Shown here: in pieces, positions 1 to 64,000 of the stretch | Numbering within the stretch: position 1 is the first letter of the stretch | Layout: each line of letters begins with the position of its first letter | The notes under the pieces: model-generated | What the model was told of the DNA's origin: nothing | The model's database searches: none | Seen by the model: the letters and a program-made list of their open reading frames with translations, nothing else | Program-made: the position numbers and the translations under genes | NCBI RefSeq assembly: GCF_011386835.1 | Contig: NC_088811.1 | Location: 12,524,001 to 12,588,000, forward strand | Source of the DNA: Chrysemys picta bellii | Lineage: Eukaryota | Direction of reading: 5' to 3' | Length of the DNA stretch: 64,000 nt

Positions 1-23
1 CCTCCCCTGTCCTCCCTCCCCAG

Positions 24-190
24 TGTTCTGACTCTGATAAAAAATGCCACCTCTGGACGGCCATGGACTTGGGGTTCTTCATTATGATGGGGATTGTAGG
101 AGGCCTTCTTGGAGCCACCTTCAACTGCCTGAATAAGAGGCTGGCGAAATACCGCATGCGGAACGTGCATCCAAAGCCGAAGCTGGTCAG
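24..190 (+). CDS. CLCN6: CLCN6 exon (CSDSDKK...KPKLVR)
   Basis: Pyrimidine tract + cag at 21-23; donor gtatcg at 191. Confidence 0.95.
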
Positions 191-3100
191 GTATCGGTGC
201 TCCTTTCCACCTGCCTTGGTGTAGTCTCTGTGGGTGTCTGTCTGTCTGTCCTCACTGTCTGTGTCCACAGCGCCTCAAAGAGTAAGAGCCACGGAGGCTA
301 AAGCACTGAAAAGTGGGGACTAGGTGAAAGGATGCAAATCCATCCCAGTGAAATAACAAAACCTGGCAAACCGTATAGCATCTGCAGAGAACTCTAAGCT
401 AACCTCAGCTACTACAATCCCACTACATCCCTGTAATGACCCTTGTGGTATAAAGGAGCCAGGATACCTTTATGATGAGTATGAAGGGGATTCTTTGAGG
501 CTGCTGTACACAGATTCTATGGATCTCTTCAGTTCCTAGACTAACAATACAGCTTGTGCTGCCTGTGTGTCACCACTGGGGGTCTCCCTAGGTCTTGTCT
601 GGGACTACGTAGTCATGGTAGGAACAGCTGATTATAGGACAGTGCCTTTTACTTAATCGGTTCATTTGATCAGAACATCTGAAGTCAAACTGTGTCCAAT
701 CCATTGATGCAGGAAATTAGTGCATAATTCAAGCTCTGGTTACGGGAAATTACCATTTAGCTAACAAGGAAGAGACACATTTTGAATGATCCAGAAAAGC
801 CCATGGAAGGCAGCTAAAAGCTTGTCTGTCAGACATTGCTATGGACGCTAGCCTCACCATGTGCTGTACAGGCCAAGAGCCCTACCCTGGGGGGCATGTG
901 GATAAGGAGGAGCAGTGGCTGAAATTGGAGGAAAGGCTCTAGCAACATCTCTCAGATCCTAGTGTGGGCCTCTTGGATTAATGTGATGGCAGAGAGGGTC
1001 CGTACAGGGCAAACCCAGTGCTGAGTTAAATGACACGGTATCCAAATACTCTCACCAGCCAAAGAGCTTTCAAAGCCTGTCATCCCATGTCAGAGGAGGG
1101 GCCTCCTGGCCTACACTGGCCTCTTTGCTCCTGATTGGATGGATCCCTCTGCCCAGCCTGCGTGGCCGGTCGGAATGAACATGATCACTAGACAGACTGT
1201 CTTGCAGAACCTCAAGTGACCTGCTGTCTGCTTAGTGGAGCCACAAATTGCTGGTTACTGTAGCTTTTTCAGAGCCATGTTGGATGCAGGGCTGTGTGCA
1301 AAGACCAAGGGCTTGATTAGTCTGAGCATGGTTGTCCCTGCATGGTTTCTGCTTTGTGCTTGCAGAGTCTTGGAGAGCCTGCTGGTGTGTCTAACAACCA
1401 CCGTTGTAGTGTTCGTAGCTTCCATGATTCTAGGAGAATGCCGGCAGATGTCTTCCACCAATCCTAGTGGCAACAGCACTCTGAGCCTTCAGGTAACACT
1501 CGTCCTACAGAGGGGCACAGTCCCCACGGCCCCAGGAAACACGCATCTGTACAGTGTGTCCATGTAACGCAACCTCACCTACATTAATATACACCCTTCA
1601 TAGACTCACCCACAGAGCTTCACTAACAGACTCCATCACCTATAGGTATAGGCCTGCATGCACTGATGAAAGCCAGATGCGTGAGAGAATATTGCCCCCC
1701 TGGGGCAAAGTGGTGGCAGTTGTGTATCTGGGCTCATTTGAAGTCCTGTATCCTCTGGATGTGATTTCCCCCAAAGGCAATGCTGAAAGGTGTGTGTGTG
1801 TGTGTGTGTGTGTGTTTACTCCGGTCCTGATGGCAGCTCCCAGTGGGGCGTGACTGGATTATATATTAACATAATGTCTGATTGCTGTTGGTTAGGGTTC
1901 TTCATCAGAGGATGTGAATTCAAGCATCAAGACTTTCTTCTGCCCCAATGAAACCTACAATGACATGGCAACGCTCTTCTTCAACCCCCAGGAGTCAGCC
2001 ATCCTGCAGCTCTTCCACCAGGATGGTGAGTGTCCAGGAGATGCCGTGCTCGGGTTCCCCGCCAGCATCATCAGAGTCTTGTCTAAGCCTTACCTGTGGT
2101 TCCATGGGAATCGGAGAACTAAAAGCCTCTTCAGATTCCTGCGGTTTTCAGGGCCTGCTGAGAAACAGGGCTAGGGCTCCAGCTGCAGTGAATAGGGCCT
2201 GCGGTCTTAGCTTCTCCCTTGGTCTGGTTCGTCATCCTCACTAGTGCCCACTGGGATTAAGGAGTTGCTCTGAGATGGAGAGGAGAGTCTGCTCCGATCC
2301 CAAGGGAGGACGTTGTGAGATCCCAGCTTGACCCAGGAGGCCTGTGCCCCTGGGTCATAACTCTTCTTGTGTTGCAGGTACTTTCAGCCCAGTCACGCTC
2401 TCCCTGTTCTTCCTTCTCTATTTCTTACTCTCCTGCTGGACGTATGGGAGCTCTGTGCCCAGTGGTCTCTTTGTACCATCACTGCTTTGCGGGGCTGCCT
2501 TCGGACGCCTGGTCGCCAACCTCCTCAAAAGGTGCATTGTGTGCATGTGCTGTAGAACGCTGCTGACGCTGTCTAGACTCTTGACCGGCTTGGTCCTGAT
2601 GCCAGGGCTGTGTGTGCTTCCTCCATAGCTACATTGGGCTGGACCACATCTACTCGGGGACCTTTGCACTGATTGGTGCGGCGGCGTTCCTGGGAGGCGT
2701 GGTCCGCATGACGATTAGCCTCACCGTCATCCTGATAGAATCCACCAATGAGATCACGTACGGGCTTCCGATAATGATCACCCTGATGGTGAGCACCATG
2801 TCTACGCCCCCTCTTGGTTCCTGGCCAGACTTTGGCTTTTCTCTGCTTGGCTGAGGGAGGCTCCCATGCATGTCCATCCTATCCGCCGCCTCTCAGGTTT
2901 GAGGACCAGGAGTCCTGTGCTTGGAAAGCGGTTGAACTACTACTTTTCTGTCTTTCTAGGTAGCCAAATGGACAGGAGACTTCTTTAACAAGGGCATCTA
3001 TGACATCCATGTGACCCTGCGAGGGGTGCCGCTGCTGGAGTGGGAGACGGAGGTGGAAATGGACAAGTAAGGACATTGCTCTCGATTGTACCTGTGTTTA

Positions 3101-6100
3101 AGAACTGATTGTGGCTTTCTGGCCTGGTGGTAAATGCTCTTCAGGATGGGACACCTCTTCTTCTCTCCCTATGGGACTTCATGGAAGCATTGGAGAAGTA
3201 GCTTGAGATTGTGCATAAAGACCGCAGTGAGGTGGGAAGCCTGGGGCTTTTCTTGAGAAAGGTGGATGGCAGAGTGATCAGAGTAAAGGCATTCCTGAGT
3301 GCTATCCCTTTCTCTGCCACTGTGGACTGGGAAAGTCATCTAACCTCTCTGAACCTCCCTTTTCCCATCTTTAAAGTGGGCTAATATCTCACCAGGGTGG
3401 GTTGGTTGGTTAATTGAAATGCATCGCTAATTAATAAGTCTGGGACTAGATTAATAAGGCTGGGACTTTTCTGCTCGGAAAAGAGACGACTAAGGGAGGA
3501 TATGATAGAGGTCTATAAAATCATGACTGGTGTGGAGAAAGTAAATAAAGAAGTGTTAGTTACTCCTTCACATAACACACGAACTAGGGGTCACCCAATG
3601 AAATTAATAGGCAGCAGGTTTAAAACAAACAAAAGGAAGTATTTTTGCACAAAACGCACAGTCAACCTGTGGAACTCTTTGCCAGAGGATGTTGTGAAGG
3701 CCAAGACTATAACAGGGTTCAAAAAAGAACTAGATAAGTTCATGGAGGATAGGTCCATCAATATCTGTTAGCCAGGATGGGCAGGGATGGTGTCCCTAGC
3801 CTCTGTTTGCCAGAAGCTGGGAATGGGCGACAGGGGATGGATCACTTGATGATTACCTGTTCTGTTCATTCCCTCTGGGGCACCTGGGATTGGCCACTGT
3901 CGGAAGACAGGAAACTGGGCTAGATGGACCTTTGATCTGCCCCAATATGGCCGTTCTTATGTCCAGCTAAAGAACCTATTGCTCTTTTAGTGAATGGAGG
4001 TAGCAGGGCAGGCTCTGCCTGATACTGTTATAAAATCACTGGCCCCTGGGTGCTTCCCCGTGTCCTTGGCCACTTTGCTTCCTGTAGAACCGCAAAGCCT
4101 AGAGGTTGCGACAGAACACAGCGACGAAGGGCTTGGTGAAAACGTTGAGGCAGTACGCAGTTTTTGTTTCCCTTTCCAGGTGGTAGTGAAGGAGAAGGAA
4201 CCCTTGCGTTGTCCGTCTAAGTTAGAGGGACAGGAGCCTTTGTCAGCTTGTCTAATGCATCGCGCACTCCTGTGATGCTATGTAGATAGCGCTGCTGTCT
4301 CGGTAACCTTACAGCTGTTCTCTGCAAACAGGGTTTGTAGGAATTGCCAAGGCAGCACTAACGTGAAACGGGTTCCATGGGGTTCTCTCTGGTGCTGGTT
4401 CTGCACCATGCTTGTTTGCAGCTAGTGTGTTGGCACCTACAGCTGTGCATTTCTGCATTGCCTCAGGCTGAGAGCCAGCGATATCATGGAGCCCAACCTG
4501 ACGTACGTGTATCCCCACACCCGGATCCAGTCGCTGGTCAGTATCCTGCGCACGACGGTCCATCACGCCTTCCCTGTGGTGACGGAGAACCGGGGGAATG
4601 AGAAGGAGTTCATGAAGGGGAACCAGCTGATCAGCAACAACATTAGATTCAAGGTGAGGAGGGAGGTGGCCACCCAGTACCCTCAGGGATAAGGGGCTTT
4701 TCTCTGATCATGGAGGGAGGCAGCTTCCTGGTCATCCTGGCGGTCGATGGTGCACAAGTCATGCTTGCCTCAGTGTGCAGCTTGTCCTCGACTTAGTTCC
4801 GCAGCTGAATATGTTTTGGTGTCAGGAAGAGGTTCCCCGTTTTCTAAGTATGTGGCAGGAGGGATGGAGTGAAGCTGTCGTGCTCGGTGAGGAATTCTCT
4901 CCCAAGGGCAGTGGTGGAAACTCGTTCCTTCGGGACACGTACCACCGGGCGGGGTGGGGTGGGCGGGGGTGGAATGCTTGTGAATGTGCCGTATGGAGCA
5001 CTCCTGAGCTAGCAAGAACCTGGGCAGCAGCAGGTCTGTTCCAGCTCTAGATTCTCCCATTTTTAAGAGCGTGAATCCTGCAGTCCTGGCAATACCTGCA
5101 AATACAATTCCTGGGAGAGCTCCGGAGCAGCCAGCCCTTCGCTGGCGACTTCGTTCAGATCAGAACGGGTTCATTCTTGCACTCCGTGCCTAGAGCACTC
5201 AGATGTTCTGCACTTTACCTGATTCCTGACCCCCTGTTTTGCACGAGGCCTGTGTCCCTTGTCTAAAGGTTCTGCTCACCCCCCCCCCCAGAAATCCAGC
5301 ATCCTCACCAGAGCTGGAGAGCAGCGCAAGCGGAGCCAGTCCATGAAATCTTACCCCTCGAGCGAGCTGCGCAACATGTGTGATGAGCACGTAGCGCCAG
5401 AGGAGCCGCCCGAGAAGGAGGATCTGCTGCAGCAGATGCTAGAGAGACGGTGAGACCCCGGGGGTGGCGATGGTTTGAAACACAGTGGGGTTTACCTATG
5501 GTGCTTATGTGGTCCCCGTTACCATAGTGACTGAGTGCCTCACATCTTCTCACAGCGCACTGTGAGGCCGGGCCAGGCCGTTAGCCCCATTGTACAGATG
5601 GCGTGCTGAAGGAGACTAAGTGACTTTCCCAAGGCAAGGACTTGTCACTGCAGCAGAGCAGGGACTTGAACCCAGCTCTCCCAAGTTGTAGGGCTGGGGC
5701 CTTAGCCACTGAACCGTTCTTCCTCTCCGTTTACTGTGCTCCAGCCCGGTCATCTCCACGCCTTACGACGTCGCCATTCCTCCTCTAGACTTCCCTACTG
5801 GCTCCTGCAGGTGTACCTGGGAGTCTCTTAACACCTGCCCCTCTTTCGTAAGGGGACGTGGTGATTGTGAAACCAGCCAGCTGTATCTGCAGCACGGGTG
5901 GTGGCAGGGCAAAGTTCCCCCCTTGTGTGCCTCGTCCTGCCTGGGTGATCCCTGCTGAGCTAGCAGCCAGTGTCGTCCTGCACTGGTCTGGTTTCACAAT
6001 GTGGACAGCAGCCTGCTGGGAGCTGGGCTGAGACCCCCAGCTGAGTTTCACACACGTGTGTGGTTTAATGGTCAGAGCAGGGACTCCGTCCGGGTTGGGA

Positions 6101-9100
6101 AGACTGGTTTCTGGTCTGCTTCTGCCACTGAGTTGCTGTGTTGGGGCAAGTCACTTAACCCTCTGCCTCAGGTTTCTGATCTGTACGAGAGATGGGCAAG
6201 CTTTTTCCCCATTGTGAAGTACGTTGAAATGCTTGCATGAACGGCACTCTGTGTGGGCCAAGCACTTCACAGCATCAGACAGTAACCTATTTTGGTGGTT
6301 CTGTTCCTCTGCCATTGTTACTTTTAAGTACGTCTGAGCAGTACCCATTGTAACAAGTTGTGTGAAATCTGTCACAGATACACTCCCTACCCCAACCTGT
6401 ACCCAGACCAGTCCCCCAGTGAAGAGTGGACCATGGAGGAACGCTTCCGACCTCTGACCTTCCACGGCTTGATATTGCGCTCGCAGCTGGTTACCCTGCT
6501 CGTCCGAGGAGTCTGTTACTCTGAGAGTCAGTCGGTGGGTCTTGCAGATTCTGGGGCAGATGAGGATTCTCTGTGGGAAGGGAGGAATTGGGAAGACGGC
6601 ATCCCCAGGGGCTGCCATGCAGTATTTTAAACTCCATCGTCCCCTTAGAAGCTGCAACGGGTAGAACAGTGAATCCTCCCTTTTGTCTGCGAAGTGAGAA
6701 CTACGCCTGTTATGTAACTGTGCAAGTGCAGGGAAAAGGCGCAGCTACCAAACAATAGCAGCTTCTCTATGAAAATGCCCAGTGTACTGCGTAGAGGTGA
6801 CATCCCCTCGTGGGAGAGGAGAAGGGGAGGGGAGAGGTCTGACTTCCCATAGTGCACCCATCAGCATGGTGTCATTGTCCCCCGTGTCTCTGCCTCTCAG
6901 TGGCTTGCTGGACAGATGTATCTCCGGGCGTGTAGCAAGTGAAATGATCCAGCCTGTTTGGTGCCCAAGTCCCGCAAAGTATCTCCATGGATTGGAGAGC
7001 AAATCAGTCCTTTCCGCTCCTCTCCTCTGCCAAAAGTGTGACTCCTTGTATTGGTTAAGTGTGTCCTGCTCCGTTGTGAATTATCTCCAAGCATCCCTCT
7101 CCAGACACGTGTGTAACTCCCTGAGCCTGTCGGGGGACCTGGAGGGTTGCTGAGAGCTCCAGTCTTGCCTGTGCTCTCGCATGGCTTCGGCCGCTTTAGG
7201 AATACCCTTTCGGAAGGGTGATGCTTCTCGTCAGCGAGGCTTTTTCATTGTCGAATTGCAGAGCACCAGCCAGCCTCGACTGTCGTATGCCGAGATGGCT
7301 GAGGATTACCCCCGTTACCCTGATATTCATGACCTGGACCTCACGCTGCTGACCCCACGCATGATAGTGGTAAGAGATGCTGATGGGAACCTGCTGCCCT
7401 GTCGTGGTGCCCTTTCTCCCTGATGCATGTTCTCAGGAATGCTCCAAAGACCTCTAAAAATGCTTCCCCGGCGGGTTACGGAGACACTTCATACCTAAAC
7501 TTACTCCCAAATTCCAATTCTGGTCTCCCCGGGCTGCTGCTTTAGGTTGAGCCCAGGTTCAAATCCACTCTGGGTGACAGTGACCAAAAATCCTGCACCT
7601 CTGACATCTTGGTCTGAAATACTTTTCTGACCACTTCCTAGCTGCCTGGATTTAACAAATCAATTGAATGTTAGTGGGAGAACAGCTCCTGTTCTCAGTA
7701 GACTTGACTCTTGGTTTAAGTGAATATGGATCTCACTTGTACCTGTTCAAAATCTCCCTGACATTGGATTGGGCCTGCAGGCCCAAGCAAGAGGCCCAAG
7801 ACTCATGGAGTCTACAGGCCTAAAGCCCCCTCTCATCCCCTCCCTTCCTGGAGAATGGAAATTCACTTTGAAACTACCTGGTAGAAATGACCTCTGTGTT
7901 TTCTTCTTGACTCTCCCCAGGACGTCACTCCTTACATGAACCCATCTCCCTTCACGGTCTCCCCTAACACTCATGCCTCGCAAGTCTTCAACCTCTTTAG
8001 GACAATGGGGCTCAGGCACTTACCAGTGGTGAATGCGGTGGGAGAGGTGAGTCCATACTGTGGCCGTGTCCTGGCTGAGGGGGGCGTTATGGGGCCTGCC
8101 CCATGCTACATTTCAGTCCCAGATTGCTGTTGAAGAAACCTGTTCTGACAGCGAGCAGAATGTGACTTTCAGAGGATGGAGAAACCTCTCTCCACTATAT
8201 GGTGCTAAGTTTCACCCAATTGTGTCTTAACTGACACCTGCTCACTTGAAAAATCTTTAACTGAGGCTGGTAATAAAGATGAAACCTTCACGTGTCCCAA
8301 GTCTGGATCCAGCCTAGGTTGGCCGTGACTGGAAGCTGATGCTGTCTGATGCCTGTTCAGGGGTCTTAGTCCACTTCCCAGTGGGCAAGGGTCCACTTGA
8401 CAAAAACCACCTCAAGTGGCACTAATTGCCCTCTGTTTTGGCAGCGTCTGCAGCCAAAGAAGACTGAAAGCCCCTGGGAGCAATCTCTCCAGGTTGGGGC
8501 ACATCCTTCTATTAGACAGGAATTTACATTGTATTTGTAAGAGCTGAGACAGTCAACTATAGAACCAATCCAGTTATCCAGACTTGTGGCATTTGCAGTG
8601 CCCAAAAGTGCCCATCAGGTGTCCTCAGCTTCCCATGAACGTAGTAAAGAGTCAGCATAAGAAAATCTGCAAAGCATACCAGGACTAACCGCAGGACATG
8701 TGCGGGCGGGGGTCTTGCTCGTGTATTGGGTGAGCTGTTGCACTGGTGGGTCTCTTGACAGGGTTTATCGTGACATGAAGCCAAGTTGCCCCAGAGATTG
8801 TACATGCCATCCTCTTATCGAACACCTAGAATTAGCTCTAGTGTATTTCAGAGACATAACTGATGTGGTAGGCAAGGATGAGGCTGCAGAAGCTTTCTCA
8901 GAGTGTCAGGGTTTCTGATGTTTGCCCCACTGAGCCTGCTAGTGGAAAGCAAACATTGCAAGCAAGAGCTATTGAGCGGTCACGCATTTTCTACTGTGGC
9001 CCTACAGAGTATACAGAAGGATCCTAGCACTGATCTTTACATGCATCCCCATTCTGCTGAACACCTTCTGGTGTTTCTGCCACTGTCCGCACTTCACAAG

Positions 9101-10679
9101 GTTTAAATCCCCCCCCCCCGCGCGCGCGCCGCTTGTGAGGCAGAGCAGCGCTGTAGGTGAGGGCAGGAGACCAGGAAGCACCCAGCACTTTACCTTGTTT
9201 AGCCTTCGTCCTCTGGCTCTCCTGGGTTGCCTAGAATTTATTGCTGCTACTGACAGTCTCCCCAGGTGGGAGTTCATGGACGTCCCACAGTGGGGTTCAT
9301 GGACGTCTCTCTAGTACGCCCACACGAGGGTTGTGCTGGCCAGAGGAGCCAGCAGATGGACTCTGAGGCTAAAAAGGCAATTAACACAATTAGCTAAAAT
9401 GTCTCGATACAGAAGTGCCTAATGCTGCTGGCTCATCAGGAGAGTCCAACACATCTCTGGGCCTGAGTCGGCCCTTGTATTGGCCCTTACAGTAAAAGTT
9501 AAGCTGGGTAGAAGTGGGGAGAGATCCTGGCTTTACCTGCCTTTGCAGCTGTAGTCTGAAGTATTCCCTCCCTCCCTCAGATTTCCTGTTCTGAGCATGG
9601 AGCTGTTCCTGGGGGTGAGGAAGGAGGATGTTGAGGACCCGATCGTGTACAGCTGGGCTGTGACCAGACAGGCAGCTTCAGTAGAGTGGGTGTCCAAAAC
9701 CATATGGCACTGAGGAGTTTCTTTCCTAAACGATACTCTGAGGTGTAACTAGCACCGTCTAGAAACGGCTGAAAATAGATCAAGCATGATCTTAAAGTGG
9801 GGGTGACTAGAAACCTGGCTACTTGGACCCTACGGAAGGTGAATTGAAAGAAACTGATCTAGAGACGGTTTCACTCTTTTCCACAGAGACTGGAGAGCAG
9901 TAACACATTGGCCAAAAGCGTTCCTTTTAGCTGCCTCACTTTAAGCATCCTTTCTTTCTCAACATGCTGAGCACCTGTTGCTCCCAGTGATGCACCCAGC
10001 ACCTCCGGTATTCCGGCCACAGAGGCGTCCAACTCGACGCACCTGACTTTGAAAAAGTTGGCATCATTATATAGCTTACGAAGCGATACCACCCCATATG
10101 GGCAGTATTAAACCAGTTTCAGATGGAGAAAGTCTGAGGTTGGTGACTTGTCTGTGGTCTCGACTGTATGCAGATTTTGTACCAATGTAACTATTTTGGT
10201 TAGTGGTATGATTTTCCTGCAGATATATAGCTATATTGTGCTTTATACCAACACAGCTTATTCCCCTTCTCATATGCTTATAAAGTACCTTCATACTGAT
10301 ATTACTACATCCATGCTAAGGTTGTGCTACAGTTATACTGGTCTAGTTACATTGGCGTAACTTGAGTGTAGACAAGCCCTAAGAGAGAGAGAATCCTGTC
10401 AGAGCAGGAATTAGAGCTTGAACCGGCTCCCAGCCCTGTGTCTAGACCAAGCCTCCCGGAGAATTGCCCGAGACTTCTCACCTGGTTTTTCAGGTCAGCC
10501 AGAAGAAACACTACTGCTTCCTCTCCTCCACCAAGCCCTTGTCACCTAACGTGAGTCTGTGAGACTGACTTGTATGGTTTCCTCTCTCCCCTCACCAGAT
10601 TGTTGGAATAATAACACGGCACAACCTGACTCATGAATTTCTGCAGGCAAGACTGAGACAGCACTACCAGACCATCTGA
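24..10679 (+). CDS. CLCN6: H+/Cl- exchanger ClC-6, 3' part (12 exons, probably exons 12-23; 5' end outside window)
   Basis: join(24-190,1366-1492,1896-2025,2378-2531,2629-2788,2960-3066,4467-4653,5292-5449,6378-6534,7262-7369,7921-8046,10599-10679) = 1662 nt, 553 aa + TGA. All introns GT-AG and phase-consistent. Translation runs from [17 protein letters not shown] through the CBS region to [26 protein letters not shown], matching recalled human ClC-6. Confidence 0.97.
1366..1492 (+). CDS. CLCN6: CLCN6 exon (VLESLL...STLSLQ)
   Basis: tgcag acceptor; gtaaca donor. Confidence 0.95.
1790..1815. repeat. (GT)n microsatellite
   Basis: Direct. Confidence 0.95.
1896..2025 (+). CDS. CLCN6: CLCN6 exon ([12 protein letters not shown]...FHQD)
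   Basis: ttag acceptor in frame with the previous exon; gtgag donor. Confidence 0.9.
2378..2531 (+). CDS. CLCN6: CLCN6 exon (GTFSPVTL...ANLLKS)
   Basis: tgcag acceptor; gtgcat donor; contains [18 protein letters not shown]. Confidence 0.95.
2629..2788 (+). CDS. CLCN6: CLCN6 exon ([10 protein letters not shown]...IMITLM)
   Basis: catag acceptor; gtgag donor; contains [16 protein letters not shown]. Confidence 0.95.
2960..3066 (+). CDS. CLCN6: CLCN6 exon ([17 protein letters not shown]...EMDK)
   Basis: ttctag acceptor; gtaag donor. Confidence 0.95.
3451..3962 (+). mobile_element. 5'-truncated CR1 LINE (ORF2 C-terminus + 3'UTR) in a CLCN6 intron
   Basis: ORF 3502-3771 (RTRGHPMKL...[12 protein letters not shown]...FKKELDKF) is typical of the CR1 ORF2 end; 3' tail gccgttcttatgt. 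Confidence 0.9.
4467..4653 (+). CDS. CLCN6: CLCN6 exon, CBS1 (LRASDIMEP...NIRFK)
   Basis: ctcag acceptor; gtgag donor. Confidence 0.95.
5292..5449 (+). CDS. CLCN6: CLCN6 exon ([10 protein letters not shown]...QMLERR)
   Basis: poly-C + cag acceptor; gtgag donor. Confidence 0.95.
5555..5715 (-). mobile_element. MIR/CORE-SINE
   Basis: cccattgtacagatg...aagtgactttcccaagg...cttgaaccc. Confidence 0.7.
6085..6270 (+). mobile_element. MIR/CORE-SINE
   Basis: tctgccactg..ggggcaagtcacttaaccctctgcctcag core. Confidence 0.7.
6378..6534 (+). CDS. CLCN6: CLCN6 exon (YTPYPNLY...YSESQS)
   Basis: cacag acceptor; gtggg donor. Confidence 0.95.
7262..7369 (+). CDS. CLCN6: CLCN6 exon (STSQPRLSY...PRMIV)
   Basis: ttgcag acceptor; gtaag donor. 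Confidence 0.95.
7921..8046 (+). CDS. CLCN6: CLCN6 exon, CBS2 (DVTPYMNP...NAVGE)
   Basis: ctccccag acceptor; gtgag donor. Confidence 0.95.
10155..10380. mobile_element. Degenerate Harbinger-like MITE in the last CLCN6 intron
   Basis: Right end agtgtagacaagccct; left end decayed. Confidence 0.45.
10599..10679 (+). CDS. CLCN6: CLCN6 last coding exon (IVGIITRH...HYQTI*)
   Basis: caccag acceptor; TGA at 10677-10679. Confidence 0.95.
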   Translation: MVGIITRHNLTHEFLQARLRQHYQTI

Positions 10680-13600
10680 CCCTGCTGTCGGTATGGCTCC
10701 CTCCTTCCTCCAAGCCTGCACATGCCCTCGCTTTCTGCTTGGATGCCCCATGTCCAAGGACACGATGGTTGGCTTCTCTCTCACGGAGTCCGGGGACCAG
10801 AGAACATCTCGCTGGCAGAGAGTAGAAGAGTTATTTAAGTCCTGAGCTGCTGGCCAGCCCCAGAGAGGTGCTTCGTTTGACTGCTCTTGGCCAGAACGCT
10901 CTCTTCTCTCCTGCCGTCTCCTTTCATCAGAAGTTGCCCTGACACTGCTCTTCCTATAGAAATGCCTGCGGTTTGGAGGGTAACAATCTACACCATGTCC
11001 CGTGTGGAGGAGTGCAGCGAATTTCCCCTCCCCTCTCTTGTTGATTTCTTCTCCCTCCCCAGTTCTGCTGCAGTAGTTGCCTTACTCGCATGAGAAGGGG
11101 TCATTGTCAAAGCTGAGATCACCCACTGCAATTTGCTAATATCCTCAAACACTAAATTGCTGGTTATTCTCAGTGGCATTAAAACTACACCTCCTTGGGG
11201 GGGTGGGGAATTTTCTTCCGTCAGGAACTCTTAATTTTTCACTCTGGCTTCATGTTTTTCAGTTCAGTTCTTAAAGCCCCTAATTTCTTAATGTCCTTCA
11301 GGTGCTGGAATCCCTGCCATGGATTTGTCTGACAGCCGCTGGCTGCTGACAGCATCTGGGCAAGTCGAGAATCCAAAACAACTTGGTTCTAATTACTGTT
11401 CTGGATTAGAAACCCTTAATGAACCCACAAAACAACTCGAAAGAGAGAAATCCCGTCAACCTCATTAGCTGTTGCCAATGATTCCCCTTAGAAGAGAAGC
11501 CTTTTGTAAGGCAATCTTGTCCCTTCCCTCTTTGGAGCATTATGTAGTGCCCTGCTGCAGAGATCCAGTGATAAGAGCCTGGTTTCACTCAGGGGTTCTG
11601 GATTCCAGGGGCATCTTTACAGTTAGGGCTGTGGAGATGGAGGAAATCTCTTTTCTCAGCCCGGCAAGCCCCGAGTTCAACATGGGGCAGAGCACGAGCG
11701 TTACTCCTCCAGCTCAGATTCAGCAGCGTTGGCTTATCTCGGTTTCACGGAAGGAGAAGGTGCGATTCATGCTGCGGCCAGCCAGAAGGGGCTCTGGGAG
11801 GTTGTGACTGCCAGCCAGCCAGCGCTCTGCAGAGCGGTTAATGGAAGGGCTGCTGGCAGCTCTGAGAGCACTTGGGATGTTTGTTGCAACCGCAGAATCA
11901 CCTGCAGGGTAAAGTCAGCACTTAGGAGCCAGTCGCAGCCAGTCTGGTACCATCCTGGCAGCACCTGTGTCGTTCCAGCAGGCTCCTGCCCTTGTGGGTT
12001 TTGCATTCAGATAACTGGGGGAAGCCAGCCTCATGCCTTCAGGGGCTACAGAACTGATTGGCTTGATAAAGCACAGAGCATTCTTGCTGCTTCCGAGACT
12101 GGCCCAGCTAACCTGGGGCATGCATCCCAGGAAAGCTTCCCCACAGCCCTCTTACCAGCCCTTTGGTTAACCTGTTCCACGCCATACCGGGCTTTAGCTA
12201 GCTGCGGAAGGAGCTACTGTTTTAGGAGTAAAACTGAGCCATCTTGAGGACTCTTCCTTCCAAGCGTAGAGGGATTGCAAAACCCGTTTTCACGTGTCAG
12301 TTGCAGAGTCTGTGATCTGCCAGCTGAGTTTGTTTGGGGAAGCTCTATGTTCCTGTGCTGGGCAGCGCTCATGAGGGCTGTGGCAGAGCACCTCAACCTC
12401 TAACTTCTCTAAGGTAAGAGGTAGTGTGCACAGAGCAGAAGTGCCCTTCGTTAAGCAAGTCTCTTCTAGGAATTGGTGACGCTTTCCCCTGCAGCCCAGT
12501 TTGTGGGTGGCTGAGTAGGTACAGGGAGATCCAGTCTCTGGGGGTATCTACACCATACAAAGAGCCAAATCGTAGGAGCTGGTTGCAGTTTGTGTTGTAG
12601 ATAGGAGATAACTGTTGTATCTGCATTACAGCCTGGACAAAAGAAGTGTATAGTGGAGGATGGGCCCCCAGCGGGCAGGGCAGAGCTCAGCTACATATTG
12701 GTTGATTCACTTTGGAGATTTTCTTTAGTCACTTCCAATGAAATCCAGCAAACCTTTCCCTGGGTCTTGTCTTTTCCTTTCTATCTCCCCTCTTCCGAGA
12801 TGGGCAGCAGACTTCCTGTGAAGCCCTGTTCCTCCCTGGGTCTGGAGCAGAGGCCTTGGCCCTCCTTGCGTATCCTGCTGAGTGGAGAGGGAGGAGCCTT
12901 GCTACATGTTATGCAAAACTTCCCTTCTTCGGCAAGTGACTTTCACCCTCCTGGGTCCATCTGGTTATAGCAGGTACCATCCGAGTTCTGCATTCCAGCC
13001 TGGGTGGCGTCCTATGTGACCAGGGTGCATGGAACACGTTTCTCATACCTTCCCCGCCTCTCCGCCCCCAGCCCCCCGGCAGCTGGTCAGTCTCCTCCAC
13101 CATTCCAAATAGCCTGTGTGCTCAGAAGAACCTTCCAGGGTAGGTGTGTGTTTGATCCTTCAGCTCCCCAGAGCGAAGTAAAGGCATCTTCCCAGGGCCA
13201 GCACCTATCTTGTACCCCTTCCCCTGGGCTCCATAGCTGTGATGGGAGTGGCTCCCTTGTACTTCTTCAGGCCCATCTGAAATATGGCTCAGTCCCAGCT
13301 GCCCATGCAGTTCTTCAGGGAGATCTTTAGTTAATGGAGTCTAAATGACTGTCAAGGGGGTTGACTTTGGCTTGCCCTTTTGACTTAGTGGGTGCCTTGC
13401 TCTACCTAAGTTGACTAAGGATTTTCAGCCTGTTTCACCCATATCTAGAGCGGGCTTGTCAATAACTCACTTTTCCTGTGCTTTGGGGCAGGAGGAGTAC
13501 TGGTTTCCATGGCTTGAAAGTGACTGAACTGGTCCAAGAAACTCCAGGACATATTCCCCTCCCCCATTCTCCCCCAAGGTGAACTGGAAGTTTGAAATAC

Positions 13601-14898
13601 GTGTGTGTGGCGCTAGGTTCTGGCACCTAGACAGTCCCACAGTGCAGTAAAGCAATCCCATTTCATTAGGGTTACCTTAGCGTTCGGGCATTTAAGGCAC
13701 AAACCACAAGATGCGGCAGCCAGGTGCACACTCTGTCTCTTCATAAGCCCAGTGAGAGATCCGGTCCCTCTCCCTCTACTCAGTTGCTGTGTGAGAGTTC
13801 ACTTACCTCCCTGCCCCCACTAAAATCGGGCTTGTTAACGTTGTCAGTTGCCTTTGCCCGTCATGTCCTGTTTATTCAGTACATGAGTCGTGGCAGTATA
13901 TTTTGCCACACCATGTCTTGGCCTCACTAATGAAGTCATGGAGCTAGGAACCCCAGGCAAGCCAAGCTGAAACATCTTGCTCAGGTATGTCTGGACGCCA
14001 GCTCTGCCTTCCCTTATGAAGGGTGCGGACTCCACCCCGTGCTCGGCCGCACCTGCTCTGCCTAAGCATCCATCTTACTAAAAACCTATCGCTCGAGGAA
14101 ACCAGTTCCTTTCGCTGCTGCAGCCAGGAGAATGTAACTGGCCACTATGGCATTCTGCTAGCCACTTTAAAGAAATTCACAAATGGCCTCGCCAGGTGTG
14201 CTCAACACTATTGCATATAGCCCATCGCAGGGAAAGTTCCTCGTTCAGAAATGAAGGGGTGCCTGGATGCTCTTCTCTGAGGGGGGTTCTGAGATGCAGC
14301 CCAGCCAACGGCTCTCGCATGTGCCACTTACGAAGGGTGCAAAGGATCCCAGATCCTCTCCTCAGTTGAGAGTGCTCAAACTTAGCTGACCACTGAACTC
14401 CCTTCTCGCAAACCTTAACTGCTTCTGGTCTGGCACTGATGGCTAAACAGCTGACAAACTCTACAGGTGCCTGTTGTTCTTATCAGAGTAACACTAAGGG
14501 GGAGAGTCCACGTAGTGGATCAGTATTGATGGCAGAAGCTTGGGATAGTAGAGGGTGCTGTCTCCTGCTTCCTGTGCAGTGTTAACGCAGGGTAGCAAGT
14601 CTTAGCTCCTCTGTACTATGAGCCATGCTAGGGGCAGCCACTTATCATTTGTTTTGCACTGTTTTGTTACGAGATGTAAGCTGATTCCACCGTGTATATA
14701 AACTGTATTTTTGTTAAATTTGTATGAATCTATTTTTTATTTGAACTTTGGCACTTGGGATGTCGTCCTGTAACCATAACGTGTCTGAGAGTAAAATGTC
14801 GTCATGTGTCCTTCTGCATCTGCTGGGCTCTGTGATCTTCTTCCTCCCCGTAGGATGGTTTGTTTAAACCTTTATTGATTTTTTTTTTTCATCCCAAT

Positions 14899-14904
14899 AA
14901 TAAA
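14899..14904 (+). terminator. Probable CLCN6 polyadenylation signal (about 4.2-kb 3'UTR)
   Basis: AATAAA preceded by a U-rich stretch and a Pumilio-type TGTATATA at 14693-14700. Assignment to CLCN6 is inferred. Confidence 0.6.
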
Positions 14905-16784
14905 AATGGTCCAACAGCCATAGATCCAAGAACCTATATTTTCAAGGGAGGAAGCCATGAATGCTGTTTACTATAAGCTTTTTGGCCAGGGACCTTGACA
15001 GTTTGTATGGGAAGGCACACTACAACTTGGTCTCGCCCTACTGTTTCAGATAAACGGTCAGTCTAGGTCCATCTCCTCTGACAGGGGCCAGTTCCAGCTG
15101 CTTATGAGAAAGGAGGACACTTCCCCCTAGGCACCCTTTTGCTCCTCACCCTGCTGCCCCTCTTCCCCAGAGATCAGAATTTGGTTTGGGTAATTCTGGA
15201 AGTTCTAACTACCCATCCCAGTGTCTGATCCTTTCTGGAATCCTTGCCAAGTTCATGCCCAATATATTAATTTCAGCAGGACGATACCTCCATTCCGCCC
15301 CAATTCCATACTCGGTGACTTCATGGGAGAGCTTTGTCGGTGACTTCAGTGGCAACAGGATTGGTCCTACATGACTTATAGATGGTCCCTCCTGCAGTGC
15401 AGAGGATATTCTGCTCTCTTAGCTGGCCTCTCTCCCCCACCCCAGTAAGCTTATAAAAGGATCTAAGTATCCAGCTGTTTCCTTAGCGAAGGCAGGTTTG
15501 GGTATTGCTGGCACCCTGACGTCATCCTTAGTGCTTGTAGGGGGGCCTGGGGCTGGCTTTACTGTATCTCCTGTGCTACCATCTCTGTCCAATAGAAAAC
15601 ACGAGCTGAAACAAAACTCAGCCCTCGTCCCAGTAGTAGTTGCCGTAAGGCAGAGCTGCCTAAGGTGTGTCCTAAAATGTAATTCATGGAGGTGGCAGCG
15701 GCAAGTGCAGCCCCCCTCCCCCTCCTTTGCATGCGAGCTGTAGCATGACGATGGTAGTAATGGCCTCTAAGTTCTCCGCATCCTATGGGACGCTCTTGCT
15801 GTGCGTTGATGTATTTTAACCTTCGACTGTATGCGGACGCTGCCCTCTGCCTCCTGCTGAGTCACCAACCTACACTCTCCCCAGTGGGCGGGATGGAAAT
15901 TGGCACCAAGCATCATCTTTTGGCAGGGAGCCACTGCAGTGGTTGGGCCTGAGGGACTGACAGGGACACACCTGCCCTTCTTCTCCCCCCTCCTTCCCCC
16001 CCCACGGAGCGGGGAAGTTCAAAATTTGGTTGAGTAGCTGTGGACTAAAGAGCAGCTCCTGTGGTCCTGGTCTCTTGCGCTTCCATTCAGGAGCCGGGGA
16101 AGATGTGCTGGCTGGGAGGAAAACTCCTTTACTCAATCTGCACTTACTCCTCCTCGTTGTCACACATGCACTGGCATGGGGATGGAGGTGGGAATGGGAG
16201 CTGCCTCTTTCTCAATTTCTTTCTCCGATGTAATGTAAAAAAATGGGAAACGGTCTACTTCTCTGAAAAGGGAGCTAGGCCGCCCTGTGCTATGGTACAT
16301 CACTTGACAGCTCAGTGCATCTGCAGTTTAAAAACATCCCCAGCAGGCGTGAAACAGATGCCAGACACTTGGCTACAGCATTGTCAGCTTGGGGACTGGG
16401 CCGAGGTGTCAGGATTGTATGTAGGTGGGGGGGTTATTTTTTCATAGGACGGAAGCAGCAAGTGTCTTGCTTGGAGAAGAAAGGCGTAAGCTGGTTATAG
16501 ATAACTGTTTGGTTTGATACTCTGCACAGTTGAGTGAATACAGCAGCTATAATACCGTTACGCTTAAACCAGCCCCTGCCTGTACTCAGACTTAAATGGG
16601 GTTTATAGGCTCATTAATCCGAGCGCTTGTTAGGAGACCCACAATACCCTTCAATTGCTCATATTTAGGGGGTGCATTAGTGCAGGCCGGTGAGATTTTG
16701 TTGTGGGCCTCTTAACTGAATATGAGCTACATTTTTACACACACAGGCAGGTCATGCAGGGTATGGAAAAATTAACAGTAGCCT

Positions 16785-16803
16785 TTTATTGCACTCATTT
16801 ATT
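16785..16803 (-). terminator. ANP tandem polyadenylation signals
   Basis: Two AATAAA hexamers on the - strand. Confidence 0.7.
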
Positions 16804-16825
16804 TGATGAAAGAAACAGACCTGCA

Positions 16826-16846
16826 CTTTCTGTCCAAGGTGCTGAA
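16826..16846 (-). promoter_or_regulatory. RE1/NRSE (REST-binding) element in ANP 3'UTR
   Basis: TTCAGCACCTTGGACAGAAAG has perfect TCAGCACC-nn-GGACAG half-sites. Mammalian NPPA carries a known 3'UTR NRSE. Confidence 0.85.
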
Positions 16847-17140
16847 ATCTGGGCTGGAATTCTTTTCAGTGACAACGGACTAAAATTATCCTTTAACCCT
16901 TACGCTTCAGGGAGAAAGCCAACATCTTGTGCATTGTTTGACTCATGGTGCTGGGGGGCGGAGGGGGGAAATTGTTTGCAAATGGGTGAAGCCAGGTGGC
17001 AGCTAAGTTTCGCCTACTGTCCCTGCTGCAACATAAGTTACCAGCGAGGAGCTAAGAAGATGCAGTTGACTTTGGAAGAGGTTCGATGTCCAGGGATCTG
17101 AGGAAGAAGATCAGGATTGCCCCCATCTCCAGGTATAGCT

Positions 17141-17146
17141 TCAAAA
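17141..17146 (-). CDS. NPPA: ANP exon 3 coding part (F*)
   Basis: Strong acceptor ttgtctttttctctctccttcag|TTT TGA; downstream AATAAA at 16798-16803 and 16785-16790. Confidence 0.8.
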   Translation of the reverse strand, partial: F

Positions 17147-19683
17147 CTGAAGGAGAGAGAAAAAGACAAGTAAATGTAGGGGTGGTACATTTCTTTATTC
17201 TTTGGGGGGTTATTTGTGCTATCGGAGCATAACCTACTGGTGAGCGTGTTACAGATAGGGAACTTTAGCTCAAGTACATCAGCTTCTGCTTTCAGCTCTG
17301 AAGTTCCCTGATTCAATCACCAGTGTGTTGCTCAAACAGTGGTCATCACAATAGCACCTAAAGGTACGGAGAGCGGGATCCCGGTGCGCTAGGTACTATA
17401 AACACACACATGAGACTACAGTCAAGGCAGCTAGAGAGTGGGAGAATTATTATCCCTATTTAACAGAGCGGGAGTTGGGCTACAAAGAGATGAAGTCACT
17501 TGTCACACAGGAAGTCTGTGGCAGAGCCAGGATTTGATGCTAGATCTCCTGAATCCCACCACTCAACAATCCTTGCTCTTAAACACCAGCTGAATCAGAA
17601 CGAATGCAAGGCAGGGTTTTAAAGGGTGGATAAAGACAGGAGCAACTTAAGCAGCCATTGGTGCATCAGCAATCCCTTCCCATTGAGAAGCCCGGCAGCA
17701 TCCCTTTTTCCTTTTCCCTCCGGATCCCTTTCCCCCATCCTCCAGCTGGGCTGCTGCGGTGTTAAATGTTTGGGCCCCTCTGTCCTGAACTCATCACAAA
17801 AGAGGATGGAAGCTGGTTCCTTTTTAGTAGCTCATTTAAGCTTCGAGAGGAGCCTTCCCACGGTTTGTGACTAGCTGGGATCGTAAAGTGGTGGGAAGGT
17901 AACACGTCGTACTGTGTGCCGCACGTGATCCTGAACAATGCCAGAGCGTGGCTACTTGAGTAGAATAGCTAGCGCCCGGCTAAGACAGGAGTAAGATGTG
18001 GTGGTGAAGGCATAAATGTTTAAATCCTTGAATCACACAAAGAGCAATGAGGCACTGGAATGGTTTAGAGTGGTTCACCGGGGGCTAACCTTTCATCATT
18101 ACAAAGTGTTATCGGGTGAGATCAGGACCTTGAAGAGGCGAGTTAGCTACTGTGATGACTGTGCAGTCAGTGTAGACAAGGACAATTGTGTTCAGTGCCA
18201 TGCTGGGACTTGGGTGTAACCAGGACTAGCTAACATGATGCTGTACAGGATTTGCCCTGGTCTATGCTGACTGCAAAGTTGTCCGCCTCGTGCTGGTTGA
18301 TCCTTTGAGGCTGGGATCTAACCTAGTAAATTTTGCATTGAGGACGTGCCCCGTGAACGATGTGCTGAAATGAAGAAAAGGCAGCATTTGAGTCTGAATA
18401 GTGAGGGAAACTTACTGGCCCTGATACCTTTTAAATAGCAGACGAGTCTCCCGTGGGAAGAAGAGGTAGAAACTCCCTCAGGTTGGATTGTAAAAACTCG
18501 ACTGAGCAGAATGCTCGATGTTGAAGGGGGACAATGCTGTACTGACCCCCAGGAGATGGGCTCTGATTTCTATGGTCCTTACGGTGGAAGATTCCATTGC
18601 TCTGGAATCAAATGCATCCTTCTTGAAAGGATTTTATCTAGGGTGGTTCTTGTGGCTGGTGTCTGAGTGCACCATTCCACCCGGGTTACGTGTTCTCACT
18701 GCAGCACTTTATGTTAAATTAGGGAACTGACTGCTAGGGACTCAGCCAGAAAAGGACGCAGTCTTCATTATCGTTTCTAAAAATTGAAATTTCCTAAGAG
18801 TTCAGAAAAGACATGTAAGAGAGAGGCTCACTGAAGCTAGAGCCCCCAACCCATTTTAAGTCCCACTGTTTTTTAAATTATCCACCTGGACGCTGCAGCA
18901 CAAGAACAAGAGAGTTGGCGTAGGAGACTCCTCAAAATCCATCATCCATCTTTTAACCTGAACTAGACAGTCCACCTTGACTTCCTGGGAACTCTGCCCA
19001 GACCGTAACATTGCTTCATCCTTACTCTATTGCCCCAGCTGTGCTTGAGTCATCTAGCCATTCCCTCTCCCTCTTACCCGGTAGCTGTTGCATCCAAGTC
19101 CGCTCTGGGCTCCTATTCTATCTATCCGTTGGCCAAAGCAATCCGAGAACCTTCTCATGCTGCGTGGCGAGTTCAGCAGTGCTCGTAGCTTGCTCCTCAG
19201 GGCAGACGGAGGTTTCTCAGGCAGCTCCCAGCTGTTGCGCCCATGGGCCAGGCCTTCTCTTTGCGGTCTAACGTAGTTGCTGTTCCTTGGACCAAGGGGG
19301 CGTGAGGCATCTCCTGGGGCTTCCTCATCCTGTTCCTTCATTTCTTGGGACAGACCTGCCTCGGCTTCTTCTGATGGGAGCTTGTCCTCCAGGCGGTCCA
19401 GCAGGGTCTGAAATGCAGAGAGGCAGCGGGGGAGAGAGCGTTTAACCCTAGAATCGCCCTAGGGGACGGAGTGAGTGGCAAAGCAGTGCACACCTTCCCC
19501 GCTCCCCCAGCCCTTGGTTGCATTGCGTTCTGACAGTGATGCCTGCCACCCTACCTTGAAGTCCGCCAGTTCCGCAGCGGAGGCCGAGCTGTACGCGGGA
19601 TGAGCGTTGGCTCCTCCTTGGGGCTTCATGCTGAACATCAGCAGCAGCGAGAACCGCAGGGCAGCAGCAGTCAACGAGCCCAT
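17141..19683 (-). CDS. NPPA: Atrial natriuretic peptide precursor (154 aa)
   Basis: complement(join(17141-17146,19078-19407,19555-19683)). Signal peptide [17 protein letters not shown]; pro-region ...[14 protein letters not shown]; mature [29 protein letters not shown] with a 17-aa ring. Phase-0 introns, a 1-codon last exon and adjacency to CLCN6, all as in mammalian NPPA. Confidence 0.93.
17444..17556 (-). mobile_element. MIR/CORE-SINE in ANP intron 2
   Basis: attattatccctatttaacag...gaagtcacttgtc...ggcagagccagga. Confidence 0.55.
19078..19407 (-). CDS. NPPA: ANP exon 2 (TLLDRLEDK...GCNSYR)
   Basis: catttcag acceptor; CGG|GTAAGA donor; 110 codons. Confidence 0.95.
19555..19683 (-). CDS. 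NPPA: ANP exon 1 (MGSLT...ELADFK)
   Basis: ATG at 19683; AAG|GTAGG donor. Confidence 0.9.
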
Positions 19684-19759
19684 GCCGTAGTCCAAGTTCT
19701 CCTCTCGCCTCCAGTGGTTTGCCCCCTCTCGCTGATGGGCTGCGAGCTTGACCCCTCCC

Positions 19760-19993
19760 TTTTTATACGTGCAGAGTCAGAAGGAGTCACGCCCAAGGAA
19801 TGAAGCCCCCGCCGCATTCTGTCACTTGCCCGCGATAAAGGATCTTGAGACCGGAGCTGGCAGAAGATTCCCTTTTAAAGTTATCCATCCCCTTGGGGCG
19901 GCGGAGGCTCGTCGGCTCCAGCGGGAATGACAGTGCGAGGACCGCATTCCTGTTGATTTGTCTCAAGAGGTTTCACACTTCAAAGGTGTGAGA
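19760..19993 (-). promoter_or_regulatory. ANP proximal cardiac promoter
   Basis: TATAAAAA 19760-67; CAAGTG NKE-like about 19823-28; GATA + SRE GATAACTTTAAAAGGG 19870-85; TBE-NKE TCTCACACCTTTGAAGTG 19976-93. Matches recalled mammalian Nppa promoter elements. Confidence 0.85.
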
Positions 19994-21925
19994 GAAGCAC
20001 CAAAAAACATCCCCCTTTATCTCTCAGCAGTGCCTCCGGATTCTTGTTCCTTAACGATGGAAACAATGAGGCAAGTGTTGGACAACTGGCCAGCAAGCCT
20101 CGAATGGGCATCGTGGTGGGGGATGCGGGAGAATTGGCTGCAGAGCTGCCATTAAAGCCAGTGCCCTAGACATGTGGGGCCAGGTCCTCAGCTGGTGTAA
20201 ATCAACACGGCTCTTTGGGGCCGGATCTCTATAGATTGGCTGAGCTCCATTCATTCCTGCACCAGCTGAGAATCTGTCCCGTCTGTCCCATGGACCCAGG
20301 ACCGTTTAACACTCCTGTCAGCGTGATGACAGGGCTTCCAGCTCGTGCTTCCGGAGACCTGGGATTTCATTCAAGAATGGTGCGAGGAAGGAAGCTAGAG
20401 CGGGGTTAGTCAAGTGTGCAGGAGGAGAGAGAACTTTTGAAAGGCTGGTTTTGAAAAGATCCAGCCTCCTTTTTTGAGCAAAGCCTGCAGCCCGGGCGTG
20501 CGAGAAGCGTGTAGGATGCCAGGGCAATTTTGTATTTCAGACCCATGCCTGGTAACTGGAATCTGTAAATTGAACGACAAGACACGGTTGGATTTTGAAT
20601 TTCCTTTCACGTTTACCACTAGAATACATTAGCAAGTGCTTCTGAAGATGTTACCGTCGCATTTAGGGAGAAGTCAGGTGTCATTAGGGCAAGGGACGGG
20701 GGATTCTGTAGGACTGGGCAGCTCTGGCTCCCTTTGGTACCTTAGTCAAGAAATGGGACCTCTCTGCCTCAATCTCCCCCTTTGGTAATGGCGGTGATAA
20801 CACTTCCCTCCCTCCTGGGGTGTTGTGAGCTTTAGCTGATGTTTCTAATGCATGCGAAGAGTCTCGGGCGAGGAAGGGGAGATATTTTCGGAAGCTGCTT
20901 CTGTATCTGCGCTGAATCGTTACTTGGTATCTAATCTAGGGTCGCTGTTTTTAACATCAGCCCTTGATTTGCACGGGTAGCTGTTTGCCCCCAGGGCAGC
21001 CTGGGGCTAGACGATCTGCAGGGGGTTTGCCATTCCAAGCTACGCCGAATCCCTCTCTCCCAGCCGCATGGCCTTGCAGTGCTCCCCACCTGAACGCTTT
21101 GCAGAGGAGGAGAGTTACTGGCTCAGTCGCCTGACTCCCCGCGCCTGGTCTTTAGCTGTAGTTTTAATCCCTGACCAATAGCGCCACCTCAGGCTTCCCC
21201 TTGAGGGGGTCTCTTTAGAATGGGGGAGAACTTTGCTCTGCTCCGATGCCCATGCTGTGCCCAACAGAATCTCTCCAGCCATTTCAGTCTGTTACTGGAC
21301 CCTCCATTCCTTCCTTCCCTTCCCCTAACTGCCTCTGAAAGGTGCCAGCGTGAGCGGTCTCCTGAATCTCCATCCGCCAGCAGCTTCCACCACCCCCCTG
21401 CAGCCCACGGCGGATGGTGAATAGGACTCGGTGCTTATTGTGGGGCCCACGCGCTGCCCTTGGAGTGAGTCTAAGCAGCAAAGACTTTAACGTGTGCTGC
21501 ACAAGGGCTTACCAGAGCAAGTGCTCCAGCTCCCAACCGAAAGACCATGTGCCATGGAAAAGGCAGCTGGGGGCAATGGGCTTTTCTATGCATGCGTGTG
21601 CCGTACTTCTTAAGTAGAGGCCATGCAAGCCCAGTGCTAAACCGCAGTGGAAGTCTATCCAGGAGCCCTTATGCATGGAACATCCTCCCTGAACTGATCC
21701 ATCAGGACCCTGCCCTGTGCTGTTTCAAGTCTCCCCTTATCACCCACCTCTGCCATAATGCCTGGAAGAAATCAGCCACCTGGCAGGGCTAGATTGAGAG
21801 GCAGCACGGGCCTCCCGTGAGCCGCATAATTTAAATAGAGGCACTGGGCTGTAAAATCATGTCGGTTTGCAGCTCTCTCTCTCTTTCTCTCTTTTACTTT
21901 TTGTGCCTCAGTCACTTTCTCAGAG

Positions 21926-22046
21926 TGTAAGCTCTTTGGAGCAGGGACTGGGCCTTCATATGTGTATGTACAGCACCTACCCCTCTGGGACTCTGCTCCT
22001 GCCTGGGCCTCTGGGACCTACCTCACCCTCAATATAAAATAATAAC
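21926..22046 (+). mobile_element. L2-type 3' tail (similar copies at about 31305-31418, 43705-43835, and 56728-56825 on the - strand)
   Basis: tgtaagctct..gcagggac...tgtacagcacc...aataataa. Confidence 0.6.
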
Positions 22047-22522
22047 AAAGGTGGGTCTCTAACTAGGTTGCATTGGAAACCGTGGGGGTGCTCTTGCGGG
22101 GCCTCAAGACGGGGCATCGCCTAATGAAGGGGACCTTGTTGCATGTGTGACCGTGTTCTCTAGCTAGCTAGGCACCCATCAGCAGGTGGGTAGCTGTCCT
22201 GCAGAGAGGAAGCTCGGCAAGAGATGTGATGCTGAAGGAAGAGTTCTGCTAACTAATGCCAGCAGTGAGACAGGTTACAATTTTCGATGCTGGGTGCCTA
22301 AAGCCAAGCTCCTAAATCCCATAGACTAGAACTGGCCTGATTATCAGAGGTGCTTGAGCTCGTCGTAATACCCCTGAGGTCAGTGGCGGCTGCTGGACAC
22401 TCAGCGTCTTGCGAAATCAGGCCATTAATATTGAAGTGCCCAAAGATAGATTTAGGAAGCAGGTTTTAGGCAGCCAGGACTGAAAATGGTGACCCTAAGT
22501 ATCAGCAAGCCAAGGAGGGTGA

Positions 22523-22600
22523 GGTAATCTCTTTCATTGGAACAACTTCTGTTGGGGAGCGAGACCAGCTTCCACGCATGCGCAGAGCTCTTCTGCAGAT
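22523..22600. mobile_element. Degenerate Penelope-type fragment
   Basis: tctttcattggaacaacttctgttgg...agagctcttct; ribozyme core decayed. Confidence 0.45.
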
Positions 22601-23149
22601 CATCTTCCTCAATCGCTTGCATGATGGGACTTTGTTTGAAGTTGTGTAAGAGCTCAGGCTGATGATGGTTATTCTATGCAGGCCCAGAACAGCTGTCAGG
22701 GAGGTAGTACATTTCAGCTAGGCTAGATTCAGGGACCTGGAACTCTGACGTTTCCTACAATGATTTTAAAACTAGCCCTAGTTGTCCCTAAACTACAGAC
22801 AGGATCTTTTAGACAAAGACAAGCAGAGAGTCAAGAGGCCATTTAAGGTCTTGCCGTACAGTTTACATTTGTGGTGATGAGCACAAAGTGCAGCTCAGGC
22901 CAGAGCAGAGATCTTGGTGGGAAGGAATTAGAGTCCCGGTGAATTGCAGCTGCGTAAGTGGCTGGGAGTTTGTTTGTGGGTATCAGTGAAGTGGATTAAA
23001 GGGCTGGAAAAGTGCAGTGAAGAGAGCTGAAAAAAACAAAACAAAAAAACCCCCTCCAGGGTAACGAGGGATCATCTATATTTTCAAATATGCTGCAAAC
23101 CCAGTAACACTGGGCTACTCTCTATAGTACCTTTCACCCAACCCTCTGA

Positions 23150-23300
23150 ACTCGGTTAATTCGGCCTCACAAACCCTCCTTTCAGGTAGGAAAGTATTAG
23201 TGTACCTACTGTTAGATGGGGAAACTGATGCACAGAGCACGGAAGTGACTTACCCAAAACACATGTGGGAGTGGGTTTGAGAGCCCTAACCACTACACAG
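23150..23300 (-). mobile_element. MIR/CORE-SINE
   Basis: acagatggggaaactga-like...aagtgacttacccaa. Confidence 0.6.
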
Positions 23301-25576
23301 CACTGCCCCTCTGGGGCTGAGCCTCTCCAGAGCAGACCATGACCTGTCTGGGTCGGGTCACTCTGTCGGTGACACTCCAATGGACTCCATTGAGCAGTTT
23401 GGCTGTTGCCAAGGACTTTAGGGGATAACGCTCTTGGCGTGTAGAATCCATCAATGCTAAAGTTTTTCCGGATTTATATTTCCCAAACTATCTCCTCTCA
23501 GTGGAGCCGTGATCAGAACTGGCTCTGACATTCCCCAGGGGGAGTTTTGCAGTTCGGTATGTTTATGTGTGTAGCAATAAAAACCCAGATGCTTTTCCTA
23601 GACAGCCTCCTCTTGCAATCTGGTTCTCCCAGACTGCAGAGTCTATTAACATAATACCTACAGCAAACAGAGACTTGTTCCACCAGGAACTGGCTTGCTG
23701 TTGATACTGGAGCCACCTGGCTTTAGGTCAGGCAGTTCCGACTCTTCCTTCCATATTTAGCACATTCCACTGATTTTATGAGTATTTTGCCCCTGGAGGG
23801 GGCTGAGCGGGGAGGAATAATTTTCAAAGCCTCAATGTGTCTCCAGAGGTTTTGCTTGATGGCGTGACATGCAGCTCCAGCAAGGACGGGATTGATTGCT
23901 AGAGCTGGGATTGTTATTATCTTCCCTTCCCCTGGAGCGCCTCCCGTGGGGTCGCTCTGGGGCGTGGGGCTGGTTTCTGGCAGCTCCCGCCTGTCTCGCT
24001 GCTGGCGGGTGTGGATGGGTAGGATAGGGCTGTTTTTGAAACGCTCTCCTCTAAGAGAAAACATCAGGTAGGCCTCATGTGGTGTATTGCTCACTGGGGG
24101 CCTGCTTTTGTGCCCGTTGAAGCAATGGGAGAATACCTACTCAGTCCTGTGGAGCTAGAGCCCTTATATATGTGACACTCATGACAGGTGCCTCATGATT
24201 GCACCAGAGAATGAAGTCCCCAGGGCAGGTGTAGCAGCAGGGCCAGCGTCCTCCATGATGACCTTCCAGGAGCAACCACCTCCAGGGATGAAAATGGAGT
24301 TTATTCATCAATCTAGGCTTGTCATCTCCACTGAGATTGCTAACGAGAGAGGTGGGAGGCCAGGCTAAGGAAGCAGGGAACGGGAGTATAAAACCATTTC
24401 ATAGGATATAATAGTTTGGGGGTGGGGGGGGGTCTGCCCCCAAACCAAACTCCACCCACTGGTGACATCACTCACAGTAGATTGTGCATAACACAGCTGT
24501 CCTCCTGCCCGGAGTGCTTTCAGCAGCAGCAAAGGTGTGCCGGGGACATTTGAATGATCCTCCTCATTGCCAGGATGCAACGTTAATGCTCCATTGAGAT
24601 CGGTAGGGGGTGGGTCAGAGCTATTGCACAGGCTGTGAGCCGACTCAGGCAGACATCACTGCTGCAGCTACACTCAGTTCTCAAGCTGAAGTTTTAAAAT
24701 GAAACCTCAGATTCTGGAGCACAAGATGGCAATACCCTCCCCTCACCGCACACACAAACTTTCTGTTCTGCCACTGGGAGCCAGTCCAATTGACCCCAGC
24801 AGAAAAGCATTAAAAGCTTTCATTGAAAACCCAATACTCATCTGGGAGACCAACTGAGCAGAACTATAGGCATTAGGCACCCAAATACCTTTGAGGATCT
24901 GGGACCAGGTGACTCATCATTCTGTTTGCATGAACAATCTAATTCTTATAAGCATCTTCTTTAACGAACATGCCCAGAACAAAATACCCACCCACCTCTT
25001 AAACTACATTTCCCAGAATGCCAGTGGCCAAGGGTCAGAGTTCATATACCCCTTTCCAGGTATAAAAGCTCCAGCCTCTGTGTATAACTCCATTACAAGG
25101 TGTTTTTACTACCAAGATAATAGTGGGGGAATGAAGCAACATTGCTCCAGTTGCCTCTGATCATCCCATGGCACAATCAGTCACGTAATCAGCTTTACCA
25201 ACACAACAAGGTACTTTCTTGACAATTAATGTAGGAATTGGGGGTGAGAGGGCAGCTCATGTAACTGGTCTCATATTTACTCTTCCCAGCAGTAATGTCT
25301 TTGGTACTCAAAGCATTTCAATATGCGTTGGTGTAAATATCTCTCTTTCCCCAATGTATTTTCTGTCTGGGTTAGCTGGAGTCACACCAACATAAAAGGA
25401 AAAATTTGCTGGCCGGTAAGCAGAGGGTAGAACAGGATACCGCCCTTCTCCTTACACCTGTATGTGTATTGGTGGTGACCCGAGTTCTCCGTCCCATATC
25501 TCCCAACCCCTCTGATCCAGGCAGTCATTGGATATTATTATTCTAGCAAGACTTTAAACCCAAATATACATCACCG

Positions 25577-25826
25577 AGGCCTGGTTTATGCTTAAAAGTT
25601 AGGTTACCAGCTACGACACTCAGAGGTGAGAAAAGTTCACACTCCTGTCAGGCAGCTGTAAGCTATGCCTTGCTGTAGACATGGCTAGGTTTGCTGACTA
25701 AGGTACAGCTGCTCAGAGAGGTGGTTTACCTACTGCAATGGAAAAATGCCTTCTGACTCTGTAGGATACGTTTATGCTACAGTGTTAGTGCCAGAGCTGT
25801 GTTGCTGTAGAGTAGACGTGGTCCTA
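25577..25826. mobile_element. Degenerate Harbinger-like MITE
   Basis: gtagac-type ends and internal gtagac motif. Confidence 0.4.
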
Positions 25827-26278
25827 GTGAAGTAAGGAGAGGCTCTTGTGCTTTGCGGCTAGCTGGTAATTGTGCTAGTAGTTTTTGCGATGCATTGCTC
25901 AGTTAGGAAATGAATTGAGACCAACAGCTCACTTCATGCAAGCCATTGGACAGGGCACATGCTTACAACTGCTGTCGCTTCTGCCCTGTGTGGGATTTGA
26001 ACTCCTGGCCTAGATGTGGAAACAGAACTCTGCAGCCCATTATAAAAACCCCAGGTCATCCCATTCTCTCTTACCCCTTTGAGTATTTATTGCAGCAGGG
26101 TTGTCAGTGCCGCACCCATAGGACCTGTGAAGTAGTGGCACAAGGGTAGGCACAGTTGGAAAAGGCCTCACATAATTGGTGGGAAAAGCATGGGCTAGAA
26201 CCATAGACCAGAGTTGTGCTCGCTTCCTGACATGGCCCTCATCAGAACTAAGAAACAAGTGAGATCCAGTTACTATCC

Positions 26279-26453
26279 GAGCATTGGCCTGCTAAACCCA
26301 GGGTTGTGAGTTCAATCCTTGAGGGGCCTACATAGGGATCTGGGGCCAAATCAGTACTTGGTCCTGCTAGTGAAGGCAGGGGGCTGGACTCAATGACCTT
26401 GCAAGGTCCTTTCCAGTTCTAGGAGATAGGATATCTCCATTAATTTATTTATT
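26279..26453 (+). mobile_element. Tortoise Pol III/SINE (tRNA-derived), 5'-truncated
   Basis: cctgctaaacccagggttgtgagttcaatccttgagggg head; ccagttctaggagatagg tail. Confidence 0.9.
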
Positions 26454-26472
26454 ACCATGGGCACTAGATAGT

Positions 26473-26654
26473 GGGGGTAGGGATAGCTCAGTGATTGGAG
26501 TATTGGCCTGCTAAACCCAGGGTTGTGAGTTCAATCCTTGAGGGGGCCATTTAGGGATCTGGGACAAAAAAATAGTTGGGGATTGGTCCTGCTTTGAGCA
26601 GGGGGTTGGACTAGATGACCTCCTGAGGTCCCTTCCAACCCTGATATTCTATGA
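26473..26654 (+). mobile_element. Tortoise Pol III/SINE, full length, CR1-like tail
   Basis: A box TAGCTCAGTG, B box GTTCAATCC, 3' end ccttccaaccctgatattctatgat. Confidence 0.9.
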
Positions 26655-28272
26655 TCGCTGGCATTGCTTCCTCTGTGTAAATAGAGGGACAGTCACATCA
26701 GCTAAGAGTATGTCTACCCAGCAGCCAGGAGCATGCTTCCCAACACAGGTAGACAGAGGCACTTCCTCAGCTCAAGTTAGCGTGCTAAAAATGGCAGCGT
26801 GGGGGGTGGCTTGCACTAGCCCCCCCATCCCCCAAATACATGCAGGAGTGGCTAGCCCAAGCTGCTGCCTGCACAGTTATTTTAGAGACACAGACACTGT
26901 GTCTCTGCCAGGTAGAATCACCCTAAGGAGGTAAACAGTGAAACCGCCTCTGTTTCAGAGAAAGGAAATGAATTCCCTAGCCCTCAGCTCTTCAGTTCAG
27001 AGCTACCGCGAAGTAACTGCCCCGACGAGTCCTGGGCCATTGTATGGACAAAGAACCCTGCTTTGATACTGTTACCTTGTGTTACTGGGTCTTTGCTGTT
27101 TGTGGCCTTGTGTTGGGGATGATGTTACCAGCGTGGGTTGTCGGTGGGAAGAAGCAGCTCTTTCTAACACAAAAATCACATCGCTCCAGGGTTGTTGTTA
27201 AACAGGGGCAATGTATCATTGGGCAGCAAGTTACTGATCTTCCCCCGGTACAAGTCACTAGGCCAAATGCAGCGGGGGTAAGTGGGTGCAAGTCGGGTGG
27301 CAATCTCTGTGCCAATGTAAGCAATAATATACAGAGCGTCAGTTGCACATCAAGGACAGTTGGTCAGAAACCTGATGTAGCTGGCCGGGTAGCATAACTC
27401 CTGCAGATCTGCCATGCTGAAGATGGGTGAAACTCGCAGGCTGAGAAGGGGGATGGGGAAGTGCGGCAGGAAAAGCAGCTAGCAAGAGGGTGTGAGACAA
27501 AGCAAACCCATCCACACCCTTTCATCTATGGCTGCACCCTTTGGGCCACCTTTAATCTCTGTGTGAGCAAGTATAATTCCCAGGCAGCTTGACTTTCCCC
27601 AGCATAACTCTATCGCCTTCAGTGGGTTACTCCTGTTTTCCACTAGCGTGTTTGAGATCATGGTTAGACCTGCTGGGCCAAATTCATTTCGGCACCGGTG
27701 CAGAGACCAATGTCTTGCTGTCCCGTTAGCCAGAACTGTCCTTGGGGTGTGTTGTGAGGAAAAGCTGGGGCGGGAGGCAAGATTTTCAGAAATTGATGCC
27801 TAAAGTTTGACACCCAAATAAGTAGGCTTATTTCCAAAAGTGCCTGGAACCCATTGCTTGCATAGTCCTCAATGTAAACTACTGGGGATTAGGCACTTTT
27901 GGAAATAAGGCTTCTTATTTAGCCTAGGAACTTGATTTAGGTGCCTAAACATGGATTTGGGGGCCTCATTTTAGATCTTTGGCTGGGCCTGATTCAGATC
28001 ATGGGTGTAAATCAGGAGTTAAATCCATTGAGGTCAGCAACTACACGAGTGTAAATGAAATCCGGATCAAGCCCACACCGTGCATATGGCAGTGATTAAG
28101 GGTGAGGGGGTGTCCACTGAAGCTGGCCAATGTTAAACAGAACGGGCTGCAGAATCACGGTATTTGAACCTGCAGAGTTCAGGATCCTTGCCCCCAAACC
28201 CTGGACACTTTGGTGTAAAGTCCCAGAATGCCAAGGAGTCCTGCCTCCCACTGAAGGTGTTAATGCTGCAAA

Positions 28273-28465
28273 GGGGGGGAGGGATAGCTCAATGGTTTGA
28301 GCATTGGCCTGCTAAACCCAGGGTTGTGAGTTCAATCCTTGAGGGGGCCACTTGGGGATCTGGGGCAAAATCACTACTTGGTCCTGCTAGTGAAGGCAGG
28401 GGGCTGGACTCAATGACCTTTCAAGGTCCCTTCCAGTTCTAGGAGATGGGATATCTCCATTTATT
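28273..28465 (+). mobile_element. Tortoise Pol III/SINE
   Basis: Same head and tail as the 26279 copy. Confidence 0.9.
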
Positions 28466-28719
28466 AAATATTAAAAAGGCCACACTTGGGCTGTGAATCT
28501 AAAAGCAGCTGATAATGGATTTCTCCCTCGGTGCTTCGATCCTTAATTTGGTCTGCGCAGTTAAACACAAGCAATTAGCCATCCTCCACCACCCCTAAGT
28601 ATTTTACAAACTGACTCCTAGTGATAGAAAGTCTCTGTCCCATCTCTCCCAGGCATACTGCCTTTGAGTCAGTAAACTGTGAGATCCTGCCTCACCTATG
28701 GCAGTGCACCTAATAAAAT

Positions 28720-28922
28720 GTAAAAAGCGAGAAAGAGTCCTGTGGCATCTTATAGACTAACAGACGTATTGGAGCATAAGCTTTCGTGGGTGAATACCCA
28801 CTTCGTCAGACGCATCGCACCAACGAAAGCTTATGCTCCAATACGTCTGTTAGTCTATAAGGTGCCACAGGACTCTCTGTTGCTTTTTACAGATCCAGAC
28901 TAACACAGCTACCCCTCTGATA
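28720..28922. mobile_element. Penelope-like element remnant, palindromic
   Basis: About 53-bp inverted arms (28735-87 / 28823-75, 1 mismatch) followed by acagatccagactaacacagctacccctctgata. Confidence 0.8.
28774..28813 (-). ncRNA. Minimal type-I hammerhead ribozyme-like motif (Penelope-derived)
   Basis: GCGU-CUGACGA-A-GUGGGU(AUUC)ACCCAC-GAAA-GC-UU-AUGC. Confidence 0.6.
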
Positions 28923-29026
28923 ATTAATAAAATGTAGGCATTTGAATTCAGGAAAGTATATGGATTTTTTTTTTTAATGCAACAGACAGGAAAAAACAAT
29001 TCAGCATAAAAGACTAATGTGTTAGT

Positions 29027-29113
29027 TTTATTTGAACATGATTTTTTTTTGGTGCTAAAGTAAGAAATGTTCTTATAAAACATCAAATAAATAAATAAAT
29101 AAAAATAAATAAA
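29027..29113 (-). promoter_or_regulatory. BNP 3'UTR AU-rich element (29086-29113) and polyA signal (29027-29032)
   Basis: Overlapping ATTTA pentamers on the - strand, then AATAAA. Confidence 0.8.
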
Positions 29114-29213
29114 TAGGAATAACTTCTCCATGAAAGCGTTTAGAAAGCACATGGAAAGCATCCTGGGAGAAATCGGCACTGGAACACATTCTTCAGAGCA
29201 CTGGAGAGTCGCC

Positions 29214-29230
29214 TTAATTCTTCCTGAAAC
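29214..29230 (-). CDS. NPPB: BNP exon 3 coding part (GFRKN*)
   Basis: tttgcag|GT TTC AGG AAG AAT TAA. Confidence 0.9.
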
Positions 29231-32200
29231 CTGCAAACAAGTCATGAAATAAGAGTTATGGCAGGAAAATGGGGAGACCTTGAATGCACTTTGCTCTGTC
29301 TTTCAGTGCTTGCCATCCTCATCCTAGGTCTGTGCTTTGAAAATCAAATCCCCAAGCTGCGTCCTTTAGTAAAACACAGAAGGTGGTTTTGTTGGGTGAC
29401 CTTTGGCAAACCACTTTGCCTTGTTGTACCTCAGTTTTCCCATGGGAATAGAATGAGACTTTACACTCTGTTATAAAGCACATTAAGATCTATGGATGAA
29501 AATCACTATACAAGAGCTGTTAAATCCTGGGTTAATATAAATTGTCGGGGGGTTAAAGAAAGATGCTTCTCTATGTGACGGTGTCAGAAATCACTCCTAG
29601 GGCTGCTTTTAAAGGACAGTGTCAGTTTAAAAATTATAACTAGGCTTGGCAGGATTCGATTTTTATCGGTAAATGTCAGTAGATGTCAATTTCACCATAC
29701 ACCCAATGGGTTACTTGTGAAACAAACAAAAAATATTGCCAGGGATTAATCATTGAAATTTACAGCTAAGCGAAGTAAGCTGCTGCTTGAACTTAGTAGA
29801 GTTTGATGTAAGGATATTTACTTGATATGTTTTGACATGTGACGTTGACCGCTTGTGTTCCTGACTCTTACAAAGCTTTAACTTTTGAATCTCCGTGTCT
29901 GCTGTCATAACTAATTCTGTTAATTTCCTGTTAATTTCCTGCCACTGAAAATTTAAAGGATAAAACTGCTTAAAAATAAACATCTATATATTTGTTAGAA
30001 TATCAAATTCTGCCAAGCCTAATTATAATAAACTTGCAAAAAAATTATTGTGTTACTAAGAACCACTGTAGATTATTAAAATATGGGCTAGATCCTCAGC
30101 TGGTGTTAATCAGCGTGGCTCTGAGTCAATGAAGCCAGTTTACACCAGCTGAAGATCTGGCTTTGAAAACTGTAAAAATCCTAGGCCATGTGCGCACCAG
30201 GAGCGCCTCGTCTGTATAGGATACTGGTATTTTCCTGTACCAGTAAAGTGCTGGGCTTTTGCAGGCCTAATTTATTCCAACCCGTTCCCCCTCTCTGTCC
30301 TGAGCCATAAAAGCACAGCTTCAGTGAGAGAACTGCATCTGTACCCGTGGCTTTTTCTGGCACAGCCCAGTTGGTCACAAATCACAGCTCATCCCGCCCC
30401 GAGCGACACAGCCATGCCGGCAGAAGTCTGTGGTGTGGCCATCGCCTAAATTACTTCTCCCCATTTCTGCGGTTGGGTTTACACTTTGTACTTCACTCAG
30501 ATCGGTCAATGAAAACAGACCAGTCAGTCTAATTTTCTCAGGTTCTCGTGCCCTAGCCTAATGCTGCAACGATTGGTTTGCAATCACCATTGGCGGGGGT
30601 GGGGAAGTGGTTAAATCCAAATCAAACACTATTTATACTGAGATTTTTCTAAATCTAAACAAATGTCACTAAAACGCTTTTGTTTTAAATGTTTTCCTTT
30701 TTTAAAAGCAAAAGCCAAATTACAGGCCTACACTAACGTGCATCATTTCTTTAAAAGCAAGATGTCTTTGGTAGCAGAAGCATCTCTCTATCCAGGTTTT
30801 TATGCTGTGCCTATCACCGTGGTATCCAAGCACCTTGCCATGTCCCTACGCTATTAATATCACTATTTAAATAAATTTATATAGTGGCACTAATTTGCAT
30901 GATGATGATGTGCAAAAATAGGCTTAGATCCTGCATGTGGCCCCTTGTGCCCATGCAGCTCCCAGCCGAATAGATCCAATGGCAAGATCAGAGCCATAGA
31001 CAAGAAGGTCCTCACTGCATCGAGTCTCAATAAAGGAAGATAAGCTTTGGACAGGACACAGGCCGCCAGTTCAGGAGAAGGATGAGGTGGGTTTCAAGGC
31101 TGGATTTGGAGAAGGGAGCCTGGTTCAAGGGGGCTGTTCTAGACATAGGGGTAGTTGATAAAAGGCCCGAAGATAAGAGCAGGGAAAGGACGGGAAGAGA
31201 GGCTAAGGCAAAAGGGGTGAGATGTGTAATGAGCAGGAAGGAGAGGAGTGGGAATGTGAGCAGATGACGGTGGTTTGACAGGACAGGGATGTCCATCGGG
31301 TTGTCTCTAGGCTGTAAGGTCCATACAGAGATCATCCTTTTGTTCTGAGTTTGCACAGCGCCTAACACAATGGGGTGCTGGTCCATGACTAGGCTTCCTA
31401 GGAGCTACAGTAACCCACATAAATAATCATCCATTTATAATGAGTTGGGTTAGGAGGGACTCACCATTGCAGCCCATTCCGCTCAGAGAGCCGATCCTGT
31501 CAATTCTTCTCCCAAAGCAGCCTGAGTCTCTCATCATCTTGGGAGCTTGCAGCCCCCTCAGTCGCTTGAGGATGGGGTCCCTATAGGACAGAGGGGCGCT
31601 GGGGGCTGGCCTGGGTTCGGGCTCCTGGTCACTGCTGTCATCAAAGAGTTCTGGTGGAGTCTCTTGCTGAGCTTCGGGCTCCTGAAGATCAGGGTTGGAC
31701 TCCAGGGCTTCCATCAGTGAGAACTTGTCCTCCAGCCTCTCCAACAGAGCCTGCGAGAGAAGGGCACAGACTGAAACACTCATCCCTGTGATTTCCCCCT
31801 TGCCTTCCTACCCGCTCAACCTTTGCCTAACCACTGAAAATAGCAGTCGTCCTATTGCCACCGGGCCTGGGGAGACTGTGTGCAGGCTGGGCTGTAGGGT
31901 CACCTCCCCTCTGTCTTCTTTGTCCCACCCAGACCCTACAGTCTTGTTACTCTGCCCCTGTGTGAGCACATACCCGGGGGGTTCGGCAGGGTTGTGCTTG
32001 GGTGGCTAGCCTGAGCCCCCCCACCTCCCCACCACAGCCACACTGCTATTTGTAGTGTCCTGGCTTGAGTAGAGCTAGCACATCTCTGTCTACCCGCACT
32101 GAGAAGCACCCTCCCAGGTGCTGTGTACACATCCCCTAAGATGGAAGGGGTGGTTCACTGCCTCAATGTCCTTTTGGGTCCATCTCTGCTCCAGGTTCTT

Positions 32201-33707
32201 AGCTAGCAGCAATGGCCTGCAGTGCTCCTCTGTACCTGGCCAAAAAGCTGCCAGCTTTCCCCTTCTTTTGCAGACCTCGGAAGGGGTCACCTGCATCTGT
32301 CCCCCGCCAGGCTGTTGCGAGAGGCTTTACAGAGAGAAACTCTTGATCTCGCCCAGAAGCTGCCCTTGGTGTGGAACAGTGTTGCTATCCCCACAGTCGC
32401 GTGGGGTGCACACATCTAGAAAGCCTGCACACCAGTCTTTGCCCTGGCTTCCTGCTCACTTCTGAGGATCACTCATCACTCAAGATGAGTTTTAAAGCCC
32501 TGAATAACGTGGAATCGGGTCTCACTTCCAGAGCAGCTCAAAACAGCTCAGAGCCTCTTGCTGTCCCTTCCTAGGTTTCAACCCCCTCCAGTGAGCAGCT
32601 ACCTTCTGGGGGGTGCTGCCTGTGGGATCCTCTCCTCTGGGCACTTTGCAAGAGCCAGAACCTAGCTACGAGGCTCCATGCAAAATTTAACAGTTTGGCT
32701 TAACTTTTGCCTGTTTTATTCTGGGGGGTTGTTCTAATACTTTTAGGGAGCTTGTTCTTTAAGGGCTTGGTCCTATACAGGGCTGCTCACGCCGGTCCCA
32801 ATCCAGCAAAGCACTTAAGCAGATGTTTAACTTAAAGCAAATATATAATCCTATTGAAGTCACTGGGCTCCTTCATCATGCACGACGGAACCTGAATGTT
32901 GGTTGCTATGGCAATGGACACCATAAATCCCACAGGTGCATAATCATTTCCCAGCTCTGGGGGCTTTTCTGAGGGAGTCCAGCTTTGTGATCAAACCATT
33001 CATTTTTTTAAAAAGTAATGAATGAATCTTCTAAAAGTTCACACCCATCTGCCCCAATCCCCTGCTCATCTCCTGCCCACACAAACCCTGGGTCTTTCCT
33101 CGTGTTTCCCAAATGTGAATGCACACACTGTCTTCTGCTTCGGTGCACCTGTACCTTAGTGAGAGAAATCGTATGAGGGACCTCATCTCAAAAAACCCAT
33201 TGTCTCCTCTTCTAAAGCTACACTGATCCTTTTATAATTCCTTCTAGAGGAATGTCCCTAAGTTCTATTAGCGCCTTAAGGAAAGACGGTTTCTGTATTG
33301 AAGAGGCAGATGTTCCACAGCCTCGGGACCCTCTTCATCCCTGCTACCACCAAGGATCATCGGATGAACCCGCTAGCTGACAGGATCAGTCCCTCGAGGG
33401 TTCTGGGTTCTCTGACGCGAGAGCCCCATCTTAAAATGGTTTGGAGCTGACAGTGCAGTTGGCTGGGTCACCTTGTCCCCTGTGGGTCTCTGCTAGCTAC
33501 ATTACTGCACTAGAGAAAGGTGTTGGCACCACACCGTGCTCGGCGGAGCCCTGGAGAGTCTAACAACACAAAGCAAAGAGTCCTCACCTCCATGCTGGCC
33601 AGTTCTTTGGCAGGGCTGAGGCCGTAGATGGGGTTGGTTCTGCTGGACTGGAACTGAATGAGCAGCAGCAACAGGATCCCGCAGGAAAATGAACCTTTAG
33701 TGTCCAT
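29214..33707 (-). CDS. NPPB: B-type natriuretic peptide precursor (140 aa)
   Basis: complement(join(29214-29230,31465-31750,33588-33707)). Mature [29 protein letters not shown], one residue from the recalled chicken 29-aa cardiac peptide (BNP). ATTTA-rich 3'UTR and an MCAT/GATA promoter typical of BNP. Confidence 0.9.
29345..29515 (+). mobile_element. MIR/CORE-SINE in BNP intron 2
   Basis: gtgacctttggcaaaccact...cctcagttttcccatggg. Confidence 0.6.
29641..30021. mobile_element. hAT non-autonomous element in BNP intron 2
   Basis: TIR TAGGCTTGGCAG / CTGCCAAGCCTA; 8-bp TSD attataac/attataat. Confidence 0.85.
30085..30160. repeat. Ancient hairpin mini-element (similar copies at about 20176, 27985, 42675, 47080, 58885)
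   Basis: agatcctcagctggtgt...acaccagctgaagatct imperfect palindrome. Confidence 0.65.
31465..31750 (-). CDS. NPPB: BNP exon 2 (ALLERLEDK...GMGCN)
   Basis: ctcgcag acceptor; G|GTGAGT donor (phase 1). Confidence 0.95.
33588..33707 (-). CDS. NPPB: BNP exon 1 (MDTKG...ELASME)
   Basis: Hydrophobic signal ILLLLLIQF; GAG|GTGAGG donor. Confidence 0.9.
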
Positions 33708-33818
33708 CCCTCTGGATCGGTTTGGACAATGGGAAAGTTCAAGCTTCTTCTGAGATGTCCCTTCGGGTCTCTCTTTCTCTCTCTTCCTTGTCCTGTTTTC
33801 TCCCTCCCCTGGCTGGTC

Positions 33819-33935
33819 TTTTATACCATTTGGGTGTGATCCCTGCTTCCTAGGTTATCTGTGGATTTATCGGGGGCACATTCCAGTCCCATGGCAGGCA
33901 TGCAGCTCTGTCAGGAGAAGATTCCCTTTATTAGC
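33819..33935 (-). promoter_or_regulatory. BNP proximal promoter
   Basis: TATAAAA 33819-25; GGAATGTG...GATAAATC...AGATAACC (MCAT + 2 GATA) 33853-85; CArG-like CTAATAAAGG 33925-34. Confidence 0.8.
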
Positions 33936-35009
33936 TGTCATTAGGAGGCAGCTGCTGCCGCTGAGGAATGTATGTCACAAGTCAGTGATTTCATGTCACT
34001 CTCCCCCCTCTTGATACCAGGCGCTGAGATTACAGAGTCCAGTTGGAAATTCTTAGCAATTTTGTTACGAGAGACCCCTATGGTCAGATTCATGGAGATG
34101 GGGGGGGTGAAACAACCCTGAAACTGCTCCGAACGCCCCTTAATCAGGAGCTTTCGGGAGGGAAATCACCTTGTACAGGGAAAGGAAAAGATCCCAGGCC
34201 CAGGCTTTGGGGAGGCAGAATCTGAAGAAGACCGATCTCCTAAAAGTAAATTTGAAGTGCTGGACAGACTCCCCTTCTATATATGGAATATTTGCAGCTG
34301 CTGCATACCATGGCAGTTGCTGAAAATCCCAGGCCTGGGGCTCTTCTCTTCTCAGTAGCGTTAGAGGGGAATCTCACGATTGGGATTGTCTTTGTTTGTT
34401 TGCACATCCACTACCAGAAAGGGGCCCTAATCCCTCTTTCCTCCGCCCTCACCCCTCCATTGCAACCCAAATGGAACCTTTAGGCTGACGTTTCGGAGGT
34501 GCTGAGTATCCCCTTTACTTCAGTGGCAATTGCGGGTACTTGGCACATTTTGAAAATCAGGCCACTAGTCTAGATAGCTATAAAATCTGTGTGTGTGTAG
34601 AATATGTATCAGGGGCCGCATTTTCAGATCAATGGGTATCTTGTCTAAGCATGAATTGCAGGGTTTGGCTCTAAATGAATTTGGCTACAGCATGATAAGC
34701 AATCATAGGTTCAGGAATAGTTTTCTCTGAGGGCCAGATTCTGATGCCCTTGTGCAGAATAGCACCTCATTCCACAAGTAGTCACACTGATTTCCGTGTA
34801 ACCGCTATGGTGACAGGTGCTGCTCGGCATGAGTCAGGGTGTCAGACTCTGGCCCTAAAAATATGTGTGGGGTGCACACAAAAGCATATATATATGTGTG
34901 TATATATAAAACATTTAGGTTTTTTTCTTAGAGTTCTGAAGTTTTCAATATTAGTTAAGCATTTTGGCTTTTAGTTATGATTGTCAAATTAGATGCCTTA
35001 GGAAAATAC

Positions 35010-35099
35010 AACAGAGGGTCCTGTGGCACCTTTGAGACTAACAGAAGTATTGGGAGCATAAGCTTTCGTGGGTAAGAACCTCACCTCTTCAGATGCAGA
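35010..35099 (-). mobile_element. Penelope-like short insertion with 12-bp flanking direct repeat
   Basis: ttaggaaaatac at 34998-35009 and 35100-35111; gtcctgtggcacc...gactaacaga...gcataagctttcgt shared with the 28.7-kb copy. Confidence 0.8.
35056..35096 (-). ncRNA. Minimal type-I hammerhead ribozyme-like motif (Penelope-derived)
   Basis: GCAU-CUGAAGA-G-GUG(A)GGU(UCUU)ACCCAC-GAAA-GC-UU-AUGC; perfect 4-bp stem I. Confidence 0.62.
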
Positions 35100-35467
35100 T
35101 TAGGAAAATACTGCTCTATCATGAATTCACTCTTCAGCCTTGTGCTTAAAACACAAGAGGCCATAAAAATGACTCCATTTACAGATTTTCAGGGGAGATC
35201 TAAGCTCCGACACATAACGTTCTCTTCTAATCTTACTGACTGGGTTCTTCTGAAACAGATAAAGCTGAAGCAGAGGAGTGGATTTCAGAGGGAAATGGAT
35301 TTCCCAGTTTAATTTAAAATGAATTTGTTTCATCATATTAAAAAGACAATCAATTATTGAAAAGAATCTCCCTACAGATTATGTAAATATTTATAAATAT
35401 AAATAACAGTGATAATTATGTATATATTAGTGTGTGTGTGTGTGTGTACACACACACACACACACAC

Positions 35468-35667
35468 ACCCCTCTACCCCGATTATAACGCTGTCCTTGG
35501 GAGCCAAAAAATCTTACCACGTTATAGGTGAAACCGTGTTATATTGAACTTGCTTTGATCCACCGGAGTGCGCAGCCTCCATCCTCCCCCCGCCCCCCCC
35601 GGAGCGCTGCTTTACCATGTTATATCCGAATTCATGTTATATCAGGTCACATTATGTAGGGGTAGTG

Positions 35668-35670
<3 letters not shown>
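35468..35670. mobile_element. Tc1/mariner(pogo)-like MITE embedded in microsatellites
   Basis: Ends cc(c)ctctaccccg / ggggtagtggtg; repeated ttataac/gttata motifs. Confidence 0.6.
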
Positions 35671-35704
<34 letters not shown>

Positions 35705-36261
35705 TATATATATAATGTGTGTGTATAAAATTATATATATAACTTCATTAAGGTTACAGAGCCAAGCCCTCAAAAATTAGGAAATGCCAGAATTAAGGGT
35801 GACTTGGTGACTGTGCACCTTTAAATCAGCCCCCTTGTGCTGTGCTTTATGATCGTAGGTGAGGGGGTTATTAAAGACTATCTTCCCCTCCACGAAACCT
35901 CTCCCTCATTCTGTCCACAGGATGAAGGGTGCTCTCTTAATGAGCAGCCATTCATTAGGTTTTTTTTTTCTCCTCATTCTTCAGTGTGTGGCCCTGGGCC
36001 TTATTTGCTGCACACAGTTCAAACCCTGCTCTGAAGAATTATTAATGCCCTTGTGGGCTTTTCTGTGACACTCATCACTATGGTATCTGAGTGCGTCACA
36101 AATGCTAATGCATTTATTTTCACAGCACCCTTGTGAGTTGAAGGGGTGTCATTCCTGGTTTACAGATGGGAGAGCTGAGACAGAGATTAAGGTCCAAAGT
36201 ATCCACTAATTTTGGGTGCCCAATTTGAGATGCCTAGGACCCAATTCTCTTATTTAATACA

Positions 36262-37093
36262 TAAGCCCCTTTGTTTTCAGTTTAAACCATTTTTTACTGA
36301 AAAATTCTCCGGTTTTACAAAAAGCATTATTCAGTTTTTTCCAATTTTCACCCTACTTTTGTATCATTCAAATGTATAAAAATAACTTGTTTTATTAGGA
36401 AAATACAATACATTGCATGGGATCTATGTATTACGATAATACATTAGTCTGTGTGTATGCAAAGCTGCCTGTTGAAGTAAGGCTGTGTATTAGTCTCTAG
36501 AAGATACACACAATAAACAAACAGGCCCGCACACAAGCTCTGAAGTGCGTGCACATCTGAACGTCCTGATGAATCTCACATACACATTTCAAGCTGCTAG
36601 CAGATAACCACTTAAAGATTTGACAGTAAAATGGGAAGAAAACAATCTATCAGAATACACTTCAGAACTTAAGGAAGTATTCAAAAGTTTTAAAAAAACA
36701 AAAACAGGAGAAAAGGACAGAGTTATGTGCTACACATGGTGTGGCCTAGTTATTAAATGTAAATACGGCGAATAGTTCTAAGTCTTCAACAGTAAACTGT
36801 TTATTCAAACAAAAAGTTTTATTTGGAGATGAGAGATTATTTTCTTAAACTCAGAGGTGGCCTTGTGTTCTGAGTTCTGTTTTAATTCTGCAGCAAACCA
36901 CATTGATGAATGGAATTCAAAGTATTACTTTACTGAATATTCCCCCTCCCCCCCCAATCTTTTTGTCCACCAAAATAAACCCTGATATTTACCCAGAAAA
37001 AATGTTTGCACTGATTTTTCACCTGTTTTTGTTCTGGTGATGATAAACACTGACATTCCCAGGAAAAATAAAAACTGAAAACGAAGGGCCCTA
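36262..37093. mobile_element. hAT non-autonomous element (832 bp)
   Basis: TIR TAAGCCCCTTTGTTTTCAGTTT vs TAGGGCCCTTCGTTTTCAGTTT (19/22); perfect 8-bp TSD ttaataca. Confidence 0.85.
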
Positions 37094-37449
37094 TTAATAC
37101 ACCATTCTATGGCACATCCTATATTCCTAGCTCAGCTCCCACTGACTTCAGGAGCAGCTGTGCAACTGACCCCAGGTCCCAAGATGGGCACCCAGAAAAT
37201 GAGAAGCATGCCACTAGTGACTACCTGTGAAAAGTGTGATTAAATTCCTTTCCCAACATGGCATAGGAAATCGGAGGCAGGGACAGAAGCCAGTTCTCCA
37301 GGGCAGCATTCAACTACCTTATCCATACCGCCCCCCCGCCCCCTCTTCCTGCAATCCCCTCCCTCCTTTAGGACCCAACTTGGGCAGCCAAAGAAACACT
37401 TCTGACTAGGGCTGGACTTGGCAGCTTTATTGGTGTTCTTTTAAGGTAG

Positions 37450-38450
37450 TTAGTTTTGTGTCTGTAATGGGGGTGGGGGGGCCTGTGTGGGAATGAGTGG
37501 GCATGAGAATTCCTGGCTGCAGCTGTAGCTTTGGATGTATAGGGCCCTATTCTGCCTTCCCTCGCCCCCTGGTGGCCCCACTGAAGCTAAAGGGCTGTAA
37601 GGGAGCCGCCCCCACCCCCACCCTCCAGCCAGGCAGGCCGGACGCAGCAGGGCGCTGGCAGGAGCCTCCGCTCCTTGTTCCCCATCGCTGGGACACCGCC
37701 CCTGGGTGCTCCCCCACCCCCATCTCTCGGGCCCGATTCCTGCTCCCCACCCGGCCCGTGACACCATCTTTCCCCACCCTGCAGCCGGCTCAGCCCGGCC
37801 TCTGTGCTCCCTGCCCCAGCGCCCCGCATCCCCTGCGAGGGACAGAGCAGCTGGGGTCGGGGGGGGGGATCTCTCTTCATCCCCAGCAGGGAGCCGCTTC
37901 CTCCCCGGGGGCGCCTGGTGCGTGCCCCCCACCCTGCGACGAGTCAGCTGCCCCGCCCCAAGCTCTGAGCCCCTCCAAGCCCAGAGCTGGGGGGCCTGGC
38001 TCTGCTGGACGGCCCCTGGCCCAGCCGTAGGCTTGGGTGTGTCTGTCCGTCCCTCCCTCCAACCCAGGCTGGCGGGGGCGGAGAAAAGGCTCCCTCGGGG
38101 TGAACCCGCCCCTCTCCCTGCCCGGCCCCGGGGGATGCACCTGGCTGGATCCCCCAGCTGACAGCCCAGACTGGGCGAAGGATGGTGCCGCTAGAGCCGG
38201 CCGAGGGGGCCCCCTAGCGGATGCCGCGAAGCGCGCACGCTGGCGGCTGTCCAAGGTGCTGAACAGGGCCAGTCCTGAGCCAACGCATGGTCCAGGTGTT
38301 TCCACCCAGCCTCGCACAGGTCCCTCCATCTCCCTCGGGTCTCTAGCGCCTAGTGCCAGCAGGTGGTCCTCCCTCTCGCTGCTGAGGGTCATGCAGCCAG
38401 CGCCCCGAAAGGGCTGGGCTGTTAAGGTGTGGGTGGCCCTGTGCCCTGGG
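37450..38450. promoter_or_regulatory. CpG-rich island 3' of the RNP-like gene
   Basis: Visibly high GC and retained CpG relative to flanks (not computed). Confidence 0.6.
38243..38263 (-). promoter_or_regulatory. RE1/NRSE element in CpG island between the RNP-like gene and BNP
   Basis: TTCAGCACCTTGGACAGCCGC; 17-bp core identical to the ANP 3'UTR site. Confidence 0.85.
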
Positions 38451-39084
38451 AACCGGGCCTGGTGTATGCTGGGCCAGGCTGTGCTGACACTCCACAGCGA
38501 TGCTGAGCGAGCATTTCAACCCAGAGCCCGCCACCGTCCGGTGCCCCGAGGAGCCCAATCTACTCCGCCATGGGGCAATCTAGGGGGGCTTTACCAATGA
38601 GAGAGAAGAGTTTCCCCCCCCCTCAAAAGCACCACTTGCACTGGGGTAAAGCCGGAGTGACTTCATCACCTCTGGGGGGAGCCACTCCCCATTGACCCCA
38701 GTGGAAAATGAGAGCAGAATTGGACCCTCGCGTGGGATGACTTCCTCCAAGTAACCCAGCCCAGTTGTGCAAGTGATGCGTGAGCTTTGCGGGGGCACTT
38801 CGCGTGGGTCAGGAAACTGGTCCCAGGTCCCCAATGCCCCGTCAGAAAGGACTCGCTCCTCGCGGGCCTCCAGAATGAAATGAGCGGTTTATACAAAATA
38901 TTTATTGATACACGCCACGGCTGTCAATTAACCATATATACAACGCGAATTCATCCACCAGCCAAGCCCTGTTCAGGCGTGACACATGTTCCGCTCGGGA
39001 GGGGTCGAGGGCTTCCCACCACGTTACCAGTCCACACAAAAGAGGCTCAAAAATGTCGTGGGAGGCTGGTGGGAAGTTCTAGAT

Positions 39085-39113
39085 TCAGCTTCTCGATCTC
39101 CTCTTCCAGGAAC
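39085..39113 (-). CDS. RNP-like exon 3 coding part (RSWKRRSRS*)
   Basis: tctctttccccccttggttctag acceptor; TGA at 39085-87. Confidence 0.8.
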
Positions 39114-40076
39114 CTAGAACCAAGGGGGGAAAGAGACACAATGAGCACCACGTTCAGACTCTCCGCTTCTCTTCTAGGCTAGAGCAGCTCCTGTCACCAC
39201 GCGGCTGGACAGCTGTCTGCTTGGCCTACGGGTAATATAAGGGAGCTGTAGGGCCCCACTGTTCAACCCTTTCCAACCGGAGCCAAGGCCTGCCCCCCAC
39301 CCCCACCCCCAGACAGGGGATGGGGAAGAATCTTGCAGAGTTGGGTCGGGCCATTGCCAGCCATGCCTCCTAAGGCTGGTGCTGTCTCCTGGCGAGGTGG
39401 GGAAGAGCTCTAGACACGCCGGGGCCGAAGGCAGGCTAAGGGTCTAGCTAAGACCTACGGGCTTTGAAGATGTTGCACCCAAGTCCTGTCTGAGAGCCGA
39501 TCCTCTCGATCCTGGTCCCAAAACACCCAGAGAAGTGTCTCATCCTCCGGGGAGAAGCAAGGAGGTTCCTCCACCGACTCTCCACGGGATCCCGGGGCTG
39601 GAGCTGGGTAGCGGGGCTGCTGTCCGGCTCAGCAAGGTCCCAGCTAGGGTCGTCCTCTTCCGCCCCGTAGTCCAGGCTCTCCAGCTCCAGCGGCTCCCCT
39701 TCCTCCCCCTGAATTTTCTCCTTCAGCAGCTCAAGGAGGTCCTAGAACAAGAGAAGAGAAGACCGTGATCAGCTCCCGCGTAACTGACCAGGGCATCCAG
39801 TCCCTGGGGCGGGGCAGAGGGGGCCACAAACCGGACCTGTCCTCTCTCGGATTGAAAATCACACTGCTCGGAAGGGGGCTCTGCCCCCTTGGCCTGCTTG
39901 TTACGGTGCCTAGTGCTAACACCAGCTCCCCACCCCACCCCTGTACCGCCTCTCCTCACCTGCAGGGACTGGAGCTCCTGGCTGGTGTATTTCCTGGACA
40001 GCGGGTGCCCGCCTGCTGGCCCCCACAGGCTGAGGAGCAGCAGAGCGGCCCAAGAGCACAGGGCTGCGCCTTTCAT
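39085..40076 (-). CDS. RNP/VNP-like natriuretic peptide precursor (142 aa) with long basic C-terminal tail
   Basis: complement(join(39085-39113,39459-39741,39960-40076)). Signal [23 protein letters not shown]; ...[51 protein letters not shown] at 40147-53; AATAAA at 38901-06. Confidence 0.88.
39459..39741 (-). CDS. RNP-like exon 2 (DLLELLKEK...GCNIFKA)
   Basis: ttctcttgttctag acceptor; C|GTAGGT donor (phase 1); hand-translated 94 codons + 1 nt. Confidence 0.92.
39960..40076 (-). CDS. RNP-like exon 1 (MKGAAL...ELQSLQ)
   Basis: ATG at 40076; CAG|GTGAGG donor. Confidence 0.9.
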
Positions 40077-41017
40077 CCTGCCCGGTTCTTGCTCTGCCTC
40101 CAGACCGGAGCTCCTGGGGGTGGGCGTGAACGGCTGCTCCGGCTTCCTTTATAGCCGCCCTTCGCCTCCGGGCGGCTTCCTGCCCGAGCTCGGAATCCGG
40201 GCACTCGGCCCTGATAAAGGAACTGGTTGCAGCCAGTGGCACTCGAGGTTACCCTTTCGGAAGCGGTGTGTCCCCCGCCTGGAGTAGCGGTCGGGAGCCT
40301 GGTCCACTCCAGCAGAGCCCAGCCGCCCTGGGGGATCAGGGCATTTCAAGTGCCTCCTTCGCGGTCCCTCTCTGGGCAGCGCAAGGGAGGCAATGACCGC
40401 GTGGTCTCCCACGTTCCCAGCAGTCGCCATTTGGCTAGCGCTTGATGGATCGCCTGGGATCCCTTCAGTGCCTTGGGCACGTCCTCCTGACCCATGGGAA
40501 ATGATCCATTGCTCACCCGCCGTGAAGGGAGATCAACCCCCCTTCTTGGGCCAGTCTGCAGCCTCCTGTAGCTGGGGGAGGGGAGCAAGGGGGTGCAGAG
40601 CGGGTTTGGAACCGGTGTCTCTGCTCCGCTTGCAGCAGTTCACACCGGCAGCGTTTGTGTCTCTTTCAGTTTGAGCTTTAAAATGAAATGGGAAAACAGA
40701 CACGTGTTAGGGAAATCTCACTGCCAAGGCCTCTCCCACCCCGGCAGACCCTGTGCCACTGACCAGCTCTGCCATGTTCCACTCTGGTCTGGGGGCCATC
40801 GGGGTTAGTTACTTGGCGACTAGAGGTGACCGCCAGTGGTGGCATTAGTTACCAGCTTGTATTACTTTTCCCCATTGGACATACTGTGCTGCCCTGCTTG
40901 GCCACTTGCAAGAGCATCGCCACCGTTCTGTGGGCAGGGATGCTCCCTATTACGTGCCACCCATGGGTGTCTGTGTAACAATCTTTCCATCACGCTATTT
41001 TCAAAGGACTTCAGCTT

Positions 41018-41259
41018 TGTCTGCACTGGGAATTTCCCTGACCTCAGCCACAGATGACCAGCAACTGGGGCAGCTCCCTTCATGTAGACAAGCATCGCAG
41101 TGATTTTACACCCCCGGAGTTTACTCCTGCTTGGAAGTGGGGTAAGTTGCACTGGTCCAGATCACAGCTCCTTGACCATGCCTAGATTTTGCGTTGGGGC
41201 AACTACACCATTTGCTGGTCATCTGTGGCTGAGATCAGGGCAAATTCCCAGTGCAGACA
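41018..41259. mobile_element. MITE with about 60-bp terminal inverted repeats (Harbinger-like ends)
   Basis: tgtctgcactgggaattt..cagccacagatgaccagca at 41018-78, mirrored at 41196-259. Confidence 0.7.
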
Positions 41260-42156
41260 GGGACTCAGTTGCACTTCTCTTTTCTGTGCATTTTTTTTAG
41301 TGCATCCAACGCCAGACTTTTTGGTGCCGTGGGAACTGATTGAGCCCTGGGTTTTGGTAGGACATCCTTTATTTTTCTTCCTCCACATTAAAACGCTGCT
41401 TTCTCCAAGACTGCAGAGGATGGCGTAAACCTCCCTATGACGTTGTGTGCCAGGCAGCTAATCTCCGTTTAAGATGTACCAGAATTTCATTGGACTATGT
41501 TTGCTGTCAAGTGCCAGCACTGCCAGTTTATCCCCTTGTCGTAAAACAGCTACTTACTCCCCAGTGGCTTTCGACAAACTAGCCATCATGTGTAAGGTGA
41601 CGTGTGCAGGCCGGTCACCCCTCGCTCGCCATGTCTCGTCCTTCTGCCTGTAAATGATGGGGCGCTGTGTCCTCCTCACCCCACACACTTGTATTCTAAT
41701 GCGAGAAATTCCTAAGCAACAATCATCCTTCATGGAAAGTCCAGCTGTTATGCTCAGAGGAAGAGGTCACCTTATTAATCATTCATTTTAGACTCCCTAG
41801 ACAACAGCACTTGTATCATTGAACTGGTTACTGTAATGGATGGCCCGCCTTTCTGCAAGGTCCTCACGGATTGTTTTGCCTTGGGCGTTGCTACTGTTTC
41901 TTATTAGCCTTAGCCAAACAAGTCCTTCTACAAATGACCAAAACCAAGTGTCAAAGGGGATAATTTCTTTGGTACTGAGGCAAATCTCCATCCTCTGAAG
42001 CATCAGGGATGGCCAAGGCTGGAGATAGGATGTTGGCTGGGGAGGCACCAGGGCTCTGAGGTGGTGCGAAGAAGGCTGTAATACTTTGGTCTAATTTCCA
42101 TGGTTGGGTTTAATATGAAGGTGGTGGTCTGTGATCTACAGAAGGTCAGCCTGGAT

Positions 42157-42352
42157 CAGGGTCGGCTCCAGCATTTCTGCCGCCCCAAGCAAAAAAAAAA
42201 AAGCCGCAATCAGTGGCAGCAGTTCAGCGGCAGGTCCTTCACTCCTAGAGGGAGTAAGGGACCTGCCGCCCCCGAATTGCCGCAGGTGCCGCCCCTCTCC
42301 CTTGGCCGCCCCAAGCACCTGCTTGTTAAGCTGGTGCCTGGAGCCGGCCCTG
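42157..42352. mobile_element. hAT MITE
   Basis: TIR CAGGGTCGGCTCCAG / CTGGAGCCGGCCCTG; perfect 8-bp TSD gcctggat. Confidence 0.92.
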
Positions 42353-45076
42353 GCCTGGATGACCCAGTGGTCTCTTGTGGCCTCAAACTCTGACTCTAAA
42401 TCCTGAGGGCCTCACTCAGTTTTCACTTAGTCCTTATGTCAATACAAGGAACAGAGGCCGTATTCTCCGGCTGGGAGGGCACTGGACTGGGAATCCTCGT
42501 TTCTGGCACCACTATTGTCCTGCCAGGTGACCTTGGGAAAGTCACTTTCCCTTTTTCCTCCTCCTGCCCTTCCGGACTTGTCTGTTTAGCCTGCAAGCTC
42601 GTAGAGTTTGTACAGTGTCCAGTGGATTGGGTTCTGATCTCTGCTGGGGCCTTTAGATGCCACGGTAATAATAGATCTCCCAGGGCCTCATCCAAAGCCC
42701 ACTGAAGTCAATGGGAGACTTTCCACTGAATTCAATGGCCTTTGGAGCAGGTCTTCAATGGGAATTTTGCATGAATAAGGATTTAGCCCTATGGCAATCA
42801 AATGAGCAGATCTGACTTGGACACGTGGCTACATGCTGGGATGTACTGAGCATCTCTTCCAATCTGGGCCTCAGGGAGCAGACGTTGAGTAAGATGATGC
42901 CATTGACCCTTTCAAGGCCAGAGGTCATTGTACTCCATTCCTAGCATTCTACAGAATGTGTTTTTCATCTTTAAAAAGAAGGGGGCGGGAGGCACTTCTG
43001 GTCTTCTCGGCTACTTTCCGACCCTCCATATGTAAATTCATGCTCTGCTGTTTTGTTCTTCCACTCCAGTCAGATTGAAACAACCGTGCTGCTCGAGCAA
43101 TGAGCTTTTTTCCCATTTCGCTGACTAGCAGGCTAACTTTAAAGGTTAGCCCTGAACATTTAAATACTAATAGTAATAAGCAAGTTACCGAAAGGGCAAA
43201 CGCATCCAGCATGAGTCCTTGGGATTTAATTAGAGAACCTTTGATGTGATATAAATTGTTCCCCGTGACATTTTGAAAAATAGCATTTTGAAACGATGAG
43301 CCACAATGCCCAGGTGATAGCTTTCGCTGGTAACGCAGCATCCTCTGCAGAATCCAAGGTCTTGTCCATTTCAGGTACACACTTGTTTACCCTTCCTAGG
43401 ATTCTGTTCAAAAGCGGGCCATTCCCAGTCCTAAACCACAGCGATAGAGATTCTGATCTCCATGACAACGGTGTAAATCCGGAGTAGCTTCACTGACCCA
43501 GTGTACACCAGTGTAATGGAGACTGGCACAGGATGGTCAGGAAGTAAGCCTCCAGAATCTAGTGCTAGAGAGGAAGAGAGACGCCTGCCAGTAGATTTCT
43601 ATTACCCCTGGCCAAGGCTTGAATTGGGCTAGATTCCATTGGGTCACAGATTTGGGTCTAAGGTTGTGATGAAGGGGAAATTACAAGTGTATTTGAACGG
43701 GTTCTCAGAGCCCTACTAACTCTCTGGGGCTGGGCCCACCTTTGTTCTGTGTTGGTACAGAGCCCAGCCCAATGGGCTCCTGGCCTACGATTAGGGCCCA
43801 TAGGCACTACTGCAATACAAATTATAACAATAACATCATCACACGCTAATAAGACTCCACCATCTGTGACTAACTGACCTAGCACTGCTGAGAGACCTCA
43901 AATTGATTCATTTCCCAGGCCTGTTTCTTCTCCCTGGCATTGGAGGAACCAGCTAGCTGAGGAGGTTATTGAAGCTGGGTGTTTGGTTTTCTCAATTATC
44001 AGTGGAGCAATGAGCAGCCTGTTCTGTTCCTTTATAATAGTTAGGAGAATGCAGCTGTTGTAAGAGTACCATCCACATGGGATGGGCATGGATTGATTGA
44101 ACGATGATAGCCTATATCAAAACCAAGATAATACATAAATGAAAAGTCCCAGCTGGTCCCTGATACGCACTGCATTGTCCTCATTAGAGCATCAAATCCG
44201 CATTAAATATGAGAAGTGGTGTTATTTGGCTTCCATCTCCCTGCCTATGCAGCCCTGACACTCTTTATAACTCCAGATCTTCCCTCTCCTCTGGAATGGA
44301 ATCATTCGGCCTTCAAGGTCAAGAAGCTCTCAGTAGCTAAGAGGAAAAGTGACCTCTGACCCAAATTCTTTAGGAACTTTGGGCCAGATTTTGAGTTCAG
44401 TTAAACCAGTGAGAAGCCAGAGTCACTGCACTGGCTTACAGGGTGGCTTTGCACTGGTATAACTGAGAGCCAAATCCGCTTCTATTTTCTCTTCCGCCTC
44501 TGGAAAGCAGCATTTGAAGCAACCAGCTACGATGAGAACATAATGGACCTTGAAGTGAACTAACTGATTTAAGAGAAACCAAAGAGAAGGCAAAACTTCT
44601 AAAAAAAACCCATTGGGCCAGCATTAGCCGTCAGTTACCCCAGAACCATTCCACTGAGTGAAACAAGCGAGAGCACAATGCGGCCTTTTCATGTTCAAAA
44701 CCACAGTTGTTTTCACTAAAACCAGGTAAATAACATTAGAGTTCATCTGCCATCAATAACCTATCTAGATTATCTCCTTGCAGCTTTTGCTAACAAGTAG
44801 CAATTTTCTTAATTTGTATTTTTTTTCTTTGACTCGTGTTTTTTTCTCTATGGCTTGATAGCCATTGTTCAATAGTCCAATCAGGAGCGGTATTGCTGAG
44901 CTGTGATTGGTCAGGTAGGTCACATGTTTAATTCCCCATTGACTCTCCCTGTCATATCACTGGCAGGATTTTTGTATTTTGGCAGTTTATTTTTGTCCAT
45001 CCACTATTATTTGTGCAGGGCTCTGAGGTGTTTGGATGAAGGGGGTGACAGAAGGGCAGAGTGGTGCTGTTGGTTC

Positions 45077-45600
45077 TAGAGATGGGCAAATAATAGACTT
45101 CTCGGTTTGGGAGCTGAACTGAAAAATCTGATTTGATTTGAACCAAACTTTTTTTAAAAATGTCTTTTTATCAAATGGGGGAAAAAAATAATTTAAAAAA
45201 TAAATCAGTTGAAGGGTTATGAGCTGACCCAAACAATCTTTTTTTCCAAGTATTTCAATTCATTTTGAGTTGACCAAAACCAATTGTTCTTCCAAGGTTT
45301 TTTGTTTCGACTTGGCTGTCTGGGGTGCCTATTGTCATTTCCTTGAGTGGGGTGGGTTTGTTTGTCTTTCTGGTGTTTAATTGGCCAGATTTGAAAGCAT
45401 GATGTTATCCCAAATCAAAGTCACAACAAAACATTGAGACCTTCTTTTTTTTTTCCTTCTTCCCCCCTCCCCGCCCGCCCAAACCAAAATTATTTGCCCA
45501 ATTTGGGTCCAAATTCAGTGAATAGTTTTGGACCCTGAAAAATGCATTTGTTTTTTCACTGAAAAAAACAATGAGTGGAAAAAAGCCTCACCCAGCTCTA
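45077..45600. mobile_element. Old hAT-like MITE
   Basis: TAGAGATGGG / CCCAGCTCTA ends; TSD gttggttc/gttgttac (6/8). Confidence 0.65.
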
Positions 45601-45776
45601 GTTGTTACCAAGCACGGCCCCGATCCTGCAGCTGAATCCATCTGGGTGACCCGTTGACTTCGGCGCGGCTCCCTGAGGGTGTACAGGTCGGCACGCTCTA
45701 ATCCACGGGTCTGCAACAGGACATTCATGACTGAGGACTATGTCCGTGTTCTGTCTAGATGCTATTCTTCATTAGC

Positions 45777-46098
45777 TCATAGAAAAGAAGGGATCTAAAG
45801 TGGTCATCTAGTCTGTCCCCTGTGCTGAGGCAGGATGAAATATGCCTAGACTATCCCTGACAAGTGCTGGTCTAACCTATTCTTAAAAACCTCCAGGGAT
45901 TTATTCCACCACCTCCCTTGGTAATCTGTTGCAGTGCTTAAATATTAGAAAGAGTTAGAAAGCTTTCCTGCTATCCTATCTAAAGCACCCTTGCTGCAAA
46001 CTAAGCTGATTACTTCTTGTCCTACCTTCAGTGGACATGGAGAACAATTGATCACCATCTCCTTTATAACAACCTTTTACATATTCGAAGACTATGTC
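45777..46098 (-). mobile_element. Degenerate CR1 3' fragment
   Basis: Antisense CR1-type text: tcataga...ggtcatctagtc...tccaccacctcccttgg...tacttcttgtcctaccttcagtggacatggagaac. Confidence 0.7.
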
Positions 46099-48624
46099 CC
46101 ACCTCAGCCTTCTCTTTTTATGTACTACAGTTATTACTGCATTCAGTCACTCTGAAACCGAGCTGACATTTGCCATGCTGAGATTGCACTGATTTTTGAC
46201 TGCTGTAATCAGACGGTGAGCTTCCTTTTCTCATGATGGATGGGAGTGGAAGCCTATCACCATACAGAACCATTTTTACCTAAATCTGGGATCTAAATCA
46301 ACCTGCCAGATCCCTTCAACCTCTACCTGGCTTGATCCTTCATTTGATGTCATGAGTCATTTCAAGAATATTGGTGGAATGTTCCATTTTGCACCCTTGT
46401 GCTGAAAGGTAGCACTGTATATAATGGATATGGTGCATCGATTCTTTCATAACTAGGATGCTCAGAGCTCTGATGTGCCTAAGTAAATGATTAGAACATC
46501 TTTCCCCAGCAAGAGACGGTTTTGTTCATTCTCACTGATACAGCTGATTAATTTTCAGAGCGAAAAACAAAGCTGATCTCTTAAATAGAATCAATGGTGA
46601 ACGCATAAGACCTAATGAAGCTTGACAGCCAGAGACCTTCAGGAATTGTTGTTGAATTTCCTACTCCTGGGCTGAGAGAGTGGCTGCATGAGATCCACTA
46701 ATTGCGTGTGTGTTTTGCTTTTAGGAGAATGTAGTGTTTGGGGGGAAGAGGGGTTGTTTTGTTTTCTCCCTAGAAATGCAAAGAATCATGAACTTGAAAT
46801 AACAGGGATAAAATGGAAATGAAAGGGAGATAAAGGAGGAGCCATGAGAGAATAAACTGATGGTGACTTCTAAATGTTAAAAGGATTTATAAAGGATAAA
46901 GTGGAACCACAACCAAGAAAGGAAAGGACACCTCCATTCGCAAGTAATTCTGGGCTTCAGGGTCCCCTCCTGATGGGATTCTGACAGTTTCTGTAGAACT
47001 GTGCTCATGAATTTGCAGCGTCCCCTTTGGGAGTCTATTTGTAAATTCCATGCAGAAGTGTTCTCGAAAATGTATTGGGTAGGAATCTGAACTTGCTTTA
47101 CACCAGTTTGCAACTGGGGTAATGCTGCTGGGTGGCACACGTCTCTGATGTGCATTGGTGTAAATCCACCGGAATTCAGATTTCACAGGAGCTCCAAGGA
47201 AGTCGTCAAAGCCGCAGTGAGGGTTGGAGGAAGGGTTGCCCTAGCCTCAGTGGCTAAGGGCAGGTCCAGACAGTACAGGTACATCTACACTGCAATCATG
47301 TGGCGTGCAGCTCATGTAGACCGATCTGGACACAGCTGAGCTAGCTTTAATCGAATTTGCTTTGTGTGTCCATGCACCCCTATTGTGTGTTCTTCCCGGG
47401 AATTCTGTGGGGAGCAAGTTTGCAGGCAGGGTGTTTGCTCAGGGCAGGGCCTCTTACATGAATTACTGTGGCATATTCATGGAAAGTAAATTTGAATTTA
47501 ATGATCGCAAGAATTTTCACTGGACACCGGATTTCAAGAATGCAACTCTTGCCATCAGAGAAGAGAAATAATACAATGCAGCTTACGTGCCCCAGTCCAA
47601 CCAGTGTGGGTTCGGCACTGAAAATCTGCAGAACACGCTGGCAGGCAGTGGACAGGCTGTGCCCAATTATGTGACCCCTGTTCCTACATGAGTAGTCCCA
47701 GTAACATCCGTGGTATGGCTCACCAGCATCGGGGCTGCCCAGTCAGCTCCTTGGCAAGCAGCCTAGGGACTGAACTACACCCCATGTGTCGAGTAACAAT
47801 GAACAAGTCCGAGGGCATGTCTACACATCCAGTGCTGCAGTGTCTGGTGAAGATGCTCTGTGCTGACGGGGAGAGCTCTAATTGGCATAATAAAACCACC
47901 TCTGCGAACAGCAGAAGCCATGTCATTGGGAGAAGCTCTCCTGTCCCTGAGCAACGTAAGTTCTGCGACAGACTGTAGTGTAGACATAGTCTGAGGCACA
48001 GGAAAACAGGGCTAGGTTCAGTGATTGAACTGTTTGCACCAAAGAGCCTACCCAGGTATATTTTGGATACAACTTTTGTCAGAAAACTAGTTTGTGTCTC
48101 AAGTGATCCATGCATAAGACTAGGGATCACGATGAGTTTCCCTTCGAGGAGGACAATGTTTTTCTAGACAAGACTGACCCTTAGACATGCAAACCACCTC
48201 CAGGCATTTCAGCTGGGACTCCCTGTGGCACTTAACAAAGAAGGTGAAAGCTTCCTTAGAATAGGTATGCAAAAGAGCCTCATGTCAGTGTCACTTGCTT
48301 GTAAAGTGTGTCATCCCTCTCTAGTGGCTGGCCCACATAGAGAATAACAACCTACTATTGCTGCCAGCTAATGGAGTTACCCCTTTATCTCAAGTGATAG
48401 AGGCAAATGCTTTGGTGCTACAAGGCCAGGGTTCAACCCCCAGTGAGGGCTGTTGCATCAGCCATGCTGTGTTCTCTTGGGCTCCTCCCCACCCCAAAAG
48501 CTCCTTTTTGTAGGTAAATGCTTTTTGTTTTCTTTTTTTGTTTTTGTTTTTTATAAAATCCCTTTTTATCTTTCTGCAAACAATCTCTCAGGACATGCAT
48601 GTTAACCATTAACCAGCCATCAGA

Positions 48625-49027
48625 TGAATTTGAATAGTTCATATTTATTTGACCAAATGTAAATCAGGGCAACACTTTGTCCTCAGGAATGATGAACTAG
48701 GAAGAAAATCAGAATGGAGGTTTAAGACACATTCACCAAATGATGAAAACCAGCGTATTTTCAGCATCCATGACACAATGACCGTTTCATACACATGGCA
48801 CATAACCAAGACAAATCAATGGAACCGATAACTGCTTTGATAAGTTAATACTGTGATACAAACAATGTAGCAATGGCCAGTTTCTTAGTGGTCCCGTATA
48901 GTGGGGGATGGCCCGGGAGGAACTCGTTCAGTACAATGTCTACAGGGGAGTTAGTGGAGCTGGAGCAGTTTGAGCTGAACATCTCCTTGAAAGGCAACGG
49001 GTCCTCTAGGTCCTGAAAATCTTAGTC
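48625..49027 (-). other. CNP3: Predicted non-coding third exon (3'UTR) of CNP3
   Basis: Donor ATG|GTAAGA after 49674; acceptor ccttttgtttcctcggcag at 49028-30; AATAAA at 48644-49. Confidence 0.65.
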
Positions 49028-49349
49028 CTGCCGAGGAAACAAAAGGAATACGTGACAGAAAGGAGGTCCGCCAGGTTTCACTAACAGGAACTAATTGACT
49101 TCACTATTCTAGGGCTCGGTTCTGCTCGCTTACCCTGCTCCATGGGGCTTCTCTGGACTTACACCAGCGTCATTGGGGAGCTGGTAAAAGCCTCTCTTGG
49201 CTGGTTTCTCTGAGGCATCTTTGGAGAAGACAGGGGAGGGGTGGGTAAAGCCCTGGAGGTGTAAGATTAATAAACCAAATGTGCAGGTGATGCTGGGGAC
49301 GTCTGTGGAGTTGCACCAACATGAAGTTGGTCCCTTGGGTCTGAGAGGA

Positions 49350-49540
49350 GGGAGGGATAGCTCAGTGGCTGCTAAACCCAGGGTTGTGAGTTCAATCCTT
49401 GAGGGGGCCACTTAGAGATGTGGGGCAAAATCAGTACTTGGCCCTGCTAGTGAAGGCAGGGGCTAGACTTAATGACTTTTCAAGGTCCCTTCCAGTTCTA
49501 GGAGATAGGATATCTCCATTAATTAATTAATTTATTTTTT
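49350..49540 (+). mobile_element. Tortoise Pol III/SINE with internal deletion, in the CNP3 3'UTR intron
   Basis: gggatagctcagtgg^ctgctaaaccc... Confidence 0.88.
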
Positions 49541-49685
49541 AGGGGAGGAGGGATGGCAAGTGCTGTATGTACCTTTTCCTTCAATTCAAGCTCTAAACTC
49601 TTCCTCCTCTACGTACTCATACCCCCCCCCCATATATATACACACACACAGTCTCGCACTGCTTCTCTCTTACCATAGAGAACAG

Positions 49686-49991
49686 TTAGCATCCCAGTCC
49701 GCTCAGGGAGCCAATTCTGTCCAGCTTGACACCAAAACAACCCCTGGACAGGCCCTTTTTGCTCCTGCCTCGGTATCTCCTGGATGACCCCAGAAGATCG
49801 CTGAAGAGCCTCTGGAAAGTACTGTCGCTGATGGGGACCCCCTCGGGCTGGTCCCTGGAGTTTCGGGCCCATTGGAGCTCAGGGTCCTGTTGGTCAAAGG
49901 CACCTGTTGGGATCATGTCTTCTCGCTCTTGGTCCATCTCCTCTGAGGCCAGGGGATGCTCCAGATCTTCATCTAACAGTCTGGACAGGCT
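49686..49991 (-). CDS. CNP3: CNP3 exon 2 ([10 protein letters not shown]...GLGC*)
   Basis: tgtctttcag acceptor; TAA at 49686-88. Confidence 0.95.
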
Positions 49992-51171
49992 CTGAAAGAC
50001 AGGGAGGAGCGTGGGGGAGGTATTGAGGTTCAGACACTCCTTCGATTATTGTCATGTAAACCTACGTCAATGCTAATCTTCAACGAACCCATTTTAAGCT
50101 TGACTCGGAAGGAAAAATGTGCTAAAACATCCACAAAGTAATGATGATGATCACCCGGTCTCATTGCCCTCCACTACCAACTCTGCTTTACGTTGGACAC
50201 CAGCTCTCAGATGCCTTCAGGCTACAGGCTACTGCTATGGTCTTAGTTAGACATGAACAAGAAAAGTGAGGGATGTAAAAGGAGTATCTCCTAAAGCTGG
50301 GAGCCTGGTGTCTGGGCTGATAAACAAAGAGGCTAGGGGGAGGGGGACCTGAAGGAATAGTAAGCAAATGATGGAGATAGTGGAACAGCTGGAGAGAGGC
50401 TAGGCTGATGCTGGAAGGATTACCTCTGAGGAGGCTGGAGGGTTACATGGTATATAGGGATGTTGGACTGACAGTGAGCTAATTAGAAGATACTCTTTCT
50501 ACCAGGGATGCTTAAAATGCTTTTTATTAACAGTGTAGGATCCCTTCTCTCCCTTTCTTTCCTGGGTTTATCAAGCAGGTGACTGAATCCTCTGCAGTTC
50601 CGTTGAGAGAAGATTCCCCTCCTTGTTAATAGCCTGCAGCCAAAACCAGATACTTCGGCTAGAGACAGAGGCAGGTTAGGAACTCGAGGGTGCCCAGAGC
50701 AGGGCTACAGGTGGGAGGACATCCATATTCTGGGTAAGAAAATGCAGCTTCCTTTGCTCTGAAGTTTAATGACTTCACCCAGTCCCAGACTGACCTGAAA
50801 TGTTGCAGTCTCCCTCCTACCCCTGGGGAACAAACAACACTTGACCTCCAATTCTCTAAAGCCAATCGAGATAGAAGTCAGGCAAGGACTAGCTTTGGTT
50901 TTGCTCAGTGAAGTAACCCACGTCTGCTAGCTTCATGACCCCGAAGCTCTTGAGCATCTTCCAGCAGCCAAGGAGGGCTAAGAAGAGCCATATCTAATCT
51001 GAAGCTTTGGAGCCAGTAACTCCAAGTTCCAAGGAATCATCAGCCCCGTGATATTGAAATGAGCAGCTGCTCTCTTACCTGTAAACTGGAGAGGGGTTTG
51101 GCCCTCGCTTGATCCTGGCTGAGGAGAAGCAGCAGCAGAAATCCACAGCAGAAAATAAGCTTCGGGTTCAT
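49686..51171 (-). CDS. CNP3: C-type natriuretic peptide 3 precursor (132 aa)
   Basis: complement(join(49686-49991,51079-51171)). Signal [24 protein letters not shown]; RRYRGRSKK|[22 protein letters not shown] ends at the ring Cys (C-type). Linkage to BNP/ANP identifies the CNP3 lineage rather than mammalian NPPC (CNP4). Confidence 0.9.
51079..51171 (-). CDS. CNP3: CNP3 exon 1 (MNPKL...LSSLQ)
   Basis: CAG|GTAAGA donor. Confidence 0.9.
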
Positions 51172-51275
51172 CTTTGTGTTGTGTTGTCTCCTGCAGCGAT
51201 GGGGCGTCTCTCTGGCTCCTCTTCCCCCTCGAGTCTCTCCAGTTGCAATGTTACTCTGTGTCTCTGGCTACCAGC

Positions 51276-51338
51276 CTTTATACCTTCCCCCAACCCCTCC
51301 CAGGGCCACCTCTGAGCTCCTGCCACAGCCAGGATTGG
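51276..51338 (-). promoter_or_regulatory. CNP3 TATA and CCAAT boxes
   Basis: TATAAAG at 51276-82; CCAAT at 51334-38. Confidence 0.65.
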
Positions 51339-54162
51339 TTTAAGAGGTTCTGATCGGCTTTCATTAGCCCAAGGGGAGGAGGGAGTTTTATTCCCAGCCA
51401 AAAAGAGTTAGAGGAGTGCATTTTTTCACTCCTCAAGCTGTGTGGTAGCACCCTGTAGTTGTTGATCTGCAGCCTGTTCTTCTGATGCCACCTGTATGTC
51501 AGTTTTCTATGCTCAGTGTTGCCGGAGGTGATCACTAAACCTTACGCTTGCTTTTCTGTGCCTCTGTAGAAAAATAATCAAGAGAGAAATATGGAAAGAG
51601 GCAGAATCTACAATGCATTCCCCCCCATACCCACGGCTACTCTGTCATGGCAGAAGAGCACATGCTGGGAGATCTGGGGGTCTCATAGACATGTATGCTA
51701 TAGAAGAGTGTATTCTTTTAATTGCATTGGTACCTGATAGAGAGTGCAAGGGAATTCCAAGTCCTGCAGATATGCCCAATTGTCTCAGAAAGTTGCATTT
51801 GTTGACGTTTAGATTCTTACTGGTTTGGGGGACAAGCCGTGAATTTAGAACCTGATTTAAATGCCGAGAGAGAATTCCCTAGTGTCTTGTGCATAAAGAA
51901 TGAAGACATTCCTCTTCCTCACTGAACGTTTAGACTGGATGCAGCTTGAAAACGTTCTCCTGGGTGTCTTGTTAAATGTACTTTCCCCACGAAGAGCGTA
52001 GCATTTAAATCTGGGACATGCCTGAATCAAACACACACCCCCCTTCCCACCTGCCCCTTCTCCCACACACAGGCTCCTCTGGTGAGCGTTAAAAATGAAA
52101 ACTGAGCTCTACATGTGACTGCAGCAAGTGGCTCCCTCTCTTTCTAATGGATTGACTCAAACCCCCAGATCCAAACATCCCCATGCTTGAGGGATGTCTG
52201 AAATCACCTTAATGCTGGGAGCATCTTCTCTTGCCTTTTCCCTTCTCTCAGGCCTTCGTCTAGGGCAGAAGTGCAGCATAGGGTTATGAGCAGGACTGGA
52301 CCTTTTCCAGTGCTTGACTCTCTCTCTCTTTGGGGCTTTGCTGCAATGGCAGTCTCTGCCTGGGAGTGCAGGCTGGAGCGGCAGCTCTGTCCCAGGTGCC
52401 GCATACGCTCTTCTCCCCTGGTCTGTGGGGAGCACTTCCCTCTAGCGAAGCTGGCACTGCCGGAGGCATTAACAGGAAAGAGTGGTTCTGGCCCTAGTCC
52501 TATCACGGCTGCCCCTACGCAGGGAGGGTGGAAGCTGGGGGATGCCTGGCTCTCCGCTTTGGGTAGCTGTGGGGGCCAGACACAGTCTGGCTTGGGTGTT
52601 GGCTTAAGTCCAGCAAATTAAGGTGGTTGGGTATTTGCTACCCGTTTAACCAGCACACTCAGTGGGGGTGAGCTCCCTTTGCTACATGGCTCTGTGTGCA
52701 TGTCTCTTCCAGAGGCCAGGCCAAGTCCCAAGGCGAGTGAGCGCTCTGCCTGCATGAGGACTGCCTACATCCTTTGGCTTTGGCCCACGGTGGTGACCCT
52801 CTCTAACACATACTGGGGCAAGATCAAGCCCTTCCAGGCTGCAGTAGAGAAGCCCACCAGTGCGGGACATGAGCTCGGTGGGTCCCGGAGGCATCATGTG
52901 GCCAGCGGGAGCAGGGTTGGCCCCCTCCCCCATGCAAGGGGTGTGGTCCTTCAAACAGGGTTATGGGGTGGACTGTCGACATCCCAGCCATTCCATTACA
53001 CCCAGTGACGGCAGGACTCGTGCTACGATTTCTCCACCCATACCTGTCCACACACCCCACTGGTGCGCAAGGGAATGGGAGCCTCACAGGCCTAAAGTCT
53101 TCTAGATTAATCATTGTCTCCGTATTAATGCCAAGTGAGTTCATCCTGAGAATATGCTACATCATAATCCAGAATAAGAGAACTCTGGTGGTGGTTCCCC
53201 GAATTGGAAGAGTTTCTATGTCACTTTAGTTACATGAACTACTTGCAGCACTCAGACATCAGTCTAGGGGAATCGCTCTGTGGAGATGGTGTGAAGCCAT
53301 GGAGTCTCCATCTAACCTTTGAAGCTGGATTGGATTCTTTGTTACAGTTTGGGGTGGGAGGTATCTCTACTGTAACACATAGTAGGTGCTCAGATACCTT
53401 GGTGCTGTGAGGGCATTTTAATAAACCACCACAACCCCAGGCCAATCTCATTTCCTGGAATGTTTTCCACCTACTTTCGACCCCCAAATTAACCCTTTTA
53501 TCTGATCAGAGAAAGAAGAGCAATTTAATCAGCCACTTCCCCACTCTCAGGGCCTGAAATCTGGGCCCACTGAAGGCAATCCAAATTTCCCTGGAAGAGG
53601 AATAATACATCTTTAGCTCACACAAAGCTCTATTCCCCACACGTTGTGCAGCGCGTTTGGGCCATTAAGCTGAAGTCTTGTGGAGAAAATGGAAATGATG
53701 CGCCATCTGGCTTTTTATTAGGCATAATTTCATCGAGATTGAGATTCGCATTGGCGCCGGATGTTTGAAAGGAATTTCTCTCTCTGTGTGTGTGAATGTA
53801 TTCAGCGCTTTCACCATTTATTCCTCTGTGAAATCAATTTAAAACACAATGGTTAAAGGCCTTGCTGGAAATGGGTATTCTAAGGAGAAGGGTTATAAGC
53901 ATCCCCTTATGACAGAGGGGGAAGATGGATGTTATTAGATCTCTGGGCTGTTGTTTTGTTGATACAGCCACATTTAATCTGAGCCCTATTGAGAAGAGAA
54001 ATCATTAAAGCCACAGCATTTGCACTGGCAAACAATGGCACAAGAACATTTTCCCTTTTGGAGGATTTGAGGCGGGATCTGAGCACCTTCAATAAACAAA
54101 TATATAAAGATTGACAGTCAGAGATGTCATTTCTCCTGCGTATGATCTGGTTCTCATTTGCC

Positions 54163-54180
54163 GGGGGGGGGGGGGGGGGG
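54163..54180. repeat. G18 homopolymer
   Basis: Direct. Confidence 0.9.
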
Positions 54181-55261
54181 CGTTGAAAACTGGTCCTATG
54201 TCTGTATATATCTATAGGAGATCACAATGTCTGATTGTCATCAAAATAACGGTGACTGTCCTGTGGTTTCGAGTCGTGCTTCAGACTTGAATCCTTAGCA
54301 GCACCTCTGCATTGTGAGTTCTACAGGGGATGAGCGGTAGTTTGTTGTTTGCCCCTCTCACTTAGGTGGGGAAGGGGATTGCCCCATTAGCTTTCCATCC
54401 CCTTTCACTAGCCCTAGATGGGTGGGGATGTAGAAAGAAAAGGGTGTAAAAGAAGCAGCCCTTCCCATTGATCTTCCATCTCCTCCTTACACCATCCTGG
54501 TGGCGGCTTTTCCTGCCCCAGCCCCACATTCCCCTTCATCATGTCAGTTGCACTGACTTACTGCTGTGTAACTGACACTGCAATTTACCATTACCTCTGA
54601 ATTCGCTCTCTGGCGTCCAGGCCTGGGGAGGGATGAAGCAGAGGCCCCGTGGAACAGCAGAACGGCAGGGGTTTCAGATACATGATGGATTTGGCTAAAG
54701 ACAAGGGGTAATGCAACCCAAGAGCTGTCCTATCCAACTGGAGTTTTGCTATCTGCTGCCGGAGGAGGGTGCCATTCACAGGTGGGAGAGAATATTTGGG
54801 AGTTTGGGGCCATGGCAGCATGAGACAAAAATCTGTTTCCGTTGTGACTTTGGACTCCAGAGTGAGCAGCTGTCTGTCTGTCTCTCTATTACAGTGCTAC
54901 CTTCACCACTGCCCACTCTTCCTCTCCCAAAGACACTCAAAGAACAGTTACCAGAGAGATCTGCTCTGCTCTTGTTGTTACTAGTGTCCTAGGAAAGGAC
55001 CAGACCCCATGGGAATTTGAGGCAACAGTTCAGTCAGAAAGGAAGCTACGTGGCTTCGAAGCCACAGCCTTCTCGATCTTTGGAAGGAGATGAAAATGCT
55101 AGACGTGGCGGACTGAATTAGTGGTGCTAGCATGGCAGGAGGCTTTCAGCATAACTTCACCATTGTTTCTATGGTGGTTTTAGGACTCGAGAAGGTAAAT
55201 ACAGGTCAGAAGTATCCTTGGAGTAGCTGAATGGACGGACCAGGGTTAGGGTATGAGCCTT

Positions 55262-55451
55262 CGGACTTGGGAGTCCTGGGTTCATGTCTCTGCTGTGTCA
55301 TAGACCTCCTGTGACCTTGGGCAAGTCCCTTAGCCTCTCTGTGCCTCCATTCCCCATCTGTGAATTGGGGGTATTCGCACTGCCCTGCCTTACAACAGTG
55401 TTGTGAGGATAAATACACTAAAGACTATGAGGCACTCCAATACTACGGTGA
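55262..55451 (+). mobile_element. MIR/CORE-SINE
   Basis: gtgaccttgggcaagtcccttagcctctctgtgcctc..catctgt core. Confidence 0.8.
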
Positions 55452-55754
55452 CTCGCACCAGCTATTTACCTTCGATAGATTGGCGCTGGACTCCTAATCT
55501 TCATATGACCGAGAATGCAATACCAGGTGGACTACCTGACCATCCTTTGGCATGAACCACGCCTGCCAGAATTTGATAGACAGGCATTGCTGGCCCACTC
55601 AGAGGCTCCCATCTGTCCTTCCCAGGGCAAGATGGTGGTAATGGAAAGTTTGACAGGTCTGGAGAAGTTCCAGATGCCTCTTCACTCCCTGTCCCAAGCT
55701 GTTGGGGAGTGTTGCTTTGTGCTTTTGAACTTAGATGTGGCTGCACAGCACTTC

Positions 55755-56015
55755 ACAGGTATTCAGGCCAGAAGGTACCATTATAATCAGCCAGTCTGAT
55801 CGTCTGCATAAAAACAGGCCAGAGAATTGCACCCAGATTTGTGTGTTGAAGCAGAGCATGTCACTTAGAAAGACCTCCAATTCGGATCTAAAAATTCTGC
55901 GTGACGAGTTCACCACCTCCCTTGGGAATTTGTTCCTATGGTTAATTAGCATCTTCTATTCTGTTTGAACTGGCTGACTTCAGCTTCCAGCTCTTGTATC
56001 TTGTTATGCTAGATT
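55755..56015 (-). mobile_element. Degenerate CR1 3' fragment
   Basis: ggccagaaggtaccatt...caccacctcccttggg...cagcttccag pattern. Confidence 0.55.
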
Positions 56016-56900
56016 AAATAAAATGAATGATTGTCGGTAGATTAAGGAGGTCCTGACTCCATCTTGCAGAAGCCATGGTAGCTATTTTCTACCATTTAAT
56101 GTAGGAGGACAGTATCAATAGAGCCCCTCTGACTTCATTGGCTCTACTTTCTTAGACCTCCAGGTGAACCTCACTGAGAAATATTCAGCACAGAACATTT
56201 TGTGGAAGAGCCAGGAATTGAACCTGGATTTCCAGGATGTTAGGTAAATGCTTAAACCACAAGACCATCCTTCATTCCATAGTGATAGGAGGTGAAGTAA
56301 ATTCTATATGTAGTCTGTCCACTCTGCAAAGTCTGTAGAAGACAATGGGAAGGTGCTATATAAATGCAAGATTTGGGATTTGTTACCGGAGGTGGGAAGG
56401 ATTCATACGAACCATTTTCTATTTTTAGTGTCAAGTTGTGGAGCTCTGCTGAGGTCCAGCAACAGAAGCAGAGCAGGCCTGGGGGTATAAAGAGAATCTA
56501 GTCAGAACAGGCAGTTTATCAGCTAAGGGGGAAAATGTCCTGGGTGGGTGGGTAGGTGCGTATATATTATTGCATATCCACATGTATATCAGTAATGTGA
56601 CAAAATTCGCCAGTGTCCATGTCCTTAAAACCATTACAACGCTATTCAAAGACTTGCGTCCTCTAGAGCATTGGCCATTCTTGAGGTATTTGTAATACAG
56701 TTTTAAATTGTCATCTTTCACATTGTTGTTTAATTACTTGTATTGCGGGGCCCAGTAACGGACGAAGGCCCTTGCGCCAGGTGCTGTACAAACACAGAAC
56801 AAAGACAGTCCCTGTCCCTTAAAGTTTGCAATGTGAAGTGCACAGGCCATTCATTTAATAGAACAGACAGAGAGAGACTGTTGGGGACCAGGACGTGGTC

Positions 56901-57375
56901 TGTCAGGCCTAGTGGGCCAGAGCAGAACTCAGGAGCTAGGAAACGGAGCTGAGGGTCAGAGCCAGAGTCGGAGGCCAAATGCCAGGGCTGAGGGTCAGAG
57001 CCAGAATTGGGGTCAGTTGAGCCAAGGCTCAGAGCTGGAGTCCGAGAACAGAGGTAGAGATCAGGAACCTAGCGGGAACCAGAGAAGCAAGAATGGGGGA
57101 CCAGTCAGATGGGCAGAGCTCAAGAGTCAAGCAAGAAGGCAGGGTCTGATGTAGCAGCCAGGAACCTCACCTGGTTGCATAGATGTCTTGTCTTTGTGCC
57201 GCTTTCTGGCTTAAATAACTCAGCTGGACCAATCAGTAGGGCCAGGCACTTCTCCAGCCACCACTCTTGTGCGCTGTGCCTCTGGCAGGGCTAGGTTTCA
57301 CTAGCCATTCAACCCACCAGCTGCTAACAACCTGTGGGAGGGTTACCTGGAGACCTGTGGACCTGGATCCTCACA
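56901..57375 (-). mobile_element. Possible solo-LTR-like element
   Basis: TG...CA ends; 18-bp direct repeat gctgagggtcagagccag at 56948 and 56987; ATTGG..TATTTAA on the - strand; no TSD seen. Confidence 0.3.
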
Positions 57376-58080
57376 GAAAGGGCAATCTGGCTCCATCCAG
57401 GCAGCGTCTGTGTCCAGAGCGAAGTCATTAGGAGAAGCCATTTGGTAAATATCTCCTATTTCTCATACATTGTCCATTCCAGATTTCCTCTGCTGGGTCT
57501 TCAGTAGCATTGGAAATCTGGGCTGGATCCAATTAGAAAACAGAGGCATCATCACCACGCTTCAGTCCCTAGGGAGGAAGAAACTCTTGGGGTTGCTGGG
57601 AAATAGCAGGAGGCCATTAAATGACTTTGTGCCCATTTCCAAAAGTGTCTTCACTCTGCCATTGACATGGAAATGTCTCTGCGGAGAAAAGCAGATGGGC
57701 CGACGCCCTCATGTCTCCTCCAGAAATACTTCCCTGCTCTCCTCAGTGCCTTTTCCCCATTAGCAGCTGAGATCCAGGCTCCTGAAAGGAGTGAGTCAGC
57801 CCCCTGGGGGCAAAGTGGCATGGGCTGCTGCTTCTCTGTGTGAACCACATCTGTACTGAGCACAATAGAAGCCTGTTGGGACTGGATCTGGGCAAGGCTG
57901 CCTTGCTTGTTCTTTCTGCTCATGACAGCTGCCCCCCAGTGCTCTTCCTAAACCGGCGGGGAGGAGGGACACGGGAAAAAAATCGACATCTTGCAAAGAC
58001 AGAGCCAGCTCTGCAGGTGACATGAATGCTCAGGCTACCGCTGGCCCGATGCATAGACTCTGGAGACTACATTGCCTAGA

Positions 58081-58290
58081 TGTTAAAGCAAGGCACTGGG
58101 AGTTGGGACCTGTCCAGTTTAGTCCCAGTTCTGCTACAGATTGGTCATGTGACCTTGGACAAGTCCCTTAGCTCCTCTGCTTTCCCATCTGTAAAATGGG
58201 GATGATGGCCCGGACTTACCTTGCAGCAGTGTGGTAAGGCTTGCGTAATGTGTGTAAAGTGCTTTGAGATCCTGGCATGACAGGCCCTAT
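58081..58290 (+). mobile_element. MIR/CORE-SINE
   Basis: gtgaccttggacaagtccctt...catctgtaaaatgggga...taaagtgctttg. Confidence 0.8.
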
Positions 58291-60309
58291 TGACCAGGCG
58301 AAGTGTGATGATTAGTAATAGGCCTCCTCTTGCATTGCTGTCCCAGCCACCAAGGGTCGGCTGGGAGGGAGCTGGGATCCAAGGCTGGAAGCCAGCGGTG
58401 TGCTCAGACGTGTGCTGGGCTAATGCGTTTTGGTCCCATTTGAGCAATGAGGCGGTTTGTTCATTATCCTCCTCTCTGCTAGCTCAGTGACCCCTGCAGC
58501 CTCCCCCAGATGGGTCTTGCCTGCGTTTCCTGGCTCACCGCAGCCGGCTTAAAGGGCAGTGACGTGTTTGCAGAGCTTCCATCAATGCAGGAGCGCCAGT
58601 TCCCTGATGGAAGCTGGCAGGAGGGGCCCCTCGTTATTAGACGTTAACATTTTGCTTGAGTATCTGAGCATTCACCTGGCTGCCCTCTCCAGCTGTCTGG
58701 GGGCAGGGCTGGGCCAGGGTTCAGTGCACAGCATCACGCGCCCGCACTCGGCTGGTAATTACCCAGCGGCAGGCGCTCGGCTGGCCCTTCTGTCACTTTG
58801 TTGCCTTCGCCTTTCGTTCTGCGCTGACAGCCCAGGCTTGTCAGAGCGGGGTGCCTGCAGGGTGTCGCTGCTCTCTCCTGAAACAAAGGCAGATCCAGGA
58901 CCATATTCAGCTCCCTGGCACCAATGTAAACCTAGAGTAACCCCATCCGATTTACACCAGTGTAACTGAGAGCAGAACTTGGCCCAGGCCTCAAGAATTT
59001 CAGGGACCGCCTAGCGTGGGAGCCAGCCTCTGATCTCCTCTGGACTGTCACAATCCTCAGCTGCGGAGTATGAACCAACCTGTCAGGAAGAAACTTTTAT
59101 CCCATCGCTGCCTTCCGCAGAGTTTCTTGCACCTGCCACTGAAGCGGCTAGTCCTGGTCACTTTCAGAGACGGGGCCCTGAACGTGATGGATCATTGGTC
59201 TGAGACAACGTGGCTGTTCCTGTGTTGCTGTGACGTCTGCTTTGCCCTGCGAATTTACTGAGACTCTGCGATGGCTGCTGTCTCACGCCCCATCTGAGCT
59301 CAGTCCCCCCCAGCGTAAATAGGGAGTCATTCCTATTACTGTAATGGAGCTGCTCCAGACCCCACCCCTCTTGATTGACAACCCCTCGCTCTCTACTGCC
59401 TGATGGGTATAACGCCCGTGCGACTGGCATGTGCTGATCCAACTAGAGCAATGGTAGAGATTGACTGGAGCGAGCCAGTCGGGCGGTTCTGTCCTTTCCA
59501 TACAGTCTGTTGGGGAGTTTGCATGAGCTGAAGTATCTCAGATCAAACACCGTCAAGGTGAGGAGCAGAGAACGCTGTGACTCAGTGACCGTTGCAAAGA
59601 CTGGTCGGGAGCTGCCTTCCCATTAGGGAAAACTCCCCCTGGCCATGGGGAACGTAGATAACAATGTCTGAGCTCTGAAACATTGTTAAAAAAGGTCTTC
59701 TCCCTGCAGTAATTGCTCTGGGATTGCTGGCTGCAAACAACAGGGGCCAAGAGATATGAATGCCCCTTACCAGTGGCCATAGACTGCACTTCACCTTCTG
59801 CCCTGCCATCACTGGCATTCACTGATGTCCCTGGTGGCGTTCCCTTCCAGGACCTTTCCTTGGCATTTGAAAGTGAGGAGGGGCCAGTGCCGCCCGGGGA
59901 GGAGGAGGCTGCCAGCCTGGCATTTAACAGCAGGTCAGAGGTGGTTCTGGAGCATTGGGTTTTGATGGCGAAGGGTTTGTATTCAGTTTGTCAGATGCAT
60001 TTATCACATTGTGCTGACGTTCATGAAGCCCAGCGGGGAGACGGGATTAAGGAACGAAGTCCTGAGCGCGCTCGGTTCTAATCCAACAGCTCTCCCAGGG
60101 CCGCCTGCCGCTTGCTCTTCTTGCTGGTAGAGGCCTTGGGCCGGATCCTGATCTCAGCCAGGCTGGTGCGAAAGCAAAATGAGTGCACTGACGCTAAGGG
60201 CGTCACTCCTCATCCGTGCTGGTATAAGTGGGATCGGAGTCCGGCTCCCCTGCTTGCCACGTGCTGGGATTTGGCTGACACGAGGGAAATGAGGACCTAT
60301 TTGGTTAGG

Positions 60310-60380
<71 letters not shown>
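60310..60380. repeat. Compound (TG)n(TA)n microsatellite
   Basis: Direct. Confidence 0.95.
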
Positions 60381-60387
60381 ACCCACA

Positions 60388-60517
60388 TAGGGTGACCAGA
60401 TGTCCTGATTTTATAGGGAAAGTCCCGATATTTGGGGCTTTGTGTTTTATAAGCACCTATGACCCCCCCCACGCCCCTTGTCCCGATTTTTTTCATACTT
60501 GCTGTGTGGTCACCCTA
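60388..60517. mobile_element. hAT MITE (130 bp)
   Basis: TIR TAGGGTGACCA / TGGTCACCCTA; perfect 8-bp TSD aacccaca. Confidence 0.92.
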
Positions 60518-60700
60518 AACCCACACACCTTCTGGCTGTGGTGTTCTGTCCCATCTAGTGGCACCCAGAGCACTTAGCGATTAATGAGTTTGCTCTCCAG
60601 CCTTAGCTAACAGCCGTATGGTTTTTAGCTCATGCAATAAAAGCTCATGCACTAAGCTCCCCACCCTGAGGTTCGATCCTGCCTGCCGACGACCGGGGAT
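60518..60700. mobile_element. Turtle interspersed repeat with tRNA-like segment (LTR/SINE-like)
   Basis: tagctcatgc...ggttcgatcctgcc A/B-box-like motifs; resembles a recalled common turtle repeat. Confidence 0.55.
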
Positions 60701-60703
60701 TCA

Positions 60704-60987
60704 GGCTAGGTCTACACTACCCGCCTGAATCGGCGGGTAGAAATCGACCTCTTGGGGATCGAATTATCGCGTCTCGTCGGGACGCGACAATCGATCCCCG
60801 AATCGACGCTCTTACTCCACCAGTGGAGGTGGGAGTAAGCGCCGTCGATGGGGGGCCGCGGAGGTCGATTTTGCCGCCGTCCTCACAGCGGGGTAAGTCG
60901 GCTCCAATACGTTGAATTCAGCTACGCTATTTGCGTAGCTGAATTTGCGTATCTTAAATCGACTCCCCCCATAGTGAAGACCTGCCC
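60704..60987. mobile_element. PIF/Harbinger MITE, CpG-rich
   Basis: TIR GGCTAGGTCTACACTA / TAGTGAAGACCTGCCC; 3-bp TSD tca; several internal hairpins. Confidence 0.85.
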
Positions 60988-62661
60988 TCAGAGACCCCTC
61001 CTTCCATAGACTGGTCCTTCAGTAAGTGGTAGCAGCTCACGGTTAAGGTCCCTGGTTTAGTCCCCTACTAGCCAAACCTGTGCCTAAAACTTCATTCTAA
61101 ATCCTTTTGACATCTACGTTCAAATGAATGTTTCAGTTGTTCCCCAAGTACACACAGTCCAACTGCCTTGTGTTTACCATTGCTCAGCAAACTGTGCCCC
61201 GGAGTGCTGAGAGAAGAAGGCATCAAATAGTCCTGTCACAGTGCTAAATACCAGCAGGGAACAGGGTAAAGCAAAGGACAGAAGAGGTAGCTCTCGGTGA
61301 GAGGGAGAAGGCTGTTGCAGACAGCAGGAGCTGCACTGGAGAAGGCTCTTGGACCAGCAAGTGGCAAGCCTGTGTGCAAGGAGAGACCGAGGCCCATGCT
61401 ATGTGAGCATGAGACGGGAGGAGAGTGGGGATGAAGTGAGCACTGTGTGGTCAGCTGGAACAAATCCTGGGAGAGTGTTTAGAAAGGACTGTGCACTGGA
61501 TCCTGAAATGAGTGGGGAGCCAGCGGTGCCTGAGAAAGGTGGAGCGGCGGCTGCTGCTGCTGGACTTAGTGCGTGTGGAGAAATGGAGGCTGGCCTAGCC
61601 CAGCACCTCAGATCCTGAACCTTGGGGAAGTCTAGGTGTGGATCCAAACCTTGTGACAAAGGTCTGTCGCTAGTGAGAAGGTGACCAGCAGCTCCCGGCG
61701 CATCCTGGAGGTGGGAAGCTGGGATCTGAGGAACTCCCAGGCTGGCATGTTCTAAGTGGTCACTTTGCAATTTGATCAGGACACCTGGTTTATTTATTTC
61801 CCCCCACCCCTCTCCACCACCTATAACTTGTATAACCATAAGCCAGCTCTTAAAGCTACAGTAGCCAGCCAGCCACCCATTTCCCACTGACTTTTACAGT
61901 AATCTTCAGAAGCTCTCAGGATGATCTGGTGTTGCCAGTTCACCCCCCCCCCTTTTTTTTTTTTTTTTTTTACATCGTTATCTGTGGTGTTGTTTGATGG
62001 GGGAGGGGCCTCCAGTCCTGCTGTGTTTATCCGGCCCCCGTGCTACACACTGATCACAGTCAGTTCAGGGGAAGGAGGGATTGAGCCCCGTGTTCTTGGA
62101 ACTCTTGAACATCTAAGTGTGTCTTCAGTACAGCCGAGCATCCTCTGAGACGAGCCAGCCTGGCGTGGGCCTAGCTCATAGCCCTCAATGGGAGCAAGGT
62201 GGAGCATGGGAAGTCTGCTGGCCTGAGGAATCCCAGCTGGTTTGAGCTAGGAGAAGGGCTTCTTTAGCAAACTGATCGGGGCGCTCCCATGACAGCAGAG
62301 CTTTCCCACAGCCTCCTCTCAGGCCAGCCAGCAATTAGCCCAGCTACCACTGTCTGTAATGAGGTGTGTGCTGACCTCTGCTGGCAAATAGAGAACATGG
62401 CCTAATGTTCATCCTTTGTAAGCTGTGAAATCAAGGCAAACAAATGCCAGACACTGGAGAGGTTTTGATAAAATGGCTTCTGTAATCTTTGCTCTAACAT
62501 GGTCCGTACAGTATCATTAGGATCAAAATATCCTTTCCACAATGAGGCAGGCACGAGGCTTTGCTGCCTTGTGCAAGAATGTGTGAGTCCGTCTGCATGG
62601 CTGTTGCTGTGTGTTCTGTATGAATGACTGTCTATAGGGTTAGGGTTAAGTCTTTAAGTCC

Positions 62662-62733
62662 TTAATCTTTAAGGTGCCATCAGACTCCTTGTTGTTTTTG
62701 TGGATACAGACTAACACGGCTACCCTCTGATAC
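62662..62733 (+). mobile_element. Penelope-like terminal fragment
   Basis: aaggtgcca...gactcctt...acagactaacacggctaccctctgatac, same family as the 28860-28922 segment. Confidence 0.7.
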
Positions 62734-64000
62734 TTGTCTATATGGAGTGTGTGTGTCTAGCCAGGCTTCAGAGATCCAGGCAGAGAGCTGAATCTAGCCC
62801 CTCATAACGCTACAGTTCTGCAAAATTCAAGTTTCCATTTTTTAACCTCTACAGCTGCAAAGGAAAACCTCCCCGTGCTCTCCAGGTGGACCATAGCTCT
62901 GAGTGGTGTGAACTCTCCCCATTGAGCCCAGTGAGGTGTTGACTCTGAAGCCGAATGATGATGTTTTAAGTGATGCTTTCACGTACTTCGAGCCTGCTGT
63001 TATGGGCCACATTGGTGCATGCAGTCACCATCATTGAGTGTGGAAACTGGGTAACCATTTATACAAATGGCTAAATAAGCAAAGGGTAGAAATAGCACCA
63101 GTCTAAAACATTGCTGCGTTGATTTCCTCTCCCAAGAGTAACTTGATTAAATGTTTAGTTAAACATTTAGTTACAGCATATCTACCCTCAATCCTTCCAT
63201 TATCAGGGAGAGACCAGCTTTGGCTTGAGAGGGGTACAGTATGTGACCTCCTTTTGTATCCCTGGGCCGTCCCTTAAAATGTAATATGGTCCTCCTGGCA
63301 GAATCAGTTTGACACACCCCCGGTTGATGAGTTGTGTGTGAGAGGATATAGTTAAGTGTGTGTAATTGTGGTGGGTGAGTGCAGGTGTGTCTGTCACTTG
63401 AAAACAAAAGTACCTTCTAGGGAGACCAGAAGTATTTTTATGATACACAGAGGTACATTATCTTTCTATATGCACACATGCGTCTACCCAACCCTACACC
63501 CATCTGCACAAAGACCCTGCAGACTTGCACACCACCATCCCTGCACAGCAGAACTGGAAGGCAAGACCTACATGTTGCAGCGAGAGGAACATGATAGCAG
63601 TTGCGCTGAGTCAGGGAGAACTTTGCAGTGCAGAGGGATGCACACAACTGTGGCTGGGTTGAGTCGGTGAACCCTTCTTGCTGCAGGGGACGGTGATGTG
63701 TGGCTGGCTTGAGTGGCATGGAGAGAGGAATATTGCTGTCGATGGATCTCCTTAATCTTCCCTTTATTAGCAAGCGGCTGCAGCCCGGGTGATTGCTATC
63801 GCTCTGCTATTCCTCATTTGACAGCACTCCTCTGCTTTCCCAGAAAATACTCGCTGTGTGAGCCAAGCCCCTGGAAATAGCCACGGCCTTATGTGGCGGA
63901 GGGTATTGCGTGCCCATGCCAGCGGGGCAGGATATTTTAACCGTCGCTTGTCAGCACCAGCAGATTAGTGAGTAGTGTCTCAAAAACTAACACTTCTAAA

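Follow-up and report, generated by a model that had tools for sequence, protein, structure and literature searches.

The locus described here is very probably the natriuretic peptide (NP) gene cluster of a painted turtle (Chrysemys picta-like), CNP3-RNP-BNP-ANP, retained in a sauropsid state from which ANP was later lost in birds; CNP3 and RNP are absent from mammals. The window, by which we mean the whole stretch of 64,000 nucleotides analysed, holds four NP genes, old paralogues lying in tandem and in one orientation beside CLCN6. The genes are intact and each is orthologous to a separate family; RNP is transcribed, spliced and polyadenylated, and the mature peptide is more conserved than the pro-segment.

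A six-frame scan of the whole window for the ring motif C-F-G-x13-C returned exactly four NP rings, all on the minus strand (49739, 39525, 31519 and 19140), and no fifth NP gene or pseudogene in any frame. The exon 2 translations of all four genes match Pfam PF00212 (ANP) with E-values of 1e-15 to 3e-10 and scores of 40.5-58.1 bits (curated cut-off, 27 bits), and each secreted precursor carries at its C-terminal end the family ring C-F-G-x(5)-[DE]-R-I-x(6)-G-C. The four models share the layout of a prepro-hormone, in which a signal peptide is followed by a pro-segment and finally by the mature peptide, the signal-like hydrophobic N-termini being judged by eye. Their introns run GT..AG throughout with pyrimidine-rich acceptors, a TATAAA box stands 77-118 nt upstream of the ATG in every gene, and each has at least one AATAAA signal. 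CNP3 (51.3-49.5 kb) comes first, then RNP (40.15-38.88 kb), BNP (33.8-29.0 kb) and ANP (19.8-16.8 kb), with CLCN6 next and tail to tail with ANP, and identity among the four turtle paralogues is 41-49%. The initial annotation, which had proposed four intact, co-oriented NP genes at 16785-51338, is thus borne out by the ring scan, the Pfam matches and the complete GT-AG models, and its interval encloses all four genes. The features are as follows.

49516-51282, minus strand: CNP3 gene; TATAAA at 51282, AATAAA at 49536; 132 aa; Pfam ANP, E 4e-15
51171-51079 and 49991-49686, minus strand: the two CNP3 coding exons, with GT-AG sites
38881-40153, minus strand: RNP gene; TATAAA at 40153, AATAAA at 38906, polyA addition at 38881; 142 aa; Pfam ANP, E 3e-10
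40076-39960, 39741-39459 and 39113-39085, minus strand: the three RNP exons (CDS), from models and spliced contigs
29012-33825, minus strand: BNP gene; TATAAA at 33825, AATAAA at 29032; 140 aa; Pfam ANP, E 1e-15
33707-33588, 31750-31465 and 29230-29214, minus strand: the three BNP exons (CDS, the last ending (G)FRKN and stop), GT-AG, matching RefSeq
16785-19767, minus strand: ANP gene; TATAAA at 19767, AATAAA at 16803 and 16790; 154 aa; Pfam ANP, E 1e-10
19683-19555, 19407-19078 and 17146-17141, minus strand: the three ANP exons (CDS, the last coding F and stop), GT-AG, matching RefSeq
1914-7423, plus strand: 3′ exons of CLCN6 (chloride channel/transporter CLC-6), seen as CLC-like ORFs; the gene runs past these limits and the window start

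Two of the CLCN6 ORFs, 2344-2625 and 2612-2851, match Pfam Voltage_CLC (E about 1e-12), and the predicted gene, tail to tail with ANP, serves as the synteny anchor. Elsewhere, no Rfam family reached its gathering score in the window, a Pfam scan of long ORFs in a GC-rich block (37.4-38.6 kb) and in the right flank (58-62 kb) gave no matches, and no gene was found in 51.4-64 kb.

In a maximum-likelihood (ML) tree of 79 sequences and 149 alignment columns, each turtle NP gene falls in its own well-supported clade together with non-turtle members. A recent turtle-specific duplication, the outcome that the initial annotation had set against its own reading, therefore fails, and none of the four genes is a turtle-specific duplicate. 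The CNP3 clade (99/99) unites the turtle with crocodile, tuatara, newt and kiwi, and a coelacanth protein named ‘C-type natriuretic peptide 3’ sits near it. The RNP clade (100/97) takes in Apteryx, Dryobates, alligator, squamates and turtles; the sauropsid BNP clade (99/87) includes a cloned Chelodina BNP cDNA (P0106); and the ANP clade (100/98) comprises a cloned Chelodina ANP cDNA (P0022), alligator, tuatara, skink, cobra, frogs and mammals. Turtle ANP and BNP cDNAs were reportedly cloned by Trajanovska & Donald in 2008, and P0022 and P0106 are the Chelodina sequences. In the sampled set, the ANP clade contains no birds and the RNP and CNP3 clades contain no mammals, as fits the proposal that mammals and birds pruned the cluster reciprocally. 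Across cryptodiran turtles, the mature peptides are 96-100% identical.

RNP, or renal natriuretic peptide, was first described in the chicken, and it was the least certain gene of the array. A check of RNP for spliced reads found both junctions and polyadenylation in RNA-like contigs. A 595-nt contig joins the RNP exons exactly at 39459/39113 and 39960/39741 and has a poly-T loose end at 38881, and the 5′ ends of the RNP contigs lie near 40118. The spliced contigs derive from runs of three studies on one organism, and the exon 2-3 junction was seen in a second organism too. These runs are coded and were presumed, as a guess, to be RNA; the RNP junctions were checked in reads, and the spliced joints, the polyA tail and a fall in contig depth of about 30-fold over the introns argue that RNA is what they are. 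Word depth is in the hundreds for the spliced RNP contigs vs 8-18 for contigs that contain introns.

The exon 2 donor at 39459 (GCCC/GTAGGT) yields the tail SWKRRSRS, not the read-through ...KARRS. Read-through to a stop after ...KARRS and a donor at 39455, which would give another 22-residue ending, were both ruled out by the C-termini of orthologues and by the spliced contigs. Orthologues of 142 aa with the same tail occur in Terrapene, Emys and Chelonia, and the tail KAR(S/F)W(K/R)R(R/G)(S)RS is common to the turtle and the palaeognath and woodpecker proteins. Between turtle and gecko, the mature peptide is 82% identical and the pro-region 54%. A search of the protein collection for a Chrysemys RNP protein found none; an RNP-like protein (P0182) comes from Logan contigs.

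The clade, the conserved tail and the position of the gene, both in the window and in the gecko, indicate that it is orthologous to the bird gene flanked by CNP3 and BNP. We infer that the sauropsid-wide clade corresponds to chicken RNP, the chicken sequence itself lying outside the sampled set. Chicken RNP was once taken for a galliform-specific duplication (PMC2873334); it can now be read as a sauropsid-wide gene whose mature peptide is strongly conserved and which is spliced and polyadenylated in a turtle. Database names for the family are unreliable. RNP proteins of other turtles are labelled ‘natriuretic peptides B-like’, ‘A-like’ or ‘ventricular natriuretic peptide-like’, BNP is found as ‘A-like’, and CNP3 as ‘CNP 1-like’ (in RefSeq, ‘C-type natriuretic peptide 1-like’).

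The BNP model agrees at every residue with the Chrysemys picta bellii RefSeq protein XP_005292869 (P0295), whose ending FRKN locates exon 3 at 29230, 2.2 kb downstream of exon 2. No exon 3 coding SRKN and stop and no pyrimidine-rich acceptor was found within 2 kb, and a candidate exon near 30935, coding 13 residues, was dropped in favour of the exon given by P0295. The gene shows the features of a BNP: it is orthologous to BNP cloned from reptiles and birds, and it has a short tail and an AU-rich 3′-UTR (five ATTTA motifs in 700 nt). The predicted hormone is a BNP-29, and 27 of 28 residues of the mature region are identical to the product of the Chelodina BNP cDNA. An intron-retaining BNP isoform is annotated in related turtles (P0025, P0287). 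The ANP model is likewise identical to a Chrysemys picta bellii RefSeq protein, ‘natriuretic peptides A-like’ (P0014). Its mature region, 29 residues following SPR, matches the Chelodina ANP cDNA product at 28 of 28 positions, and its tetrapod ANP orthology, CLCN6 neighbour and tail N-S-[FY]-R-[YF] identify it as ANP.

CNP3 lies upstream of RNP, about 9.4 kb away. Its first exon encodes a 24-residue signal peptide and its second terminates at the ring, in a 22-residue stretch with the stop directly after the ring Cys. This lack of a tail, its place in the CNP3 clade and its linkage to the BNP/ANP locus, not the NPPC locus, mark it as CNP3. The Chrysemys model P0015 shares 100% of residues with exon 2, and Eretmochelys P0018 shares 96%; the 23 residues of the mature region are unchanged from turtle to kiwi (100% identity), against 73% in the pro-region. 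The shares of sampled CNP3 words present in the RNA-like runs (0.24-0.78) are suggestive of transcription. The RefSeq model P0015 starts in intron 1 and is without a signal peptide, so the transcript modelled here is a candidate for the dominant form of CNP3; the canonical exon 1 is intact and of the same length as in the 132-aa Eretmochelys and Pelodiscus models.

The cluster resembles several known systems. In the chicken, a single chromosome reportedly carries CNP-3, RNP and BNP (Houweling et al. 2005; Trajanovska et al. 2007). These genes match the first three of the window in order and orientation, and bird proteins fall in the RNP, BNP and CNP3 clades; birds, however, are without ANP, whereas the turtle retains it beside CLCN6. 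With the mammalian NPPA-NPPB locus, the turtle array shares orthologous ANP and BNP genes, the tail-to-tail arrangement of ANP and CLCN6, a structure of three exons of which the last codes one to a few residues, and the AU-rich BNP 3′-UTR. It differs in that no mammalian sequence falls in the CNP3 or RNP clades and in the greater length of its introns (1.8 kb for BNP intron 1 and 2.2 kb for intron 2). Jensen et al. 2018 (eLife, PMC5940360, Fig. 5) described Nppa and CNP3 as kept in the turtle, alligator and frog loci, birds and mammals having suffered their losses independently. The locus and the conclusion are the same, and the core inference has thus been in print since 2018, most of the story being published or annotated. 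RNP is mentioned nowhere in the text of PMC5940360, whereas the present analysis supplies a model of this fourth gene, assigns it to a sauropsid-wide clade and shows that it is spliced. What is added, namely that RNP is old, linked and expressed, is a modest increment.

Co-oriented parts of the array also occur elsewhere, as CNP3-RNP-BNP in the gecko, RNP-BNP in the alligator and BNP-ANP-CLCN6 in the skink, where ANP and the CLC gene stand tail to tail as in the turtle window. Since these parts overlap, turtles are not special. The initial annotation had held that turtles keep the complete ancestral amniote cluster. Retention stands, and an ancestral sauropsid four-gene cluster is supported; the amniote level is not, because the RNP clade is sauropsid-only, and the distinctiveness of turtles falls to the gecko, alligator and skink. 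An older statement, as quoted in PMC3439475, has ANP lost from all reptiles but turtles. With tuatara, skink, cobra and alligator in the ANP clade and skink ANP beside CLCN6, it holds for birds only.

RNP may have arisen on the sauropsid stem as a duplicate of ANP (or BNP) that then evolved fast, in which case the amniote ancestor would have had CNP3, BNP and ANP, and mammals would have lost CNP3 alone. This origin is a serious candidate, if somewhat short of an even chance. All members of the RNP clade (turtles, alligator, birds, gecko, anole, wall lizard and python) are sauropsids, RNP groups with ANP (87/89), and the two share an ‘SPR’ site before the ring. The tree does not nest RNP within sauropsid ANP, although fast-evolving copies are often drawn outside their parent clade artefactually, and the position of RNP between CNP3 and BNP, away from ANP, is not what a simple tandem duplication of ANP would give.

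It is conceivable, but on balance doubtful, that RNP is instead the tetrapod orthologue of the VNP of ray-finned fish, the four-gene cluster predating tetrapods and RNP having been lost by both mammals and amphibians. Like RNP, VNP (eel-type, Polypterus) is an NP of cardiac type whose C-terminal tail is long and basic, and the two share a ring CFG(T/N)R.(D/E)RIG, which reads CFGTR(I/M/L)ERIG in RNP and CFGTRMDRIG or CFGNRIERIG in VNP-type peptides; the turtle and gecko genes are called ‘ventricular natriuretic peptide-like’ by some pipelines. In the free tree, moreover, RNP branches outside a tetrapod ANP clade to which the frog sequences also belong, and not within sauropsid ANP. Nevertheless, the best tree, on 149 columns, joins RNP to ANP at an unstarred node and leaves VNP elsewhere in a clade of its own (96/90), and the 150 representatives include no amphibian, mammalian or coelacanth sequence of RNP type. 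An AU test rejects neither a clade of RNP and VNP (p 0.256) nor one of RNP and a lungfish ‘B-like’ protein (p 0.251), so the data are without power to decide, and orthology of RNP to VNP is neither shown nor rejected. If it were true, the array would be the ancestral cardiac NP cluster of bony vertebrates; turtles, crocodilians and some squamates at least would have preserved it entire, amphibians, mammals and birds would each have broken it up separately, and RNP would be no novelty of birds or sauropsids.

That at least one of the four genes is transcribed but functionally decaying, the turtle not really using four hormones, is very improbable. In its favour are the missing signal peptide of P0015, the gap in the protein collection at Chrysemys RNP and the intron-retaining BNP isoform of related turtles. 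Against it stand four intact ORFs with canonical splice sites, the near-identity of mature peptides among cryptodirans (in CNP3 complete as far as birds), the intact canonical exon 1 of CNP3 and the excess depth of spliced over intron-containing RNP contigs.

From what is known of the family, the four peptides are putative active hormones, and their processing sites, receptor pairing, tissues and physiology can be sketched. Each gene would yield a prepro-hormone from which the signal peptide is removed and whose pro-segment is cleaved a short way before the ring; candidate cleavage sites follow SPR in ANP and RNP, APK in BNP and the basic run RGRSKK in CNP3. Once released, the peptide and its disulphide ring of 17 residues would act on membrane guanylyl-cyclase receptors and raise cGMP, through the NPR-A type for ANP, BNP and RNP and the NPR-B type for CNP. 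The locus may in this way encode the ‘four-hormone cardio-renal system’ that has been suggested for it. The understanding of NP hormones is unchanged by these findings, which offer comparative endocrinology small but concrete points and a clean locus of four genes as a reference for studying what RNP does in an ectotherm.

A six-frame scan of the whole 64-kb window for the natriuretic-peptide (NP) ring pattern, C-F-G-x13-C, yields exactly four matches, at 49739, 39525, 31519 and 19140, all on the minus strand. The ring-bearing exon of each of the four genes also scores over the curated cut-off of Pfam PF00212 (ANP), at E-values between 1e-15 and 3e-10. Minus-strand reading of the four regions produced the following gene models.

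NP gene models in the window
51171-51079, 49991-49686, minus strand: CNP3, 132 aa, stop codon directly after the ring; AATAAA at 49536
40076-39960, 39741-39459, 39113-39085, minus strand: RNP, 142 aa; AATAAA at 38906
33707-33588, 31750-31465, 29230-29214, minus strand: BNP, 140 aa, C-terminus ...CNGFRKN; AATAAA at 29032
19683-19555, 19407-19078, 17146-17141, minus strand: ANP, 154 aa, C-terminus ...CNSYRF; AATAAA at 16803/16790

The seven introns of these models all have GT..AG borders and a pyrimidine-rich acceptor. A TATAAA stands 77-118 nt upstream of the ATG in each gene, and every precursor begins with a stretch that is, judged by eye, hydrophobic and signal-like. Ring scan, Pfam matches and complete models together bear out the four complete genes described in the initial annotation, all of which fall inside its interval, 16785-51338. 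Between 51.4 and 64 kb, ORF inspection and a Pfam scan of long ORFs found no genes. The window also carries a dispersed SINE-like repeat of about 150-190 bp in four same-strand copies, 77-92% identical, one of which (49347-49520) abuts the CNP3 3′ end, the other three (28274-28461, 26289-26441 and 26508-26637) lying 0.5-2.7 kb downstream of the BNP 3′ end. (CA)n/(TG)n microsatellites at about 35400-35800 and 60150-60400 are visible as poly-(VC), (HT) and (YI) in ORF translations.

The ANP and BNP models are identical to the Chrysemys picta bellii RefSeq proteins P0014 and P0295, respectively. With the CNP3 match given below, this identifies the window as painted turtle or a very near match to it. 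BNP exon 3, at 29230, was placed 2.2 kb downstream of exon 2 via the terminal FRKN of P0295, searches close to exon 2 having found none, and is followed by an AU-rich 3′-UTR. The exon 2 frame of BNP is open into intron 2 across 31427-31464 (minus strand), and RefSeq holds an intron-retaining BNP ‘isoform X1’ with a different C-terminal tail for Terrapene and Trachemys. Downstream of ANP, CLC channel exons on the plus strand match Pfam Voltage_CLC (E ~1e-12), so that the window shares the tail-to-tail layout in which CLCN6 and NPPA are arranged in mammals. An 89-aa ORF in a CLCN6 intron (3502-3771, plus strand), which we take to resemble the C-terminal end of a CR1-type LINE ORF2, probably marks a retrotransposon fragment.

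Exon 2 of CNP3 matches a Chrysemys protein model at 100% identity, and the gene keeps an intact canonical exon 1 (51171-51079) despite database models that have no signal peptide. These begin at different alternative first exons on the minus strand within intron 1 (50920-50955 and ~50530-50625), as seen in the Chrysemys RefSeq model P0015 (113 aa) and the Terrapene UniProt model P0299. Small RNA-like runs contain 0.24-0.78 of the words sampled from 49480-51250, a stretch in which the two exons account for about 0.36; these shares suggest that CNP3 may be transcribed. Since the share of whole-gene words reaches 0.78 in some such runs, intron-containing or alternative CNP3 transcripts may exist.

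RNP is transcribed, spliced and polyadenylated. Its exon 2 donor (GCCC|GTAGGT, at 39459) and exon 3 acceptor (39113) are both required by the C-terminus of the 142-aa orthologues in Terrapene, Emys and Chelonia, which excludes read-through past exon 2 as well as a donor at 39455. Contigs assembled from four runs of four studies were aligned to 38800-40300. The 595-nt contig X11 covers 38884-39111, 39457-39740 and 39959-40039, and both introns are absent from it exactly at the modelled junctions, 39113/39459 and 39741/39960 (cut offsets of +2 and +1 allowed for). The same joints are carried by contigs X1 and X2, and that between exons 2 and 3 recurs in X7, which derives from another organism. 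At 38881 a loose end of poly-T corresponds to a minus-strand polyA tail, about 20 nt beyond the end of the AATAAA that starts at 38906, and contigs stop near 40118, which is downstream of the TATA box by about 35 nt. Word depth is 8-18 in contigs covering the introns, against hundreds in spliced ones. The RNA nature of these runs was a guess; the contigs are taken as RNA because the molecules are spliced and tailed. X2 (773 nt) and X7 (1014 nt) run past the polyA site, below 38881 towards ~38100 on the minus strand, and enter a GC-rich block at 37.4-38.7 kb, which suggests a longer 3′-UTR isoform or read-through transcription.

Relatives were gathered with a profile built from the exon-2 translations of all four genes and with the RNP exon alone, with 150 diverse representatives added, 30 of which were given names. 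In a maximum-likelihood tree of 79 precursors (149 columns, LG+C20+F+G4), each turtle gene sits with non-turtle sequences in a supported clade of its own.

Clades of the 79-precursor tree, with support
CNP3, 99/99: turtles, crocodile, tuatara, newt, kiwi
Sauropsid BNP, 99/87: turtles including the cloned Chelodina cDNA, canary, worm lizard; mammalian and frog BNP are neighbours
RNP, 100/97: turtles, alligator, kiwi, woodpecker, gecko, anole, wall lizard, python
ANP, 100/98: turtles including the cloned Chelodina cDNA, alligator, tuatara, skink, cobra, frogs, mammals

These separate clades, together with a pairwise identity of only 41-49% among the four turtle paralogues, exclude a recent turtle-specific duplication. 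Between turtle and gecko, the mature region of RNP is 82% identical and the pro-segment 54%; between turtle and kiwi, the corresponding values for CNP3 are 100% and 73%. Mature regions so much more conserved than pro-segments are the pattern expected of working hormones. In an unnamed RNP-like precursor, P0182 (Logan contigs L001 and L002), the ring position of Asp/Glu is taken by Ala, which is unusual.

How old the full set is depends on RNP, whose clade contains sauropsids only. In the best tree RNP is the sister group of the tetrapod ANP clade as a whole (87/89, unstarred), with fish VNP separate; forcing RNP and VNP together lowers the log-likelihood by 9 units but is not rejected (p-AU 0.256), and neither is a forced grouping of RNP with a lungfish ‘B-like’ protein (p-AU 0.251). 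As the RNP clade is confined to sauropsids and the AU tests reject neither alternative grouping, the four-gene cluster, initially annotated as the complete ancestral amniote set, is placed at the sauropsid ancestor; its ancestral character stands at that level, and the amniote level is unsupported.

Nor is the array peculiar to turtles, since overlapping parts of the co-oriented order are held by other sauropsids. The gecko Sphaerodactylus townsendi (359-19432 of its locus) has CNP3, RNP and BNP rings co-oriented within 19 kb, Alligator mississippiensis (10001-17376) has RNP with BNP about 3.6 kb downstream, and the skink Tiliqua scincoides (2531-21905) has BNP, an ANP-clade gene and a convergent CLC/CBS gene (CLCN6). 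In several turtles and palaeognath birds, two or three NP genes lie on contigs with matching recorded lengths and so probably also share a contig.

NP precursors are secreted, cleaved immediately ahead of the ring and disulphide-bonded, and the peptide acts on guanylyl-cyclase receptors. Each of the four turtle precursors would follow this route, with cleavage predicted just upstream of the ring: the alignment offers a candidate ANP-like SPR site in RNP (LLASPR|), a candidate APK|MMRDSG site in BNP that would release a 29-residue peptide, and a candidate basic run, RGRSKK|, ahead of a 22-residue CNP in CNP3. In the turtle, these cleavage sites are putative, as are the pairing with receptors and any cardio-renal function.

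Turtle ANP and BNP cDNAs were reportedly cloned by Trajanovska and Donald in 2008, as known through citations of that work; the Chelodina ANP and BNP sequences are P0022 and P0106. Independent divergence of the NP locus in mammals and birds, the main inference of the initial annotation, agrees with what Jensen et al. had already stated (PMC5940360), in a text that leaves RNP unmentioned. The same paper reports Nppa and CNP3 as kept at the locus in turtle, alligator and frog. A 2010 paper did not find RNP in zebra finch or mammals and suggested that its duplication postdates the songbird/chicken split (PMC2873334), and a 2012 paper still held turtles to be the only reptiles not to have lost Nppa (PMC3439475). 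ANP-clade proteins are present in lepidosaurs, namely skink, cobra and tuatara (P0144, P0206 and P0078), and the published view that diapsid reptiles lost ANP appears valid for birds alone.

Three quarters of this evolutionary account has appeared in print before, and several turtles already have annotations for the genes. What is added here is that RNP is sauropsid-wide, linked and expressed, that lepidosaurs possess ANP-clade genes and that the database names of these NP genes mislead. The four-gene array is real, well described and ordinary in kind, and the RNP result adds modestly to the published picture.

Follow-up and report, generated by a model that had tools for sequence, protein, structure and literature searches.

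A conserved RE1/NRSE between the RNP and BNP genes of sauropsids as a probable REST target

Does the control by REST that is known for two cardiac hormone genes of mammals extend to other natriuretic-peptide genes and, where an RE1/NRSE stands between two of them, which gene would it serve and where did it come from? REST control of ANP and BNP is central to the switch of the 'fetal gene programme' in failing mammalian hearts. In mammals, REST/NRSF binds an RE1 in the 3'UTR of NPPA and another in the 5' flank of NPPB and represses both genes, and loss of this repression re-activates them in hypertrophy (PMC9405064). The NPPA 3'UTR NRSE/RE1 was described by Kuwahara et al. 2001 and the 5'-flanking NRSE of NPPB, the 'fibronectin-inducible element', by Ogawa et al. 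2002 (both as reviewed in PMC9405064); REST ChIP-seq and EMSA evidence exists for the NPPA site (PMC3320604). REST repression of NPPA through a 3'UTR NRSE and of NPPB through an upstream NRSE, from which the original prediction for this locus started, is established in mammals (PMC9405064, PMC3320604). These two sites are textbook knowledge; what is new here is a conserved RE1 behind the sauropsid gene RNP. Our literature search found no paper that pairs an NRSE with renal natriuretic peptide and no description of such a conserved element.

The window, a stretch of 64,000 nucleotides from the painted turtle, contains the natriuretic-peptide cluster CNP3-RNP-BNP-ANP, four genes which are all encoded on the minus strand and were identified by their ring motifs (Table 1). 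ANP exon 2 showed 100% identity with a Chrysemys picta bellii protein. The acceptor of ANP exon 3 lies directly before TTT TGA (Phe, stop) at 17146-41, and the end of this exon (~16770) is an estimate from the two AATAAA signals at 16803-16798 and 16790-16785.

Table 1. Positions of natriuretic-peptide gene features and RE1/NRSE copies in the window.
Feature	Position	Strand	Remarks
CNP3 ring	49739-49689	-	
RNP exon 1	39960..40113	-	ATG 40076; contig starts 40108-40113
RNP exon 2	39459..39740	-	prohormone and 17-residue ring; donor C/GTAGGT at 39459/39458
RNP-like ring	39525-39475	-	
RNP exon 3, short form	38888..39113	-	tail SWKRRSRS; TGA 39087-85; AATAAA 38906-01; polyA site 38888
RNP exon 3, 3' extension	37737..38887	-	RNA contigs; contains RE1
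RE1/NRSE 21-mer TTCAGCACCTTGGACAGCCGC	38243..38263	-	RNP-BNP spacer; motif and conservation in 7 other sauropsids
BNP exon 1, coding part	33588..33707	-	ATG at 33707; next gene downstream of RNP-side RE1
BNP exon 2	31466..31747	-	carries 17-residue ring
BNP ring	31519-31469	-	
ANP exons 1-2	19078..19683	-	ATG 19683
ANP ring	19140-19090	-	
ANP exon 3	16770..17146	-	TTT TGA, 3'UTR with RE1, two AATAAA; end estimated
RE1/NRSE 21-mer TTCAGCACCTTGGACAGAAAG	16826..16846	-	ANP 3'UTR; counterparts in skink and platypus ANP 3'UTR

Two copies of an RE1/NRSE had been predicted from their identical 17-bp core on the same strand. An exact-match search for this 17-mer, TTCAGCACCTTGGACAG, agreed with the prediction: its only two occurrences in the window are 16830-16846 and 38247-38263, in each case on the minus strand and without mismatch. 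The degenerate 17-bp NRSE consensus NTYAGMRCCNNRGMSAG (PMC4430910), which we searched as an IUPAC string rather than by a matrix score and from base 2 on (leading N ignored), matched the same two positions with 0 mismatches and had no other match in the window. By chance, 0.03 matches are expected in 64 kb, and 0 of 100 dinucleotide-preserving shuffles reached two. The canonical 21-bp form of the motif consists of the half-sites TCAGCACC and GGACAG, separated by a 2-nt linker, and a C at position 21. To this form the RNP-side copy (TTCAGCACC-TT-GGACAG-CCGC) conforms at 16 of 16 specified positions and the ANP copy, which ends in G, at 15 of 16.

Both copies are also located downstream of a natriuretic-peptide stop codon, as had been stated. 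The ANP RE1 starts 295 nt after the stop, with the two AATAAA signals beginning 43 and 56 nt past the first base of the site. The RNP-side RE1 follows the true RNP stop by 822 bp and the main polyA site (38888) by 625 bp; the BNP ATG (33707) is reached after another 4.54 kb, so that the predicted 4.4 kb was about right. Consensus match and gene anatomy together agree with an RE1/NRSE of canonical form that is positioned 3' of RNP and 5' of BNP.

For the anatomy of RNP, assembled contigs from four public runs were mapped to positions 35600-41500, and gene models were searched exon by exon. On the minus strand, the contigs are spliced at two GT..AG joints, which connect 39959 with 39740 and 39457/59 with 39111/13, demonstrating that the runs contain RNA and that RNP consists of three exons, as ANP does. 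The stop from which the site had originally been placed, an in-frame codon after the ring (39448-50), is intronic; the true stop is the TGA at 39087-85, and the site is still downstream of it. One contig ends at the main polyA site with 19 T, 13 nt past the AATAAA, and three contigs from two studies extend beyond this point. The first joins all three RNP exons (40108-39959, 39740-39457 and 39111-37737), the second runs from the exon-3 boundary at 39113 to 38070, and the third covers 39045-36973. The RNP-side RE1 is thus inside contigs that are continuous with spliced RNP exons, in sense orientation, whereby the strand of the long form is deduced from this continuity and the contigs themselves carry neither strand nor abundance. 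The parallel between RNP and ANP is closer than the original prediction could know, because RNP has a short exon 3 and its site is part of a long 3' form. In kiwi and tinamou, a second AATAAA is found 59 bp before the RE1 (loci ~11428 and ~11238) within a block conserved in three birds, with a degenerate form in the woodpecker; in birds, RNP may accordingly have a distal polyA site directly at the RE1.

The RNP-side copy had further been placed in a CpG island. Within 100 bp on either side of the RE1, the GC content is 0.68 and the CpG o/e ratio 0.64, and windows of 200 bp covering the site pass lenient criteria (GC ≥ 0.5, o/e ≥ 0.6, ≥ 200 bp). However, the o/e ratio is 0.46-0.56 for flanks between ±150 and ±500 bp, and the strict Takai-Jones criteria (GC ≥ 0.55, o/e ≥ 0.65, ≥ 500 bp) fail at the site, so that the setting is at most a borderline case of a CpG island. 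A motif resembling the CTCF core, CCGCTAGGGGGC, starts some 46 bp 3' of the RE1 (38201-38217, minus strand). It is common to Chrysemys, Chelonia and Gopherus and absent from Emydura and birds; we dropped it as evidence, since it deviates from the 15-bp CTCF consensus at more than one position.

Comparison with other species was based on exon 2 of the individual genes. With RNP exon 2 as query we recovered orthologues in turtles and birds, with BNP exon 2 crocodilian, squamate, amphibian and mammalian BNPs, and with ANP exon 2 the ANPs of turtles, tuatara, mammals and frogs, to which a full-library search added fish VNPs. Twelve loci were fetched with 10-kb flanks. Exactly one RE1-like 21-mer per 20-kb locus, on the gene strand, was found in the turtles Chelonia, Gopherus and Emydura (a pleurodire) and in the birds Apteryx (kiwi), Eudromia (tinamou) and Dryobates (woodpecker). 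A lack of conservation in other turtles or archosaurs had been named among the outcomes that would refute the prediction, but the element is present at the corresponding place and in unchanged orientation in all of these species and also in the skink Tiliqua. There, the RE1 follows the end of the RNP coding region by 0.87 kb and precedes BNP by 2.04 kb, and the only other RE1 is in the 3'UTR of an ANP-like gene. Measured from the RNP ring, the distance is 0.84-1.3 kb in turtles and birds and 2.0 kb in the skink with its longer gene; measured from the RNP coding end, it is about 0.75-0.9 kb in all seven other sauropsid loci. The spacing from a conserved polyA-signal block to the RE1 amounts to 0.48-0.64 kb in all sauropsid loci compared, and the distance from the RE1 to BNP, 4.54 kb in Chrysemys, is 2.0-4.1 kb in skink, tinamou and kiwi. 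The gharial locus yielded no RNP ring and no RE1, which is not evidence of loss, because the interval collinear with positions 41829-37831 of the window is collapsed onto an N-run there (locus 6175-6905) and thus coincides with an assembly gap.

When the sequences of the eight sauropsids were anchored at the site, 16 of the 21 RE1 positions proved invariant, whereas of the ungapped flank columns only 3 of 60 did. Variation within the RE1 is confined to positions 6, 10, 11, 18 and 19. Position 6 is C in turtles and G in birds and skink, and the latter variant, TTCAGGACC, falls outside the strict consensus (M = A or C). Positions 10-11 form the linker, which reads TT in Chrysemys, Emydura and Tiliqua, CT in Chelonia and TC in Gopherus. 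Linker and last four positions of the RE1 are poorly conserved (PMC4430910), and four of the five variable positions, namely the 2-nt linker and positions 18-19, belong to this part of the motif. From RNP exon 3 to BNP, only three stretches can be aligned between turtle and skink, first the polyA-signal block, then the RE1 and last the BNP promoter. At the sequence level, this pattern is the signature of a protein-binding DNA site that would have been under purifying selection since turtles, birds and lizards diverged. Kept in place in turtles, birds and a lizard, the RNP-side 21-mer is very probably functional.

These data bear on two simpler readings of the element. That it is a chance match in GC-rich DNA has the GC-rich setting in its favour and nothing else; with two matches against 0.03 expected and the same place occupied in eight species, we regard coincidence as negligibly probable. 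The other reading is that the conserved block works at the RNA level, as a protein- or microRNA-binding 3'UTR element of the long RNP transcript. Assembled transcripts do traverse the RE1, but the block lies beyond the main, conserved polyA site, its invariant and free positions follow the bipartite REST motif, and the same motif at NPPA is a proven DNA site (PMC3320604), all of which renders an RNA-level role very unlikely.

Outside the sauropsids, strong RE1s were detected in the clusters of frog and eel and before NPPB of the hippopotamus, at differing positions. The spacer from CNP3 to BNP of the frog Spea bombifrons holds two RE1s that match the consensus perfectly, at locus positions 3549-3569 (-) and 6157-6177 (+). 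The inverted one lies 0.62 kb behind CNP3 and has the same 17-mer as the turtle sites, the sense one is found 3.84 kb before BNP, and tblastn with RNP and VNP proteins detected no RNP gene or relic in this spacer. In the eel, the cluster CNP3-VNP-BNP-ANP spans 10 kb and contains a single RE1, CTCAGCACCTTGGAGAGCGAC, at locus position 14940-14960, which follows BNP by 0.68 kb and precedes ANP by 1.9 kb. Allowing up to 2 mismatches, we found no credible RE1 in the 3' regions of eel VNP and ANP, in the 3' region of Spea ANP or in the BNP promoters. The eel also has no RE1 between VNP and BNP. In the hippopotamus, NPPB is preceded by the sense RE1 ATCAGAACCACGGACAGCGGT, 645 bp before the ATG and the sole consensus-perfect RE1 in the preceding 10 kb; the locus as fetched ends short of where an ANP 3'UTR site would lie. 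The platypus ANP carries a sense RE1 240 bp past its stop. Every tetrapod locus examined, with the gharial unscorable, has one sense RE1 before BNP; its distance is 0.65 kb in the hippopotamus and between 2.0 and 4.5 kb in sauropsids.

How does the RNP-side element compare with the established mammalian sites? Like the NPPA 3'UTR NRSE, it is a canonical bipartite RE1 in sense orientation past the stop of a three-exon cardiac natriuretic-peptide gene. In contrast to the NPPA NRSE, it is located 0.6 kb past the main polyA site, is transcribed only in the long form and belongs to a gene that is absent from mammals. The direct counterpart of the mammalian NPPA 3'UTR NRSE is the ANP copy of the window (16826-46), and the same holds for the sites in platypus and skink. 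With the NPPB 5'-flank NRSE, the RNP-side RE1 shares the sense orientation and the status of the sole strong RE1 upstream of BNP. It differs in its distance to BNP (2.0-4.5 kb compared to about 0.6 kb), in the conserved non-coding blocks that separate it from BNP and in its position directly behind another expressed gene. The proximal, NPPB-type position, about 0.5-0.65 kb before BNP, is not occupied by an RE1 in the window, skink, tinamou or kiwi.

A further reference is the genome-wide RE1 catalogue of Xenopus tropicalis (PMC4430910). The RNP-side RE1 fits its 17-bp consensus, and the 17-mer is among its most frequent variants: the exact sequence accounts for 69 of the 718 rows starting with TTCAGCACC (PMC4430910). 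Neither the text nor the supplementary tables examined hold an entry for nppa or nppb, the only natriuretic entry being the receptor gene npr3, and the two RE1s between CNP3 and BNP of Spea are not described there. The catalogue also places the 17-mer TTCAGCACCTTGGACAG at a distance of 37 kb from npr3, which encodes the natriuretic-peptide clearance receptor (PMC4430910, supplementary table 1).

The best explanation of these findings, which we consider likely, is that 38243-38263 represents a genuine, selected site for the zinc-finger repressor REST/NRSF that would silence RNP, BNP or both. REST occupancy, repression and the target gene are what we infer for the RNP-side RE1 from the mammalian genes. 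By analogy with NPPA and NPPB, REST bound to this element would be predicted to recruit the co-repressors mSin3/HDAC and CoREST/LSD1 and would silence RNP, BNP or both where and when cardiac hormone genes should be off; cardiac stress would relieve the repression. The sense RE1 before BNP in a frog that has no RNP favours at least a role for BNP. Some observations fit this explanation less well. Since the main polyA site precedes the RE1 by 0.6 kb, the term 'NPPA-like 3'UTR element' is only approximately true, the distance of the RE1 to BNP is 2-4.5 kb in contrast to about 0.6 kb in mammals, and the G at position 6 of the bird and skink copies is outside the strict consensus.

As for the ancestry of the element, the original prediction was that the site had duplicated with the gene, i.e. 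the RNP and ANP sites would be paralogous, the 3' RE1 of an ancestral gene unit having been copied by tandem duplication. The two genes resemble each other in having three exons with a tiny coding part in exon 3, and both sites are in sense orientation downstream of the stop. A TT linker is found in the RNP site of three species (Chrysemys, Emydura, Tiliqua) and recurs at ANP in two of them, Chrysemys and Tiliqua. Furthermore, for every paralogue there is at least one vertebrate lineage with a strong RE1 0.3-0.9 kb past the end of the coding region, namely the frog for CNP3 (in inverted orientation), the sauropsids for RNP, the eel for BNP and the amniotes for ANP. On the other hand, a blastn comparison (word size 7) of the flanks of the RNP and ANP copies matched only the ring-coding region and the bare 17-mer. 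The identity of the two 17-mers is expected from motif constraint, because this 17-mer is among the commonest RE1 variants. Already within the turtles the linker varies, being CT in Chelonia and TC in Gopherus, and frog ANP as well as eel VNP and ANP are without a 3' RE1. On balance, we consider a joint duplication of site and gene, with paralogy of the two sites, unlikely.

The second proposal concerned mammals, where the upstream NRSE of NPPB could be the RNP-side element that was left behind after the loss of RNP, which implies orthology of the site across tetrapods. Orientation and interval are consistent with this idea: the hippopotamus NPPB RE1 is on the sense strand and the only consensus-perfect one in the preceding 10 kb, the 3' site of sauropsid RNP is likewise the sole RE1 before BNP, at a variable 2.0-4.5 kb, and Spea, which lacks RNP, retains a sense RE1 3.84 kb before BNP. 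However, the flanks of the mammalian and sauropsid sites do not align. When the RNP-BNP spacers of turtle, skink and kiwi were compared with the region upstream of hippopotamus NPPB and with the spacer between CNP3 and BNP of the frog, nothing but microsatellites and BNP exon 1 could be aligned. This says little, since the BNP promoter also fails to align between turtle and hippopotamus. Other points against the proposal are that tblastn with RNP and VNP proteins found no RNP relic before the hippopotamus NRSE, that the distance to BNP differs several-fold, that positions 1 and 6 and the linker differ, and that the eel is without an RE1 between VNP and BNP. In addition, many NRSE sites differ between frog and human (PMC4430910), which makes an independent gain within a REST-controlled cluster plausible. 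Altogether, the origin of the NPPB NRSE as an orphaned RNP element is a serious possibility that falls not far short of probable.

Alternatively, the cluster may long have been under REST control while individual RE1s were gained and lost, so that the sites of ANP, RNP/BNP, frog, eel and mammals would in part be independent acquisitions. The positions indeed differ, with one site behind BNP in the eel, two between CNP3 and BNP in the frog (one of them inverted) and none at its ANP, and again other arrangements in sauropsids and mammals; moreover, flank homology is absent between any two classes of sites. Against this stands that the sauropsid site has stayed in place ever since turtles, birds and lizards separated and that the ANP 3'UTR site is common to turtle, skink and platypus, which means that turnover must be slow in these lineages. 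We regard such a history as possible, if clearly short of probable. Rather improbable, in our estimation, is the most far-reaching version, in which an ancestral module of a gene and its 3' REST silencer spread by tandem duplication, leaving the NPPB NRSE and the sense RE1 of the frog as orphans of VNP/RNP. If it were true, each spacer RE1 would be the 3' silencer of one gene and the 5' silencer of the next.

Independent of its ultimate origin, the RNP-side element adds a third hormone gene, RNP, to those now seen to adjoin a REST-type site, and its distribution suggests that REST wiring of the cluster was already in place when turtles, birds and lizards last shared an ancestor. This wiring is probably older still, because strong sites are also present in the frog and eel clusters. 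For the chicken, with its tractable embryos and cell lines, the element provides a 21-bp target for asking if a single RE1 can keep both of its neighbour genes silent. How the NPPB silencer arose, in turn, changes from a speculative story into something that can be answered by sampling genomes more densely.

Two minor observations concern other parts of the cluster. A 197-bp stretch at 28274-28470 and 49347-49529, 86% identical and on the same strand, lies behind BNP and CNP3, respectively, and is probably an interspersed repeat. In Tiliqua, a third natriuretic-peptide gene (147 aa) was called at locus position 17471-19740, downstream of BNP in the position of ANP and with an RE1 in its 3' region, and the tuatara has an annotated ANP. 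An older claim holds that ANP was lost in diapsid reptiles; if so, this loss would apply only to birds and perhaps crocodilians.

What the first reader, a model, noticed from the sequence alone, without database searches (positions are those of the whole stretch)
39085..40153. Third cardiac-type hormone with a 14-residue basic tail: possible tetrapod VNP/RNP ortholog
Seen: predicted mature peptide (R)[37 protein letters not shown], with a tail of 14 aa versus 5 (ANP), 6 (BNP) and 0 (CNP3). Recalled, to be verified: eel VNP is [36 protein letters not shown], with the same CFGTR ring start and a 14-aa Lys-rich tail; chicken RNP was described as unassignable and lies in this cluster. Inference: this gene may link avian RNP to fish VNP, i.e. 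VNP was not lost in tetrapods.
Basis: partly seen in the sequence, partly recalled or inferred. Interest (0 to 1): 0.85.

Follow-up and report, generated by a model that had tools for sequence, protein, structure and literature searches.

The report
Turtle renal natriuretic peptide (RNP) gene
This is an expressed turtle hormone gene, the counterpart of the chicken "renal natriuretic peptide"; it lies where ray-finned fish keep their ventricular natriuretic peptide gene, which supports an already published idea that the two are the same old gene.

Summary
A three-exon gene on the minus strand (CDS 40076-39960, 39741-39459, 39113-39085) encodes a 142-residue natriuretic-peptide precursor. It ends in the ring [17 protein letters not shown] and the 14-residue tail [14 protein letters not shown]. 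Both splice joints, a poly(A) end and the 5' end appear in transcript-like contigs from four studies.

The gene is the turtle ortholog of chicken renal natriuretic peptide (RNP). The two share 24 of 29 mature-region residues and the same slot between CNP3 and BNP. Relatives occur in birds, alligator, turtles and squamates, and turtle gene models with the same tail are already in NCBI.

The link to fish VNP is likely but not proven, at about 0.6. Eel and sturgeon have the order CNP3-VNP-BNP-ANP, matching the turtle order CNP3-X-BNP-ANP. RNP and VNP also share the intron-2 position, a Glu in the ring and a tail of 12-14 residues.

Trees cannot place RNP: it is sister to VNP with only 67/78 support, and the alternatives are not rejected. 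They do reject a sauropsid-only duplication of ANP (p 0.013) and marginally one of BNP (p 0.038).

As I recall it, the RNP-from-VNP idea was published for chicken in 2007. I therefore rate this a new member of a known kind, of modest interest. The scan had also noted the four-gene array on this window.

The parts
40148..40153 (-). TATAAA box, about 30 bases upstream of the observed 5' ends of the transcript
   Evidence: Sequence. Contigs end at 40110-40118.
39960..40118 (-). Exon 1: 5'UTR plus CDS 40076-39960. The CDS is 39 codons: signal peptide and start of the prosegment, phase 0.
   Evidence: Translation. Joint 39960|39741 in 4 runs.
39742..39959 (-). Intron 1 (GT..AG on the minus strand)
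   Evidence: Joint 'skips 218' in four runs.
39459..39741 (-). Exon 2: prosegment, basic processing site RRMR, ring, and the first five tail residues plus one base
   Evidence: Translation. Pfam PF00212 at 40.6 bits.
39475..39525 (-). 17-residue disulfide ring [17 protein letters not shown]
   Evidence: Best solved relatives are ANP chains, E 2.7e-7.
39114..39458 (-). Intron 2, in phase 1 inside tail codon 6. A minor share of contigs retains it, which would give the 8-residue tail NIFKARRS.
   Evidence: Joint 'skips 345' in four runs at depth 79-1109. Unspliced contigs have depth 8-18.
38881..39113 (-). Exon 3: the last 8 and 2/3 codons, giving (R)SWKRRSRS, then stop TGA at 39087-39085 and the 3'UTR
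   Evidence: Poly(A) run joined at 38881 in run X1.
38901..38906 (-). AATAAA polyadenylation signal, about 20 bases before the poly(A) site
49689..49739 (-). Ring of the upstream neighbour CNP3 ([17 protein letters not shown], followed by a stop)
31469..31519 (-). Ring of the downstream neighbour BNP ([25 protein letters not shown])
19090..19140 (-). Ring of ANP ([21 protein letters not shown]), the last gene of the array
   Evidence: Transcript-like holders.

Best explanation
The gene is the turtle ortholog of chicken renal natriuretic peptide (RNP). It is transcribed from a TATA promoter, spliced from three exons and polyadenylated. It encodes a 142-residue prepro-hormone with a signal peptide, an acidic prosegment, a basic processing site and a C-terminal peptide. 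[quoted passage not shown] These steps are inferred: signal peptidase cuts near GG|HP. A furin- or corin-type protease cuts at the conserved R-x-x-R just before HFSG (or after SPR), giving a peptide of about 35-38 residues. The peptide then activates a guanylyl-cyclase natriuretic peptide receptor, most likely NPR-A, and raises cGMP, as is reported for synthetic chicken RNP. In evolutionary terms it is an old fourth member of the CNP3/cardiac cluster. It is present throughout sauropsids and sits in the slot held by VNP in ray-finned fish. It is therefore most likely (about 0.6) the tetrapod descendant of VNP. The confidence given below is for the RNP-ortholog and hormone-gene part of this statement.
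For: Gene model and expression: splice joints, poly(A) end and 5' ends in contigs of four runs from four studies; 14 transcript-like holders. Family: Pfam ANP at 40.6 bits. All ring residues that are constant in ANP are present except Asp to Glu. The tail begins N-I-F-K like ANP's N-S-F-R. RNP orthology: chicken RNP P0048 matches the turtle/bird profile at E 5e-54 and shares 24 of 29 mature-region residues. The tails are NHYKARFWRRRRS in chicken and [14 protein letters not shown] here. The donor GCC C|GTAGGT is the same in turtle, chicken and skink. The RNP clade has 97-100% support. Slot: CNP3-RNP-BNP in chicken and skink, RNP-BNP in alligator, and CNP3-X-BNP-ANP here. VNP link: the order is CNP3-VNP-BNP-ANP in eel and sturgeon, and VNP-BNP in bichir. 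Intron 2 is in phase 1 in tail codon 6 in VNP of eel, bichir and sturgeon and in RNP. Glu at ring position 7 occurs in 103/104 RNP and 7/11 VNP, against 0/22 ANP and 1/25 BNP. Tails are 12-14 residues in both. With 11 VNPs, the best tree makes RNP sister to VNP. A sauropsid-only duplication of ANP (p 0.013) or BNP (p 0.038) is rejected.
Against: The RNP+VNP branch is weak (67/78). With fewer VNPs, RNP grouped with the ANPs (96/82). RNP with tetrapod ANP costs only 1.75 log-likelihood units (p 0.37) and RNP with tetrapod BNP 3.7 (p 0.21). Profile scores of RNP against ANP, BNP and VNP are about equal. RNP lacks the VNP Trp in the ring (it has Gln, as tetrapod ANP does) and the KK[KR]IFGN end. 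The region before the ring (SPR-x-MR-x-FS) resembles turtle ANP. Sturgeon ANP also appears to have its donor in phase 1 in codon 6, so that character may be ancestral rather than shared-derived. A tandem duplicate of BNP would also land directly upstream of BNP. No occupant of the slot was found in frog or echidna within 10 kb, and none in lungfish or amphibian proteins, so there is no intermediate form. Receptor, processing sites and tissue were not tested here.
Confidence: 0.9

Rival explanations
1. RNP is an old paralog but not VNP's descendant. VNP was lost in the lobe-finned or tetrapod stem. RNP then arose before the amniote radiation by tandem duplication of BNP (which would land directly upstream of BNP) or of ANP, and later diverged.
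For: Trees do not reject RNP with tetrapod ANP (p 0.37) or with tetrapod BNP (p 0.21). The first tree joined RNP to the ANPs (96/82). Profile scores are slightly highest for tetrapod BNP and ANP. RNP shares Gln at ring position 12 and the SPR..FS flank with tetrapod ANP. It lacks the VNP ring Trp and the IFGN tail.
Against: This needs one more gain and one more loss than simple retention. The slot, the orientation, the intron phase and codon, the ring Glu and the tail length would all be coincidences. With better VNP sampling the best tree pairs RNP with VNP.
Confidence: 0.3
2. RNP is a recent, sauropsid-specific duplicate of ANP or BNP that evolved fast.
For: It has been found only in sauropsids so far. 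Automatic annotation mostly names it 'natriuretic peptides A-like' or 'B-like'.
Against: Holding RNP together with sauropsid ANP costs 30.1 log-likelihood units (p-AU 0.013). Holding it with sauropsid BNP costs 32.7 (p-AU 0.038). The intron-2 position differs from amniote ANP (phase 0 after codon 4) and from amniote BNP (phase 1 in codon 2).
Confidence: 0.05
3. The 14-residue tail is not the real product. The main mRNA keeps intron 2 or uses another acceptor, giving a short tail (NIFKARRS or NIFKAP).
For: Contigs that run through intron 2 exist in three runs. Another AG acceptor is available in the intron.
Against: The 39459|39113 joint is the only well-supported one. It occurs in all four runs at depth 79-1109, against 8-18 for unspliced contigs. 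The exon-3 peptide x-W-basic-basic-x-R-S is conserved from turtles to birds, alligator and lizards.
Confidence: 0.03

Closest known systems
Chicken renal natriuretic peptide (RNP; P0048, 'renal natriuretic peptide precursor [Gallus gallus]')
   Same: Three-exon gene between CNP3 and BNP in the same orientation. The ring is CFGTR[IM]ERIG[SA]QTGLGC. The tail is N-x-[FY]-K-A-R-x-W followed by a basic run ending in S. The intron-2 donor is the same. The mature regions share 24 of 29 residues.
   Different: The tail has 14 residues rather than 13. The processing site is SPRRMR rather than SYGRR. In the turtle, RNP coexists with an intact ANP gene, which the chicken locus lacks within 10 kb. Tissue and activity are known for chicken only (from my memory of Trajanovska et al. 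2007).
Ventricular natriuretic peptide (VNP) of ray-finned fish (eel ANFV_ANGJA P0130; also sturgeon, bichir, gar, bowfin, salmonids)
   Same: It holds the same slot, CNP3-VNP-BNP-ANP, in the same orientation. Intron 2 is in phase 1 in tail codon 6. The tail is long (12-14 residues) and basic, and is encoded mostly by exon 3. Glu replaces Asp in the ring in most species. Eel VNP has CFGTR.
   Different: VNP has Trp at ring position 12 (IGSWSGLGC); RNP has Gln. The VNP tail ends KK[KR]IFGN; the RNP tail ends W-K/R-R-x-R-S. VNP has KSFNS before the ring; RNP has RHFSG. They share only 16-17 of 29 mature-region residues, no more than RNP shares with ANP.
Atrial natriuretic peptide (ANP) of tetrapods
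   Same: The ring shares IG[AS]Q[ST]GLGC. The tail starts N-x-aromatic-basic. In turtle ANP there is an SPR-x-MR-x-FS motif before the ring. The two share 18 of 27 residues. ANP gives the best matches among solved structures.
   Different: ANP is a separate, intact gene 20 kb away in the same array. Its tail is short, and intron 2 is in phase 0 after tail codon 4. The ANP clade excludes RNP with 100% support.

Membership tests
Natriuretic peptide family (Pfam PF00212) | 17-residue ring closed by two Cys, with CFG...[DE]RI...GLGC | tested here: met
   The ring is [17 protein letters not shown]. Pfam scores 40.6 bits against a cut-off of 27.
Natriuretic peptide family (Pfam PF00212) | Secreted prepro-hormone with the active peptide at the C-terminus, behind a basic cleavage site | tested here: met
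   The N-terminus is hydrophobic, the prosegment is acidic, and R-x-x-R before HFSG is invariant in the family alignment. Cleavage itself was not tested.
Natriuretic peptide family (Pfam PF00212) | Raises cGMP through NPR-A or NPR-B | not testable with these tools
   This needs receptor assays.
Sauropsid RNP orthologs (chicken renal natriuretic peptide) | Lies between CNP3 and BNP, co-oriented with them | tested here: met
   The window order is CNP3 49.7 kb, X 39.5 kb, BNP 31.5 kb. The same order is seen in chicken L001, skink L005 and alligator L008.
Sauropsid RNP orthologs (chicken renal natriuretic peptide) | Ring with T-R-x-E-R-I-G-x-Q-T-G-L-G-C, and a 13-14 residue tail N-x-[FY]-K-A-R-x-W followed by a basic run | tested here: met
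   The clade has 97-100% support.
Sauropsid RNP orthologs (chicken renal natriuretic peptide) | Expressed mainly in kidney | tested here: inconclusive
   Tissue labels are coded. The samples that hold the RNP transcript are mostly not those that hold the ANP transcript within the same studies. Run X12 holds 0.31 of the RNP words and 0.00 of the ANP words. This hints at a non-atrial source.
Fish VNP | Gene between CNP3 and BNP in the cluster | tested here: met
   Seen in eel L002 and sturgeon L004, and in part in bichir L003.
Fish VNP | Intron 2 in phase 1 within tail codon 6, with a long basic tail of 12-14 residues | tested here: met
   Sturgeon ANP may share the phase and codon, so this character discriminates only weakly.
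Fish VNP | Sequence hallmarks: Trp in the ring (IGSWSGLGC) and the tail end KK[KR]IFGN | tested here: not met
   RNP has Gln at that ring position, and its tail ends WKRRSRS.
Fish VNP | Forms one clade with VNP in a tree | tested here: inconclusive
   RNP is sister to VNP at 67/78. In an earlier tree it grouped with ANP. AU tests reject neither placement.

The most novel reading that the evidence does not exclude
RNP is the direct descendant of VNP. On this reading the full ancestral bony-vertebrate set CNP3-VNP-BNP-ANP survives intact in turtles (and, it seems, in crocodilians and some lizards). VNP was then lost separately in amphibians and mammals rather than once in tetrapods, and the 12-14 residue basic tail is a feature conserved for more than 400 million years with a function of its own.
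Probability: 0.55. Interest if true: 0.45.

Novelty: new member of a known kind. Interest (0 to 1): 0.33.

Why it matters
It settles what the third 'cardiac-type' gene in the turtle array is. It also gives the cleanest tetrapod picture of the ancestral natriuretic peptide cluster, with all four genes intact, in the same order and orientation as in eel and sturgeon. Because ANP and RNP sit side by side in one genome, RNP cannot be a displaced ANP. This strengthens, but does not prove, the old proposal that avian RNP is the tetrapod VNP. It also gives comparative endocrinologists a reptile in which ANP, BNP and RNP/VNP can be compared on the same receptors. The gene itself is already modelled in other turtle genomes, and its chicken ortholog has been characterised.

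Tried and rejected
1. Sequence trees as the arbiter of VNP orthology. The backbone is unstable: and differ. AU tests reject neither RNP+VNP, RNP+tetrapod ANP nor RNP+tetrapod BNP.

2. Group-profile scoring of RNP against ANP, BNP, VNP and CNP3, done for the full precursor, the prosegment alone and the mature peptide alone. The scores were about equal.

3. The VNP-profile search. Its best non-VNP hit looked at first like a bird RNP, but it is a bird BNP (P0262). It gives no support.

4. Intron phase as a VNP-specific mark. This was weakened because sturgeon ANP appears to share phase 1 in codon 6.

5. A search for an occupant of the slot in frog (L006) and echidna (L007). No ring-coding sequence lies within 10 kb upstream of BNP. 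The flank is too short to show absence.

6. Literature. Trajanovska et al. 2007, Takei et al. 2011 and Inoue et al. 2003 are not held. Full-text searches for RNP together with VNP found nothing. What I say about those papers is therefore from memory.

8. Tissue of expression. Run descriptions are coded or blank.

Full report
**1. What is there**

Four natriuretic-peptide rings are encoded in the window, all on the minus strand. In the direction of transcription they are:
- CNP3 at 49689-49739, with no tail.
- The gene in question at 39475-39525.
- BNP at 31469-31519 ([25 protein letters not shown]...).
- ANP at 19090-19140 ([21 protein letters not shown]...).

The gene in question has three coding exons: 40076-39960, 39741-39459 and 39113-39085. 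Joined, they give a 142-residue precursor that ends ...[41 protein letters not shown].

**2. Is the gene model real?**

Fourteen public runs hold 30-55% of the sampled words of the 1.2-kb stretch, which is what a spliced transcript would give. I laid contigs of four runs from four studies on the region.
- All four runs carry the joint 39459|39113, at depth 79-1109.
- All four carry the joint 39960|39741.
- Both introns are GT..AG on the minus strand.
- One 595-base contig (X11) spans all three exons.
- One contig runs into a poly(A) tract at 38881, 20 bases past an AATAAA at 38906-38901.
- The 5' ends lie at 40110-40118, about 30 bases below a TATAAA at 40153-40148.

Contigs that keep intron 2 exist at depth 8-18; they would encode NIFKARRS. 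One caveat: the runs are labelled 'RNA?' by guess. However, spliced contigs with a poly(A) end cannot come from genomic DNA.

**3. What family, and which member**

Pfam ANP matches at 40.6 bits, against a cut-off of 27. The nearest solved peptides are ANP chains.

A database search with exon 2 finds turtle models at 80-93% identity. In Terrapene and Chelonia these models carry the tail SWKRRSRS. They are named 'natriuretic peptides B-like' and, in Gopherus, 'ventricular natriuretic peptide-like'.

A profile of turtle and bird hits retrieves more than 100 sauropsid proteins. Among them is 'renal natriuretic peptide precursor [Gallus gallus]' (P0048, E 5e-54), along with alligator, lizard and snake members.

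Chicken RNP ends [36 protein letters not shown] and shares 24 of 29 mature-region residues with the turtle peptide. The family alignment keeps R-x-x-R before HFSG, the ring, and the Arg and Trp of the tail invariant or nearly so. The exon-2 donor GCC C|GTAGGT is identical in turtle, chicken and skink.

The gene order is:
- CNP3-RNP-BNP in chicken.
- CNP3-RNP-BNP in skink.
- RNP-BNP in alligator.

The RNP clade has 97-100% support in trees. The turtle gene is therefore the RNP ortholog beyond reasonable doubt.

**4. Is RNP the tetrapod VNP?**

Evidence for:

(a) Position. The European eel has CNP3-VNP-BNP-ANP within 10 kb, all on one strand. The sterlet sturgeon has the same order. Bichir shows VNP-BNP. 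The turtle order CNP3-X-BNP-ANP matches gene for gene.

(b) Gene structure. Intron 2 is in phase 1 inside the sixth tail codon in VNP of eel, bichir and sturgeon, and in RNP of turtle, chicken and skink. Turtle ANP has it in phase 0 after codon 4. Amniote BNP has it in phase 1 in codon 2.

(c) Ring Glu. Glu replaces the otherwise constant Asp in 103/104 RNP-family proteins and 7/11 VNPs, against 0/22 ANP and 1/25 BNP.

(d) Tail length. The tail is 12-14 residues in VNP (PMC9133251) and 13-14 in RNP. In both it is basic and encoded mainly by exon 3.

(e) Age of the gene. Forcing RNP to be a sauropsid-only duplicate of ANP or of BNP costs 30-33 log-likelihood units (p-AU 0.013 and 0.038). The gene is therefore older than amniotes.

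Evidence against, or neutral:
- With five VNPs, the tree put RNP with the ANPs (96/82) and VNP with the BNPs.
- With eleven VNPs, it put RNP next to VNP, but only at 67/78.
- AU tests do not reject RNP+VNP in the first set (p 0.18). In the second set they do not reject RNP+tetrapod ANP (p 0.37) or RNP+tetrapod BNP (p 0.21).
- Group-profile scores are about equal.
- RNP lacks VNP's ring Trp and IFGN end, and it shares Gln and the SPR..FS flank with tetrapod ANP.
- Sturgeon ANP seems to have the same donor phase and codon, so point (b) may be an ancestral state.
- A tandem copy of BNP would also land in this slot.
- No intermediate was found in amphibian, lungfish or monotreme data, but the reach of those checks was short.

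I put orthology with VNP at about 0.55-0.6.

**5. How it most likely works**

Shown here: the gene is transcribed, spliced and polyadenylated. It encodes a family member in which every ANP ring residue that is constant in the family is kept, except Asp to Glu. The tail starts N-x-aromatic-basic, as in ANP.

Inferred: the signal peptide is removed. A furin- or corin-type cut follows at the conserved basic site, giving a peptide of about 35-38 residues with one disulfide bond. The peptide binds a guanylyl-cyclase receptor and cGMP rises.

From memory of Trajanovska et al. 2007, not checked here: synthetic chicken RNP raised cGMP in kidney membranes and relaxed aortic rings, and the mRNA was mainly renal.

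A hint on tissue comes from the sequencing runs. Within the same four studies, the samples that hold the RNP transcript are almost all different from those that hold the ANP transcript. Only X7 is shared, and X12 holds 0.31 of the RNP words but 0.00 of the ANP words. Lists are capped per study, so this is only suggestive of a non-atrial source.

**6. Novelty**

The gene model exists in NCBI for several turtles. The chicken ortholog has been cloned and tested. [quoted passage not shown]

This window adds a tetrapod with all four genes intact in the fish order, which rules out RNP being a displaced ANP. The eel and sturgeon gene orders make the positional case explicit.

My verdict is a new member of a known kind, of modest interest.

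Noticed in passing
P0164 / P0231 (Crocodylus porosus, Alligator sinensis 'natriuretic peptides A') and P0146 (Tiliqua scincoides): ANP-type genes exist in crocodilians and a skink alongside RNP. As I recall it, the literature reports that ANP was lost in diapsid reptiles. The crocodilian ring reads CFGQRLDKIAAQSGLGC: the otherwise constant Arg and Gly of DRIG are replaced, so the gene may be decaying or may have changed function.
   Followed up: partly
(runs X1-X14 against X25-X37): Within the same four studies, the samples that hold the RNP transcript and those that hold the ANP transcript are nearly disjoint. This suggests the two neighbouring genes are expressed in different tissues. Tissue names are not available.
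   Followed up: partly
one search hit list: Among the 120 listed relatives of the RNP profile there are dozens of bird orders but no obvious passerine. RNP may be lost or strongly diverged in Passeriformes, or they may simply fall outside the listed hits.
   Followed up: no
P0183 (Protopterus annectens 'natriuretic peptides B-like'): The lungfish peptide has a BNP-like CFGRR ring start, but also Glu (RIERIG) and a 10-residue basic tail, NYSKYRPRKQ. It sits on a long branch at the base of tetrapod BNP. It could bear on the VNP/RNP question.
   Followed up: no
P0211, P0259, P0263 (assemblies of public runs, species unknown): These form a divergent VNP-like group with the ring CFG[SG]RLDRIGTWSGLGC and tail NTM[KR].GKL... 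They fall with VNP but on a long branch.
   Followed up: no
window 39084-39486: Low-depth contigs retain intron 2 in three runs. They would encode an 8-residue tail, NIFKARRS. This may be unprocessed pre-mRNA or a minor isoform.
   Followed up: partly
L006 10808-10858; P0114, P0157, P0158: Frog BNP-type rings read ...DRID... instead of ...DRIG..., a change in a residue that is otherwise constant in the family.
   Followed up: no
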